IMG/VR virus record: IMGVR_UViG_3300048851_000207
Location: 1-46,284 of that record
Length of the DNA: 46,284 nt
Direction: 5' to 3' (one strand)
DNA from: a virus
Taxonomy: Duplodnaviria > Caudoviricetes
The notes under the pieces are model-generated. The model saw only the letters and a program-made list of their open reading frames with translations, had not been told where the DNA came from and searched no databases. Within the stretch, counting starts at the first letter, position 1, and every line of letters begins with the position of its first letter. Positions 1 through 46,284 of the stretch are shown here, one piece after another. Position numbers and translations under genes: made by a program.

Positions 1-765
1 CTAATGCGCGCCATTATCGAGTTGCGGTTCCGGGTGTTTGGCGCTCGGCGCAAAAACGCCCGCGGCCACATCGGAATTAGCCGGCGTAAAGCACCTATCG
101 AAGATATCGATAAACGTTGCGGGATCTAGACTACATTCGACAGTTTCGTCATCCGGTACGCGTTGTTGCAAAGCTCTGTAGAACCGCATGTTAGCCAAGT
201 GACCTTTCGCGACAGCTTCTTCTTTTCCGGCCGATCTAAGTAGGTCTTGACCCGTGCATTTCCCAAGGGGTAGGCCGTCGCACATCCAAGTTGTCAAAAT
301 TGTATGAACCCGACGAGCTACCTCGTCGTGCATTGCGCTCGTAATGGCGTCCATGCTCCGCCGAAAAGCATCTGCACTTGCCTGTGTTCTGTGGCTACTT
401 ACTTCACTCAAAGCTATGCCATGTTTTTGGGCATAAGCAGCATCGTCGGTTTTTCTCTCCTTACTAACGGCCGCGTACATCTTGTTACTGGCTTTCTTAC
501 GTGCGGCGCGTTCAGCTTCGTAGTCGGTCAATGGAGATTTAAGGCGGCTGCGCTGCTCGCTTCGAAAATCGTTTATGAGAGATCGGATACCTACCCGCAT
601 AAGCTGCCAGCGCAATTTTTCGACCTGCTTATGGTTCGTCGTCTCTTTGATAAAAACGGACAGCCATCGATCGTACACGTCTTCTGAAATAGCAGAAGTT
701 GGGGGCTCATCCGACGATATACGTTTTACCAGCTGCAAAAATTCTCGTTGTAGGTTGTCAGTCAT
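1..765 (-). CDS. Hypothetical protein (254 aa), lower-GC accessory gene at the end of the int operon
   Basis: Long ORF with GGAG upstream; 4-nt overlap with the 762..968 ORF; no recognisable motif. Confidence 0.7.
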   Translation of the reverse strand: MTDNLQREFLQLVKRISSDEPPTSAISEDVYDRWLSVFIKETTNHKQVEKLRWQLMRVGIRSLINDFRSEQRSRLKSPLTDYEAERAARKKASNKMYAAVSKERKTDDAAYAQKHGIALSEVSSHRTQASADAFRRSMDAITSAMHDEVARRVHTILTTWMCDGLPLGKCTGQDLLRSAGKEEAVAKGHLANMRFYRALQQRVPDDETVECSLDPATFIDIFDRCFTPANSDVAAGVFAPSAKHPEPQLDNGAH

Positions 766-968
766 TTCGTTGGCTCCTGTCGTCCTTTATTTACTACATT
801 TCGCGTAAGAAAAGTGTCGAGATCTACCCGACGCAATAATGTGCGGTGGCCTATTTTCGCGATTGGTAGATGGCCGGCCTTGATAAGAAGGTATATTGAT
901 GCGCGCGAGATACCTAGATAGCGTGCTGCGTTTACTACGGATAGCGCCGCGGGCGCGATGTCAGTCAT
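762..968 (-). CDS. Excisionase-family helix-turn-helix DNA-binding protein
   Basis: ALSVVNAARYLGISRASIYLLIKAGHLPIAKIGHRTLL is a typical HTH_17/Xis pattern; overlaps the integrase stop codon. Confidence 0.85.
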   Translation of the reverse strand: MTDIAPAALSVVNAARYLGISRASIYLLIKAGHLPIAKIGHRTLLRRVDLDTFLTRNVVNKGRQEPTK

Positions 969-2068
969 TCTGCTGCCTCCAAAAACCCTGCCGAGATACG
1001 ATTGACGGTGCCGTCAGGGTCATCCGGCGACCATTTTGCGTAAACCTTTTCGACCATCGCCAGCGTATTGCCCAGGATCTTGGCGATCTTCCAGAGCGGC
1101 ACGCCGTTGCGAGCCATGTGAGTGGCCGCCGTGTGGCGAATGACATGTGGCGAGATCCCGGTGGCTTTGGGCTTCTCCGACCGCAGCACCTTGGGGCGCA
1201 CGCCGCCAAACCCTGCTTCAATCGCGATCAGCTGGATTGTCGCCCAGACGTCGGCCTGGTTATCCATCACCAGATCGCCCTCGCGTTCATCATAGGCCCG
1301 CTGCAGCACCTTGCGCAACGGCGCCGACATCGGCACGGTCGCGCGGCGCTTCTTCGTCTTCTTGCGCCCCGGCACGTCGAATTCGAGCGTCCCGATATCG
1401 AAATGCACTCGGTCCCATGTCAGTTCAAGAATAGCCGACATACGGGCAGGAGCTTCCAGCGCGATCCACAGATACCGCTCGCCACGGGACAGGCGCGTTC
1501 CGCGGCGCAGCCGAGCGGCGGCCTCCAACAGCCGTTTCATTTCGTCCATGCGCAGCCAGCGGTCGCGGGGCTCGCCCGCTTCCGGTAGAACCGTCTTCTC
1601 GATCAGGGTTGACGAGAACAGCGCGTTCGGCTTAACGGTGCAGTACCGGATCGCCGCGTAGAGCGTCTGCAGCTCCTTGCGGCACGTCTGCGGCTTGACG
1701 GCCCGGCCGAGACGGCCGGACGTGCGTTTCGCCACATAGGCATCGATCACGCTCTGCGTGATCTGGGGGATCATCAGAGGCCCGAAATGCGGCCCCAGAA
1801 CCTTCCAATTATGATCAGCCGTTTCCGGCCCGGCGATCTTGCCGCCGTCAATATGCTTCGCCTTATAGACCGTCCAGCAGTCGTTCACCGTGTAGACCGT
1901 GTCGTTGCCTTCCGGCTGCTGGTCGCGGAGCAGGAGCCATTGCCCGAACCGCGCTTGGGCAATGCCAGCGTCTGCAGTGCCCATGCTCTTGCGCTTGCTG
2001 CGTCGGCCTTCTGTCCAGTAGGCGTGGTAGACGCCTTTGTCGTTGGGTTCGAGGACTGGGATCGACAT
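965..2068 (-). CDS. int: Tyrosine recombinase (phage integrase)
   Basis: Catalytic Arg (APARMSAIL), HxxR (PHVIRHTAAT), LGN at the usual LGH position, and Tyr nucleophile (KVYAKW). Confidence 0.95.
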   Translation of the reverse strand: MSIPVLEPNDKGVYHAYWTEGRRSKRKSMGTADAGIAQARFGQWLLLRDQQPEGNDTVYTVNDCWTVYKAKHIDGGKIAGPETADHNWKVLGPHFGPLMIPQITQSVIDAYVAKRTSGRLGRAVKPQTCRKELQTLYAAIRYCTVKPNALFSSTLIEKTVLPEAGEPRDRWLRMDEMKRLLEAAARLRRGTRLSRGERYLWIALEAPARMSAILELTWDRVHFDIGTLEFDVPGRKKTKKRRATVPMSAPLRKVLQRAYDEREGDLVMDNQADVWATIQLIAIEAGFGGVRPKVLRSEKPKATGISPHVIRHTAATHMARNGVPLWKIAKILGNTLAMVEKVYAKWSPDDPDGTVNRISAGFLEAAE

Positions 2069-2226
2069 GTGATACTCTCCAGGTATTCTGAAATCGCTTC
2101 CTCGCTGATCAGCACTGGCCTCCCCTTCACGTAGGTCAGCTTGCCGGCGAGACGAAGTCGCTTAATCTTCGACGGACTGCACCGAAGGCGCGTCGCCGCT
2201 TCTTGCTCTGTCATTAACACGGTCAT
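1885..2226 (-). CDS. Excisionase-like HTH protein overlapping the int 5' end
   Basis: LMTEQEAATRLRCSPSKIKRLRLAGKLTYVKGRPVLISEEAISEYLE is an Xis-like winged HTH; GGAG upstream. Confidence 0.8.
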   Translation of the reverse strand: MTVLMTEQEAATRLRCSPSKIKRLRLAGKLTYVKGRPVLISEEAISEYLESITCRSQSSNPTTKASTTPTGQKADAASARAWALQTLALPKRGSGNGSCSATSSRKATTRSTR

Positions 2227-2635
2227 TCTCCAGCAACTCGGCGATCTTGACGGCCGTCGAGAGCGACACCATCCGATTGACGCGAACCCAAGCGATGTTC
2301 GGCGCGCTCGGCGACACCTTCATTTCAAAGGCCGGGCTGTCTTCGTCGATCGCGCTTTCGGCGTGATTGGGCAGCAGCTCATATTCCTGAACGCCGAATG
2401 TCTTTGCGAGAGCCGCCAGATTTACGGCCGTCGGGAGTGACTTTCCGCGAATGTAAACGGAGATCGCGTCACGCGGTAGGCCGGCTTGTCGGGCAAGTTC
2501 GCTCTGCGACCATCCTTTGCCAAGCATAAGGCGGTAAAGACGCTTGCCGAACTCCTGTTTTGTCAGGTGCTTTGGCTGAAGTGTTGGGTCTGTTGGGCTA
2601 TCGTTGACCATGTGAAATCGCTGCCTCCGGGGCAT
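2162..2635 (-). CDS. XRE-family phage repressor (CI-like), start corrected to ATG 2635
   Basis: FGKRLYRLMLGKGWSQSELARQAGLPRDAISVYIRGKSLP HTH; AGGAG precedes ATG at 2635; divergent from the Cro-like gene. Confidence 0.85.
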   Translation of the reverse strand: MPRRQRFHMVNDSPTDPTLQPKHLTKQEFGKRLYRLMLGKGWSQSELARQAGLPRDAISVYIRGKSLPTAVNLAALAKTFGVQEYELLPNHAESAIDEDSPAFEMKVSPSAPNIAWVRVNRMVSLSTAVKIAELLENDRVNDRARSGDAPSVQSVED

Positions 2636-2639
2636 GACG

Positions 2640-2800
2640 CCTCCTGTTGAACAAGTTGTTTGCGGGAGTAGCTGTAATACGGTCTGTAGGACGGCGTCAA
2701 CAGAAAATGTCATACAAAGACATTTTGTAGGTTGACGCCGGACGGTTTGTCTGTTTTGTTGGTTAACACAACCTACATTAGCAGAACGAACACAGAACAA
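2640..2800. promoter_or_regulatory. Lysis/lysogeny switch region with divergent promoters and dyad operators
   Basis: Inverted repeat CGGCGTCAAC (2692-2701) / GTTGACGCCG (2731-2740) encloses AAAATGTC/GACATTTT. TTGACG -35-like hexamers lie on both strands. TGTAGGTT (2726) / AACCTACA (2770) form an inverted pair. Confidence 0.7.
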
Positions 2801-2801
2801 A

Positions 2802-3083
2802 ATGTTGGAGCTGGTCTTGACACAAGAGGACGAAAACGGGTTTAGTGTGAAAAAATTCCTAGAAGATAATTTCCGAGACGTCGATGGCGTCTTGGGCCTT
2901 CTGGCGAAGCATACGCATGTGGAGCTGCCGAACCGGGAAACCGCGCGGCGCTGGTTCCAGAGAAATTCCATACCGGGCGACTGGGCGTTTCTTTTACTTT
3001 TTGCGCTCGAGCAGGAGAACGGCGAGCCAGTAGTGATTGCGCCGTATATCAAGGAGGACAATGCGCATGACATCTTCGCATAA
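2802..3083 (+). CDS. Cro-like transcriptional regulator
   Basis: Small ORF divergent from the repressor; PNRETARRWFQRNSIPGDW resembles a Cro/CII-type recognition helix; start may be downstream. Confidence 0.6.
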   Translation: MLELVLTQEDENGFSVKKFLEDNFRDVDGVLGLLAKHTHVELPNRETARRWFQRNSIPGDWAFLLLFALEQENGEPVVIAPYIKEDNAHDIFA

Positions 3084-3357
3084 CGGATCGTCGCTCAAAG
3101 AGCAGGAGATGCAGGCGTTTTGGCGATACCTGCGGGAAGCTCGATCGCTGTTCAAGCTGAAAGGCTTCTGCGACGAGCTCGATGAGTTTCGAGATGAAAT
3201 CGAGGTAATCCGACTTCATACAAACTGGCCGCGTTTGCAGCAGATGTGCGACGAGCTGTTGGCCCGTGAAGACTGGTTCGTCGATCCTTTCGACGACGTC
3301 GCAGCCGACGCTCCCGCCGAGCAGGAGGCCGCCGATCAGACGGTATTGGCCGGATGA
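3067..3357 (+). CDS. Hypothetical protein
   Basis: AGGAGG upstream of ATG 3067; overlaps both neighbours in the operon. Confidence 0.6.
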   Translation: MTSSHNGSSLKEQEMQAFWRYLREARSLFKLKGFCDELDEFRDEIEVIRLHTNWPRLQQMCDELLAREDWFVDPFDDVAADAPAEQEAADQTVLAG

Positions 3358-3785
3358 TCGAGATCGTCTTGCTCGGCGCCCCGATGGGAAAGGAAAGGGC
3401 GCGTTTCGTCAAGGCGACCGGCCGCACCTTCACTCCTGAACGAACGGTGAATTACGAAAGCCGCTTGGCACTCGCTGCACAGCACGCCATGGACGGCCGG
3501 CCTCTGTTTGACGGCCCTCTTTCAGTTGACGTCGTGGCCTATATGCCTGTTGCCGAGAGCAAGCCGCGGAAATGGAAGGCCGCCGCATTGGCCGGCGAGA
3601 TCCGCCCGACGAAAAAGCCGGATTGGGACAACTTCGGCAAGATCCTCGACGCGCTGAACCTGGTGGTATGGGCCGACGACGCGCAGATCGTCGAGGGTCG
3701 GGTGCAGAAGTTTTATAGCGAGAAGCCACGGATGGAGATCCGCGTACGGAACGTTAGCCAGCCGACAGGAGGCATCTTTGAGTGA
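3354..3785 (+). CDS. rusA: RusA-family Holliday junction resolvase
   Basis: KKPDWDNFGKILDALNLVVWADDAQIV matches the RusA catalytic motif. Confidence 0.92.
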   Translation: MIEIVLLGAPMGKERARFVKATGRTFTPERTVNYESRLALAAQHAMDGRPLFDGPLSVDVVAYMPVAESKPRKWKAAALAGEIRPTKKPDWDNFGKILDALNLVVWADDAQIVEGRVQKFYSEKPRMEIRVRNVSQPTGGIFE

Positions 3786-3954
3786 CAGCGATCCGAACCG
3801 TCGAATTGATCTCGCCTTGGCGTCGTTGCGCGAAGATGGCGATGTGCAGCTATATCTCACGGTCGGCGGCAAGTCCGAAATCTATTCGATATCCCGTTCT
3901 GCCGCGGCATCATTCGCGAGCAGAATAGTTAGATCTTTAGCGAAAAAGGCTTGA
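3778..3954 (+). CDS. Small hypothetical protein (58 aa, TTG start), not in ORF track
   Basis: AGGAGG precedes TTG 3778; MSDSDPNRRIDLALASLREDGDVQLYLTVGGKSEIYSISRSAAASFASRIVRSLAKKA fills the gap after rusA. Confidence 0.55.
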   Translation: MSDSDPNRRIDLALASLREDGDVQLYLTVGGKSEIYSISRSAAASFASRIVRSLAKKA

Positions 3955-4048
3955 CCAGCGTGTCTGAAGTGTAGGACATTGCGGCATACAAGTTCCGACA
4001 GACTGACACGGTTTTACTGGTTTTACGCAAGCAAGGAACACGGCGAAC

Positions 4049-5362
4049 ATGCCAACCCCTTTCCCACATCAGATAGAAGGCGCCCGTTGGCTCTCCAGCC
4101 AGCAGCACGCCTTGCTGGCAGACGAACCAAGGGTTGGGAAAACCGGCACGGCCATCATGGCCGCTGATGATCGCTTCGAAGATAGCATCTTGGTTGTCAC
4201 CACGGCCTCCGGTCGCCCGGTCTGGCGCCGCGCCTTCAAGCAATGGTCGACGTTCCAACGAGACAAGCTGCGGATCGTCGGCTGGCCGGAACTGACGAAC
4301 GGCACGACCCGCGCCGCGCTCCTATCGCAGACTTGGGATCGTCTCATCATCGATGAAGCCCACTACGGTAAGAACTTCGAAGCCAAGCGTACACAATCAG
4401 TCTACGGCACGGCGCTCGACGGCGGCAAGATCCTGCACCAATCGACGGCCCTTGTGGGCAAAGCTAAAGGCGTCTGGTGCCTGACTGGCACACCGCTGCC
4501 GCACGATCCGTCCGACATCTATCCCATGATGCGGGCGCTATGCCCGGAACGGCTTCTGGCCGATCCGGCGCAAGGATGGCCGGACGTCACGAAATACGAG
4601 GACTTCCGCGACCGCTATTGCAAGTGGCGTCCGAAAAAGTTGTCGGCTTGGCGCTCGATAGTCGTCATCATGGGCGGCAAGAACGAAGCCGAACTGAACG
4701 CCCGATTGAAGGGCTTCATTCTCCTGCGCACGCAGCAGAACGTCGGTATCCAGCCGCCGATATACGAAACGCTGCCGCTCGCCGTCTCGCCGCGAATGCT
4801 GCGCGAGATAGAGGGCGATCTGGTTGCAACCGAGATCCTGGAAGCGGCGAAGTCCGGCGACACGCGCAAGCTCGACATGCATCTTGGCCCGATCCGCCGG
4901 ATCACAGGCGAGATCAAGGCTCGCGCCGTCATCGATGCCGTCAAGGAAGAATTCGATAATGGGCTCGACAAGATCGTTCTGGCCTATTGGCACAAGGACG
5001 TCGGCCAGATCCTACGCGACGGCCTTGCTGAATATGGCGTGACCGGCATTGACGGCTCGTCGTCGCCCAGCCAGCGCGAACAGGCCGAACAAGCCTTTCT
5101 CAGCGACCCGAAATGTCGGGTTTTCCTTGGGCAGATCGAAGCGGCCGGCGAGGCCATCGATCTTTCCAGCGCGGCGACGCTCTGGTTCGTTGAAACGACC
5201 TTCTCGCCGAAATCCATGAAGCAGATGAGCCTCCGCATCACGAACCACAGCCAGACGCGACAAGCGATCGTTCGCGTATGCGTGCTGGAAGGATCGATCG
5301 ACGAGGCCCTGCAAGAAATCCTGCTCCGTTTATGGGCAGCGATCCGTGAAGTGCTCAAATAG
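4049..5362 (+). CDS. SNF2-like superfamily 2 helicase
   Basis: LLADEPRVGKT (motif I), LIIDEAH (motif II), LTGTP (motif III) and a C-terminal helicase domain. Confidence 0.9.
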   Translation: MPTPFPHQIEGARWLSSQQHALLADEPRVGKTGTAIMAADDRFEDSILVVTTASGRPVWRRAFKQWSTFQRDKLRIVGWPELTNGTTRAALLSQTWDRLIIDEAHYGKNFEAKRTQSVYGTALDGGKILHQSTALVGKAKGVWCLTGTPLPHDPSDIYPMMRALCPERLLADPAQGWPDVTKYEDFRDRYCKWRPKKLSAWRSIVVIMGGKNEAELNARLKGFILLRTQQNVGIQPPIYETLPLAVSPRMLREIEGDLVATEILEAAKSGDTRKLDMHLGPIRRITGEIKARAVIDAVKEEFDNGLDKIVLAYWHKDVGQILRDGLAEYGVTGIDGSSSPSQREQAEQAFLSDPKCRVFLGQIEAAGEAIDLSSAATLWFVETTFSPKSMKQMSLRITNHSQTRQAIVRVCVLEGSIDEALQEILLRLWAAIREVLK

Positions 5363-5373
5363 GAGATAGCACA

Positions 5374-6054
5374 GTGACAGTAAGAATTGAAATCTTGGGC
5401 GACGATGCCCGACACGCGCTGCGCGAGCTGAAGGGTCTATCCGACGGCCTGTTGTCATCGGTGGCGCTGCCTTCGCCGGCTCCCGCCGAAGCGCCGACCG
5501 ACGAAAGCGGCCAGTCTGCCGGGTTTGTCACGAACACCCCGCGCGCTGGCGAGAGTGAAGCCCAGACGGCTGTTCGCCGCGAACGCGGCAAGCCTGCGCC
5601 TGGCCGCGCCCGCCGGACCAAGGAAGAAATCGCCGAAGACGAAGCGGCCGACGCTGCCGATCAGGCAAACACGACCGACAGCTTCTCGTCGATCGACGCC
5701 GCGGTGAAACAGAGCATTTCAACCGGCGAAGAACGTGTCGATCCGGCAAACGTCGAAGCTCAAGACAAGGCCGACGAACAGGCCGAAGTCGAGCAGACCC
5801 GCAGCGAAGACAAGCCGCTGACGGTCGACGACGTCAAGGCCGTGATCAACCAGTACGTCGACAAGTACGGCCTGCCTGCCACGCAGGAAGACGGCCCTAA
5901 GATCTTCGTCGAAGCGCTCGGCGCCCCGCCAGAAGGCGAACCCTATTGGAAGCTGTCGCTACTGGGCGGTGCCTCGCAAGACCAGCTGAAGAAGACCGTC
6001 ACCATCTGGACGAAGGCCGTCGAGCTGAACCCGCTCAAGCGGACGGCGGTTTGA
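5374..6054 (+). CDS. Hypothetical acidic, low-complexity phage protein
   Basis: AGGAG RBS and GTG start; sits in the position usually upstream of the DUF2800/DUF2815/PolA cluster. Confidence 0.7.
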   Translation: MTVRIEILGDDARHALRELKGLSDGLLSSVALPSPAPAEAPTDESGQSAGFVTNTPRAGESEAQTAVRRERGKPAPGRARRTKEEIAEDEAADAADQANTTDSFSSIDAAVKQSISTGEERVDPANVEAQDKADEQAEVEQTRSEDKPLTVDDVKAVINQYVDKYGLPATQEDGPKIFVEALGAPPEGEPYWKLSLLGGASQDQLKKTVTIWTKAVELNPLKRTAV

Positions 6055-6560
6055 TCGTGGAGATAAAGCCTTACCCCCTTGACCCGAATTACGGCGCTTC
6101 GCCCGATGGACGGGTTTGGCGGATCGTTAAGGCTCGGTTCGGGCGGCCAGTGCCGCACGAAATGAAGCCGACGGTAGGGGCCAAGGGGTATCTCTATGTA
6201 GGGAACGGCAGTGGTAAGGGCCTGCGTACTGTTCGTGTACATCAGGTGATCGCTAGAACCTTCATCCCGAACCCTGAAAACCTGCCGGAAGTCGCCCATA
6301 ACAACGGCGTGAAAACCGATAACGCAGCTGCAAATCTGCGTTGGGACACAACGGCCGAAAACCAACACGATCGGCTTAGGCACGGAACCCATAACAGGGG
6401 CACCCGACAAACCAATCATAAACTGACAGAGGACTTGGTAACAAGTCTTCGCACTCGCCAGATATCTCCCGCAGAAGCGGCAGCTATATCCGGTTGTCAA
6501 GTTAGAACGGCGAGATGGGTAGCTAACGGAAAGGATTGGCCTCATGTCCAACCATTCTGA
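6051..6560 (+). CDS. HNH homing endonuclease
   Basis: VHQVIARTFIPNPENLPEVAHNNGVKTDNAAANLRW is an HNH_3 motif; start TTG 6051 or GTG 6057. Confidence 0.9.
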   Translation: MIVEIKPYPLDPNYGASPDGRVWRIVKARFGRPVPHEMKPTVGAKGYLYVGNGSGKGLRTVRVHQVIARTFIPNPENLPEVAHNNGVKTDNAAANLRWDTTAENQHDRLRHGTHNRGTRQTNHKLTEDLVTSLRTRQISPAEAAAISGCQVRTARWVANGKDWPHVQPF

Positions 6561-7857
6561 ACGCGATCACGCTACTTGGAGTGCGTCGTCAACGGACAGG
6601 AACTGGCAATGCAGCGGTGCGCTGGCCTTGACCATGGGCCTGCCTGAGACGACCAACGAGGCGGCCGACTGGGGCACTTGCTGCCACCAGATATCCGAGA
6701 AATGCTTGCGGCAGGGAACGCAGGCGTCGGAATACATCGGCACGATCGAGAAAGGCAAAAAGCACGAATTCGAAGTCGATGAAGAAATGGCCGAAACGGC
6801 CCAGGTCTACGTCGATTACGTCAGGCAGCAGACAATCGCAGCGGCTCCGAAAGGGACCAATCCGGCCAGTTTGCTGCAGATCGAACAGCGCTTTTCGCTC
6901 GCCGCGCTCAACCCGCCTTTCGAAGCGGGCGGCACGGGCGACGCCGTCATCTACCATCCGACCGAACGGCTTCTTGAAGTCGTCGATCTGAAGGGCGGGC
7001 GGGGCGTCGTGGTCGAAGCCAAGGGCAACCCGCAGCTGCGCACGTATGGCCTTGGCGCCATGCTGGCGAACCCGTCGCTGAAGGTCGACATGATCAAGGT
7101 GACGATCGTTCAGCCGCGGGCAGGGCATAAGGACGGCCGTATCAGGTCCGAAACTTTCCATGTCGCCGATCTGGTGGAATGGACGACGGATCTGATGGCA
7201 GCGATGAAGCGATCCGCTCAGGCTCTGGCAGACTACGACAAGGTCGGTCAGACTGTCAGTCACGCCGAATGGGATGCGGCGCATCTGGCCGCTGGCCCAT
7301 GGTGCAAATTTTGTAAGGCGGCGGGTTTCTGCCCGGCGCTAGAACAACGGGCGCTCGACGCGGCTGGTGTCTGGTTTGACGACCTCGACCAGCCGCGCAT
7401 ATCCAACGCGCCCGACACGCTTTCCCCGGAGCGTGCCTCGCAACTTCTCGACGCCGCCGACATGATCGGCGACTGGATCAATGCCGTGCGGGCCTACTGG
7501 CACGCAGAGGCAGAGAGCGGCGTCGAGATCCCGAACTATATCCTGGTGCCGAAAGAGGGCCGGGAGAAGTTCAACGACGACGCGTCGGCCAAACTGGCGG
7601 CGGCAAAGGCCGAAGCGGCCGGATTGCCCGCCGAGAAGGTTTGGAACGACCCGAAGCCCCGGACGCCGAAGCAGATCCGCGACGCTTTGATCAAGGCCAA
7701 GAAGGCCGCCGTCGCCGACGAGCTGAAGGAACTATCCGGTTCCGAAAGCAAGGGAACCAACCTGGTTCGCACCACGAAGACGACCCGCGCGGCGGTGACG
7801 CCGAGCGTTCACAAGCATCTGTCCAACTTGGACAGCCAACCCAATGTTTTCGACTGA
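6544..7857 (+). CDS. DUF2800 / Cas4-like PD-(D/E)XK exonuclease
   Basis: GTGD...VVDLKGGRG...NPQLRTYGLG nuclease motifs; an N-terminal Cys plus WCKFCKAAGFC suggest Fe-S ligands. Confidence 0.85.
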   Translation: MSNHSERDHATWSASSTDRNWQCSGALALTMGLPETTNEAADWGTCCHQISEKCLRQGTQASEYIGTIEKGKKHEFEVDEEMAETAQVYVDYVRQQTIAAAPKGTNPASLLQIEQRFSLAALNPPFEAGGTGDAVIYHPTERLLEVVDLKGGRGVVVEAKGNPQLRTYGLGAMLANPSLKVDMIKVTIVQPRAGHKDGRIRSETFHVADLVEWTTDLMAAMKRSAQALADYDKVGQTVSHAEWDAAHLAAGPWCKFCKAAGFCPALEQRALDAAGVWFDDLDQPRISNAPDTLSPERASQLLDAADMIGDWINAVRAYWHAEAESGVEIPNYILVPKEGREKFNDDASAKLAAAKAEAAGLPAEKVWNDPKPRTPKQIRDALIKAKKAAVADELKELSGSESKGTNLVRTTKTTRAAVTPSVHKHLSNLDSQPNVFD

Positions 7858-7869
7858 AAGGACATCGAA

Positions 7870-8505
7870 ATGGGAAGCAGAGCAGAAGACATCAAAACGC
7901 CCGTGAACATCGCCAGCTATACCCGCGATCTGTTTACCGCGCGTGAACGTGAAAACGGGACGAAGGGGTACGGCGTCACGTTCATCTTCGACAAGGAGCA
8001 GGATCTTTCGAAACTGCACCAAAACGCACTAGAGGCCGCCGAAGCGGAATGGCCGGGCAAGCCGGTTCGCGAATGGATCAAGGATGGCACAATCAAGTCG
8101 CCGTTCCTCGACGGTGACAGCAAGCAGGGCCGGGACCAGGAAGGCAACCAGCGGCCAGAACTGAAGGGCAAGACGTTTATCCGCTGCACATCAGGCGAAA
8201 ATTTCCCGCCCAAGGTGTTCGGTCGTAACGGCGTCAGCCGCATCACTGATCCGAGCGAAATCCCTTCCGGTTCCAAGACCCTGGGCGTCGTGAACGCCTT
8301 CGCTTGGGAGAACAAGAAGAACGGCAAAGGTATCTCGTTCGGCGTGTCGATCGTCCAGCTGCATACGAAGGCCGAAGGCGCTGCTGTTCTCGGCGGTTCC
8401 GGTAGCGGGCCTGACCCGGAAAAGTTCCTCGAAAAGCTGTCCGACGAGGGCGATGCTCCAGCCGAAACAAAATCCGGCGCAGGCGCGGGCGGACTTTTTG
8501 GATGA
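7870..8505 (+). CDS. Phage single-stranded DNA-binding protein (DUF2815, T7 gp2.5-like)
   Basis: SPFLDGD and NAFAWENKKNGKGISFGVSIVQL motifs; located between the exonuclease and polymerase. Confidence 0.8.
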   Translation: MGSRAEDIKTPVNIASYTRDLFTARERENGTKGYGVTFIFDKEQDLSKLHQNALEAAEAEWPGKPVREWIKDGTIKSPFLDGDSKQGRDQEGNQRPELKGKTFIRCTSGENFPPKVFGRNGVSRITDPSEIPSGSKTLGVVNAFAWENKKNGKGISFGVSIVQLHTKAEGAAVLGGSGSGPDPEKFLEKLSDEGDAPAETKSGAGAGGLFG

Positions 8506-8527
8506 CAGTTGTAGGTTATAAAGCGCG

Positions 8528-8554
8528 ACGTCGGCCTACATTGGCCGACGTTTC
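8528..8554 (+). terminator. Stem-loop after ssb (possible terminator/attenuator)
   Basis: ACGTCGGCC-TACATT-GGCCGACGT followed by a short T run. Confidence 0.45.
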
Positions 8555-8582
8555 ACCCCAATCGACATGAAAGGATACCATT

Positions 8583-8738
8583 ATGTGGTTCTGGATTTTC
8601 TGCATTCTGGCCGTTGGCGCCTTCATCGGGTTCTTCTACTCGGCGATGACCGGCAAGGCGACCAGGATGGCCTACTCGCTGGTCATGCTCATCGTATGGC
8701 TCGGCCTTGCTTCCTACATGGGAGGTTACATTGGCTGA
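8583..8738 (+). CDS. Small two-TM membrane protein (51 aa), not in ORF track
   Basis: MWFWIFCILAVGAFIGFFYSAMTGKATRMAYSLVMLIVWLGLASYMGGYIG; AAGGA upstream; stop overlaps the gapR start. Confidence 0.65.
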   Translation: MWFWIFCILAVGAFIGFFYSAMTGKATRMAYSLVMLIVWLGLASYMGGYIG

Positions 8739-9042
8739 CATCTTCGATCCTACCCAAATCGCGGGCGGCAAAAACCCGCCAACGTCCGACGGCCAGCCTC
8801 GCCCCGCCAATGACACCGGCAAGGAACTGGGCGGCTACCTCGATCGCATTGAAAGCCTCGAGGAAGACAAGGCTGGCATCGCCGACGATATCAAAGACAT
8901 CAAAGGAGAGATGAAGCAAAAAGGGTACGATATGAAAGTCGTCGCCGAAATGCTCAAGCTTCGGAAGATGGACAAGGCCACACGCGACGCATTTGAGGAC
9001 GTTCGCGACATCTATGGTCACGCTCTGGGGATCTTCGGATGA
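8731..9042 (+). CDS. gapR: GapR-like nucleoid-associated protein (DUF2312/UPF0335)
   Basis: LGGYLDRIESLEEDKAGIADDIKDIKGEMKQKGYDMKVVAEMLKLRKMD matches the GapR core; GGAGG before TTG 8731. Confidence 0.88.
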   Translation: MADIFDPTQIAGGKNPPTSDGQPRPANDTGKELGGYLDRIESLEEDKAGIADDIKDIKGEMKQKGYDMKVVAEMLKLRKMDKATRDAFEDVRDIYGHALGIFG

Positions 9043-9317
9043 GCAAGTTCATCAAGCTTTCCGGCTACGAACTGCCTGCCAAGGGCGAACACTACAAGAT
9101 CGTACCTGTGTGGGTGAACGTCGAGCTTATCGCGCATATGACGACATTCTCTGCCGTTATGTTCCGTGAGGAAAATGGGCGATACGCAGAAGAACGTATC
9201 CCCGCAACGTCAATCGCATTCGCGGCGGCGTTTGCCGATGAAATTGTCGGTGTTTCCGTATTGGAAACTCCTGACGCCATCATCGAAGCGATCGGCAAGT
9301 TGAGCGTCCACCAATGA
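9039..9317 (+). CDS. Hypothetical protein
   Basis: ATGA-coupled to both neighbours. Confidence 0.7.
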   Translation: MSKFIKLSGYELPAKGEHYKIVPVWVNVELIAHMTTFSAVMFREENGRYAEERIPATSIAFAAAFADEIVGVSVLETPDAIIEAIGKLSVHQ

Positions 9318-9532
9318 CACTCGACGATCTCATCAGGGAAACCGCCTCACAGGGCGGTTTCCGGCTCAACGTCTGGCCGGCCGCAGACGGCTACCAGGCC
9401 AATTTCTCGCGCGACGGCAATAGCTGGAGCGTCCAGACCCGGCCCGACGTCGTAGAGGCGATCCGGGCGGCTATTGAGCCACGTCCAGTCCAAGCACCAC
9501 AGCCGATCAGCACGGGCAGCATTTTCGACTAA
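9314..9532 (+). CDS. Hypothetical protein ending GSIFD
   Basis: ATGA-coupled ORF in the early/middle operon. Confidence 0.7.
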   Translation: MTLDDLIRETASQGGFRLNVWPAADGYQANFSRDGNSWSVQTRPDVVEAIRAAIEPRPVQAPQPISTGSIFD

Positions 9533-9572
9533 TCGCGCGTCTGATTTCACGATCGACACAGGAGACATTCGC

Positions 9573-9686
9573 ATGAAGCGCGGGACTAACTTTGTCGAAG
9601 CGGCGGCCTTCCTGGTTCCGCTTTCATTCGTCGTCTGGGGGTTCGTCGCTCTCGCCGCTGCGGTTTTGCGGGGATGCGGACAATGA
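9573..9686 (+). CDS. Small single-TM protein (37 aa)
   Basis: AGGAG upstream of ATG 9573; MKRGTNFVEAAAFLVPLSFVVWGFVALAAAVLRGCGQ; ATGA overlap with the next gene. Confidence 0.55.
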   Translation: MKRGTNFVEAAAFLVPLSFVVWGFVALAAAVLRGCGQ

Positions 9687-10222
9687 GCGAGGAACGCTGG
9701 CTTCCTGTAGTTGGGTTCGAAGGTTTATACGAAGTTTCGGATCTGGGCCGGGTCCGTTCAGTTGACCGCTACGTTGATCTGATCGGCCGGTGGGGAACGA
9801 AAGAGCGCCGGTTCTATAGGGGTAAAATAAGGGCTTTCTGTTCCGGCGGAAGCAGCGACTATCTTATGGTCGTTCTATCGCGGAACAGTCACAAGACAAC
9901 ATTCACTGTCCACACCTTGGTTCTAGCCGCTTTTCTCGGTCCCTGTCCCGCAGGCATGGAAGGTCGTCACCTGAATTGCGACGCTCACGATAACCGTGCC
10001 GAAAACCTTGATTACGGCACGCGCTCCGTGAACCGAGAAGATAGCCGAATTGCCGGCACGCTCGCTGTCGGCGAACGGATAGCACAACACAAACTTACCG
10101 AAACTGAAGTCCTGCGAATACGAACGCTCCCCGGCCGTCACGATGATATCGCGGCGGCTTTCGGCGTGAGCCGCACGCAAATCAGCCGTATCAAACGGAA
10201 AGAGAACTGGCGTCATGTCTGA
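9683..10222 (+). CDS. NUMOD4-HNH homing endonuclease
   Basis: ERWLPVVGFEGLYEVSDLGRVRS (NUMOD4) plus VHTLVLAAFLGPCP...RHLNCDAHDNRAENL (HNH). Confidence 0.92.
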   Translation: MSEERWLPVVGFEGLYEVSDLGRVRSVDRYVDLIGRWGTKERRFYRGKIRAFCSGGSSDYLMVVLSRNSHKTTFTVHTLVLAAFLGPCPAGMEGRHLNCDAHDNRAENLDYGTRSVNREDSRIAGTLAVGERIAQHKLTETEVLRIRTLPGRHDDIAAAFGVSRTQISRIKRKENWRHV

Positions 10223-12449
10223 GGCGAGAATTGACTTCGAAACGCGTTCTGATGTCGATCTGAAGAAATGCGGGACCGGACCTTACTTTGCATCACCACA
10301 TTTTCGTGCGCTGGGCGCCAGCTACCGGATCGATGATGGGCTGCTGCGCGACTGGGAGCACGGCCAACCTTGCCCTGACGATCTACGTGAGCATATCGAA
10401 AGCGGCGGCTATATTCGCGCGTTCAACGCCGCTTTTGAGCGGCAGTGCTTCCAGGAGCTGCACAAGCGACACGGCTGGCCGCTGCCCGCGATTGACCGCT
10501 ATCGCTGCACGGCGGCCGAAGCGGCGGCCATGACATTGCCCCGCAGCCTGGACGGCGTCGGCGAGGCGCTAGGGCTAGAGATCCGCAAAGACAAAGAGGG
10601 CGCGCGCCTTATCCGCAAGTTTTCTATCCCACGCCGTCCGCGCAAGGACGAAGACCCTGACGGCGTTTACTGGAACGAACCGGAAGACCACCCCGAAGAT
10701 TACGCCCTGTTCATCAAGTACCGCCAGCAAGACGTACTGACAGAAGAAGCCGCCGCGCGCCGTATCCTGCCGCTCTCCGACGCGGAACAGGCCGTCTACA
10801 CGCTGAACGAAATCATCAACTCGCGCGGGATCCGCATCGATCGCCGTAGCGCAGTTGCAGCGCTACGACTGGCCGACAAGGCAAAAAAGGTTCTTGATCG
10901 AGAAATTAAGGTCGCCACCAACGGCTATGTAACGGCCTGCAGCCAGGCGACACGTTTGGTCGAATGGGTTCAAAACCAGGGCGTCGTTCTGGACAGCGCC
11001 GGCAAGGCCGAAATAACCGATCTGCTGGAATTCGATGATATACCCGACAACGTCCGGAAAGCCCTCGAGCTGCGCCAAGAGGCCGCCAAGACGTCTGTCG
11101 CGAAACTGCAAGCCATGCTGAACCGCGCAAGCGAGGACGGCCGCGTCCGCGGGACTTCTATGTATCATGGCGCCGGCACGGGTCGTTTCCAGAGCACGGG
11201 CGTGAACACGTCGAACCTGCCGCGTCCGCGTCGCGAATATGACGATGCGAAGCCGCGTACAGACGTCCTATTCGAAGCTTTCCGGCAGGAAGAACCGGAG
11301 CTGTTGCAGTTCCTGTACGGCCCGATGCTGGGCCGCCCGCTGCATTTGGTATCCGACGCGATCCGCGGCTTCATCTGGGCCGCGCCCGGTCACGATCTGA
11401 TGCAGGCCGATTATTCGGGTATCGAAGGCGCGGTCATTGCTTGGACAGCCGGCGAGGACTGGAAGGTTCAGGCGCTGTTCGACATCATCGCCGACCCGTC
11501 GCTGCCCGACATGTATCGCCGCACCGCAGCTGACATTCTCAACCTGACAACTGAGGTCGTAACGAAAAAACACTGGGCGCGACAAGCCGTAGGCAAAGTT
11601 TCAGAACTCAGCATGGGTTTCGGTGGAGGTGTGCCGGCCTTCTATTCCATGTCCCGAAACTACAACGTCAAACTGGATCCGCTCTATGCGCCGGTCTGGG
11701 AGAATACCGGCGAAGAACGCCGCGAGAAGGCAGTGAAGCGCTACGAGGGCCAAGCGAAGCGCGGATTGAGCGCGACGGCTGTTCTATCGCGTGAGGCGTG
11801 GCTGGCATGCGAGATCATCAAGCTTGGCTGGCGCGCTTCCAATCCGGCGATCGCCCAATCCTGGAAAGATCTGGAAACGGCAGTCCGCGAGGCTGTCGAA
11901 ACTCCAGGATCGATCACCCGCGCGGCCAAGGTCGACTATATCGTCAAGCATGGCTTCCTGCTGGCGCGTCTGCCGTCCGGCCGCTGCCTGACTTATGCGT
12001 CGCCGCGCCTGAAGGATCAGGTCTGGGCCAAGGTCAAGCTGTCGGACGGGACATGGTCGGATAGCGAGGTCATGGATCGGGATGCTGCCGAACGTGGCGA
12101 GCGTTTGGGCGTCATCAAGATCGAAGGCAAGACGTCGGCCAAGGTGACGTTTCTGGGCGTCAACGGCAAGACAAAGCGCTGGGAACGCTCCGGGCTATAC
12201 GGCGGGCTGATAGCCGAGAACAACACGCAGGCCATTGCTCGCGACCTGTTGGTGAACGGGATGCTGAAGGCGGAGGCCGCCGGCTATCCGATTATTGCGA
12301 CCGTTTACGACGAAATCATCACCGAAGTTCCGCGCGGCTTCGGATCGGTCGGCACGTTCGAAAAGCTGATCTGTGAGCTGCCGGCATGGGCGAATGGAAT
12401 GCCACTTACTGCCGGCGGCTGGAGAGGGAAACGCTACCGCAAGGATTGA
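10215..12449 (+). CDS. Family A DNA polymerase with 3'-5' exonuclease domain
   Basis: IDFETRS (Exo I), FNAAFER (Exo II), YHGAGTGRF, motif A ADYSGIE, motif B RQAVGKVSELSMGFG, motif C TVYDE. Confidence 0.93.
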   Translation: MSEARIDFETRSDVDLKKCGTGPYFASPHFRALGASYRIDDGLLRDWEHGQPCPDDLREHIESGGYIRAFNAAFERQCFQELHKRHGWPLPAIDRYRCTAAEAAAMTLPRSLDGVGEALGLEIRKDKEGARLIRKFSIPRRPRKDEDPDGVYWNEPEDHPEDYALFIKYRQQDVLTEEAAARRILPLSDAEQAVYTLNEIINSRGIRIDRRSAVAALRLADKAKKVLDREIKVATNGYVTACSQATRLVEWVQNQGVVLDSAGKAEITDLLEFDDIPDNVRKALELRQEAAKTSVAKLQAMLNRASEDGRVRGTSMYHGAGTGRFQSTGVNTSNLPRPRREYDDAKPRTDVLFEAFRQEEPELLQFLYGPMLGRPLHLVSDAIRGFIWAAPGHDLMQADYSGIEGAVIAWTAGEDWKVQALFDIIADPSLPDMYRRTAADILNLTTEVVTKKHWARQAVGKVSELSMGFGGGVPAFYSMSRNYNVKLDPLYAPVWENTGEERREKAVKRYEGQAKRGLSATAVLSREAWLACEIIKLGWRASNPAIAQSWKDLETAVREAVETPGSITRAAKVDYIVKHGFLLARLPSGRCLTYASPRLKDQVWAKVKLSDGTWSDSEVMDRDAAERGERLGVIKIEGKTSAKVTFLGVNGKTKRWERSGLYGGLIAENNTQAIARDLLVNGMLKAEAAGYPIIATVYDEIITEVPRGFGSVGTFEKLICELPAWANGMPLTAGGWRGKRYRKD

Positions 12450-12784
12450 TCAGGCTGGGCGTATAGCTCAATCTGTCCCGGCCAATTGAGATTGACGAAA
12501 GAGACTTCCGCGCCTAGCGGAAGTCGTTCCGCCTTCCCCTCAATTACACTGCGGTAAGCACCGGATAAAAAAGCGACGGGCTTTTGCGTCCCGCACGCGG
12601 CGCGTCGGTTCCACGCAGCAGATGCTTCCTCTGGCGTGTCACAGTACGGGCCTTCGCAACCACATTTGCCGCGCACGTTATCGCAAACAATCCAATAAGC
12701 GCCCAGTCCATTGCTATCGTGATCCTTGGTTGCGGGCTCGCCGCAGAACGGGCAAGGCAGAAGCTTTTCTGTCGTATCGGCCAT
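12434..12784 (-). CDS. Lar-family restriction alleviation protein (zinc ribbon)
   Basis: LLPCPFCG...WIVCD...CGCEGP...EEASAAWNRR is the Lar/Ral-like signature. Confidence 0.85.
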   Translation of the reverse strand: MADTTEKLLPCPFCGEPATKDHDSNGLGAYWIVCDNVRGKCGCEGPYCDTPEEASAAWNRRAACGTQKPVAFLSGAYRSVIEGKAERLPLGAEVSFVNLNWPGQIELYAQPDQSLR

Positions 12785-12789
12785 ATAGT

Positions 12790-12870
12790 TTTCCTCTTGT
12801 CGGTTGCTGTAGGTTATGCTTTACAAGACGTAATACAGATGTCATACATAACCGACAGCCGTCAACCCCG
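12790..12870. promoter_or_regulatory. Divergent promoter/operator region between lar and the RHH gene
   Basis: TGTAGGTTATG (12808) / CATAACCGACA (12847) inverted repeat, TGTCGGTT (12798), TGTCATACA (12840), and TTGACG on the minus strand at 12860-12865. Confidence 0.6.
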
Positions 12871-12879
12871 GAGAAAGAA

Positions 12880-13128
12880 GTGACACGAAAAAAGAGAAAG
12901 CAAGCCGCGCAGCCCCGCGCAGAGCAGACCCGGCCGACGATCTCGCTGCGTCTCAGCCGGCCGATGCTGGCGATCGTCGACGGCACGGCGCGACGTCTGG
13001 GCGTCGACCGCACCGGCCTGATCTCGCTGGTGCTGGTCGAATATCTGCAGGAACGCGGCGAAGACGGCATCGCGGCGCTGGCAGCAAAGGGGGCTCGCGA
13101 TGACCGAACCATCGATCTCTTTGCCTGA
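12880..13128 (+). CDS. Ribbon-helix-helix (CopG-like) regulator, start corrected to GTG 12880
   Basis: TISLRLSRPMLAIVDGTARRLGVDRTGLISLVLVEYL is an RHH pattern; GGAG upstream. Confidence 0.75.
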   Translation: MTRKKRKQAAQPRAEQTRPTISLRLSRPMLAIVDGTARRLGVDRTGLISLVLVEYLQERGEDGIAALAAKGARDDRTIDLFA

Positions 13129-13348
13129 ACGCTTCGACGCCCTGCGCGCCGAACACCCCGACCTGATCATCAATCTCTACGCCATGACGCCGCGTGGCGT
13201 CGTCACGCTGGAGATCATCACCCCGGACGGCCAGAACTACAGCTGGACGGCAGAGACTGCCGCGGCGGCCTATGCGCTGGCCTTTCCCGAAAACGCTGTC
13301 GTCGCCGCGCCTGTGATGGCGGAAATGGCGACCGACATATTCGACTGA
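13100..13348 (+). CDS. Hypothetical protein ending TDIFD
   Basis: GGGGG upstream of ATG; codon usage like flanking phage genes. Confidence 0.7.
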   Translation: MTEPSISLPERFDALRAEHPDLIINLYAMTPRGVVTLEIITPDGQNYSWTAETAAAAYALAFPENAVVAAPVMAEMATDIFD

Positions 13349-13626
13349 ACTCCAATCCAACCGACAAGGATATTCCCCGATGCTCAAGGTCACTACTCAC
13401 GATTTGAAAACAGTCGATCGCTATTATGATGCTGTAGCGGATGGCCGAAAGACATTCGAAGTCCGTCTTAACGATCGGGCTTTCCAGACGGGCGACATCG
13501 TCCGGCTGCGGAAGATCAATGAAGTGATTGCTGCTCGCCTTACGGGACGCCGCGACCGCGATGGTTGAAATGTCGACCGACATATTCGACTACACCGCAT
13601 TTCAACCGACAAGGATTATCCCGATG
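13322..13626 (+). repeat. Pair of ~60-bp imperfect direct repeats (13322-13382 and 13567-13626)
   Basis: GAAATG(g/t)CGACCGACATATTCGACT...CAACCGACAAGGAT...CCCGATG occurs in both copies; each ends at a start codon. Confidence 0.85.
13380..13568 (+). CDS. DUF3850/ASCH-like domain protein, probably C-terminally truncated
   Basis: HDLKT...YYDAVADGRKTFEVRLNDRAFQTGDIVRLRKI is the DUF3850 N-terminal signature; ORF ends where repeat copy 2 begins. Confidence 0.7.
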   Translation: MLKVTTHDLKTVDRYYDAVADGRKTFEVRLNDRAFQTGDIVRLRKINEVIAARLTGRRDRDG

Positions 13627-13848
13627 CAAGGCAGATGGAAAGCTACTATCCAGTGCTGGGCTTATAGCACCGGCAAGGGTGCTGACGTTGATCAAAAGAA
13701 TGCCGGCGACCGCGAGCGGGTCGTTGATCTCGGTCATTGCGCCGACATCAACGAAGCAATGGGAAAAGCAACACTGTTTCGACGCGGCATGGAGACAAGC
13801 CCACACGTCTGGCAAGCGCCGATCATAAAGCTGGAGGTGGAGCGATGA
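13624..13848 (+). CDS. Hypothetical protein (MQGRWKATIQ...)
   Basis: AAGGA RBS in repeat copy 2; ATGA-coupled to the next gene. Confidence 0.65.
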   Translation: MQGRWKATIQCWAYSTGKGADVDQKNAGDRERVVDLGHCADINEAMGKATLFRRGMETSPHVWQAPIIKLEVER

Positions 13849-14135
13849 CCCATTGCACCGCCCAAGCATTCGGCGGTTGCAACTGCCGGGCCGGATGCCA
13901 ATCCGCTGCCGTCCGCATGGAACAGGACCGGCAGAAACGGCTCGCCATCTTCACCGCCCGCAACCGGACACTTCAAAACGCCGTCTACGGACTTTCGATC
14001 TCGTTCGTGCTGTCCGTCGGCCTGTTGTGGGCGGCGGTATCGGCCGAGCGCAGCATGCACGACGAAGACAAGCGCAACCAGGAAATTTCCAACCAGTACG
14101 CCCGCGTGCTGGCGAAACAGGAGCAGCGCCGATGA
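13845..14135 (+). CDS. Hypothetical membrane protein with Cys-rich N-terminus
   Basis: GGAGG upstream; MTHCTAQAFGGCNCRAGC plus one TM segment (VYGLSISFVLSVGLLWAAVSA). Confidence 0.65.
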   Translation: MTHCTAQAFGGCNCRAGCQSAAVRMEQDRQKRLAIFTARNRTLQNAVYGLSISFVLSVGLLWAAVSAERSMHDEDKRNQEISNQYARVLAKQEQRR

Positions 14136-14269
14136 TGTACCCGTTCTTCACCCCGGCCATCCTGATCGGGCTTCCGATTGCTCTTGGCCTGGCCGCGCTG
14201 CTGTTCGGTGGCGCTCTTATCAATCTCGCCGACCGCATGGCGGCATTGCACAAGGATGACGAAGTATGA
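14132..14269 (+). CDS. Small single-TM protein
   Basis: AGGAG upstream; MMYPFFTPAILIGLPIALGLAALLFGGALINLADR; ATGA overlaps on both sides. Confidence 0.6.
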   Translation: MMYPFFTPAILIGLPIALGLAALLFGGALINLADRMAALHKDDEV

Positions 14270-14547
14270 CCGATAAACCTATTGCACATACTTTCCACAT
14301 CGATCCGGTATCGGGGGAGAGCATTCGGGACGAGGTGGAGGGGTGGCCTAACGAAGCCGCAATGCGGGTTATAAACCCGGACCAATGGGAGCCTTGTTCT
14401 CCTGAGTGGCTTGAGAAAGGTGGTGACTGCCACTGCGCTCCTCGTGTCTGGAATGCGGCGGATAAAAACCACTGGCACCCGAAGATAAATTCAGACCTCG
14501 CAGCGGAGGACAGGCAGAATGAGGATCGCGCAGCTCACAAACGGTAA
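14266..14547 (+). CDS. Hypothetical protein
   Basis: ATGA-coupled ORF. Confidence 0.6.
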   Translation: MTDKPIAHTFHIDPVSGESIRDEVEGWPNEAAMRVINPDQWEPCSPEWLEKGGDCHCAPRVWNAADKNHWHPKINSDLAAEDRQNEDRAAHKR

Positions 14548-14710
14548 GTGGGTCATCCATCACGGCGGGCAGATCATCGACAAAGTCTTCGATACCGAGC
14601 GCGAGGCCGACAGCTGGGCTGATGAGTGGATCGATGACCAAGTCTTCGACAGCCCAAATACGCTCGCCCCTCCGCTCTTCTACATGCCTCAGAAGGGGGA
14701 TCTGCAATGA
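14519..14710 (+). CDS. Hypothetical protein
   Basis: GGAGG upstream; coupled to the next ORF. Confidence 0.6.
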   Translation: MRIAQLTNGKWVIHHGGQIIDKVFDTEREADSWADEWIDDQVFDSPNTLAPPLFYMPQKGDLQ

Positions 14711-14955
14711 CCGAAATCACAGTGACAGTTTCCGGACCTGTAGGCTGCGGCAAGTCGGCAATCGCCGGCGAGATCGAAATCGCCCTTCGCGCTGTCGGCG
14801 TGCCGGTTCGGTTCGCTGACGAGAAGGAAATGCGTTCCGAGAAGAACATGACCGGAGCGGATTGGACTGGCTACCTCGAAATGTACAAGCCGAGCGTCGT
14901 CATCATCGAGCAGATCAACCCACCGCCCGCAACGAGGGAGCGGGGGAGCTCCTGA
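14707..14955 (+). CDS. Hypothetical protein with an isolated P-loop-like N-terminus
   Basis: VTVSGPVGCGKSAIA is Walker A-like, in an 82-aa ORF. Confidence 0.6.
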   Translation: MTEITVTVSGPVGCGKSAIAGEIEIALRAVGVPVRFADEKEMRSEKNMTGADWTGYLEMYKPSVVIIEQINPPPATRERGSS

Positions 14956-15227
14956 TGGTCGTACAGCTCAAAGCCGTCAGCGCCCGCGCTGCCGCCAGCG
15001 GGTTCCAGCCAAAGACCGTTCGCACTTCCAGCACGATATTGCGCGCGTTGTTCGAAGAAATTGAGCGACGCAACATATCGCAGATGTCCGTCGCAGCCGT
15101 TACGGGTCGGACAGCCGGATCGGTCACGCACTGGAAGGCTGGCCGTGCTACGCCTGACATCGTCACCGTCGAGATCCTGGCGAACGTGCTGGGCTACCGG
15201 CTGGTGCTTGAACGGATCGACGTATGA
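14955..15227 (+). CDS. XRE-family HTH protein
   Basis: ISQMSVAAVTGRTAGSVTHWKAGRATPDIVTVEILANVLGYRL; start ATG 14955 overlaps the previous stop. Confidence 0.8.
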   Translation: MVVQLKAVSARAAASGFQPKTVRTSSTILRALFEEIERRNISQMSVAAVTGRTAGSVTHWKAGRATPDIVTVEILANVLGYRLVLERIDV

Positions 15228-15283
15228 AATAGCTGGCGACAGCAACAGACAATAGTCTACATTGCCCGGCACTCATGAAATGA

Positions 15284-15317
15284 GAAACGGCGCGCCCAAG
15301 GATAGACGCGCCGTTTC
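15284..15317. terminator. Intergenic stem-loop
   Basis: GAAACGGCGCG-N12-CGCGCCGTTTC perfect 11-bp stem. Confidence 0.5.
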
Positions 15318-15437
15318 CATCCAACCGACAAGCCAGATACTCCGTGAAGGGGAGCGCAATATGAATAGCCGACAAGACGACTTGACACAAGGGATAGTGT
15401 CTGAATTTAAGACCGACACTCCAAAAAGGCATACAGC

Positions 15438-15995
15438 ATGAAGCCCGTCATGCTGACACTGTTCGCAGATGCATCCTTCTGCCCGAAGACAGGCGCCGCC
15501 GGTTGGGGCGCATGGGCCAAGCGTGACGGCTGGATGAACGGCCGGTTCTACGGCGGTCCGATGCGTCGGCCTTTCAAGACATCGAACGCCGCCGAGATCT
15601 GCGGCATCGCTTCCGCTCTCCATGAGATCCATGCCGCCGGATCGCTCGATGACGTCGAGACAGTCATTATCCAGTGCGACAATGTCGTGGCGCTGGGCAT
15701 GATCCTGTCGCACGTCGCGCGATCCCGTTCAGCGTCGCGCAAGGGCGCCCGTGACGTCGACATACCGCTGGTGCGCTGGGCGAAGTGCGACGAGCTGGCC
15801 CGCAAAGCCATCAGCGCAATTCGCAGAACGACGCAGAGCAAGACCATCTGGTTACGCCACATACGAGGCCACGGGACCGACGACACGACGCGGTCATGGG
15901 TCAATGAGCAGTGCGACGCGGAAGCGAAGCGCCACATGAATTCTGTGCGTGACAGCCTGCGCGCGACAACCTTTTTCGAAGCGATCGAACAATGA
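15438..15995 (+). CDS. Ribonuclease HI-like protein
   Basis: FADAS...GWG, SNAAE, IQCDN, HIRGH and NEQCDAEAK contain the D-E-D-H-D RNase HI catalytic set. Confidence 0.85.
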   Translation: MKPVMLTLFADASFCPKTGAAGWGAWAKRDGWMNGRFYGGPMRRPFKTSNAAEICGIASALHEIHAAGSLDDVETVIIQCDNVVALGMILSHVARSRSASRKGARDVDIPLVRWAKCDELARKAISAIRRTTQSKTIWLRHIRGHGTDDTTRSWVNEQCDAEAKRHMNSVRDSLRATTFFEAIEQ

Positions 15996-18139
15996 AAGAC
16001 ACGGCCAATTTCTTCGCCCGGTTCGCGCAGCTGGGCTATACCCGTCTCGTCCCCATCATCCCGCCCAAGGCGCCGATCTCGGAAGGCTCGTCGCTGTTCA
16101 AGCGTATCGGCACGCCCCAGGACGGCCGCGGCAAGACGCCAGGCATCAAGGGCCAGAACGGGCTTTGGTTCTCGTTCGATTGGGTGCCCTATGAGGCCGA
16201 CGAGCGGGACTATCATCGCTGGCACTCCATGGGCGCCGGCGTCGGCATCAAGACCGGCAACGGCCTGATTGCCATCGATGCGGACACGAAGAACGAAGCG
16301 TTCGCGAAGATCATCAAGCAGACGCTGGATGAGCTGATTGGCCCAACCCCGATCAGGATCGGCAATTATCCGAAGGCTCTCTATCTGGTGCGCGTGGTCG
16401 GGCCTGTTCAGTATCAGCGCATCGACTTCGGCGAGAACATCGCAGCCGATGGCAAGCCGCCGAACTACGAGCGCGTCGAGATCTTGAGCGACGGGCGTCA
16501 GTTCGTCGCCCAGGGCATCCACCCAAAGACCGGCGAGCCCTATAACTGGATCAAGCCGATCGTACCGCTCGACGAGCTGCCGCAGATCACGCCGCAGCAA
16601 GTCACGCAACTCCTGAACACGCTGCGCGAGCGTCTTCCTGCCGCCAGCACGATCCACAAGGAAGGCGGCGACGCGATCATCTCTCAAGCCAGTCTCAGGG
16701 GCAATCCTGACATGGTGCGCAAGGCCGTCGCCTTGATCCCCAACACGTCGGCCTTGTTCCCGTCGCGCGAAAGCTACCGCGACATGGGCTATGCGATCCG
16801 GGCCGCCGTCGAGAACGAGCACGACGCGTTCGATATCTTCGCGGACTGGTGCGACCGATGGGTGGAGGGCGAGAACGACCCTGGCGTCGTGGCGGCCGAC
16901 TGGTCACGCATGAAACCGCCGTATCGCCGCGGCGCGCAGTGGCTATACGAGCTCGCCGAGACGCACGGTGCCGGCGGGAATTTCTCGATCGGCGAAGTCT
17001 GGTTTGAGGATCTGGAAAATCCTGACAACCCGTTTGCCCAAATTTCCCTAAATGAGAAAAAATCTGCGACCGCGTCCGACACGTTCGATGTGCTGTCGCT
17101 GGAAGACCTCGAGAGCAGGCCGCCCGCCGAATGGCTGCTGGCGCGCCACGTTCCACAAAAGAGTGTCGGGTTCGTCTACAGCACGCCGGGCGCCGGCAAG
17201 ACATTCCTGGTGCTGGATATGGCGCTGCACATCGCTGACGGGCGCCAGCAATGGCACGGTGACGAGATCAAGGCCATCGAGAACGCGGGCGTGCTCTATA
17301 TCGCGTCGGAAGGCTCCTATGGCTTCAGAAACCGTGTCGCGGCTTGGAAGCGCAAGCACGGCAATTCGCCGGCCTTGTCCCAGCGCTTTCGCATGATCGA
17401 ACAAACTATCAACTTCATGAGCCCGGATGATATCGGCAAGCTGTTGCGCACCGTCAAGGCAATCCAAGCGGACGGGACGCGGCTGGCGCTGGTCGTGGTC
17501 GATACCGTGTCGCGTGCCATGCCCGGCGCTGACGAGAACCTGCAAAAGGACATGACGCGGTTTGTGGCGGCCTGTGACGCGGTGCGCGATGCGATTGGCG
17601 GTGCCGTCATCGGTGTCCACCATGCGGGCAAGGCTGGCGATATGCGCGGCTCGACGGTCCTGCTGGGGGCAGGGGATTTCGTCTTCAGGCTCGAGCGTAA
17701 GAAGGGCGCATCCATCGGTCATCTTGCTTGCGAAAAGCAAAAGGACGGGCCTGACGGCTGGGATGAGCCGTACCGGTTCGATCTGATATCACTGAAGGAT
17801 GGCGAGACATCGCTATGCGTGGCGCGTGCAGACCTACACGTCGGCCCTGTTACAGAGTTGACGCCCGATGTGGCTGGGCGGGTTCTGGACGCCATGAGGT
17901 CGGCATGGGATGCGGGCGAGCCGTGGTCGAAAGCGCCACAGTCGAAAGAGCGATACGCGGTTCGGCGGATGGTGGCGGATCACGGATTTGATGCCGAAAG
18001 CGCGGATGAATTGCTGAAGGTTTGGGAAGGTTCGGGCATGATCGTAACGGAGCTGCAGTCTCGAAAGACGCGAATTAGCGGCTATAAGGTGGCGGGAGCC
18101 ATCGAACAATCTGTCCAAAGTGACGGCATTTTCGCCTGA
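15992..18139 (+). CDS. Primase-polymerase / PriCT-2 / RecA-type (AAA_25) helicase fusion
   Basis: N-terminal prim-pol (GVGIKTG, IAIDAD, GRQFVAQGIHP), PriCT-2-like middle, Walker A STPGAGKT, Walker B VVVDT, and HHAGK...RGST. Confidence 0.9.
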   Translation: MKDTANFFARFAQLGYTRLVPIIPPKAPISEGSSLFKRIGTPQDGRGKTPGIKGQNGLWFSFDWVPYEADERDYHRWHSMGAGVGIKTGNGLIAIDADTKNEAFAKIIKQTLDELIGPTPIRIGNYPKALYLVRVVGPVQYQRIDFGENIAADGKPPNYERVEILSDGRQFVAQGIHPKTGEPYNWIKPIVPLDELPQITPQQVTQLLNTLRERLPAASTIHKEGGDAIISQASLRGNPDMVRKAVALIPNTSALFPSRESYRDMGYAIRAAVENEHDAFDIFADWCDRWVEGENDPGVVAADWSRMKPPYRRGAQWLYELAETHGAGGNFSIGEVWFEDLENPDNPFAQISLNEKKSATASDTFDVLSLEDLESRPPAEWLLARHVPQKSVGFVYSTPGAGKTFLVLDMALHIADGRQQWHGDEIKAIENAGVLYIASEGSYGFRNRVAAWKRKHGNSPALSQRFRMIEQTINFMSPDDIGKLLRTVKAIQADGTRLALVVVDTVSRAMPGADENLQKDMTRFVAACDAVRDAIGGAVIGVHHAGKAGDMRGSTVLLGAGDFVFRLERKKGASIGHLACEKQKDGPDGWDEPYRFDLISLKDGETSLCVARADLHVGPVTELTPDVAGRVLDAMRSAWDAGEPWSKAPQSKERYAVRRMVADHGFDAESADELLKVWEGSGMIVTELQSRKTRISGYKVAGAIEQSVQSDGIFA

Positions 18140-18147
18140 AAAGGCGT

Positions 18148-18371
18148 GGCGTAGGTTGCGGCGTAGGTTGGCGTAGGTTGGCGTAAGTGGCGTAGGTTGT
18201 GGCGTAAGTCATTGAAATCATTGAAGGCGTAGGTTCGGGGCGTAGGTTGGCGTAAGAGCGTAGGTTGCCTTGTAAGTTATTGATTTCATTGGCGTAGGTT
18301 GTTGGCGTAAGTGGCGTAGGTTTCCTATACTACGTATAGCGCGGCGGCTCCTTGTGGTCGCCCCGCCGCGC
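18148..18371. repeat. Iteron-like tandem repeat array, probable phage replication origin
   Basis: Nine GCGTAGGTT and four GGCGTAAG units in 18148-18322, two IHF-like boxes, then two hairpins; begins 9 bp after the primase/helicase stop. Confidence 0.8.
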
Positions 18372-18393
18372 CTTGTATCAAGTTGGGGACAAG

Positions 18394-18417
18394 AAAAAGG
18401 CGCTCACTTGGAGCGCC
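18394..18417 (-). terminator. Intrinsic terminator for the leftward operon
   Basis: GGCGCTC-ACTTG-GAGCGCC stem with AAAAA on its left (U-tract on the minus strand). Confidence 0.6.
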
Positions 18418-18523
18418 GTTTGAAAAGACAATATGTGCGCGACAGCAGCAGGCCGACGATGCTGGGGAGAATGGAGAAGGCCAGCGCGACGATGATGACG
18501 GTTCCGACGAGTAGGATGATCAT
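18404..18523 (-). CDS. Small hydrophobic peptide (39 aa), not in ORF track
   Basis: MIILLVGTVIIVALAFSILPSIVGLLLSRTYCLFKRRSK; ATGA-coupled to 18520..18897. Confidence 0.5.
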   Translation of the reverse strand: MIILLVGTVIIVALAFSILPSIVGLLLSRTYCLFKRRSK

Positions 18524-18897
18524 GCGTGTTCCAAGAATGCCGTGCTGTCAATGATGGCGGTAAAGCAATCCTCCAGTTCATCCTTGAACGCGTCCCAGTC
18601 AGCTATGAGTGTGGTTGCTTTGCGGCGGTGATGTTCGTTGACGGATTGGGTGAAGTTGCGAGCGAACCGGATATCCGTTCCAAGCGTGGCGTTCCAATGG
18701 GCCATAAAATTTTCTGTGACCGTGTCCAGGTCGATCATGACGTTTGCGAGCGGATGGCGAAGGTAAACGGTGATCGAACGCCATTCAGGGTATTCGGTAT
18801 GCTCGGTTTCAAGGCCAAGCTTGGCGGCAAGCGCTTGAAGATCTTTCAGAGCGGCTAAACGGTTTGCCTTGCGGGCCATGTCAATACGTGCGGTCAT
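18520..18897 (-). CDS. Hypothetical early protein
   Basis: AAGGAG RBS; 125-aa ORF in the leftward operon. Confidence 0.75.
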   Translation of the reverse strand: MTARIDMARKANRLAALKDLQALAAKLGLETEHTEYPEWRSITVYLRHPLANVMIDLDTVTENFMAHWNATLGTDIRFARNFTQSVNEHHRRKATTLIADWDAFKDELEDCFTAIIDSTAFLEHA

Positions 18898-18959
18898 AGT
18901 CGTGTCTCCTTCGTTGTAGGTTTGATCGGGAGTGTAGGGCGTAAAATCAGACTTAGGCG

Positions 18960-19184
18960 TTAGCCTTCTTTAGCCCAAGTGTTTTCGGCTTCGTTGACCT
19001 CTGCCAGTGTCCAGTGCTGTAGCACGTCGTCCAACAGGGCCTTCTTGGCTTCTTCGTGCTGACGGACGGCGCGCGCATGTTCAACTTCCAGCGCTTTTAT
19101 GGCCTTAGCCATTTCGACCATTTCTTCGCCCCTACGAATGAACGGGCGGCCTACTTCGGGAAGGTAATCTATCCAGTGTGACAT
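18960..19184 (-). CDS. Hypothetical early protein (coiled coil)
   Basis: GGAG RBS; first gene after the leftward promoter. Confidence 0.75.
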   Translation of the reverse strand: MSHWIDYLPEVGRPFIRRGEEMVEMAKAIKALEVEHARAVRQHEEAKKALLDDVLQHWTLAEVNEAENTWAKEG

Positions 19185-19216
19185 TTTGTTTGCTCCGTTT
19201 GTCTGTTGATTGGTAT

Positions 19217-19245
19217 GTTGTATGACACAGTGTATGACATGTCAA
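19217..19245 (-). promoter_or_regulatory. Sigma70-like leftward promoter overlapped by two operator-like boxes
   Basis: TTGACA (19245-19240), 17-bp spacer, TACAAC; direct repeats TGTATGACA at 19219 and 19231. Confidence 0.6.
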
Positions 19246-19355
19246 CAGTGATGGCAGACAAAGCATACAAACGATGATAATTTTCCTCTCAATTCTGTTA
19301 CGGGTCCGAAACGACTAACTGTTTGCGGGCATTTCGCGAAAGGTAATAACGTAAC

Positions 19356-19811
19356 ATGCCACTCAAGAACGGTAATCTCACTCATACGGAACGGCGCATC
19401 GCTGAGACTATGGCAGTGACGGGCGATGCGCAGCTCACAGCCACGAAGCTGGGCTTATCTGGGCCTGGCGTTTACAAGGCGCTGCAGCGGCCCGCCGTTG
19501 ATGCACACCGCCACAAAGCGGCACAAGCAGCGCTCGATAACGAGTTGCTGCCGCTGGCGATCAACGCGCATAGGCGCATCTTGTCGGATCCGCGCACGCC
19601 GGCAGGGGCCGTTGTTCAGGCCGTAAAGCTCGCCTATGACCGCACGCTGGGCTCTGAGGACGCCGGCAAGACCAAGGAACCACACGAAATGACGCCGGAA
19701 GAGCTGGCGCAGGCGATCGGCCTGCTCGAGCGTGTTGCGGCTGATCGTGCCAAGGTCATCACGCCCTCGACGATCGTCGATGAAGCGCCGGAACCGAGCA
19801 TTTTCGACTGA
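19356..19811 (+). CDS. terS: Terminase small subunit (putative)
   Basis: N-terminal HTH LTHTERRIAETMAVTGDAQLTATKLGLSGPGVYKALQRPAV followed by helical oligomerisation segment; first late-strand gene. Confidence 0.7.
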   Translation: MPLKNGNLTHTERRIAETMAVTGDAQLTATKLGLSGPGVYKALQRPAVDAHRHKAAQAALDNELLPLAINAHRRILSDPRTPAGAVVQAVKLAYDRTLGSEDAGKTKEPHEMTPEELAQAIGLLERVAADRAKVITPSTIVDEAPEPSIFD

Positions 19812-20220
19812 TTGCGCTCCATCCGCGCCCGATGCTATGGTCTAACCCATTGATCTATATGTCGTGACTACTGTGTACGTAACGTAGTAGGGTGCGGATC
19901 GGCGGGGCGGGCGGGTGCCAGGGTAGGGGGCTGGGCCGTGGGCCGCCCCGTGGGGGTAGTCCGAATGCCGATCCGGAAGCGGTGCCAGCGACCCGTAGCA
20001 AAATTCGCCCCGAATTTACTTCCGAACAGCCTGTTCTCGACCTTTCTTAGAAATTTCTCCTTCAAAAACGAAACGGAACGAAATGTCCGTATCTACAGAA
20101 CCGGCAGAAACGCTACTGAAAGGGAATATCGTTCTTTTTGTCGGTCAGGGATTGCCATCATCGGCCTACACGGCGCATAGTCCCGACAGACATCAACCGA
20201 CAAAACCCCGGAAAACTTCA

Positions 20221-20565
20221 ATGCCCGACCAGAAACTTACCGGCCTCCCGTCGCAGGCTATCAGCCGCAAGACCCGGCCAAGGTCGCCCTTGTAAACGAA
20301 TTCAAGGCCGACGAAGAGCGTTTGCTGCGTAAGATCGAAACTCTTGGCGTTAAGTTAGTCCCGCCCGGCGTCCTTGGTGGCATCGACGGGCGTTGGGCTT
20401 CAATCGCCCGGATCCATTTCCAGGAAGGGTTCATGGCCTTGAACAGGGCCGTTTCCAACCGCAGCGCATTTCGCTCCCAGAAGATCATGCTGATGGCATC
20501 GAGGATATGCCCGCCGACAGCCGCACGTTGTTGAACAGGCCGTCGCCACGCTGAAAAGCGAATAG
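20221..20565 (+). pseudogene. acb2: Acb2-like anti-CBASS nucleotide-sponge gene with single-base frameshifts
   Basis: Reassembled frames give MPDQKLTGLPVAGYQPQDPAKVALVNEFKADEERLLRK...DGRWASIARIHFQEGFMALNRAVFQPQR, matching Acb2 GY...N..K...RW.AI....Q.G.MA..RA..QP; -1 indels at about 20247, 20452 and possibly 20521. Confidence 0.72.
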
Positions 20566-20593
20566 CTCCCCAGCGCCGTCCTCCCCGGCACTG

Positions 20594-20630
20594 AAAACCG
20601 CTCATCGCCCGACTAGCGATGGGCGGTTTT
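20594..20630. terminator. Strong, probably bidirectional intrinsic terminator
   Basis: AAAACCGCTCATCGC-loop-GCGATGGGCGGTTTT, a 15-bp stem with one G-U pair. Confidence 0.75.
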
Positions 20631-20712
20631 GCTTTGCGCGGGGCCGCTTGCGTTTTGCGTGTCGGCCATGTAGGTTTCGGCAGCAGACAAACCAGACAGA
20701 GCGCCGCCCTTC

Positions 20713-21324
20713 ATGGTCACGAGAATTGAAACGGGGATGATCGAGGACGGGCTGGCGACCGTGGCGCAGGTCGCAGCGATCCGCGCCCTGTTCATCGGAA
20801 CGGTTCATGAATTTCCCTTTGTTCCTGACGATCCCTGGTGGCTTCCCTGCTTCGGCCAGACTTTGGAACAGGCCGATTATCCTGAATTGGCCGCCAGGTT
20901 TGGCATCATGTCCGGTACGTTCACGCTGCCCGATGACAGAGGCCGCGTTGTCGCAGGCGTCGACGATATGGGCGGCACTTCGGCCAATCGGCTGACCGGA
21001 CAAGCCGGCGGCGTCAATGGCGACGTGCTGGGGGCCACAGGCGGCTCTGAAGGCCAAGCGCTTTCCATCGCCCAGATGCCATCTCACAGTCATGGCGGTG
21101 CGACAGGTAACGGCGGCACCCACAATCATGATCTGCCGCGCGCAACCGGAACGTCCGGTCCTGATCTCGCCTTCCAGCGCGTGTCGACGACAACGCCAAC
21201 AGACGTCGTACCGACGACAACCGTCGTGGCGCACACGCATTCCATCGCATCGCAAGGCAGCGGCCAGGCGCACAACAACGTGCAGCCTACGATCGTTCGC
21301 TACAAGTGCATTCTTGCGTACTGA
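20713..21324 (+). CDS. Tail-collar domain short tail fibre protein
   Basis: IGTVHEFP...WLPCFGQTL...YPELAARFG...FTLPDDRGRV collar motif; HSH/HNH/HTH repeats; AHNNVQPT C-terminus. Confidence 0.88.
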   Translation: MVTRIETGMIEDGLATVAQVAAIRALFIGTVHEFPFVPDDPWWLPCFGQTLEQADYPELAARFGIMSGTFTLPDDRGRVVAGVDDMGGTSANRLTGQAGGVNGDVLGATGGSEGQALSIAQMPSHSHGGATGNGGTHNHDLPRATGTSGPDLAFQRVSTTTPTDVVPTTTVVAHTHSIASQGSGQAHNNVQPTIVRYKCILAY

Positions 21325-21335
21325 AAGGCCGACGC

Positions 21336-24110
21336 ATGGGAAATCCTACCAAATATACGCCGGGCTATTCGTATAGCGGTTTTCAGGGCGCAAATCCGAC
21401 CAAGCCGCTGCCGGCTCCGCGAGTAGATGATGATTTTGCCAATATCAGCCGCTCTATTAACGAAGCGATTGTTGCGCTTGCCGATATCCGGCGGTCCGAC
21501 GGGCGTCTGCAGAATGGTAGTGTCGGGCCGGATACGCTTTCCCCGATCTTGAAGATCGGGTTCACCTTTCGTGGGCTCTGGATCCAGGGTGAAAAGTATG
21601 TTGCTGGTGATGGTGTCGTTCACGAGGGCGTTTTTTATTCTGCGTCACGTGCGAATACTGCGACAGAGCAAAATGCTCCTGGTGATGCGTCCTATTGGGC
21701 GGAGCTGTTCAGTGTTGACGATCTGGTCGTGTCTGGCGCGCTGTCGATGCCTGTTAACCGGTTTACCGGTGATGGTTCAGCGACCGAATTCGATCTCGAT
21801 TTTACTCCTGTCACCGCGAAGAACCTGCTGATCACGATCGGGGGTGCGCCCCAAGAAACGACCCAGTACGGAACTGTCGGCAACAAGCTGACGTTCAATG
21901 AACCGCCTCCGGAAGGTTACTCGATCGAGGTTCGCGGGTTCGCGACGTTGGCGGTCTCCGACACGATCGTCTCTGATACCGTTATCGAAGGCGAGCAGAA
22001 CCTGTTTTTAACTCCGGCTGAACGCGAGAACCTGCGCCGGCTGTGGGTCGGTGCGTCTGGTGTGTCGCCGGCAGAATTCGGCGGGGTAGGTGACGGACTA
22101 GCCGATGACAGTCTAGCCGTCGTTGCGGCTTGCTTGGCCGCCAAGAACCGTAACACATACGTCAATTTCGGGGAACTGAAGTATTGGAAGGTTCGTAAGC
22201 AAGTTTGGCCGGCTATAAATGGCGAGGCCGTTACCGGAGTTTTCCCGGTCAATGAGAAGTCGCTATATGGCTTCGGGAAGCAATCGAAAATCCTTTTCGA
22301 AGGTGAGACGCGCGCCGACTACGCCACGATGTTTCCGTGTTTCAACGGCGCTGGTGTTTATTTGCGTGGGGTCGGTTACGACTACGTGAATTTGCCGTTT
22401 GCTCAAGGCGTATGCATTGCAAAAAGTGCAACTACCGCCGACTTCCGTATGGATCTCAGTATTCAGGGCCAGGAACCGACCTTTACCGAGATCCAGCGTC
22501 TGGCGATCTATACGAAACGTCGTCGGCTTCGTGTGAAAGTCGTTCTCGAGGAAGATGGGGGCTACCGCGCGTTCACGAAAATTGCTCCCGGTATATGGCG
22601 TGTCAATTTTGGCGCGGAAACCGCGGCCCTAGCGATGCTTACGGCCGAAGCGGCAAATCAGCAGGGCGACACTTGCGTGATGTATCATACCGTTAATGGC
22701 TTCAGTTTTATCGACTGCACAAACGGGTGGATCAATATCGACGACGCCGAGCTGAATACGACGGCTGGAATGATGCTTTGCGGTTCGAAGCTGGCTTCGG
22801 CGTATGTAGGAACGGAGACATATCTTCGGCCCCGCGTCGGTTCCAAGCGCATCATCAGCAGTTTGAAAGACGGCATCAATTTCCAAGGGATCGAGCAAGA
22901 AGCGCCGTTCATCTGCCCGGGTGTTGTCGAGGGCACGAGTGACGATGCGGCTAACGTCGGGATGCCGACGAATTTCGTATACAAGGCCGTCCCAGGCGCA
23001 CCGTACAATACTGACGCCTACGACACGTTCCTGAGCGGGGGAACGCGGGAGCTGGGCGTGGTCGCCTTGAACGATGAGGTCTACGCAATCGCGCCTTCTG
23101 GCGCGCACGTAAGTCTCGGGTATATCAAGGCCATCAGTTTCGCGGCCCCGGCCTCTCAAAATACGCCGGCCATTACGCTGGACACACCGCTACCGAACTG
23201 GCTTGTTGGGTCTCTCGATAATGCAGATCCTACCAAAGTAACGAAGTACGGGATTGGGAGATTTCTTCCGAAGCGCGGTATTGTGGCTCCTGGATTGGTT
23301 CAGGCATGCGTCCGTGGAGTTTTCGTGCGCGGCGAGGGTATGCTTATTCGTGGCGACTATAACCAGGTTTACGGCCCCGCCGTGCAAAGCCTTGTTTCGT
23401 GGGGTACTGATGGCGAAGGTGTTGCGCCGCACCAGCTTGACATCGATGTTCGCATCAATAACTGCGGGCGCGCCGTTAATAGCGTGAAAGGCGCGCTGAT
23501 CGTGTTTGCGGCTAAGTCGGATGCAACCGACTACGCACCAGGCGGAACGATCCAAGGCGGTCGTATCCGAGCTCGGATCGAGAACTGCCCCGGCAAAGCG
23601 TATTTCATATCGTCGGTTGAAGGTATGTCTATCGACATCACGGAGCGAAATAACAACTACGCCCCGTGGCTCGCGGATGAACAGCCATACTCTGTTGGAC
23701 TGCTGAAGTATGCGATCGACTGCGATATATCGCACAAACATCAAGGCGCAACGCTCGTCAACATTCACGTCGACGCAGGCGTGCGCAATAAGATGGCCGC
23801 CGATAATATTGGGGTGACTTATTCGGGAACGGGTTTCGAGGTTCTCGCGAATTTTGTTTCTGAGTGGAATGGCGGTCGGCATCTGCAGATTGGCAATCAC
23901 CATTTTTGGGGCGACGGGTATACGTCGGTACGGCATAAGTTCGGGGCGCCTGCCAGCGAATACGATGGACAGGCATTGACCGAGTGGGTTCTTCCGCCCG
24001 GCGCTCCGAACTCTCCGGGTCGTGTCGGGCACGTTTCCATGGACGCGAATTATTTCTACTGGGCAACTGGGATCAACACTTGGGCCCGTGTTGCAAAGTC
24101 GGCCTGGTGA
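21336..24110 (+). CDS. Tailspike / tail fibre with predicted beta-helix depolymerase domain
   Basis: Virion-anchoring N-terminus, FGGVGDGLADDSLAV pectate-lyase-3-type entry motif, beta-rich body, and C-terminal PGRVGHVSMDANYFYWATGINTWARV; start ATG 21336. Confidence 0.85.
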   Translation: MGNPTKYTPGYSYSGFQGANPTKPLPAPRVDDDFANISRSINEAIVALADIRRSDGRLQNGSVGPDTLSPILKIGFTFRGLWIQGEKYVAGDGVVHEGVFYSASRANTATEQNAPGDASYWAELFSVDDLVVSGALSMPVNRFTGDGSATEFDLDFTPVTAKNLLITIGGAPQETTQYGTVGNKLTFNEPPPEGYSIEVRGFATLAVSDTIVSDTVIEGEQNLFLTPAERENLRRLWVGASGVSPAEFGGVGDGLADDSLAVVAACLAAKNRNTYVNFGELKYWKVRKQVWPAINGEAVTGVFPVNEKSLYGFGKQSKILFEGETRADYATMFPCFNGAGVYLRGVGYDYVNLPFAQGVCIAKSATTADFRMDLSIQGQEPTFTEIQRLAIYTKRRRLRVKVVLEEDGGYRAFTKIAPGIWRVNFGAETAALAMLTAEAANQQGDTCVMYHTVNGFSFIDCTNGWINIDDAELNTTAGMMLCGSKLASAYVGTETYLRPRVGSKRIISSLKDGINFQGIEQEAPFICPGVVEGTSDDAANVGMPTNFVYKAVPGAPYNTDAYDTFLSGGTRELGVVALNDEVYAIAPSGAHVSLGYIKAISFAAPASQNTPAITLDTPLPNWLVGSLDNADPTKVTKYGIGRFLPKRGIVAPGLVQACVRGVFVRGEGMLIRGDYNQVYGPAVQSLVSWGTDGEGVAPHQLDIDVRINNCGRAVNSVKGALIVFAAKSDATDYAPGGTIQGGRIRARIENCPGKAYFISSVEGMSIDITERNNNYAPWLADEQPYSVGLLKYAIDCDISHKHQGATLVNIHVDAGVRNKMAADNIGVTYSGTGFEVLANFVSEWNGGRHLQIGNHHFWGDGYTSVRHKFGAPASEYDGQALTEWVLPPGAPNSPGRVGHVSMDANYFYWATGINTWARVAKSAW

Positions 24111-24234
24111 CATCATTGCTTGCGGAGATGATGCTGTCGTTCTAGGTTCGGCTGAACAAGTCTAGCAGAGGGCGCGGGCATTTGTCAGCGGATCGGGTGA
24201 CGCCATCTTACGGTACAACTGGAAGCACACGCTA

Positions 24235-24492
24235 ATGGATGGCCAAGGCGCCTTTCGAGCCGCCGATAAGTCGGGATGGGATGGCGACGTGATGGTTGGG
24301 CAGATCCGTCTTGAACGCAGTGGTTCGTGGCTATGGATAGGCAGGGGGCCAGACGTGCCAGCCCATCCGCCAGGGGCAAATGTAGGCTGGGAAGCGACTG
24401 AGTATGAGGCAGCACGTAGCGCCGAGGCTTACTATGACCGCCTCATGCAATACAATGGCCGCAGCGACCCGACTTTCCATAAGATCCGCTGA
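24235..24492 (+). CDS. Hypothetical protein
   Basis: 85-aa ORF converging on the glycosyltransferase; start uncertain. Confidence 0.5.
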   Translation: MDGQGAFRAADKSGWDGDVMVGQIRLERSGSWLWIGRGPDVPAHPPGANVGWEATEYEAARSAEAYYDRLMQYNGRSDPTFHKIR

Positions 24493-24494
24493 CG

Positions 24495-25532
24495 TTACCA
24501 TAGAAGATCTGCCATCACCTTTTGGTAGAGTTCCACTCTGTTGCTCAGAACGTGGCGGTCCTTGACGAGCCGGTTCCCGTTGGCTCGGATCTCATCAACT
24601 TTGTCCTTGTTCTTCGGATCGCTTAGAAACGCGATCGTCTCCTTCGCAGTCTCTGGTCTTATCGCAAGGAAGTTTTTTCGATCAGCAAACCCAAACTCCT
24701 CGAGGAAGCTCTCAACTGCGGTTGTGTCGGCCAATAAGAGCAGGCCGGCGCCAGGTATTTCGAAGAACTTCGCCACGAAATAGCTTTGGTCGAACTTCAG
24801 CGGCGTATTATCTTGTGCCCAAAATGCGCCCTGTTCGTCTCTGCACGCTTGCGTGAAGTTGTAAGGGAAGTATGTGCAGGCAAAGCCTGCCGAGAATTTT
24901 CGAGCCTCATCCCTCAACGCTTCCTTAGGCACCCGAATATGGGTGTACTGGTCTGGGCACATCGCTTCAAACCGTTCTTTCCACTCCGCTCTGTACTGGT
25001 AGTGGTTCGCATCGGCCGGCGAACGCTCAGGATAGATGTTGTTGGGCGAGTGGAAGAGCGAGCCGAAATCGACAATCCGTTCTTCAGCATGGCTAACCGG
25101 GTCGCCAAGCATGTCATCAGCGCAGTGCAGTGGAAAATTCACTACCTTGGCAGATGTTGGCCCGACTAGATCTTCAATGATGTTGAACCTCGCAAGAACG
25201 ACTGAGGATCTATCTACTGCAAGTTTTATGCACGTCTGGAGCGCCCTGACATTGAGGTCTTCGGTGATAAGAACCGGCTTGATCCCGGAATTGCCTACGA
25301 TCTCGCTGACCGTAAGGTCGTACATTACTTCATAAAGAACGATCGCATCTGGGATCGTTCCAAATCTTTCGCGAAAGAACTCTGGCAGGCGGTCGCGATT
25401 GTCCATGATTTCGCCAAGGTGGCAGAACTGCGTGTTCTCCACCGAGTAAATGATTTTTGGAAGGTCTGAGAAATTGAACACTCCACCCGCCCGAAAGTCA
25501 TGCTCTATTGTAGATATGATTAGCGGCTGCAT
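24495..25532 (-). CDS. Glycosyltransferase (GT-B, CgeB/Glyco_trans_1_2-like) moron
   Basis: C-terminal KFFEIPGAGLLLLAD...EIRANGNRLVKDRHVLSNRVE signature; opposite strand, lower GC, own upstream intergenic region. Confidence 0.75.
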   Translation of the reverse strand: MQPLIISTIEHDFRAGGVFNFSDLPKIIYSVENTQFCHLGEIMDNRDRLPEFFRERFGTIPDAIVLYEVMYDLTVSEIVGNSGIKPVLITEDLNVRALQTCIKLAVDRSSVVLARFNIIEDLVGPTSAKVVNFPLHCADDMLGDPVSHAEERIVDFGSLFHSPNNIYPERSPADANHYQYRAEWKERFEAMCPDQYTHIRVPKEALRDEARKFSAGFACTYFPYNFTQACRDEQGAFWAQDNTPLKFDQSYFVAKFFEIPGAGLLLLADTTAVESFLEEFGFADRKNFLAIRPETAKETIAFLSDPKNKDKVDEIRANGNRLVKDRHVLSNRVELYQKVMADLLW

Positions 25533-25705
25533 TCGCGTGAAATCCTTCTTCCCTTGGAAGGGAAGGGATATGTAGCAACAACCAGCTCGTCAAGTTGTTG
25601 GCCGGGACCAACACTTCTGACGTAACCAATAGCCAAGGGGCTGGAGCATGTCGAAACTGTATGTTATTGCTTCATACATAAACCGACGACAGAGGATCGG
25701 TCGAC

Positions 25706-26542
25706 ATGACCCGCGCGACACTTCCAACAGCCTTGAAGCTCATGTTCGGCCATGAAGGCGGCTATTCCAACGTCAAGACCGACAGCGGCGGACCAACGAA
25801 ATATGGCGTGACGCACAAGACGCTGGCCGCTCATCGCGGCGTTCCGTCCGTCACCGCCGAGCAGGTCAAGGCGCTGACGCTCGAGGAAGCGACGGAAATC
25901 TACGTCAAGGGTTACTGGACGCAGAGCGGCGGCGATCTGCTGCCGGCGGGGCTCGACTACGCAGCGTTCGATTTCGGCGTCAATTCAGGGCCGGCGCGAG
26001 CCGTCAAGGTGCTGCAGCGTCTGGTCGGTGTTGTCGAGGACGGCAATATCGGCCCGGCCACACTGGCTGCGGTCAATCGCTATCCAGGCGGGATCCGCGC
26101 CCTTGTCGTCGACTATTGCGACGCGCGCATGGATTTCCTGAAATCACTGACCAACCCGAAAACCGGCTTCCCGGTCAACGGGCGGGGCTGGACGATCCGC
26201 GTCACCGGCAAAGACCCCAAGGGCCAGTACGCCCCGCAGAAGGGTGTCGTCGGTAATGCACTGGCGCTCGTCACGGCAAAGGAATTCGATCAGGCACCGG
26301 CGCAGGCCGACGTCAAGGCCGATCCGGTTCCTGCCGGTGGCGATGCCAAGGCCGTCCCGCCGCAGCCCAATGCGTTTCTGACGCCTGAAGTGCTTGGCCC
26401 CGTGGGCGGCGTGCTTGGCGGCCTGCCGGCGCTGTTGAGCGTCGAGGGGCCGGTTCAATACGTCTTCGCCGCTGGTATCGGTCTGGCGATCCTGCTGGGC
26501 GCCTATTACGCCTTCCGACGCATTCAGAGGACGGCGGTATGA
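25706..26542 (+). CDS. Endolysin, glycoside hydrolase family 108, with C-terminal hydrophobic segments
   Basis: HEGGYSN...DSGGPTKYGVT GH108 motif, FDFGVNSG, and LQRLVGVVEDGNIGPATLAA peptidoglycan-binding motif. Confidence 0.92.
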   Translation: MTRATLPTALKLMFGHEGGYSNVKTDSGGPTKYGVTHKTLAAHRGVPSVTAEQVKALTLEEATEIYVKGYWTQSGGDLLPAGLDYAAFDFGVNSGPARAVKVLQRLVGVVEDGNIGPATLAAVNRYPGGIRALVVDYCDARMDFLKSLTNPKTGFPVNGRGWTIRVTGKDPKGQYAPQKGVVGNALALVTAKEFDQAPAQADVKADPVPAGGDAKAVPPQPNAFLTPEVLGPVGGVLGGLPALLSVEGPVQYVFAAGIGLAILLGAYYAFRRIQRTAV

Positions 26543-26781
26543 CCTGGCTGCTCGTTCTCTGGGGCAGAACCAAATTTTACGCGCTGGCCGCTGCTGCAGC
26601 GATCGCCGCGCTTTGGGCCGGGTATCGTCACATCCGCGCAGACGGGGCCGCCGCAGAGCGCGCCAGGCAAGCTGAGCAGCAACGCAAGCTCCAGGAGAAA
26701 TACGATGAAGTCGACCGTAAGCCGATCGATCCTGCTGGTAGCTATGAGCGTCTGCGCGGGCTGCGCGACCGTAGCCGGTAG
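26539..26781 (+). CDS. Inner-membrane spanin (Rz-like)
   Basis: N-terminal TM followed by a coiled coil; directly after the endolysin. Confidence 0.7.
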   Translation: MTWLLVLWGRTKFYALAAAAAIAALWAGYRHIRADGAAAERARQAEQQRKLQEKYDEVDRKPIDPAGSYERLRGLRDRSR

Positions 26782-26917
26782 CAGCTGCCCGCCGCTGACA
26801 CCGCCGCCGGCCGCGGCAGTTGACGCGCTTCAGGGCGCCAAGAACCCAGCGGTCGATGCATGGGCCGTCGATCTCGATCGGCACTACCAGAAACTGTCGA
26901 TTTGTGTCGGTAAATAG
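26705..26917 (+). CDS. Outer-membrane spanin lipoprotein (Rz1-like)
   Basis: Signal peptide with lipobox-like VCAGC; Pro-rich (CPPLTPPP); overlaps the i-spanin 3' end. Confidence 0.7.
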   Translation: MKSTVSRSILLVAMSVCAGCATVAGSSCPPLTPPPAAAVDALQGAKNPAVDAWAVDLDRHYQKLSICVGK

Positions 26918-26962
26918 CAACCAACACGGCCAACAGACCGTTGCATGTGAAAGCCGCGAAAC

Positions 26963-27427
26963 GTGAACGACGAGCCAACGCCAATGAATGTTCAGAAGCC
27001 CGTCTTCAAGAACGAATTTAATCTGACAACCGCCGCGACGCTCTTGGGTATCGTGACCCTTGTCGGCGGTTGGGTATGGTCGGCCAGCGGCACGGCTGCG
27101 CAGATTGGCGAACTGGACCGTAAATTTACCGCGTACACAGTCGAGCACGCGCAGCTCCATAAGGACCGCAACATCGCCATAACGGCCCAGGACGCCCGCA
27201 GCGACCAGCGGTTGATATCCGTAGAAACAGCGATCCAGACACAAGCGCGCAAGCAAGATCAGCTGGAATACCGCACGACGGTTCAGGAACAGGGCTCGGC
27301 CAGCCTTAGCCGATCAGTCGAGGAATTGAAGAACACCGTCAACGGTCAGAGTGCCGATATCCGGGTCATGCTAGAGATCCTGAAGCGGTTCGACGTATCG
27401 GCAAAAAATGTCAAACCACAGAATTAA
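26963..27427 (+). CDS. Membrane-anchored coiled-coil protein (possible holin/lysis accessory)
   Basis: One N-terminal TM (LTTAATLLGIVTLVGGWVWSA) plus a long coiled coil. Confidence 0.6.
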   Translation: MNDEPTPMNVQKPVFKNEFNLTTAATLLGIVTLVGGWVWSASGTAAQIGELDRKFTAYTVEHAQLHKDRNIAITAQDARSDQRLISVETAIQTQARKQDQLEYRTTVQEQGSASLSRSVEELKNTVNGQSADIRVMLEILKRFDVSAKNVKPQN

Positions 27428-30101
27428 TCCGAAGACAGGCAAGCGCTTCGATTGGGAAGCCGAACAGGCGGCAGCAAAGGCCACCGATACGGATCTGGCC
27501 GATCTGCAGCAACGTCTTGGCCTGCTGAAGCGCCAGCAAATGGCGCTGACCGCCCGCGAGCGGTTCATGCCGTTTATCAAGTTCACCTCGCCGGACCCTG
27601 AAGACCCCAACGACGTCGAGAAGTCGAAGTATCAGAACGCCAAGCATCACGACGCCATTGCGCGCGTGATCGAGGAAGTCGAGAAGGGCGAGATCCCGTT
27701 TCTGATCCTGACCATGCCGCCGCGGCACGGAAAACAGCTGGATCACGATACGCCAGTTCCGACGCCTGTTGGATATGTCAGGCATGGCGATTTGCAACCG
27801 GGCGATACGGTATTCGGGCCCGATGGAAAGCCCGTTCGCGTTATAGCGGTGAGCGACCAGCAGCCGCAGGACGTTGAAATTGAGTTTACAAACGGCGAGA
27901 TTATTAGGTGCCACGAAAACCACGAATGGACCGTACGCGATCGTCGCTGCTACCCCCCGCGGACGCAAACACTCGAAACGAAACAGATGGAGACTGACGT
28001 TTGGATCGGATCGCCTGGCGTTCGAGGCGGTCGTGCGCGCTGGCAGCTGCCCGACGCAGAATGTTTGCAATATCCAACCGCACTTCAAATTTTGCATCCT
28101 TACACGCTGGGTGTTTGGCTCGGCGACGGTGCGACAACGAAAGCGCATATAACTGGCGTTGATATGGAGGTGTTCGACGCAGTTTCCGAATGTAGCGGTT
28201 TTCGAGAAACCGGACGTTGGGTGCATAAAGATACTGGAGTGACAACGGTCGCTTATTCGGGGCCTCGCCCGAATGTGAGGGGGCAGTTATCAGAAGCTCT
28301 TTTCGCGCTAGGGCTGCACGGTCGGAAATTTATCCCCTCACAGTATCTTCGTGCCAGTAAGGAACAGCGCCTGCAGCTTCTTGCGGGTTTGATTGATACC
28401 GACGGCCATGTTGAACGGGAGACAGGGCGTTGCCGGTTCGTTACCGGCGACCCGAAACTTGCCGACGACGTTTTCGAGTTGGCTGCGTCTCTTGGTTTTC
28501 GCCCCTACCTCACGCAACAGGAACCAGCGCTGTCAACGTCGGGCATACAGGGACGTAAGGTTGTTTTCACTGTAGGCTTCCAGCCGACCGAAACTATTCC
28601 GGTTCGCTTGGAGCGGAAGCGTATCGTTAAGATTGCGCAGCGTCGCCGCGTGGCAGTCAAAGCTATTCGCCGAGTGGCGCCTACAATGGGCCGCTGCATT
28701 CAAGTTGACCGCCCCGATGGCCTTTACATCGTCGGGCGACGGCATGTGGTCACACACAATAGCGAGCAAGTTTCCCGGCGACTGCCGGCCTGGTTCATCG
28801 GGCGTCACCCGGAACAGAATGTTGTCGTCGCGACCTATAACGACGATTTCGCCTCAGACTTTGGCAAAGACGTCCGAAACATCATCTATTCCGCCCAGTT
28901 CAAGCAGGCATTCCCCGGCGTCCGGCTGCAGAAGGGTGGCGGCGCGTCGGATCGCATGCAGACCGTGCAAGGCGGCCTGATGTCCTTTGTCGGCCGCGGC
29001 GGTTCGCTGACGGGCCGCGGCGCGCATCTTCTGATCATCGACGACCTGATCAAGGACGATAAGGAAGCACAGAGCCAAGCGATCCGCGATCAGGCGTGGA
29101 ACTGGTTCACGAAGGTTGCCATGTCTCGCCGCATGGGTAAGAAGCTGGTGATTATGACGTTCACTCGCTGGCATGCCGACGACCCGATCGGGCGTCTGAC
29201 GGATCCCGAAAACCCCTGCTATAACGAGCGCCTCGCGAAGAAGATCAAGATCATCAATCTGCCGGCGATCGCCGAAGATGACGATCCGCTGGGCCGCGCA
29301 GTCGGCGAACCCCTATGGGCCGACGGCCCCGACAAATTCGATCTGGACTTCTTGGAAGAACAGCAGAGCCTCGATCCGCTCGGCTTCGCGGCGCTTTATC
29401 AGCAGCGCCCCAGCTTGCTCGACGGCGATATGTTCAAGCGCGAGGACATCAAGTTCTACGGTCCTGGAACCGGCGTCACGCTGCCCGATGACTTGCGGAT
29501 CTACGCATCGTCCGACCACGCTGTCGGCACAGGCCAGCGCAACGACCCTTCCTGCTTCCTGAAGATCGGGATCGACAAGAACAGCGACATCTACCTTCTG
29601 GAATGCGTCTGGAAGAAGATGAAGACCGATATGGCCGTCGAGGCGATGCTTGCGATGGGCCGTGGCAACATGAAGCCGATCCTGTGGTGGGCGGAAAAGG
29701 GGCACATCAGCAAATCGATTGGCCCTTTTCTGCGCAAGCGCATGTTGGAAACGGGAACGTATATCAACATACGCGAAGTGACGCCCGTGGCCGACAAGGC
29801 CCAACGCGCCCAGTCAATCGCCGCGCGTGTTGCGATGGGCAAGGTCTACTTCCCGAAGAATGAGATCTGGACGGAAAAGGCGATTAACGAATTGATGGCC
29901 TTCCCGAACGGTGTTCATGACGACTTTTGCGATGCGCTCGCTTGGATCGGGCTTGGCTTGCAAAGCCAGTTCGGACCTAGTAAATCTAGGGCCGCCGAGA
30001 AAGCGAAGCAACAGCCAGCCTACGGCACTCTCGATTGGGTCAAACTTGGCGACAGGTGGGCCAACGACAAGAAGGCCCGTATCGCGGCTGGAGGCTTCTA
30101 A
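27408..30101 (+). CDS. terL: Terminase large subunit containing an intein
   Basis: Split Walker A MPPRHGK|S, Walker B LLIIDD, TRWH motif, and nuclease domain FPNGVHDDFCDA. Confidence 0.95.
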   Translation: MSNHRINPKTGKRFDWEAEQAAAKATDTDLADLQQRLGLLKRQQMALTARERFMPFIKFTSPDPEDPNDVEKSKYQNAKHHDAIARVIEEVEKGEIPFLILTMPPRHGKQLDHDTPVPTPVGYVRHGDLQPGDTVFGPDGKPVRVIAVSDQQPQDVEIEFTNGEIIRCHENHEWTVRDRRCYPPRTQTLETKQMETDVWIGSPGVRGGRARWQLPDAECLQYPTALQILHPYTLGVWLGDGATTKAHITGVDMEVFDAVSECSGFRETGRWVHKDTGVTTVAYSGPRPNVRGQLSEALFALGLHGRKFIPSQYLRASKEQRLQLLAGLIDTDGHVERETGRCRFVTGDPKLADDVFELAASLGFRPYLTQQEPALSTSGIQGRKVVFTVGFQPTETIPVRLERKRIVKIAQRRRVAVKAIRRVAPTMGRCIQVDRPDGLYIVGRRHVVTHNSEQVSRRLPAWFIGRHPEQNVVVATYNDDFASDFGKDVRNIIYSAQFKQAFPGVRLQKGGGASDRMQTVQGGLMSFVGRGGSLTGRGAHLLIIDDLIKDDKEAQSQAIRDQAWNWFTKVAMSRRMGKKLVIMTFTRWHADDPIGRLTDPENPCYNERLAKKIKIINLPAIAEDDDPLGRAVGEPLWADGPDKFDLDFLEEQQSLDPLGFAALYQQRPSLLDGDMFKREDIKFYGPGTGVTLPDDLRIYASSDHAVGTGQRNDPSCFLKIGIDKNSDIYLLECVWKKMKTDMAVEAMLAMGRGNMKPILWWAEKGHISKSIGPFLRKRMLETGTYINIREVTPVADKAQRAQSIAARVAMGKVYFPKNEIWTEKAINELMAFPNGVHDDFCDALAWIGLGLQSQFGPSKSRAAEKAKQQPAYGTLDWVKLGDRWANDKKARIAAGGF
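27735..28760 (+). mobile_element. Class 3 intein (342 aa) with LAGLIDADG homing endonuclease in the TerL P-loop
   Basis: Begins QLDHDTPVPTP and ends VVTHN|S. WCT triplet: HEW in block B, GRCIQV in block F, THN in block G. Endonuclease motifs LGVWLGDG and LAGLIDTDG. Confidence 0.9.
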
Positions 30102-32281
30102 TGTCTGATTTTGCGGACGACGATACCATGCAGCCCGACAGCGGCAACGCGATCGCGCCCGACAAGACAGACGAAGCGGCCCCGGAAACGCATAAGCGGC
30201 TGGCGGCCGATATCATTCAGGACATCAAGGCCGACAAGCGCCACCACGAAAAAGCGTTCAAGCGCATGCGCCGCGATATGCAAGTCGCGATGTGGGGCGC
30301 TGAACGGGAGTGGGGCGCCGAGAAGTATCGCGCGAACATCGCCGGCCGTCACGTCAAGCAGAAGACTGCCGCGCTTTATGCGAAGAACCCGAAAGCGACC
30401 GCCAAGCGGCGCGAGCAGATCGATTTCACCCTATGGGATGAAAATCCGGCGTCGCTGCAGCTGGCGATGCAGACGATCCAGTTGGCGCAACAAGCCTTGG
30501 CGATTGCGCAATCAGCGCCGCCGGAAGTCGATCCGATCTTCGGAACCGTGTCGCAGCCGGAACCGCAGCTGCCGCCAGGCTTCGAACAGGCCCAGGCGCT
30601 GATCGCGGATTTCCAACAGGGCTATGCCCGCCGTCAACTCTACGACAAGATTGGCAAGACCCTTGAGCTGCTGTTTGGCTATTCGATGGATCAGCAGCAG
30701 CCGCTTGATTTCAAGCGCGGCATGAAATCCACGGTTCGCCGTACCGTTACGACGGGCGTTGGCTATGTCGAACTTGGCTTTCAGCGCGAGCTCGGGCCGC
30801 GCCCCGGTCTGGTTGAACAGATGGCCGATGCACGGGTTCGGCTCGATCATATGCGCGTGCTCGCCGAGCAGATCGGCGAAGGCGACTATGACGATGATGC
30901 GGGCGAGCGGGCCGAATTGGAATTCTCGCTTCAATCGCTGCAGAGCGAGCCGGAAATCGTTCTGCGTGAGGGGCTGATTGTCGACTACCCGCAGTCGACG
31001 AAAGTCATCCCTGACAAGATGTGTAAGAGCCTGGACGGCTTTATCGGCGCCCGGCATCTCACCATCGAATACGTCTACACCGTCGAGGAAGTTCGCGAAA
31101 TCTTTGGAGTGGATCTGAAGGATGGATACACGGGCTATACGGCCAATGCCGGGTCATCGCGCGAGATCAGCGCAAATGACGTCATGGACGACGAATACGA
31201 ATGGTCGGCGCCCAAGGAAAAGAAAAATGGCATGGTCTGCGTCTGGAAGTTCTACGACAAGCCTTCCGGCTTGGTTTATTACGTGGCTGATGGCTACGCC
31301 GGTTTTCTTCGGGATCCCGCTGCACCTGATGTTTTCGTCGAAACCTTCTGGCCTGTCTTCGCGCTGACGTTCAACGCCGTCGAGAGCGAGGACGAGCTTT
31401 TCCCGCCGTCCGACGTCTCGCTGATGATCGACATGCAGCGCGAGCACAACCGTTCCCGGCAGGGCATGCGCGAACATCGCGAAGCGGCGCGGCCGCGTTG
31501 GGCCTATGCCAACGGCTCGTTTGGCGACGAGGAAGACCCGCTTTTACTCAAGAACCTGAAGCCGTTCGAAATGGTTGGGCTCAATCTCGACCCGGCGGCG
31601 AAGCTTGGCGACGTTCTCCAGGTCGTTCCGGTTCCTGGCGTCGATCCGAACCTTTACGAAACGGGGCAGATCTTCGGCGATACGCAGCTCGTCGTCGGCA
31701 CGCAGGAAGCGCAGTTCGGTGGCACCAGCAAGGCCACCGCAACGGAAAGCGCGCTGGCCGCCAACTCGACAACATCGTCGGACGGCTCGTCGATCGACGA
31801 TCTCGATGCTTTCCTGACCATGATCGCCCGTTCGTCCGGTCAGATCCTGCAGCGTGAAATGTCGGAAGAGATCGTCAAGCAGATCGTCGGCCCTGGTGCC
31901 GTCTGGCCTGAAATGACGCTTGCCGAAATCTCCGGTGAAATCTTTTTGGAAGTGGCCGCCGGGTCGACGGGAAAACCAAATCAGGCCGTGGAAGTGGCAA
32001 ACATGGAACGCATGTTGCCGATGCTGATCCAGATGCCGTCGATCAATCAGGAAGAATTGGCCCGTGAAGTTCTGCGCCGTCTCGACGATCGTATGGACCT
32101 GACGAAGATGATCGTCGCGGGAGTGCCCTCGATCGTGGCGCAAAACCAGAATGCGCAGCCATCACCAGGCAACCCCATGAATGATCCGAATACCCAAGGC
32201 GGGCAGGGCGGAAACAACGCGCCGGCAGCGCCAGGCGGCCCCGGCGGCAGTTCGGCTTCTTTCGGGTCAAACCAAGTTTAG
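30101..32281 (+). CDS. Portal protein
   Basis: About 726 aa directly after terL; GGAGG before ATG 30101; ATATESALA motif and Q/P/G-rich tail typical of podovirus portals. Confidence 0.85.
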   Translation: MSDFADDDTMQPDSGNAIAPDKTDEAAPETHKRLAADIIQDIKADKRHHEKAFKRMRRDMQVAMWGAEREWGAEKYRANIAGRHVKQKTAALYAKNPKATAKRREQIDFTLWDENPASLQLAMQTIQLAQQALAIAQSAPPEVDPIFGTVSQPEPQLPPGFEQAQALIADFQQGYARRQLYDKIGKTLELLFGYSMDQQQPLDFKRGMKSTVRRTVTTGVGYVELGFQRELGPRPGLVEQMADARVRLDHMRVLAEQIGEGDYDDDAGERAELEFSLQSLQSEPEIVLREGLIVDYPQSTKVIPDKMCKSLDGFIGARHLTIEYVYTVEEVREIFGVDLKDGYTGYTANAGSSREISANDVMDDEYEWSAPKEKKNGMVCVWKFYDKPSGLVYYVADGYAGFLRDPAAPDVFVETFWPVFALTFNAVESEDELFPPSDVSLMIDMQREHNRSRQGMREHREAARPRWAYANGSFGDEEDPLLLKNLKPFEMVGLNLDPAAKLGDVLQVVPVPGVDPNLYETGQIFGDTQLVVGTQEAQFGGTSKATATESALAANSTTSSDGSSIDDLDAFLTMIARSSGQILQREMSEEIVKQIVGPGAVWPEMTLAEISGEIFLEVAAGSTGKPNQAVEVANMERMLPMLIQMPSINQEELAREVLRRLDDRMDLTKMIVAGVPSIVAQNQNAQPSPGNPMNDPNTQGGQGGNNAPAAPGGPGGSSASFGSNQV

Positions 32282-32290
32282 TACAAGGAG

Positions 32291-32552
32291 ATGATAATGG
32301 AAATTGGGAGAATAGAAGGCGCCACCCGCGTCATTGGTAAAAGCCAAGGTTATTATGGCTTGCCAATTCGCGATGTGAAAATCAACTGCGCGGTGAACGG
32401 TCCTGAGACGTCAGCGATGATAACGGCGTGGTTTCCATCGCCGGAAGAACTGGCCGTTTTGAATGCCGGCGCACCAATCTATCTTACAATTTTGGGGGGA
32501 AGGCCATCCTCCCGTTATGCTTGATGTAGGCGAACCGCCTAGCCTCACGTAA
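32291..32552 (+). CDS. Hypothetical protein with probable +1 frameshift in a G6 run
   Basis: AAGGAG RBS. As given it ends at 32524; removing one G at 32494-32499 gives ...ILGEGHPPVMLDVGEPPSLT* (stop 32552). Confidence 0.55.
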
Positions 32553-32623
32553 GCAGTGTCGGTCATTGCTTGCTACAACGACCGACATAGGATACAAATC
32601 GCTATCTCTAACAGGAGCATTTC

Positions 32624-33640
32624 ATGCCCGACTTGGACGATCAAATTCAGGATATGGATCCGTCCACCGTATCCAATGACGACGCTGCACCGGCACCGGC
32701 CGACGCAGCTGCCGCGAATTCGTCACTCGCGACCCCCGGCGAAACTGAAGACGACGGCCTGCTGTCGGTTGTCCGCGATGTCGTGGACGCTCGTACGCAG
32801 CCTGAAGATCAGTCGGCCTCGCCAGCCGAAGGTGAAGAAGACGAAGGTCAGGCGCAAGCCGACGCGGACGACGAAGACTATTCGAACGTTCCGTTCAGCA
32901 AGCACCCCGATTTCCGGCGTCTGGTGCGCAAGAAGAACGAATATCGTGACAAGGCGCAAGCCTTCGAACAGGATGCCGTTCGCTACCAGAACGTCCAGAA
33001 CTTCATGGACCAGAACGGTTTATCGGCAGAAGAAGCAGCCGACGGCCTCACGACGTTTGCTCTCGCGAAGACCAATCCGGTCGAAGCGTGGAAGCTGGCG
33101 AAACCGTGGGTCCAACAGCTTCTTGTGGCTGCTGGTGAAGTTCTCCCGGACGAGCTCAAGACGCGTGTCCAGAATGGCGAACTGAGCCATGAAGCCGCAC
33201 TTGAGGTCAGCCGTACCCGCGCGATGTCGAACTCCATGCAGGCGACGCAGTCCTTCCAGGAACAGCGCCGTCAGAAGGAGCAGCAGACCACCGCGGCCTC
33301 TGCGATCACGCAGGCGGCAACCGACTGGGAAGACGATCGTCGGAAGAAAGACCCGAACTTCGAAGCCAAAATGCCGCTGCTTATGCGGGAAATTGCGTTT
33401 CTTCAGCGCCGCGACGGCGTGCCGAACACACCGGAAGGTGTGCAGGCGCAGCTCAAGGCGGCGTACAAAAGCATCGTCTTGCCGGCTGCTCCTGCCGCGG
33501 CGGCGCCCCGGCCTGCGGTCGGGCAACCGAAGAAACCGATTACTCCCGTTCGTGGCGGCCAGGTCGCAGGTGGCGCGAAGCCGGAAATAAAGGACACGAT
33601 GGACGTTTTGAAAAACGTCATCGGCCGGCGCAGCGCATAG
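32624..33640 (+). CDS. Capsid scaffolding protein
   Basis: Acidic N-terminus and coiled coil; located between portal and capsid; AGGAG RBS. Confidence 0.8.
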   Translation: MPDLDDQIQDMDPSTVSNDDAAPAPADAAAANSSLATPGETEDDGLLSVVRDVVDARTQPEDQSASPAEGEEDEGQAQADADDEDYSNVPFSKHPDFRRLVRKKNEYRDKAQAFEQDAVRYQNVQNFMDQNGLSAEEAADGLTTFALAKTNPVEAWKLAKPWVQQLLVAAGEVLPDELKTRVQNGELSHEAALEVSRTRAMSNSMQATQSFQEQRRQKEQQTTAASAITQAATDWEDDRRKKDPNFEAKMPLLMREIAFLQRRDGVPNTPEGVQAQLKAAYKSIVLPAAPAAAAPRPAVGQPKKPITPVRGGQVAGGAKPEIKDTMDVLKNVIGRRSA

Positions 33641-33659
33641 GAACGAATAGGAAGTTCAC

Positions 33660-34742
33660 ATGCCATTTTCCGCTGACGAAATCAATGATATCGGCGTTGG
33701 CGCGCTCGAGAACTACATCGACAAGGGTAAGGTCTGGACACAGAACGTTGCCAACAAGCCGATGCTCGAGGCGTTCGACAAATCCGCTGGCAAGTTCGCA
33801 GGCGGCAAGGAATTCGTTTCCTTCGCGGTCAAGAGCGGCCAGGGCGGGTTGACCCTTCAGGGTTATACGGGCGATCAGCAGGTTGCTTACGGCAACCCGA
33901 CCGGCCTGAAGCGTGCGCGTGCTCCTTGGAAAGAGCACCACATGGGTCTGGTTGTTACCCATACGGAACTGAAGATCGACGGCATCGACATCAACGATGA
34001 TCCGGGCGAAGACACGACCAGCGCCATGAGCGGTCGCGAGGCCAACGCTCTCGTCAATATCTTCGACGAAAAGCTGGACAGCATGGGCGAGGATTACGCG
34101 TTCTCGATGGACCGTCTGATCCATGGTGACGGATCGACCGATCCGCTCGCCTTGGCGGGTATCCTTGCTATTCTGGCCGCCAATCCGACAGCTGGCACGG
34201 CGCTCGGCATCAGCCGCGTGACGAATACCTGGTGGCGCAATGACGCGGCAACCGCGGCTTTTGCTGCGGCTGGCGGTCGTGGTGCGATCACGTCGAATGC
34301 TGCCAATGGCGGTGCGCTGATCGAGGCCATGGATCAGGCCATGCGTCGTCGGTCGAAGTACCGGAACGGCCAGACCCGGATCCGTTACTTTGCGGGCTCC
34401 GACTTCATCGATGCCTACAAGCGCGAGCTTCGTTCGAACGGCAGCTACAGCATGACCGGCTGGCGCGGCGCGAAGCCCGACGGTGCCATGGAAGACCCGA
34501 ACCACGCCGGCTTGCCCCTTGAATGGGATCCGACGTTGGACGATCTCGGCCTGTCCAAGCGTTGCTACGCGATCGACATGGGCCGCACGGGTCTGAAGCT
34601 TCTCTATATGGACGGCCAGCGCATGAAGAAGCACAACCCGGCCCGTCCGTATGACCGTTATGTCATGTATAGCGGCATTACCACCACGGCGGTCATGATC
34701 GCCAAGCAGCTCAACACGTCCGGCGTGTATGATATTGCGTAA
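33660..34742 (+). CDS. Major capsid protein
   Basis: 360 aa after the scaffold, strongly biased codon usage, followed by a hairpin. Confidence 0.85.
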   Translation: MPFSADEINDIGVGALENYIDKGKVWTQNVANKPMLEAFDKSAGKFAGGKEFVSFAVKSGQGGLTLQGYTGDQQVAYGNPTGLKRARAPWKEHHMGLVVTHTELKIDGIDINDDPGEDTTSAMSGREANALVNIFDEKLDSMGEDYAFSMDRLIHGDGSTDPLALAGILAILAANPTAGTALGISRVTNTWWRNDAATAAFAAAGGRGAITSNAANGGALIEAMDQAMRRRSKYRNGQTRIRYFAGSDFIDAYKRELRSNGSYSMTGWRGAKPDGAMEDPNHAGLPLEWDPTLDDLGLSKRCYAIDMGRTGLKLLYMDGQRMKKHNPARPYDRYVMYSGITTTAVMIAKQLNTSGVYDIA

Positions 34743-34756
34743 GGCGTAGGCCGACA

Positions 34757-34781
34757 CGGGGCGCTTCGGCGCCCCGCTTTC
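34757..34781 (+). terminator. Hairpin/terminator after the capsid gene
   Basis: CGGGGCGC-TTCG-GCGCCCCG with a UUCG tetraloop, then CTTT. Confidence 0.65.
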
Positions 34782-34802
34782 CCATCAATTGGAGGCTCTA
34801 TC

Positions 34803-35135
34803 ATGGGCGCTTTAGCACTTAAGAAATTCACTCTCGCCGCGGCTGTTGCCAACGCAGCTACGGTGACGACCGCATATCCGACCGGCTTCGTGCAAGCTGA
34901 TCTTCTCGGCACGACCGGCGGTGTTCTCACCGTCGCCAACGATGTCTGGAAGCAGGGCGCGAGCGGCTTCACCGTCGTTTTCGGCGCGTCCGACATCACG
35001 ATCACCAACACCAGCGGCGTTACGTGGGCGGCCGGTGCTGAAGTCGTCGTGTCCTTCGGGCGTGTCGACATCAACGGCTCTTACAATCTCACCTTCCCGA
35101 AGAAGACCCAGGACAAGGTCAATTCGCTGGCCTGA
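34803..35135 (+). CDS. Putative capsid decoration protein
   Basis: 110-aa Ala/Thr/Val-rich beta protein after the capsid gene; GGAGG RBS. Confidence 0.6.
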   Translation: MGALALKKFTLAAAVANAATVTTAYPTGFVQADLLGTTGGVLTVANDVWKQGASGFTVVFGASDITITNTSGVTWAAGAEVVVSFGRVDINGSYNLTFPKKTQDKVNSLA

Positions 35136-35193
35136 TGAGTGACGCCGGCTTCGGTCGGCGCCGCACGTCGCAGTTCTCAAGAGGAAACAGATC

Positions 35194-35805
35194 ATGGAAA
35201 CCGCAAATATTCTTCTCAATGTCGGGGGCGACGGAACGACCATCGTTCCGAAGGAGAACGTCACGCCCGCTGAAGTCGCGGTTCTCCGCGTTCTGCACGG
35301 CGACGACAGCGTCACCGATATCCAGGTGCTGGAAGGCGAGGCCGTCAACGAGTTTGGCAAGGCGCGTACCCATCGCCAGGAAATTGCCCGTCTGACCGAA
35401 GTCTACGGCAAGAACCAGCCGGAAGGCGGCCGCAGCGCGCCCGCCGTGCAGACGCTGTTCCCTGGCGCCGCTGCTCGCGTCTTCGAAAGCTTCGAAGAAC
35501 TCGAGCTGGACGAAAGCGCATTCAAGCCGACGGAACGCGACAGCGAAAAGCCTTCGACAAAGAAGGCCGCTGCAGCGCAGACGACCGACGAAGGCGGCGA
35601 CGGCTTGGATAAGCAGACCGTCACCGATCTGAAGACGCTTGCTGATACCGAAAATGTCGATCTCGATGGTGCGACGAAGAAGGCCGACATCGTCGCCAAG
35701 ATCCGCGCTTCCCGCGAAACGACCGCTGTTGATCAGGACGGCGAAGGCTACAGCGACGGCATCGAGGACATGAACGATCGCCAGTCCGGCAGCGTCTTCG
35801 AATAA
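35194..35805 (+). CDS. Hypothetical protein with HeH/Rho-N-like domain
   Basis: LDKQTVTDLKTLADTENVDLDGATKKADIVAKI is a helix-extension-helix motif; ends GSVFE. Confidence 0.7.
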   Translation: METANILLNVGGDGTTIVPKENVTPAEVAVLRVLHGDDSVTDIQVLEGEAVNEFGKARTHRQEIARLTEVYGKNQPEGGRSAPAVQTLFPGAAARVFESFEELELDESAFKPTERDSEKPSTKKAAAAQTTDEGGDGLDKQTVTDLKTLADTENVDLDGATKKADIVAKIRASRETTAVDQDGEGYSDGIEDMNDRQSGSVFE

Positions 35806-35817
35806 GGAAAACTGCAC

Positions 35818-36558
35818 ATGGCCCGCGGGACCACTCTAGTCAAGCTGCTGGACGACCTGCGGGCCGAGTGCCGCATTTCTCTCAATCCGGCTCATAACCG
35901 GCAGAACCGTGACGTTCAGGTCAAAGCCCTGCAGCGTAAGCAGGAATGGTTCTGGAACGATTTCGCCTGGCCCCATCTGCGCGTTGATCGCTTTCTGGAT
36001 CTCGCCGCCGGCCAGCGTTATTATGATCTGGGATCGGTTCGGAACGCGCAAGGCGTGTTGACCGGCGATCTTGACATCACCCGAATTACGAAGATCGAGA
36101 GCCGTTGGGCGAGCGTTTACGAGCCTCTGCGTTGGGGCATCGATGCCGACGCATACGGCGCCTACGACAGCGATCTGAATTTGCAAGCATGGCCGGTTCA
36201 GCGTGTCCAGATCACCGAAGACGAACAGCTGGAAGTCTGGCCTGTTCCGAACCAAGACTACGACAGCGTGTCGCTGGACGGGCGCCTGAAGATCACCGGC
36301 ATTCGCCAGTTGAAGCCTTTCGTTGCGGATACGGATCGGGCTGACATAGACGGGCAGCTTCTGGTCCTGCATTGCGCGGCGGAATATCTCGCCTCGACCG
36401 GCGCGAAGGACGCCCAGCTGAAGCTCGATCAGGCAAACGCTCTTTATCTCAAGCTGCGCGGTCAACTCATGCCCCGCCGCGTGCATAAGATGTTTGGCGT
36501 CAATAGCGACGACTGCCGGCGCCGCGGGCGCCCCGTCGCCGTCTATAAGTCCAGTTAA
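35818..36558 (+). CDS. Head-tail adaptor protein (T7 gp11/P22 gp4-like position)
   Basis: About 250 aa with WP.L and EVWPVP motifs typical of podovirus adaptors; synteny. Confidence 0.7.
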   Translation: MARGTTLVKLLDDLRAECRISLNPAHNRQNRDVQVKALQRKQEWFWNDFAWPHLRVDRFLDLAAGQRYYDLGSVRNAQGVLTGDLDITRITKIESRWASVYEPLRWGIDADAYGAYDSDLNLQAWPVQRVQITEDEQLEVWPVPNQDYDSVSLDGRLKITGIRQLKPFVADTDRADIDGQLLVLHCAAEYLASTGAKDAQLKLDQANALYLKLRGQLMPRRVHKMFGVNSDDCRRRGRPVAVYKSS

Positions 36559-36568
36559 GGGGCCGTCG

Positions 36569-38662
36569 ATGGGCACGATCTGGATCCGCGAATTCACGGG
36601 CGGCCTTGATACCCGGCGCATGCCCGAAGCGACATCGGGCGGCGTTTTGGTGCGAGCGCGGAACGGTCATATCACGCGCGGCGGTGAATTTGAGCAGCGC
36701 GCGGCCTTTGTTCCGACCTACGAGCTCCCAGCCGGCACAGTCGGCATGTTCTACAACCTGACAGGGATCGTCGTGTTCGGGCATCTGGCGGCGCCAGCTG
36801 GTTTGCCTTTCGGCGTTTCTTATCAGCGGCTGCAGCATCCGACGCCTTCGATTGCGCTGGTCGCCATCCTGTCGGCTGATCTGAATGCCGGCAAGATCTA
36901 CGCCGTCGGGGAGTTTGCCGACGGTTCTGTCTTCCATTTCTACGATGGCACCCGCGTAACGGACTGGTACGATGGCCGGGCACGTGCCACGTTTGAAGTG
37001 ACGGGCGGTGCGGTTTCTGCGGCGGTTGCGGCGACGGGTTCGTTTGAGATCACGGGCGGAACGTCCGGCGCGGGTAATAACATTACAGCCGTCAACATTG
37101 ATGGCGTGAACATTCTTGGCGCCACCGTTGCCCATACGGGCAGCAATATCTCGACCGCAGCGGCCATCGCGGCTCAGATCAATTCTTTCATATCGACGCC
37201 GAATTACAGCGCCATGTCGAACGGTCAGACGGTCGTCATCTCGGCGTCGGCTCCAGGCATAGCGCCCAACGGAAAGGCCGTCGTTCCGATCGTATCGGGA
37301 ACAGTCACCGTCGGCAGCTCGGCGGCCATGTCGGGCGGCGCAAATGCGACGGCCTCGCGCGTTCTCGATATCAAGGTCAATGGCGTGTCGATCATCAGCG
37401 CTCCGATCACTTGGGCGTCGAGCAACGAAGACACCGCAGCGGCCATCGCAGCGGCGATCAACAGCTACGTTTCCCCGCCAGATTATACAGCCGCTGTCGT
37501 TGGCGCATCAGTCAGCATTGCCGCTACAGCAGCGGGACCGGGCTCGAATGGGTATATCGTCGCGTTCACGCTGGCGGAAGGCTTCGAAGTGACCCCCGCC
37601 GCGCCCGTTATGGCGAATGGGTCCAGCACGACGAACACCTATCAGCCCGGCGAATTCGTCAAGACGATCGGCCAGAAGATGTATTCGACATCAGGGCCGA
37701 ACACACACTTTTCCGGGATTAAGGAGCCGACGAAATGGACAACCGATGTCGTCGGCGCCGGCTTCATCGACATGTCGTCGGAAACGTCCGGGTCGGAAGA
37801 ATTGACGGCCTTGGCGAGATACCAGAACCAGGTCGCGATCTTTGCGGCCCGCGTCGTGCAGATCTGGTATTTCGATCCTGACCCGGAGTTGAACCGCCAG
37901 AGCCAGATCCTCAACAACACGGGCACCGATAGCCCGCGGTCCGTGACGGAATTCGGCGACACTGATCTGTTCTATTTGGACGAAAGCGGCCTACGGTCAC
38001 TGCGCGCTCGCGACAGTTCCAATGCGGCCGCGACGACCGATATCGGCGTTCCGGTCGACGATCTGGTCGTCGCCAAGCTGACAACGCTGACGGAAAACGA
38101 GCGTCGGCAGGTCGTCGGCCTGATCGAGCCTAAGAATGGCCGTTTCTGGCTGATCATGCGCAATACGGCTTTTGTGTTCTCATTCTTCAATGGTGCCAAG
38201 GTCAGCGCCTGGTCGACCTATGATATGACGACGCAGGATGCCGACGGGGAACCCGCACCGTTCAATGTCGACGAAGCGGTCGTGTTTAATCGCCGCGTCC
38301 ATCTTCGATCCGGCAACACGATCTACGTCTACGGCGGCCTTGCCGGCAGCACCTATGACGAGACAGAGGCCGAAGCTTGGCTTCCCTATCTCGATGCTGA
38401 TGACCCAACCCGCATGAAGACTTTCACGGGGCTGGACGTCGCATTGCGCGGCCTTTGGCAAGCGTCAGCCGCAATGGATCCGATCGACGAGACGACCGAA
38501 GACCTGATCGGGATCTTCGACGAAACTACCTACAACCGCGACAAAAACCCTTTCACCCATCAGGCTACCCATGTCTCTCTCCGTTTCAGATCCCAAGGGA
38601 TCGGCCCCCATCGTCTCGGCGCCTGCGTCATTCATTACGAGAGCAGCGCAGATAACGATTGA
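36569..38662 (+). CDS. Tail nozzle / hub protein
   Basis: Starts MGTIWIREFTGGLD (F.GG N-terminal motif); beta-propeller-like repeats; synteny after the adaptor. Confidence 0.75.
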   Translation: MGTIWIREFTGGLDTRRMPEATSGGVLVRARNGHITRGGEFEQRAAFVPTYELPAGTVGMFYNLTGIVVFGHLAAPAGLPFGVSYQRLQHPTPSIALVAILSADLNAGKIYAVGEFADGSVFHFYDGTRVTDWYDGRARATFEVTGGAVSAAVAATGSFEITGGTSGAGNNITAVNIDGVNILGATVAHTGSNISTAAAIAAQINSFISTPNYSAMSNGQTVVISASAPGIAPNGKAVVPIVSGTVTVGSSAAMSGGANATASRVLDIKVNGVSIISAPITWASSNEDTAAAIAAAINSYVSPPDYTAAVVGASVSIAATAAGPGSNGYIVAFTLAEGFEVTPAAPVMANGSSTTNTYQPGEFVKTIGQKMYSTSGPNTHFSGIKEPTKWTTDVVGAGFIDMSSETSGSEELTALARYQNQVAIFAARVVQIWYFDPDPELNRQSQILNNTGTDSPRSVTEFGDTDLFYLDESGLRSLRARDSSNAAATTDIGVPVDDLVVAKLTTLTENERRQVVGLIEPKNGRFWLIMRNTAFVFSFFNGAKVSAWSTYDMTTQDADGEPAPFNVDEAVVFNRRVHLRSGNTIYVYGGLAGSTYDETEAEAWLPYLDADDPTRMKTFTGLDVALRGLWQASAAMDPIDETTEDLIGIFDETTYNRDKNPFTHQATHVSLRFRSQGIGPHRLGACVIHYESSADND

Positions 38663-39128
38663 TCCGGCTACGGTCAACGATATCCGCCACGTCGCGCTGA
38701 ACATGCGCGAGCGCGATTTCGTAGAATTCGCCGCTACGTCGAACGCGACCACGCGGGAAGAAATGGCCGATCTCATGGTTGCGCGCTACGGCGGCCGTGA
38801 CGATGTGATCTGCGGTTTCTGCAATGGGGAACCGACGACCATGGGCGCGGCTGTCGAAGTCTGGCCCGGCGTTATCTCGGTGTTGTTTTTTGCGACCGAC
38901 AACTTCCCCCGCATCAGCATCGGCCTGACATGTTTTCTACAGCGCGAGCTCGTCCCACGGCTGCTGGAAGCCGGCGTTCATCGCATCCAGGCTGTGTCCA
39001 TGCAGGGTCATGACGACGCGCATCGCTGGCTCCAGGTTCTCGGCTTGAAGCAAGAGGCCGTCTTTCCGGGATTCGGGAAGAACGGCGAAGATTTCGTTCA
39101 ATTCGCGATGGTGAAGCCATGTTTGTAA
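38652..39128 (+). CDS. GNAT-fold protein (T7 gp13-like); start uncertain
   Basis: HRIQAVSMQGHDDAHRWLQVLGLKQEAVFPGFGKNGEDF is a GNAT C-terminal pattern; start either ATA 38652 or ATG 38703. Confidence 0.65.
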   Translation: MTIDPATVNDIRHVALNMRERDFVEFAATSNATTREEMADLMVARYGGRDDVICGFCNGEPTTMGAAVEVWPGVISVLFFATDNFPRISIGLTCFLQRELVPRLLEAGVHRIQAVSMQGHDDAHRWLQVLGLKQEAVFPGFGKNGEDFVQFAMVKPCL

Positions 39129-39565
39129 GGCTTGCGATGGATTACGACGTTGATGCGATCACCGAAATGGCGCGAGAAAACGTGGCGTCGACAAACCCGC
39201 ACTGGACGTTCTCGGAAGAACGAACGCGCGCCACCATCAACAAAGGGATCGAGACGACCAGTCCGACGTTTTGGGTCGTAGAGCGCGAGCGTGAAGCGAT
39301 TGCTTTTTTGCAGGCCGACATGTACGAATACGAAGCGGCGGAAGGCATTTTCACGGTTCAGAGAGTGCTTTACGTCACGCCCGCTCATCGGGGCTCTCGG
39401 GCCGCCCTACTGCTGATGAAGCATTTCGTCGATTGGAGCATTCAGCTCGGCGCGAGAGAAATCATCGGCGGAAACGATAACGCTTTCAACTCAGAACGCA
39501 CCGCTAGATTTCTGGAGCATTTCGGCTTCGAAAGAGTGGGCTTCAATATGAGACGGACGTTGTAG
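39119..39565 (+). CDS. GNAT-family acetyltransferase
   Basis: LYVTPAHRGSRAALLLM (motif A) and TARFLEHFGFERVG (motif B). Confidence 0.8.
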   Translation: MFVRLAMDYDVDAITEMARENVASTNPHWTFSEERTRATINKGIETTSPTFWVVEREREAIAFLQADMYEYEAAEGIFTVQRVLYVTPAHRGSRAALLLMKHFVDWSIQLGAREIIGGNDNAFNSERTARFLEHFGFERVGFNMRRTL

Positions 39566-40183
39566 ATGGGCGGCAAGAATAGCGGTGGCGGTGAAGCCAA
39601 GGCGGCACGGCAAGCTGAAGAAAAACGGCAGGCCGAGATCCGCGCCGGTACGACCCGCGTCAATGACATTTTCAAGCAGTTCGATGACGGGTTTTTCGAC
39701 AGCCGGCAAAAAGCGTTCGCAGACTATGCCAACCCGCAGTTGGAAAATCAGTATGGCGACGCGCAAAAGCAGCTGACCTTCGCGTTGGCGCGGAACGGCA
39801 CGCTCGACAGTTCGATCCGCGGCGAGAAGGCGGGCGAACTCCAGAAATCCTACGATCTCAACAAGCAGCAAATCGCCGACCAGGCGCTTGCCAGTTCGAC
39901 AGAGGCGCGAAACGCGACTGAAGACGCTCGCGCAAACCTGATCGCGACTTTGAACGCCACAGGTGATGCAAAGGGCGCCGCAAGCGCGGCTCTTGCCCGA
40001 TCGTCGGCCTTGTCCAAACCCGCCGCCTATAGCCCACTGACAAACCTGTTCGCCGATTTCACGTCGACGCTCGGAACTCAAGCGGCGCTGGAGCGGGCGA
40101 ATTACTATTCCGGCGGTCAGACCGGCGTCCGTTACAATACCGGCTTGTTCGCGCCCAGCAGCGGCGCAGTGAAGGTGAGCTGA
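39566..40183 (+). CDS. Putative internal virion/ejection protein
   Basis: MGGK start, Ala/Gln-rich helical; synteny. Confidence 0.6.
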   Translation: MGGKNSGGGEAKAARQAEEKRQAEIRAGTTRVNDIFKQFDDGFFDSRQKAFADYANPQLENQYGDAQKQLTFALARNGTLDSSIRGEKAGELQKSYDLNKQQIADQALASSTEARNATEDARANLIATLNATGDAKGAASAALARSSALSKPAAYSPLTNLFADFTSTLGTQAALERANYYSGGQTGVRYNTGLFAPSSGAVKVS

Positions 40184-40884
40184 TGTGCGATCCCCTTTCC
40201 ATTGCTGGCGTGGCGCTTACGGCCGGCTCGACCGTCGTCAACACCATGGCGCAGAACAAGGTCGCCAAGGCACGCGATAGCGCGCTGGCCGCCGAACGTA
40301 TTCGGCAAGGCGCGCTCGATCAGGAAGCTGCGGCGATCAACACGCAAAGCCAGGATCGGTATCAGGACTTCGAAGGCAAGCAGGAGCAGGAAGCGACGAA
40401 GCTCGGCGATTACTTCGCCGGCCAGACGACAGAAGAACCGACCGCCGCCGAAGCACTGCCGACCACGACGTCGAACATCACCGTTCAGGAAGAAAACAAG
40501 CAGCGCGCCAAGGCGCGGAACTTCACGAACGAAACCGGCGAAGCGCTCGGCAATCTCCGGTCATTTGGCGATCTGCTTGGCGGCATAGGTCGCGAGCAGG
40601 CACGCGACGCCAGCCTGATAGGCCAGATCGGCGGGTTCAAGGGCGGCTCGTCGAACGTCCTGCCGTTCGAACTCGACGAAGCCAGCCAGAAGGGCAACGG
40701 CCTAAAGCTGTTCGGCGACATTCTCGGCGGCGTCGGCGGTGTGGCAACCAGTGCCGGCCTATCGGGCGGTAGCCTGTTCGGCGGCAGCGCTGGCGTTCCG
40801 AAAGTTGGCACGACGATACCCGTTCCAACGCCGCGCCCCGCAACACCGGGCCTGCGGCTCGGCAGTCTTTATGGAGCACGATAA
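40183..40884 (+). CDS. Internal virion (ejection) protein, T7 gp14-like
   Basis: MCDPLSIAGVALTAGSTVV N-terminus and Gly-rich hydrophobic C-terminal segment. Confidence 0.7.
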   Translation: MCDPLSIAGVALTAGSTVVNTMAQNKVAKARDSALAAERIRQGALDQEAAAINTQSQDRYQDFEGKQEQEATKLGDYFAGQTTEEPTAAEALPTTTSNITVQEENKQRAKARNFTNETGEALGNLRSFGDLLGGIGREQARDASLIGQIGGFKGGSSNVLPFELDEASQKGNGLKLFGDILGGVGGVATSAGLSGGSLFGGSAGVPKVGTTIPVPTPRPATPGLRLGSLYGAR

Positions 40885-42368
40885 TGCCGATCGTCAATAA
40901 CAGGGCCTATAACGATCCCGCGCTAGGCCAGGCTTTCGGCAATCTGGCAGCGGCCTTCGCGCCGCCGAGCGGATCGGATTTGGCAGGATACGCTACGGCG
41001 GGAGCAAAGAAGGCCGAAGCCGCGCGCATCGCCGAACTTTACGCTGCCGCCGGCCAGCCTGATTTCAATCAGACGGTGTTCGATCGTCAGGCAGTGGCGG
41101 CCGGCCTCTATAACCCGACGCAGGGCTATTACGCGCAGGACCAGAACAATTCGACGGCGCGCTACGGTATCGACACGACGGCGACGACAGCCCGCCGGGG
41201 CCAGGATATTGGCGCTTCGACCGCGATCACCAACAACACTGCTGACAACGAACGTGCTATGATGGCGGCTATTCTCGGCGCTGCGACGGACCCTGTCGCG
41301 CAGGGCGCAATCCGCCCCGGTTTCAATCCCGTCGACTATGGCGTCGAGGCGGTTCCGGCCGTGCCGGAATTTGCCGGCCGCGTCGCGCCTTTGTCCGAAA
41401 CCGAACAGAAGGCCGTCGAACGTCAGCGTCTTGCGGGCAGCGGACAGCTGACGGATCAGATGCTACTCGATACGATCGTCGGTTCCGAAACGCCGGTTCA
41501 AGCGGTCGGCGCTTCTGGCGCTCCTGTCTACATGTCGCCCGGCGCTGCCGTGCGTCAAGGCGCCGCGCCTTATACCAAGCCGTCCGGCGCAACCGAAACG
41601 CAAAACTACCGGACCCCGGACGGCAAGACCGGAACCGCGTTCTTCGACCCGACGGCCAATACCTGGAAAGATACGGCGACACAGACGCCCGTTCCGCAGG
41701 GATCGACGACGTTCAGTTCCAGCCTACAGGGCGGCGGGGACGAAACGGGGCTTGCCCCGACGACCGCCAACAAGACGAGCGGCACCAATCTGGAAGCGAC
41801 TTTGAACGCGACGGAGGCCGACGCACGGAACCTTCTGGGGCTCCTTGGCAAAAACCCCGGCATTGCGGGTCTACCAGGCGATATACGCGGCGCGGCACAG
41901 AACGCCGTATCGGTGCTTGGCGAAATGTCGGCCGCTTTCGGAAACATGGCGCCCGATGCGGTTATCACCGCCGAACAGGCACAAGCGGCTCTCAGCCGCT
42001 TGGCGCCGGGCCGTGATCCTGCGATCCAGCAGTACAAGACAGGGCTCGCCAATCTGGCTTATCGCGTCGCACAGATGAACAACCCATCGGGCGAGGTGAG
42101 CCGCCAGGCTTACGAGCGGTCACTTGAAAGCCTGCAGGGCGGCATGTTGGGGAACAACCAATCCGCGACGGAAGCCCTGAATGCGCTTCTTGAGCAGGTT
42201 GGTCGGACCCGCCAGACGCAGCTCGAGACGCTACGCAACCCAGGCCAGCCCGTTCCCGCAGCCCCGGCAGCACCCCGCGCACCGATCGCGCCCGGCACGA
42301 TTGAAGACGGGTTCCGCTTCAAAGGCGGAGATCCGGCTATCGAAACCAATTGGGAGCCTGTGCAGTGA
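40884..42368 (+). CDS. Internal virion / DNA-ejection protein
   Basis: Ala/Gly/Gln-rich 494 aa; translationally coupled in the late operon. Confidence 0.65.
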   Translation: MPIVNNRAYNDPALGQAFGNLAAAFAPPSGSDLAGYATAGAKKAEAARIAELYAAAGQPDFNQTVFDRQAVAAGLYNPTQGYYAQDQNNSTARYGIDTTATTARRGQDIGASTAITNNTADNERAMMAAILGAATDPVAQGAIRPGFNPVDYGVEAVPAVPEFAGRVAPLSETEQKAVERQRLAGSGQLTDQMLLDTIVGSETPVQAVGASGAPVYMSPGAAVRQGAAPYTKPSGATETQNYRTPDGKTGTAFFDPTANTWKDTATQTPVPQGSTTFSSSLQGGGDETGLAPTTANKTSGTNLEATLNATEADARNLLGLLGKNPGIAGLPGDIRGAAQNAVSVLGEMSAAFGNMAPDAVITAEQAQAALSRLAPGRDPAIQQYKTGLANLAYRVAQMNNPSGEVSRQAYERSLESLQGGMLGNNQSATEALNALLEQVGRTRQTQLETLRNPGQPVPAAPAAPRAPIAPGTIEDGFRFKGGDPAIETNWEPVQ

Positions 42369-45298
42369 CGGGACCATGGGACAAGTACAAGGTCGCCCCG
42401 GCGGCTCCTGCTGCCCCGGCGCCGCCCAGCCCGGAAACGGGGCCGTGGGCCAAATATCAGCAAACCCCGGCAGCGACCGTCCCGGCGGCCCCTGTTATCG
42501 CGCCCGTCGTTCCAGCCGCGCCCATTGAAGCCCCGGCGCCTGCCGCAACGCCTGCTGCGCCCGAAGAAACGTCTTGGATCGACACGATTATGGGCGGCCT
42601 GTCCGAAGCGGGCAATCTGGCGAATGCCGGCGCCCGCGGCGTCGCGAACGGCGTGACGAACGTCCTGACGCTCCCCCAGGCACTCGGCGAAGGCATCAAC
42701 AATCTGGCGCAATGGGGCGCGGAACAGGCCGGCGCACCGGAAGCCGTCGTCAATGCGGCTGGATACATCAACCCAATCGGGCACATCTGGCCGAGCGCGG
42801 AAGGTGTGAAAGCCGCGGGCGAGACGGTCAACAACTCCGTTGCAAGCCTGTTCGGTGTCGAGCCGCCACGCGGTTCCGAAGGAATGGCCGAGCGTGTCAC
42901 TGAACGCGTCGGCGAAGAGATGGGCGCGGCAGCATTGCCCGTTGTCGGCGTTATGGGCAAATACGCAGGCAAGGGCTTGGCAGCGGCGAAAGAAGCGCCA
43001 GCCATTGCCCGTTTCTTCGGTGCCGAAGCGGCTGCGGTCAATCCGTCGGCCTATCTCGCCAAGGAAGCGTCGTTCGCAGCAGCGGCAGGCAGCGGCGCAG
43101 CGGCGGCCAATGAAACCTTCGGGCGTGGCCCCGTCACCGATCTGGCGGGCGCCCTTGGCGGCGCCGGGCTCTACGGTATCGGTTCGTCGGTTGGACGCTC
43201 CATGACCGATATCGGCCGGGCCTTCTTCGGCAACGGCAGCTATGCGGACGAAGTCGTTCGCGATGCGGTTATGCGCGATCTCGCCGCGGGCGCTGGTATT
43301 ACCGCCAAGCCCGGCGACGCGCCGGATATCACGTCGATCATCAACGCGACGGAAGGCCCGCGAGTTTCCGATACGATCCCCGGCTATCAAGAGAGCCTTG
43401 CCGACCGCACGAAGATCCCCGGCATCGCCGCCATGGAATACAGCCGCCAGTCCGGCCCGAACGCCGGAACCTATACGGCCCAGCGCGCCGCCAATACAGA
43501 GGCCGTTGACGCGGCCATGCGTCCGATCGAGCCACAAGGCACGCCCGGCCAGTTCTCGTCGGCGCTCAACGAAACGCGCGCCGCGCAACTGGACAGCGTC
43601 GCCGAGAGCGCACGCCAGGCAAGCACCGCCTTCGAAAACGCCACGCGCGCCTTGACGCCAGTCATGACGGGCGAGGGCAGGGGCGCGAATATCCGTACCG
43701 CCCTCGAGGACGCGAGCGACGCGGCAAGGGCCGTCGTTGCGCAGGCTTGGGAGCCGGTCAACAGCTCGACCGCTCGAATGGACGTTGCGCCGCTTAGCGA
43801 GAGTTTCGATCAGGTGCGCGCCGATACGCCCGAAGCGTTGCAGCCGCTCTTGCCGACTGCCGGTGATGTTCCGGCGCGTCTGACGACACCGGGCCAACCG
43901 GCACAGCCGACCGGCATCCTGGACGCCAGCGGCAACCCTATCATGCGGCCACCGTCGCCGCCGATCGGCGAACAGCCGCTGGCTGAAATAATGGGCATTC
44001 GGTCGGCGCTGTCGAACGATCTGCGCCGCCAAGGCATCACGCCGCAGGAGCGCCGTCTGGTCGACGAGCATATTGCCCGCCTCGACGACTACCTGGATCA
44101 GAACGTTCCGGCCGAGCTGCGCCAGCAGTACGACGCCGCTCGTGCCGCAACCCGCGATTTCAGCGATCGGTTCACCCGGCCGCAGAGCGCGATCGGGCAG
44201 ACACTAGCGGAACGTGAAGGCTTGCCGCGCGGCCCGGATAGTGCCGTCGCCGGCAAGTTCGTTCAGGACGATCAGGGTAATATCGCCAATTTCGAAGCGC
44301 TGATGCGTGAAGCCGGAACGGACGAGCGGGTCCAGACGGCCGTTCGCGACCAGATCCTGCAGGACGTTGGCGATCGCGATCTGCTGGCAAACCCGCAGGC
44401 GCTAACCGACTATCTCGGCCAGTACGGCACAGTGTTCAACCGCTTCCCGCAGTTGCGCGAAGAACTGGGCAGCGCGGGCGCCTTGCGCGGTCGGATGGAC
44501 GAAGCTGTTCGCACGCAAGCGGACGTTACGACCCGACTGACCCAACAGGGCAAGTCGAACGTCGCGAACTATCTGTCCTATGGCGATGAGAAGGCCGAAC
44601 AGGCCATGAAGGGCGTTCTTGCGTCTCGCGATCCGGCGGCCTCGATCGACGAGCTGATCAGCTTCGTCGGCGATCAGCCGGAAGCTGTCAACGGCGCCCG
44701 GAAAGTCTTCTGGGACATCATGCAGGGCAAGACCCGCGCAGGCGGCCGCACGACGATGGACGTCAACGGCGCGCAGCCCTGGTCGCCGAAGGCGCTGACA
44801 GACTTCCTCGACAACCCGACCAATGCAGCCGTCGCGGAACGTCTCTATCGCGACAACCCGGAACATTTGGGCCGGATCCGTGAGATTGCAGACGCGCTGA
44901 AAGGCGTCGACACCCGCAACGCCGCCAAGGCCCCTAATTCGTCCGGTACAGCGCAGGGTATGCAAAGCCAACTTCTGACGCCCGAAGCGCTCCAGAGCCG
45001 CGCCTACGCCTACATGTCAGGCCGTATCAGCGGCACGTTCCTTGTCACGTCGATCGCATCGGTGCTGGTGCGCCGTGGCGTACGCCGCGCGCAACAGCAG
45101 GGCTATGAACGGATGATGGACGACATTCTAACGAATGCCGACACGGCGGCCTTGATGATGCGGGAGAACAACCCCGCCGCCCGTCAGGCGCTCGCCCGTA
45201 AGGCCAAGGCCTGGTATGGCAACGAGGCCAGCACGATCCTGAACGCCATGTCAGCAGACGACGAGGACGAAACTAAAGCCGCGATTGGAGCTAAGTAA
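42365..45298 (+). CDS. Large internal virion / DNA-transfer protein
   Basis: About 977-aa Ala-rich helical protein with hydrophobic Gly/Ala segments; GTG 42365 overlaps the previous stop. Confidence 0.7.
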   Translation: MTGPWDKYKVAPAAPAAPAPPSPETGPWAKYQQTPAATVPAAPVIAPVVPAAPIEAPAPAATPAAPEETSWIDTIMGGLSEAGNLANAGARGVANGVTNVLTLPQALGEGINNLAQWGAEQAGAPEAVVNAAGYINPIGHIWPSAEGVKAAGETVNNSVASLFGVEPPRGSEGMAERVTERVGEEMGAAALPVVGVMGKYAGKGLAAAKEAPAIARFFGAEAAAVNPSAYLAKEASFAAAAGSGAAAANETFGRGPVTDLAGALGGAGLYGIGSSVGRSMTDIGRAFFGNGSYADEVVRDAVMRDLAAGAGITAKPGDAPDITSIINATEGPRVSDTIPGYQESLADRTKIPGIAAMEYSRQSGPNAGTYTAQRAANTEAVDAAMRPIEPQGTPGQFSSALNETRAAQLDSVAESARQASTAFENATRALTPVMTGEGRGANIRTALEDASDAARAVVAQAWEPVNSSTARMDVAPLSESFDQVRADTPEALQPLLPTAGDVPARLTTPGQPAQPTGILDASGNPIMRPPSPPIGEQPLAEIMGIRSALSNDLRRQGITPQERRLVDEHIARLDDYLDQNVPAELRQQYDAARAATRDFSDRFTRPQSAIGQTLAEREGLPRGPDSAVAGKFVQDDQGNIANFEALMREAGTDERVQTAVRDQILQDVGDRDLLANPQALTDYLGQYGTVFNRFPQLREELGSAGALRGRMDEAVRTQADVTTRLTQQGKSNVANYLSYGDEKAEQAMKGVLASRDPAASIDELISFVGDQPEAVNGARKVFWDIMQGKTRAGGRTTMDVNGAQPWSPKALTDFLDNPTNAAVAERLYRDNPEHLGRIREIADALKGVDTRNAAKAPNSSGTAQGMQSQLLTPEALQSRAYAYMSGRISGTFLVTSIASVLVRRGVRRAQQQGYERMMDDILTNADTAALMMRENNPAARQALARKAKAWYGNEASTILNAMSADDEDETKAAIGAK

Positions 45299-46053
45299 TG
45301 GCGAACGAATGGCTTCGATACGCAAATCAGGGCGCAACGCGCAGCCAGCCATTGAGCCCGCAGCTCGTGCAAGCACTTGGCGGCGTCCTGCCGAACCTGG
45401 GCGTCACGATGGAAGTGTTTTCCGGCGGCCAAGCACCGAAGGGCAGCGGCGGGCCGCGAACCGGATCGGTGCGCCACGATCACGGCGGCGCAGCCGACGT
45501 GTTCTTCCAGAAAGATGGCCGACGTCTCGACTGGGCGAACCAGCAAGATCTTCCCATTTTCCAAGATATCGTCAGGCAAGCCAAAGCAGCGGGCGTTACA
45601 GGCTTCGGCGCCGGCCCGGGTTACATGCAACCAGGATCAATGCATATCGGGTTCGGGAAGCCCGGTGTCTGGGGCGCGGGTGGCAGTGGCCGCAATGCGC
45701 CGAGCTGGCTTGTAGAAGCTTACGGCGGTGCGCCGGCAGGCCCCGCGTCGACGGCCGTCGCATCGGCCGCGCCGGCTCCAGCAGCTGCGCCTGCTCCGGG
45801 CGTCGCGAGCATGTTCAACAACCCGCTCGCGAGCCAAGCAATGGCCGTCATGCCGGGCGGGGCGCCTGCGGGCACCGCAGCGCCAGCAGGAGCGCCGGCA
45901 GAGCCCGCCGGCATGCTGATGGGCAATCTGGCGTCGGCCTTCCTGCAGAACCAGCAGGCGAAGCAGCAACAGCGTCAAGAGGAACAGGCCGCCGAAGAAA
46001 TTCGCCGGGCTGCGCTATTCGGTGGCGGCGGGGTCGCTGGGCTCTACGGCTAG
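45298..46053 (+). CDS. Putative virion-associated zinc peptidase (LAS/M15-like) with low-complexity tail
   Basis: GSVRHDHGGAADV (H-x6-D) and MHIG (HxH-like) zinc-ligand pattern; Ala/Pro-rich linker. Confidence 0.6.
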   Translation: MANEWLRYANQGATRSQPLSPQLVQALGGVLPNLGVTMEVFSGGQAPKGSGGPRTGSVRHDHGGAADVFFQKDGRRLDWANQQDLPIFQDIVRQAKAAGVTGFGAGPGYMQPGSMHIGFGKPGVWGAGGSGRNAPSWLVEAYGGAPAGPASTAVASAAPAPAAAPAPGVASMFNNPLASQAMAVMPGGAPAGTAAPAGAPAEPAGMLMGNLASAFLQNQQAKQQQRQEEQAAEEIRRAALFGGGGVAGLYG

Positions 46054-46284
46054 TACCCAGTTCGGCAGTAAGCCCCACAGTCGTTCGAAATCAGCGTCAA
46101 GCTTGCCGACTTGAAGTTCATAGTCGGTTCGAAGCTCACTGGCGGTTCCCCACGTCTGCACGCCGTTGAGTTGGGTGAAGGTGTCAGTAACAGTACAGAA
46201 AAATGCGAAAAGCGGTTCTTGCTGCTCAATTGGCAAATCGTCGTCGTTAAAGACTTGGCCGCGAAGATCGATAAAGCGCTTCAT
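46015..46284 (-). CDS. Hypothetical protein, lower GC, convergent with the late operon
   Basis: 89-aa ORF starting at the last base of the window. Confidence 0.55.
   Translation of the reverse strand: MKRFIDLRGQVFNDDDLPIEQQEPLFAFFCTVTDTFTQLNGVQTWGTASELRTDYELQVGKLDADFERLWGLLPNWVLAVEPSDPAATE

Follow-up and report, generated by a model that had tools for sequence, protein, structure and literature searches.

A shared C-terminal tail with penultimate phenylalanine on DNA-handling proteins of a temperate phage lineage, spelled differently from genome to genome

The C-terminal tip of bacterial SSB is a short hydrophobic tail with terminal Phe that serves as a hub signal in DNA metabolism. The tail of phage T7 gp2.5 also has its Phe at the C-terminus, the acidic, Phe-ending tail of T7 gp4 docks on gp5, and proteasome activators carry the HbYX motif, in which a hydrophobic and an aromatic residue precede any one residue and the carboxylate. 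The acidic gp2.5 tail is described as docking on gp5 (PMC5686142, PMC10359462) and as engaging both polymerase and primase-helicase (PMC5686142). C-terminal epitopes of T4/RB69 gp43, gp33 and gp55 bind the sliding clamp gp45 and are, in that account, interchangeable and read by one hub (PMC2988020). Among the carriers of the beta-clamp motif QL[SD]LF, phage Mu Mor is reported to work with DLF alone and MuC to end in QPDLF (PMC12867686).

We found a tail of related kind in a temperate relative of Rhizobium phage RHph_N65, represented here by the window, i.e. the whole analysed stretch of 46,284 nucleotides (IMG/VR record IMGVR_UViG_3300048851_000207). This tail, a small hydrophobic residue followed by Phe, one further residue and the carboxylate, is a selected C-terminal peptide. 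Like the T4/RB69 tails, it is a short hydrophobic and often acidic epitope on a linker of variable length (8-48 residues in RusA), common to unrelated phage proteins; interchangeability and a single hub would be further likenesses. It differs from the three proteins described there in occurring on 8-14 proteins per genome and in 43 families, in comprising four residues in a fixed terminal register, and in shifting its spelling genome-wide. No sliding clamp or loader match was found among 56 window proteins in PHROGs and Pfam, where many had no match of any kind. With T7 the window genome shares a T7-type SSB and a primase-helicase, both with aromatic tails, and a family A polymerase, which is untagged; unlike in T7, the tail is mildly acidic and also stands on terminase, resolvase, GapR, methylases and regulators. 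The hydrophobic-aromatic-x-COOH register of HbYX is likewise present, which implies carboxylate recognition, but the window had no proteasome-like gene match, the carriers are no protease activators, and our literature search found no phage case of the motif. Compared to the bacterial SSB tip, where one tail serves many pockets, many tails would here serve a presumed single pocket.

A sequence-only reading of the window had listed 11 proteins ending in [GSDN][IVL]F[DEAG]-stop. All 11 ends were found at these positions, and a possible twelfth, a Tyr variant, closes the list.

3069..3083, + strand: DIFA-stop of the Cro-position protein (2817-3083), without profile match; tagged in 5/10 orthologues
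3771..3785, + strand: GIFE-stop of the RusA resolvase (3354-3785), profile match; 17/17 orthologues tagged (16 F, 1 L)
7843..7857, + strand: NVFD-stop of the DUF2800 exonuclease (6544-7857), profile match; of 19, 1 F-type and 5 L-type
8491..8505, + strand: GLFG-stop of the Enc34/gp2.5-type SSB (7870-8505), profile match; 19/19 (18 F, 1 L)
9028..9042, + strand: GIFG-stop of the GapR-like protein (8731-9042), profile match; 19/19
9518..9532, + strand: SIFD-stop of a 72-aa ORF (9314-9532), function unassigned; 12/12
13114..13128, + strand: DLFA-stop of the RHH-family protein (12880-13128); 7/7
13334..13348, + strand: DIFD-stop of an 82-aa ORF (13100-13348), gene present in 19/19 genomes; tagged 19/19
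18125..18139, + strand: GIFA-stop of the Prim-Pol/AAA_25 primase-helicase (15992-18139), profile match; 18/18
19797..19811, + strand: SIFD-stop of the terminase small subunit, TerS (19356-19811); 19/19 (16 F, 3 L/M)
35791..35805, + strand: SVFE-stop of a head-operon protein with acidic linker (35194-35805); looser form in 19/19 (10 F, 9 L/M)
46039..46053, + strand: GLYG-stop of the last virion-operon gene (45298-46053), without profile match

Profile matches bore out the earlier names RusA, exonuclease, SSB, GapR and primase-helicase; 'Cro-like' had none, 'HeH' had weak PHROG matches only, TerS was recognised solely through its alignment (PDB 7joq, E 7.8e-8; 4 of 13 members matching Pfam Terminase_2) and RHH solely through relatives. 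For the 82-aa ORF no Pfam, PDB-sequence or Atlas family was found. As had been proposed, the carriers that could be annotated are all nucleic-acid-acting proteins, and the accessory carriers with a Pfam match (9 of 29) comprised methylases, a Mom-family protein, a 3'-5' exonuclease, RHH, HNH and RusA proteins and a helicase fragment. The large terminase was untagged in 19/19 genomes and tagged in Ralstonia and Manatee Spring phages.

The proposal that structural genes lack the tag held for portal, scaffold and major capsid (untagged in 19/19) but not fully for the last virion-operon gene, which has a Tyr, Phe or Trp at the penultimate position in 16/18 genomes without following the local spelling. 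That gene and the head-operon protein tagged throughout might indicate a cargo or compartment label, either for prohead loading and ejection or as an aromatic sticker for a replication/packaging body, and methylases would gain from early delivery. We regard this as improbable: TerS is tagged though it is not normally packaged, stickers would need no fixed distance to the carboxylate, and EBPR siphovirus 2 shares replication module and tags (11/81) with the window phage, while its partial record had no match to the window head genes.

The motif ended 11 of 54 called window genes, with 0.03 expected from its internal frequency for this post hoc motif, and under the looser [IVL]F-x the expectation was 0.33; the post hoc motif recurs in 18 other genomes. 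The window count thus lay far over the internal-frequency expectation, and the tag occurred in 0/361 host genes. The register is strict, as had been claimed. Among 1134 genes of 18 F-dialect genomes (G003 left out), [IVLA]F was followed by exactly one residue in 181, by none in 8 and by two in 1, with about 11 expected per offset; this sets the tag apart from T7, where Phe is terminal. Phe codon use equalled background (TTC 0.84 vs 0.82), and tagged and untagged genes overlapped the following gene to the same extent, so that the signal lies at the protein level, in agreement with the earlier claim of protein-level selection. UUCG-loop and RBS-coupling ideas were rejected. The codon and overlap results also weigh against the view that the peptide is the by-product of some feature of the DNA or RNA, such as translational coupling, a copied 3' cassette or GC bias, as do 165 in-frame gene-end matches vs 68 elsewhere in six frames of 858 kb. 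Most last codons begin with G, the Ile codons of the tag are AT-richer than those of other gene ends (ATT+ATA 0.62 vs 0.30), GC tracks I versus V and one tag-coding stretch is locally duplicated, all of which would fit such a feature; it is largely refuted and very improbable.

Among near-complete relatives the tag was found in 19/19 genomes, on 206 of 1201 genes (about one in six), and RusA homologues, as a check of conservation, ended in Hb-F-x in 113 of 120 cases, in Hb-[LM]-x in 6 and in neither in 1. Each genome uses its own spelling (IF, VF, AF, LF or VL) across unrelated proteins. Within-genome concordance across families was 0.63 vs 0.30 +/- 0.014 under shuffling (267 tags, not counting those of SSB, head protein and exonuclease) and was reached in 0/1000 shuffles; with three near-duplicate genomes dropped (247 tags) it was 0.64, against 0.32-0.38 for shuffles confined to GC terciles or exonuclease clades. 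The tail therefore behaves as one genome-wide label, as the sequence-only reading had suggested. GC content correlated with I versus V (rho -0.52, p 0.005), and part of the dialect may thus be mutational; GC as sole cause was rejected, as concordance survives GC stratification. Synonymous tag codons were not common to a genome (0.33 within vs 0.30 between genomes), which rules out gene conversion and, together with the stratified concordance, stands against the DNA or RNA feature considered above. The SSB tail keeps L-F in most dialects. In G003, 9/9 counted tags were switched to V-L-x, some added after old ones (SSB GGLFG + ASGGSALD, GapR IFS + VLD), and the exonuclease tag of the window was added after residues that align with the HFSVLD-type terminus of its orthologues. 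The tag thus ends exactly one residue past Phe, is gained by extension of protein ends and is re-spelled together in each genome.

A free C-terminus on a flexible linker, acquired as an extension of the protein, would also suit a C-terminal degron or adaptor signal by which one protease clears lytic proteins that act on DNA, for instance once the phage opts for lysogeny. The carriers may be harmful if they leak in a lysogen, and a host- or phage-specific adaptor could yield dialects. Of 188 tags, however, 58 close with Asp or Glu, and such ends usually protect against ClpX, FtsH and Prc. Repressor, integrase and polymerase carry no tag, no protease profile match was found in the window and host genes are untagged (0/361); we therefore hold a degron to be quite unlikely. 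Ubiquitin-like conjugation was rejected by reasoning, because Asp/Glu ends are common.

F-x tags were found in Rhizobiales prophages and in the Ralstonia phages DU_RP_II and C22 (on SSB, TerS, TerL and a small head-region protein), which have the same replication module as the window phage. A universal host pocket would account for tags in both alpha- and betaproteobacterial phages, but tag type tracks phage lineage, not host class: four unrelated alphaproteobacterial phages nearly lacked the tag and it was not found on GapR of unrelated phages. BPP-1 has another common tail, D/G-L-V, which 6 of its 48 genes carry where 0.06 would be expected; an alphaproteobacterial BPP-1-like prophage shows D-[LI]-V-like ends. 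The same module was found without a common F tag in G009 (0/53), six prophage regions (0-1 each) and ctvy9321 (1/55), showing that the module does not need the tag. Some 600-850 records matched the module in all, and a search across 401 + 401 genomes of alphaproteobacteria added no tagged prophage to G008 among six regions examined.

Such a host pocket is at the centre of the proposal that reads the tag as a beta-clamp motif in shortened form, by which clients would dock on subsite I of host DnaN and ride clamps on phage DNA. Its core resembles the [SD]LF of QL[SD]LF (as in MuC and Mor, PMC12867686), and the client types (resolvase, methylases, nucleases, transcription factor) suit the clamp tool belt as described (PMC9690074). 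Several RHH orthologues end in Q-x-D-L-F-x (QIDLFA, QVDLFQ, QPDLFA). Gln enrichment was absent: Gln stood four places ahead of Phe in 14/299 tags (background 3.7%), a feature of some RHH tails only, and I, V and A are preferred over L, with [SD]LF in 16/299 tags vs [SD][IV]F in 108/299; as Mor shows, DLF can work by itself. We know of no clamp requirement for an exact spacing of one residue past Phe. The spelling does not go with the sequence of the host clamp: DnaN pocket segments (at what we take to be the pocket positions) are identical in Aminobacter and Nitratireductor, yet IF and VF are the spellings of their prophages. The polymerase had no clamp-like motif in 33/36, and a host-genome scan for terminal clamp motifs used a loose pattern that also matched Trp codons and gave few real gene ends. 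The host beta-clamp, named earlier as a possible hub, stays a candidate on account of the RHH tails, which resemble genuine clamp motifs, but overall it appears fairly unlikely.

The reading we prefer, at close to an even chance, is that the tail serves for docking, much as the SSB tail tip does, and that a single replication protein of the phage reads it. DNA-handling phage proteins would dock singly into one pocket on this protein, which would grip Phe and the terminal carboxylate, and would so gather on replicating phage DNA. The tag may copy the tip of the phage's own T7-type SSB tail, and if the pocket changed, all client tails would follow. The phage would gain a clamp-like tool belt while having no clamp of its own, and priming, ssDNA coating, junction resolution, methylation, supercoil sensing (GapR) and packaging initiation would all be directed to phage DNA. 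The reader would be one of the never-tagged replication genes.

4049..5362, + strand: SNF2-like helicase, candidate reader; F tag in 0/19, usual end E-V-L-x
5374..6054, + strand: 226-aa protein without known family, candidate reader; tagged in 0/18
10215..12449, + strand: family A DNA polymerase, candidate reader by T7 precedent; tagged in 0/19

Mantel r between polymerase distance and spelling was -0.09 and 0.03, confounded by shared ancestry and gene exchange. Helicase, 226-aa protein, exonuclease and SSB gave r 0.15-0.19 (p 0.01-0.05, uncorrected) and head-operon genes 0.23-0.33 in 17 genomes, equal to or better than replication genes, both sets being confounded by ancestry. The covariation screens (Mantel, G003-specific changes, column splits) singled out no reader, and top columns follow ancestry. 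With its slightly better covariation, the helicase/226-aa block is a possible though doubtful reader, and the polymerase an unlikely one. The 226-aa protein has a predicted fold with a long low-confidence linker and a confident helical C-terminal domain (~151-218), for which no PDB match was found at E <= 0.001; a search by sequence found no Pfam, PDB-sequence or Atlas family. That TerS and the head protein are made late, and have no known link to the polymerase of this phage, counts against the preferred reading.

No published description of the tag was found in main texts of the open-licence literature; subscription-journal papers on phage genomes may contain a mention. More broadly, and with somewhat less than an even chance, phages with the PolA/Enc34-SSB/DUF2800 module may use a private, lineage-specific code, in which one phage pocket would read a four-residue label, new genes would join by end extension and clients would re-spell with the pocket, F-x and the D/G-L-V of BPP-1 being two alphabets of one system. 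If docking on one reader is true, a 46-kb phage would organise a sixth of its proteome via one short peptide and would have the like of a clamp tool belt though it lacks a clamp gene, and a dozen ligands re-spelled per genome would be a rare natural case of one-to-many coevolution. Many hypothetical proteins would be marked as members of one machine, with RHph_N65 as a cultured phage that carries the system and BPP-1 as a second alphabet, and the tag would hint at how terminase, resolvase and methylases get aimed at phage rather than host DNA.

The window is a virus record of 46 kb that looks complete. Profile matches revealed an integrase, a repressor, RusA, an SNF2 helicase, a DUF2800 exonuclease, an Enc34/gp2.5-type SSB and a GapR-like protein, together with a family A polymerase, primase-helicase, terminase, portal, capsid and endolysin. 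By polymerase identity the closest named relatives were Rhizobium phage RHph_N65 (61%) and EBPR siphovirus 2 (EBPR2, 59%), and Aminobacter and Nitratireductor genomes harbour prophages of this group. Comparisons drew on 19 near-complete genomes that we assembled from the group. Genes were called with our own crude codon-model caller, and gene-count denominators are approximate. The window further encoded:
5946-6560 and 9674-10222, two free-standing HNH endonuclease genes, untagged and located within the replication module (profile matches)
12434-12784, minus strand, Lar-like restriction alleviation protein
18960-19184, minus strand, KleA-like protein
24495-25532, minus strand, glycosyltransferase-like gene

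The large terminase (27408-30101) comprised 897 aa versus about 555 in relatives and contained Hom_end and LAGLIDADG matches; the extra length is likely an intein. A long insertion in the polymerase of a relative (L164:11347 onward), close to window position 467, is likely another intein. Directly after the primase-helicase gene an 18-nt repeat occurs three times (18160-18256), possibly an origin or operator.

All 11 tails of the form [GSDN]-[IVL]-F-[DEAG]-stop that the sequence-only reading had listed were confirmed in the window, and the enrichment it had proposed to compute was evident: 11 of 54 genes were tagged, against an expectation of 0.03 (strict pattern) or 0.33 (loose pattern). In each of the 19 genomes, 8-14 genes were tagged, giving 206 of 1201 genes and 43 families in total. 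Among the 18 Phe-type genomes, [IVLA]F was followed by exactly one residue in 181 of 1134 genes, by none in 8 and by two in 1 (about 11 expected). Of 188 tags, 174 had G, D, S or N before the hydrophobic position and 171 ended in G, D, A or E. The strict tag was absent from 361 host genes (400 kb of a 5.1-Mb Aminobacter genome). Four unrelated alphaproteobacterial phages, three of them represented by their first 50 kb, showed hydrophobic-F-x ends in 0/61, 0/84, 1/91 and 0/53 genes, and their GapR proteins lacked the tag at their ends. Tagged and untagged genes did not differ in their choice of Phe codons, in their stop codons or in how they overlap the following gene; Ile codons were AT-richer in tags than in other gene ends, for which a recent origin of the tails may account, the sole explanation we offer. 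The tag is real.

Core carriers across the 19 genomes were SSB, GapR, RusA, TerS, primase-helicase, the RHH protein (12880-13128) and two small ORFs (9314-9532 and 13100-13348), with the head-operon protein (35194-35805) in looser form. The F tag was never found on polymerase, SNF2 helicase, integrase or a 226-aa protein (5374-6054), nor, as had been claimed for portal and capsid, on these two, scaffold or large terminase. In line with the claim that carriers act on DNA, all 9 accessory families with a Pfam match among 29 scanned (one representative per tagged family) act on nucleic acid. Conservation in orthologues was likewise borne out: among the best 120 of 572 RusA homologues, 113 ended in hydrophobic-F-x, 6 in hydrophobic-[LM]-x and 1 in neither, behind linkers of 8-48 residues.

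Other ends were also recurrent. In 16 of 18 genomes the last virion-operon gene (45298-46053) ended in hydrophobic-[YFW]-small, without following the dialect, i.e. the genome's own spelling of the tag. Integrases of the group (965-2068 in the window) mostly ended in L-E-A-A-E and SNF2 helicases in E-V-L-x, which is probably structural, while K-G-G-E-A or similar at four adjacent small genes of a relative (L016:17369-18500) probably represents shared RBS-overlap ends. A 75-nt direct repeat (13303-13377 and 13548-13622, 81% identical) spans the tag of the 13100-13348 ORF and flanks an ASCH/DUF3850 gene; its second copy encodes TDIFD without a stop, and the pair looks like an insertion scar.

Spelling was coordinated within genomes. 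The window, RHph_N65 and G017 (D-I-F-G) used IF, EBPR2, G011 and G012 VF, G015, G018 and L164 AF or PF, L167 LF, G003 VL, and L171 a VL/VF mix (G and L numbers denote relatives). The two hydrophobic positions agreed between families of one genome in 0.63 of pairs versus 0.30 when tags were shuffled within families (0 of 1000 shuffles), and in 0.64 versus 0.32-0.38 once stratified by GC or clade. Codons of identical tag residues were shared no more within genomes than between them. GC correlated with the I/V choice (rho -0.52), but G012 (low GC, V in 10 of 11) and G017 (high GC, only I or L) broke this trend. In G003 the old GGLFG of SSB is now internal with ASGGSALD gained behind it, and GapR ends in IFS, then VLD; in the window the NVFD end of the exonuclease is newly added. 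Such additions behind old ends are expected if a single reader, a common binding partner of the tags, needs a free end.

Binding to the host beta-clamp is a real rival explanation. According to PMC12867686, Mu MuC carries QPDLF and Mu Mor functions with DLF alone; the RHH tails resemble the MuC motif. Against this, tags showed no overall Gln enrichment, setting them apart from the beta-clamp motif, and in 33 of 36 cases the polymerase had no such motif. DnaN pocket segments, at what we take to be the pocket positions, were moreover identical in two hosts whose prophages spell tags differently. RHH may bind the clamp and the other tags something else. The tag also differs from T7 tails, as its Phe is not terminal. 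Nearest in working are the T4 gp43, gp33 and gp55 tails on gp45 (PMC2988020), but no clamp gene was found here, and the tag stands apart from these tails by its scale, its fixed register and its re-spelling across whole genomes. Searches of the open-licence literature yielded no earlier description.

Beyond the group, Ralstonia phages DU_RP_II and C22 (polymerase identity 34-36%) and Manatee Spring phage ct8d5349 carried an F-x tag on SSB, TerS, TerL and a small head-region protein. The shared F tag was not seen in other phages examined with the same replication module. A second shared tail occurs in the well-studied Bordetella phage BPP-1 (L140): [DG]-L-[VI], a pattern picked after inspecting ends, terminates 6 of 48 called genes (0.06 expected):
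18009, bbp15
25734, TerS
29758, methylase
34130, exonuclease
35559, SSB
39043, bbp45

In Caulobacter phage RapA (L142), D-[LQ]-V ended 4 of 52 genes, TerS and gp011 with F-R-D-L-V and gp015 and gp031 with acidic D-Q-V; a BPP-1-like alphaproteobacterial prophage had ends similar to the BPP-1 and RapA tails. SSB was tagged in every tagged lineage, leaving RapA out of the count. Among distant relatives (L011-L013, L014, L175-L182), acidic Trp tails (G-D-D-W-G, D-E-W-G-G) occurred on SSB and primase-sized genes, and another group showed S-I-F-G on SSB and G-I-L-[DE] on exonuclease. The distribution of F-x and D/G-L-V indicates that tag type follows phage lineage across host classes.

The T7 precedent points to the family A polymerase as a candidate reader: according to PMC5686142 and PMC10359462, the gp2.5 tail engages polymerase and primase-helicase, and titles in the reference list of PMC12339929 concern the C-terminal Phe. 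However, polymerase trees disagreed with those of exonuclease and SSB and did not track dialect, which counts against it. Helicase, 226-aa protein, exonuclease and SSB tracked dialect weakly, head-operon genes equally, all confounded by ancestry. The 226-aa protein matched no known family in family searches and is predicted to be scaffold-like, with a long low-confidence linker and a small helical domain. One pocket would hold the tag Phe together with the terminal carboxylate, and this pocket may be phage-encoded, given that the two hosts with identical DnaN pocket segments have prophages with different spellings and that tag type ignores host class. In these phages the tag is a peptide under selection, placed at the C-terminus of proteins that handle DNA and coordinated across the genome.
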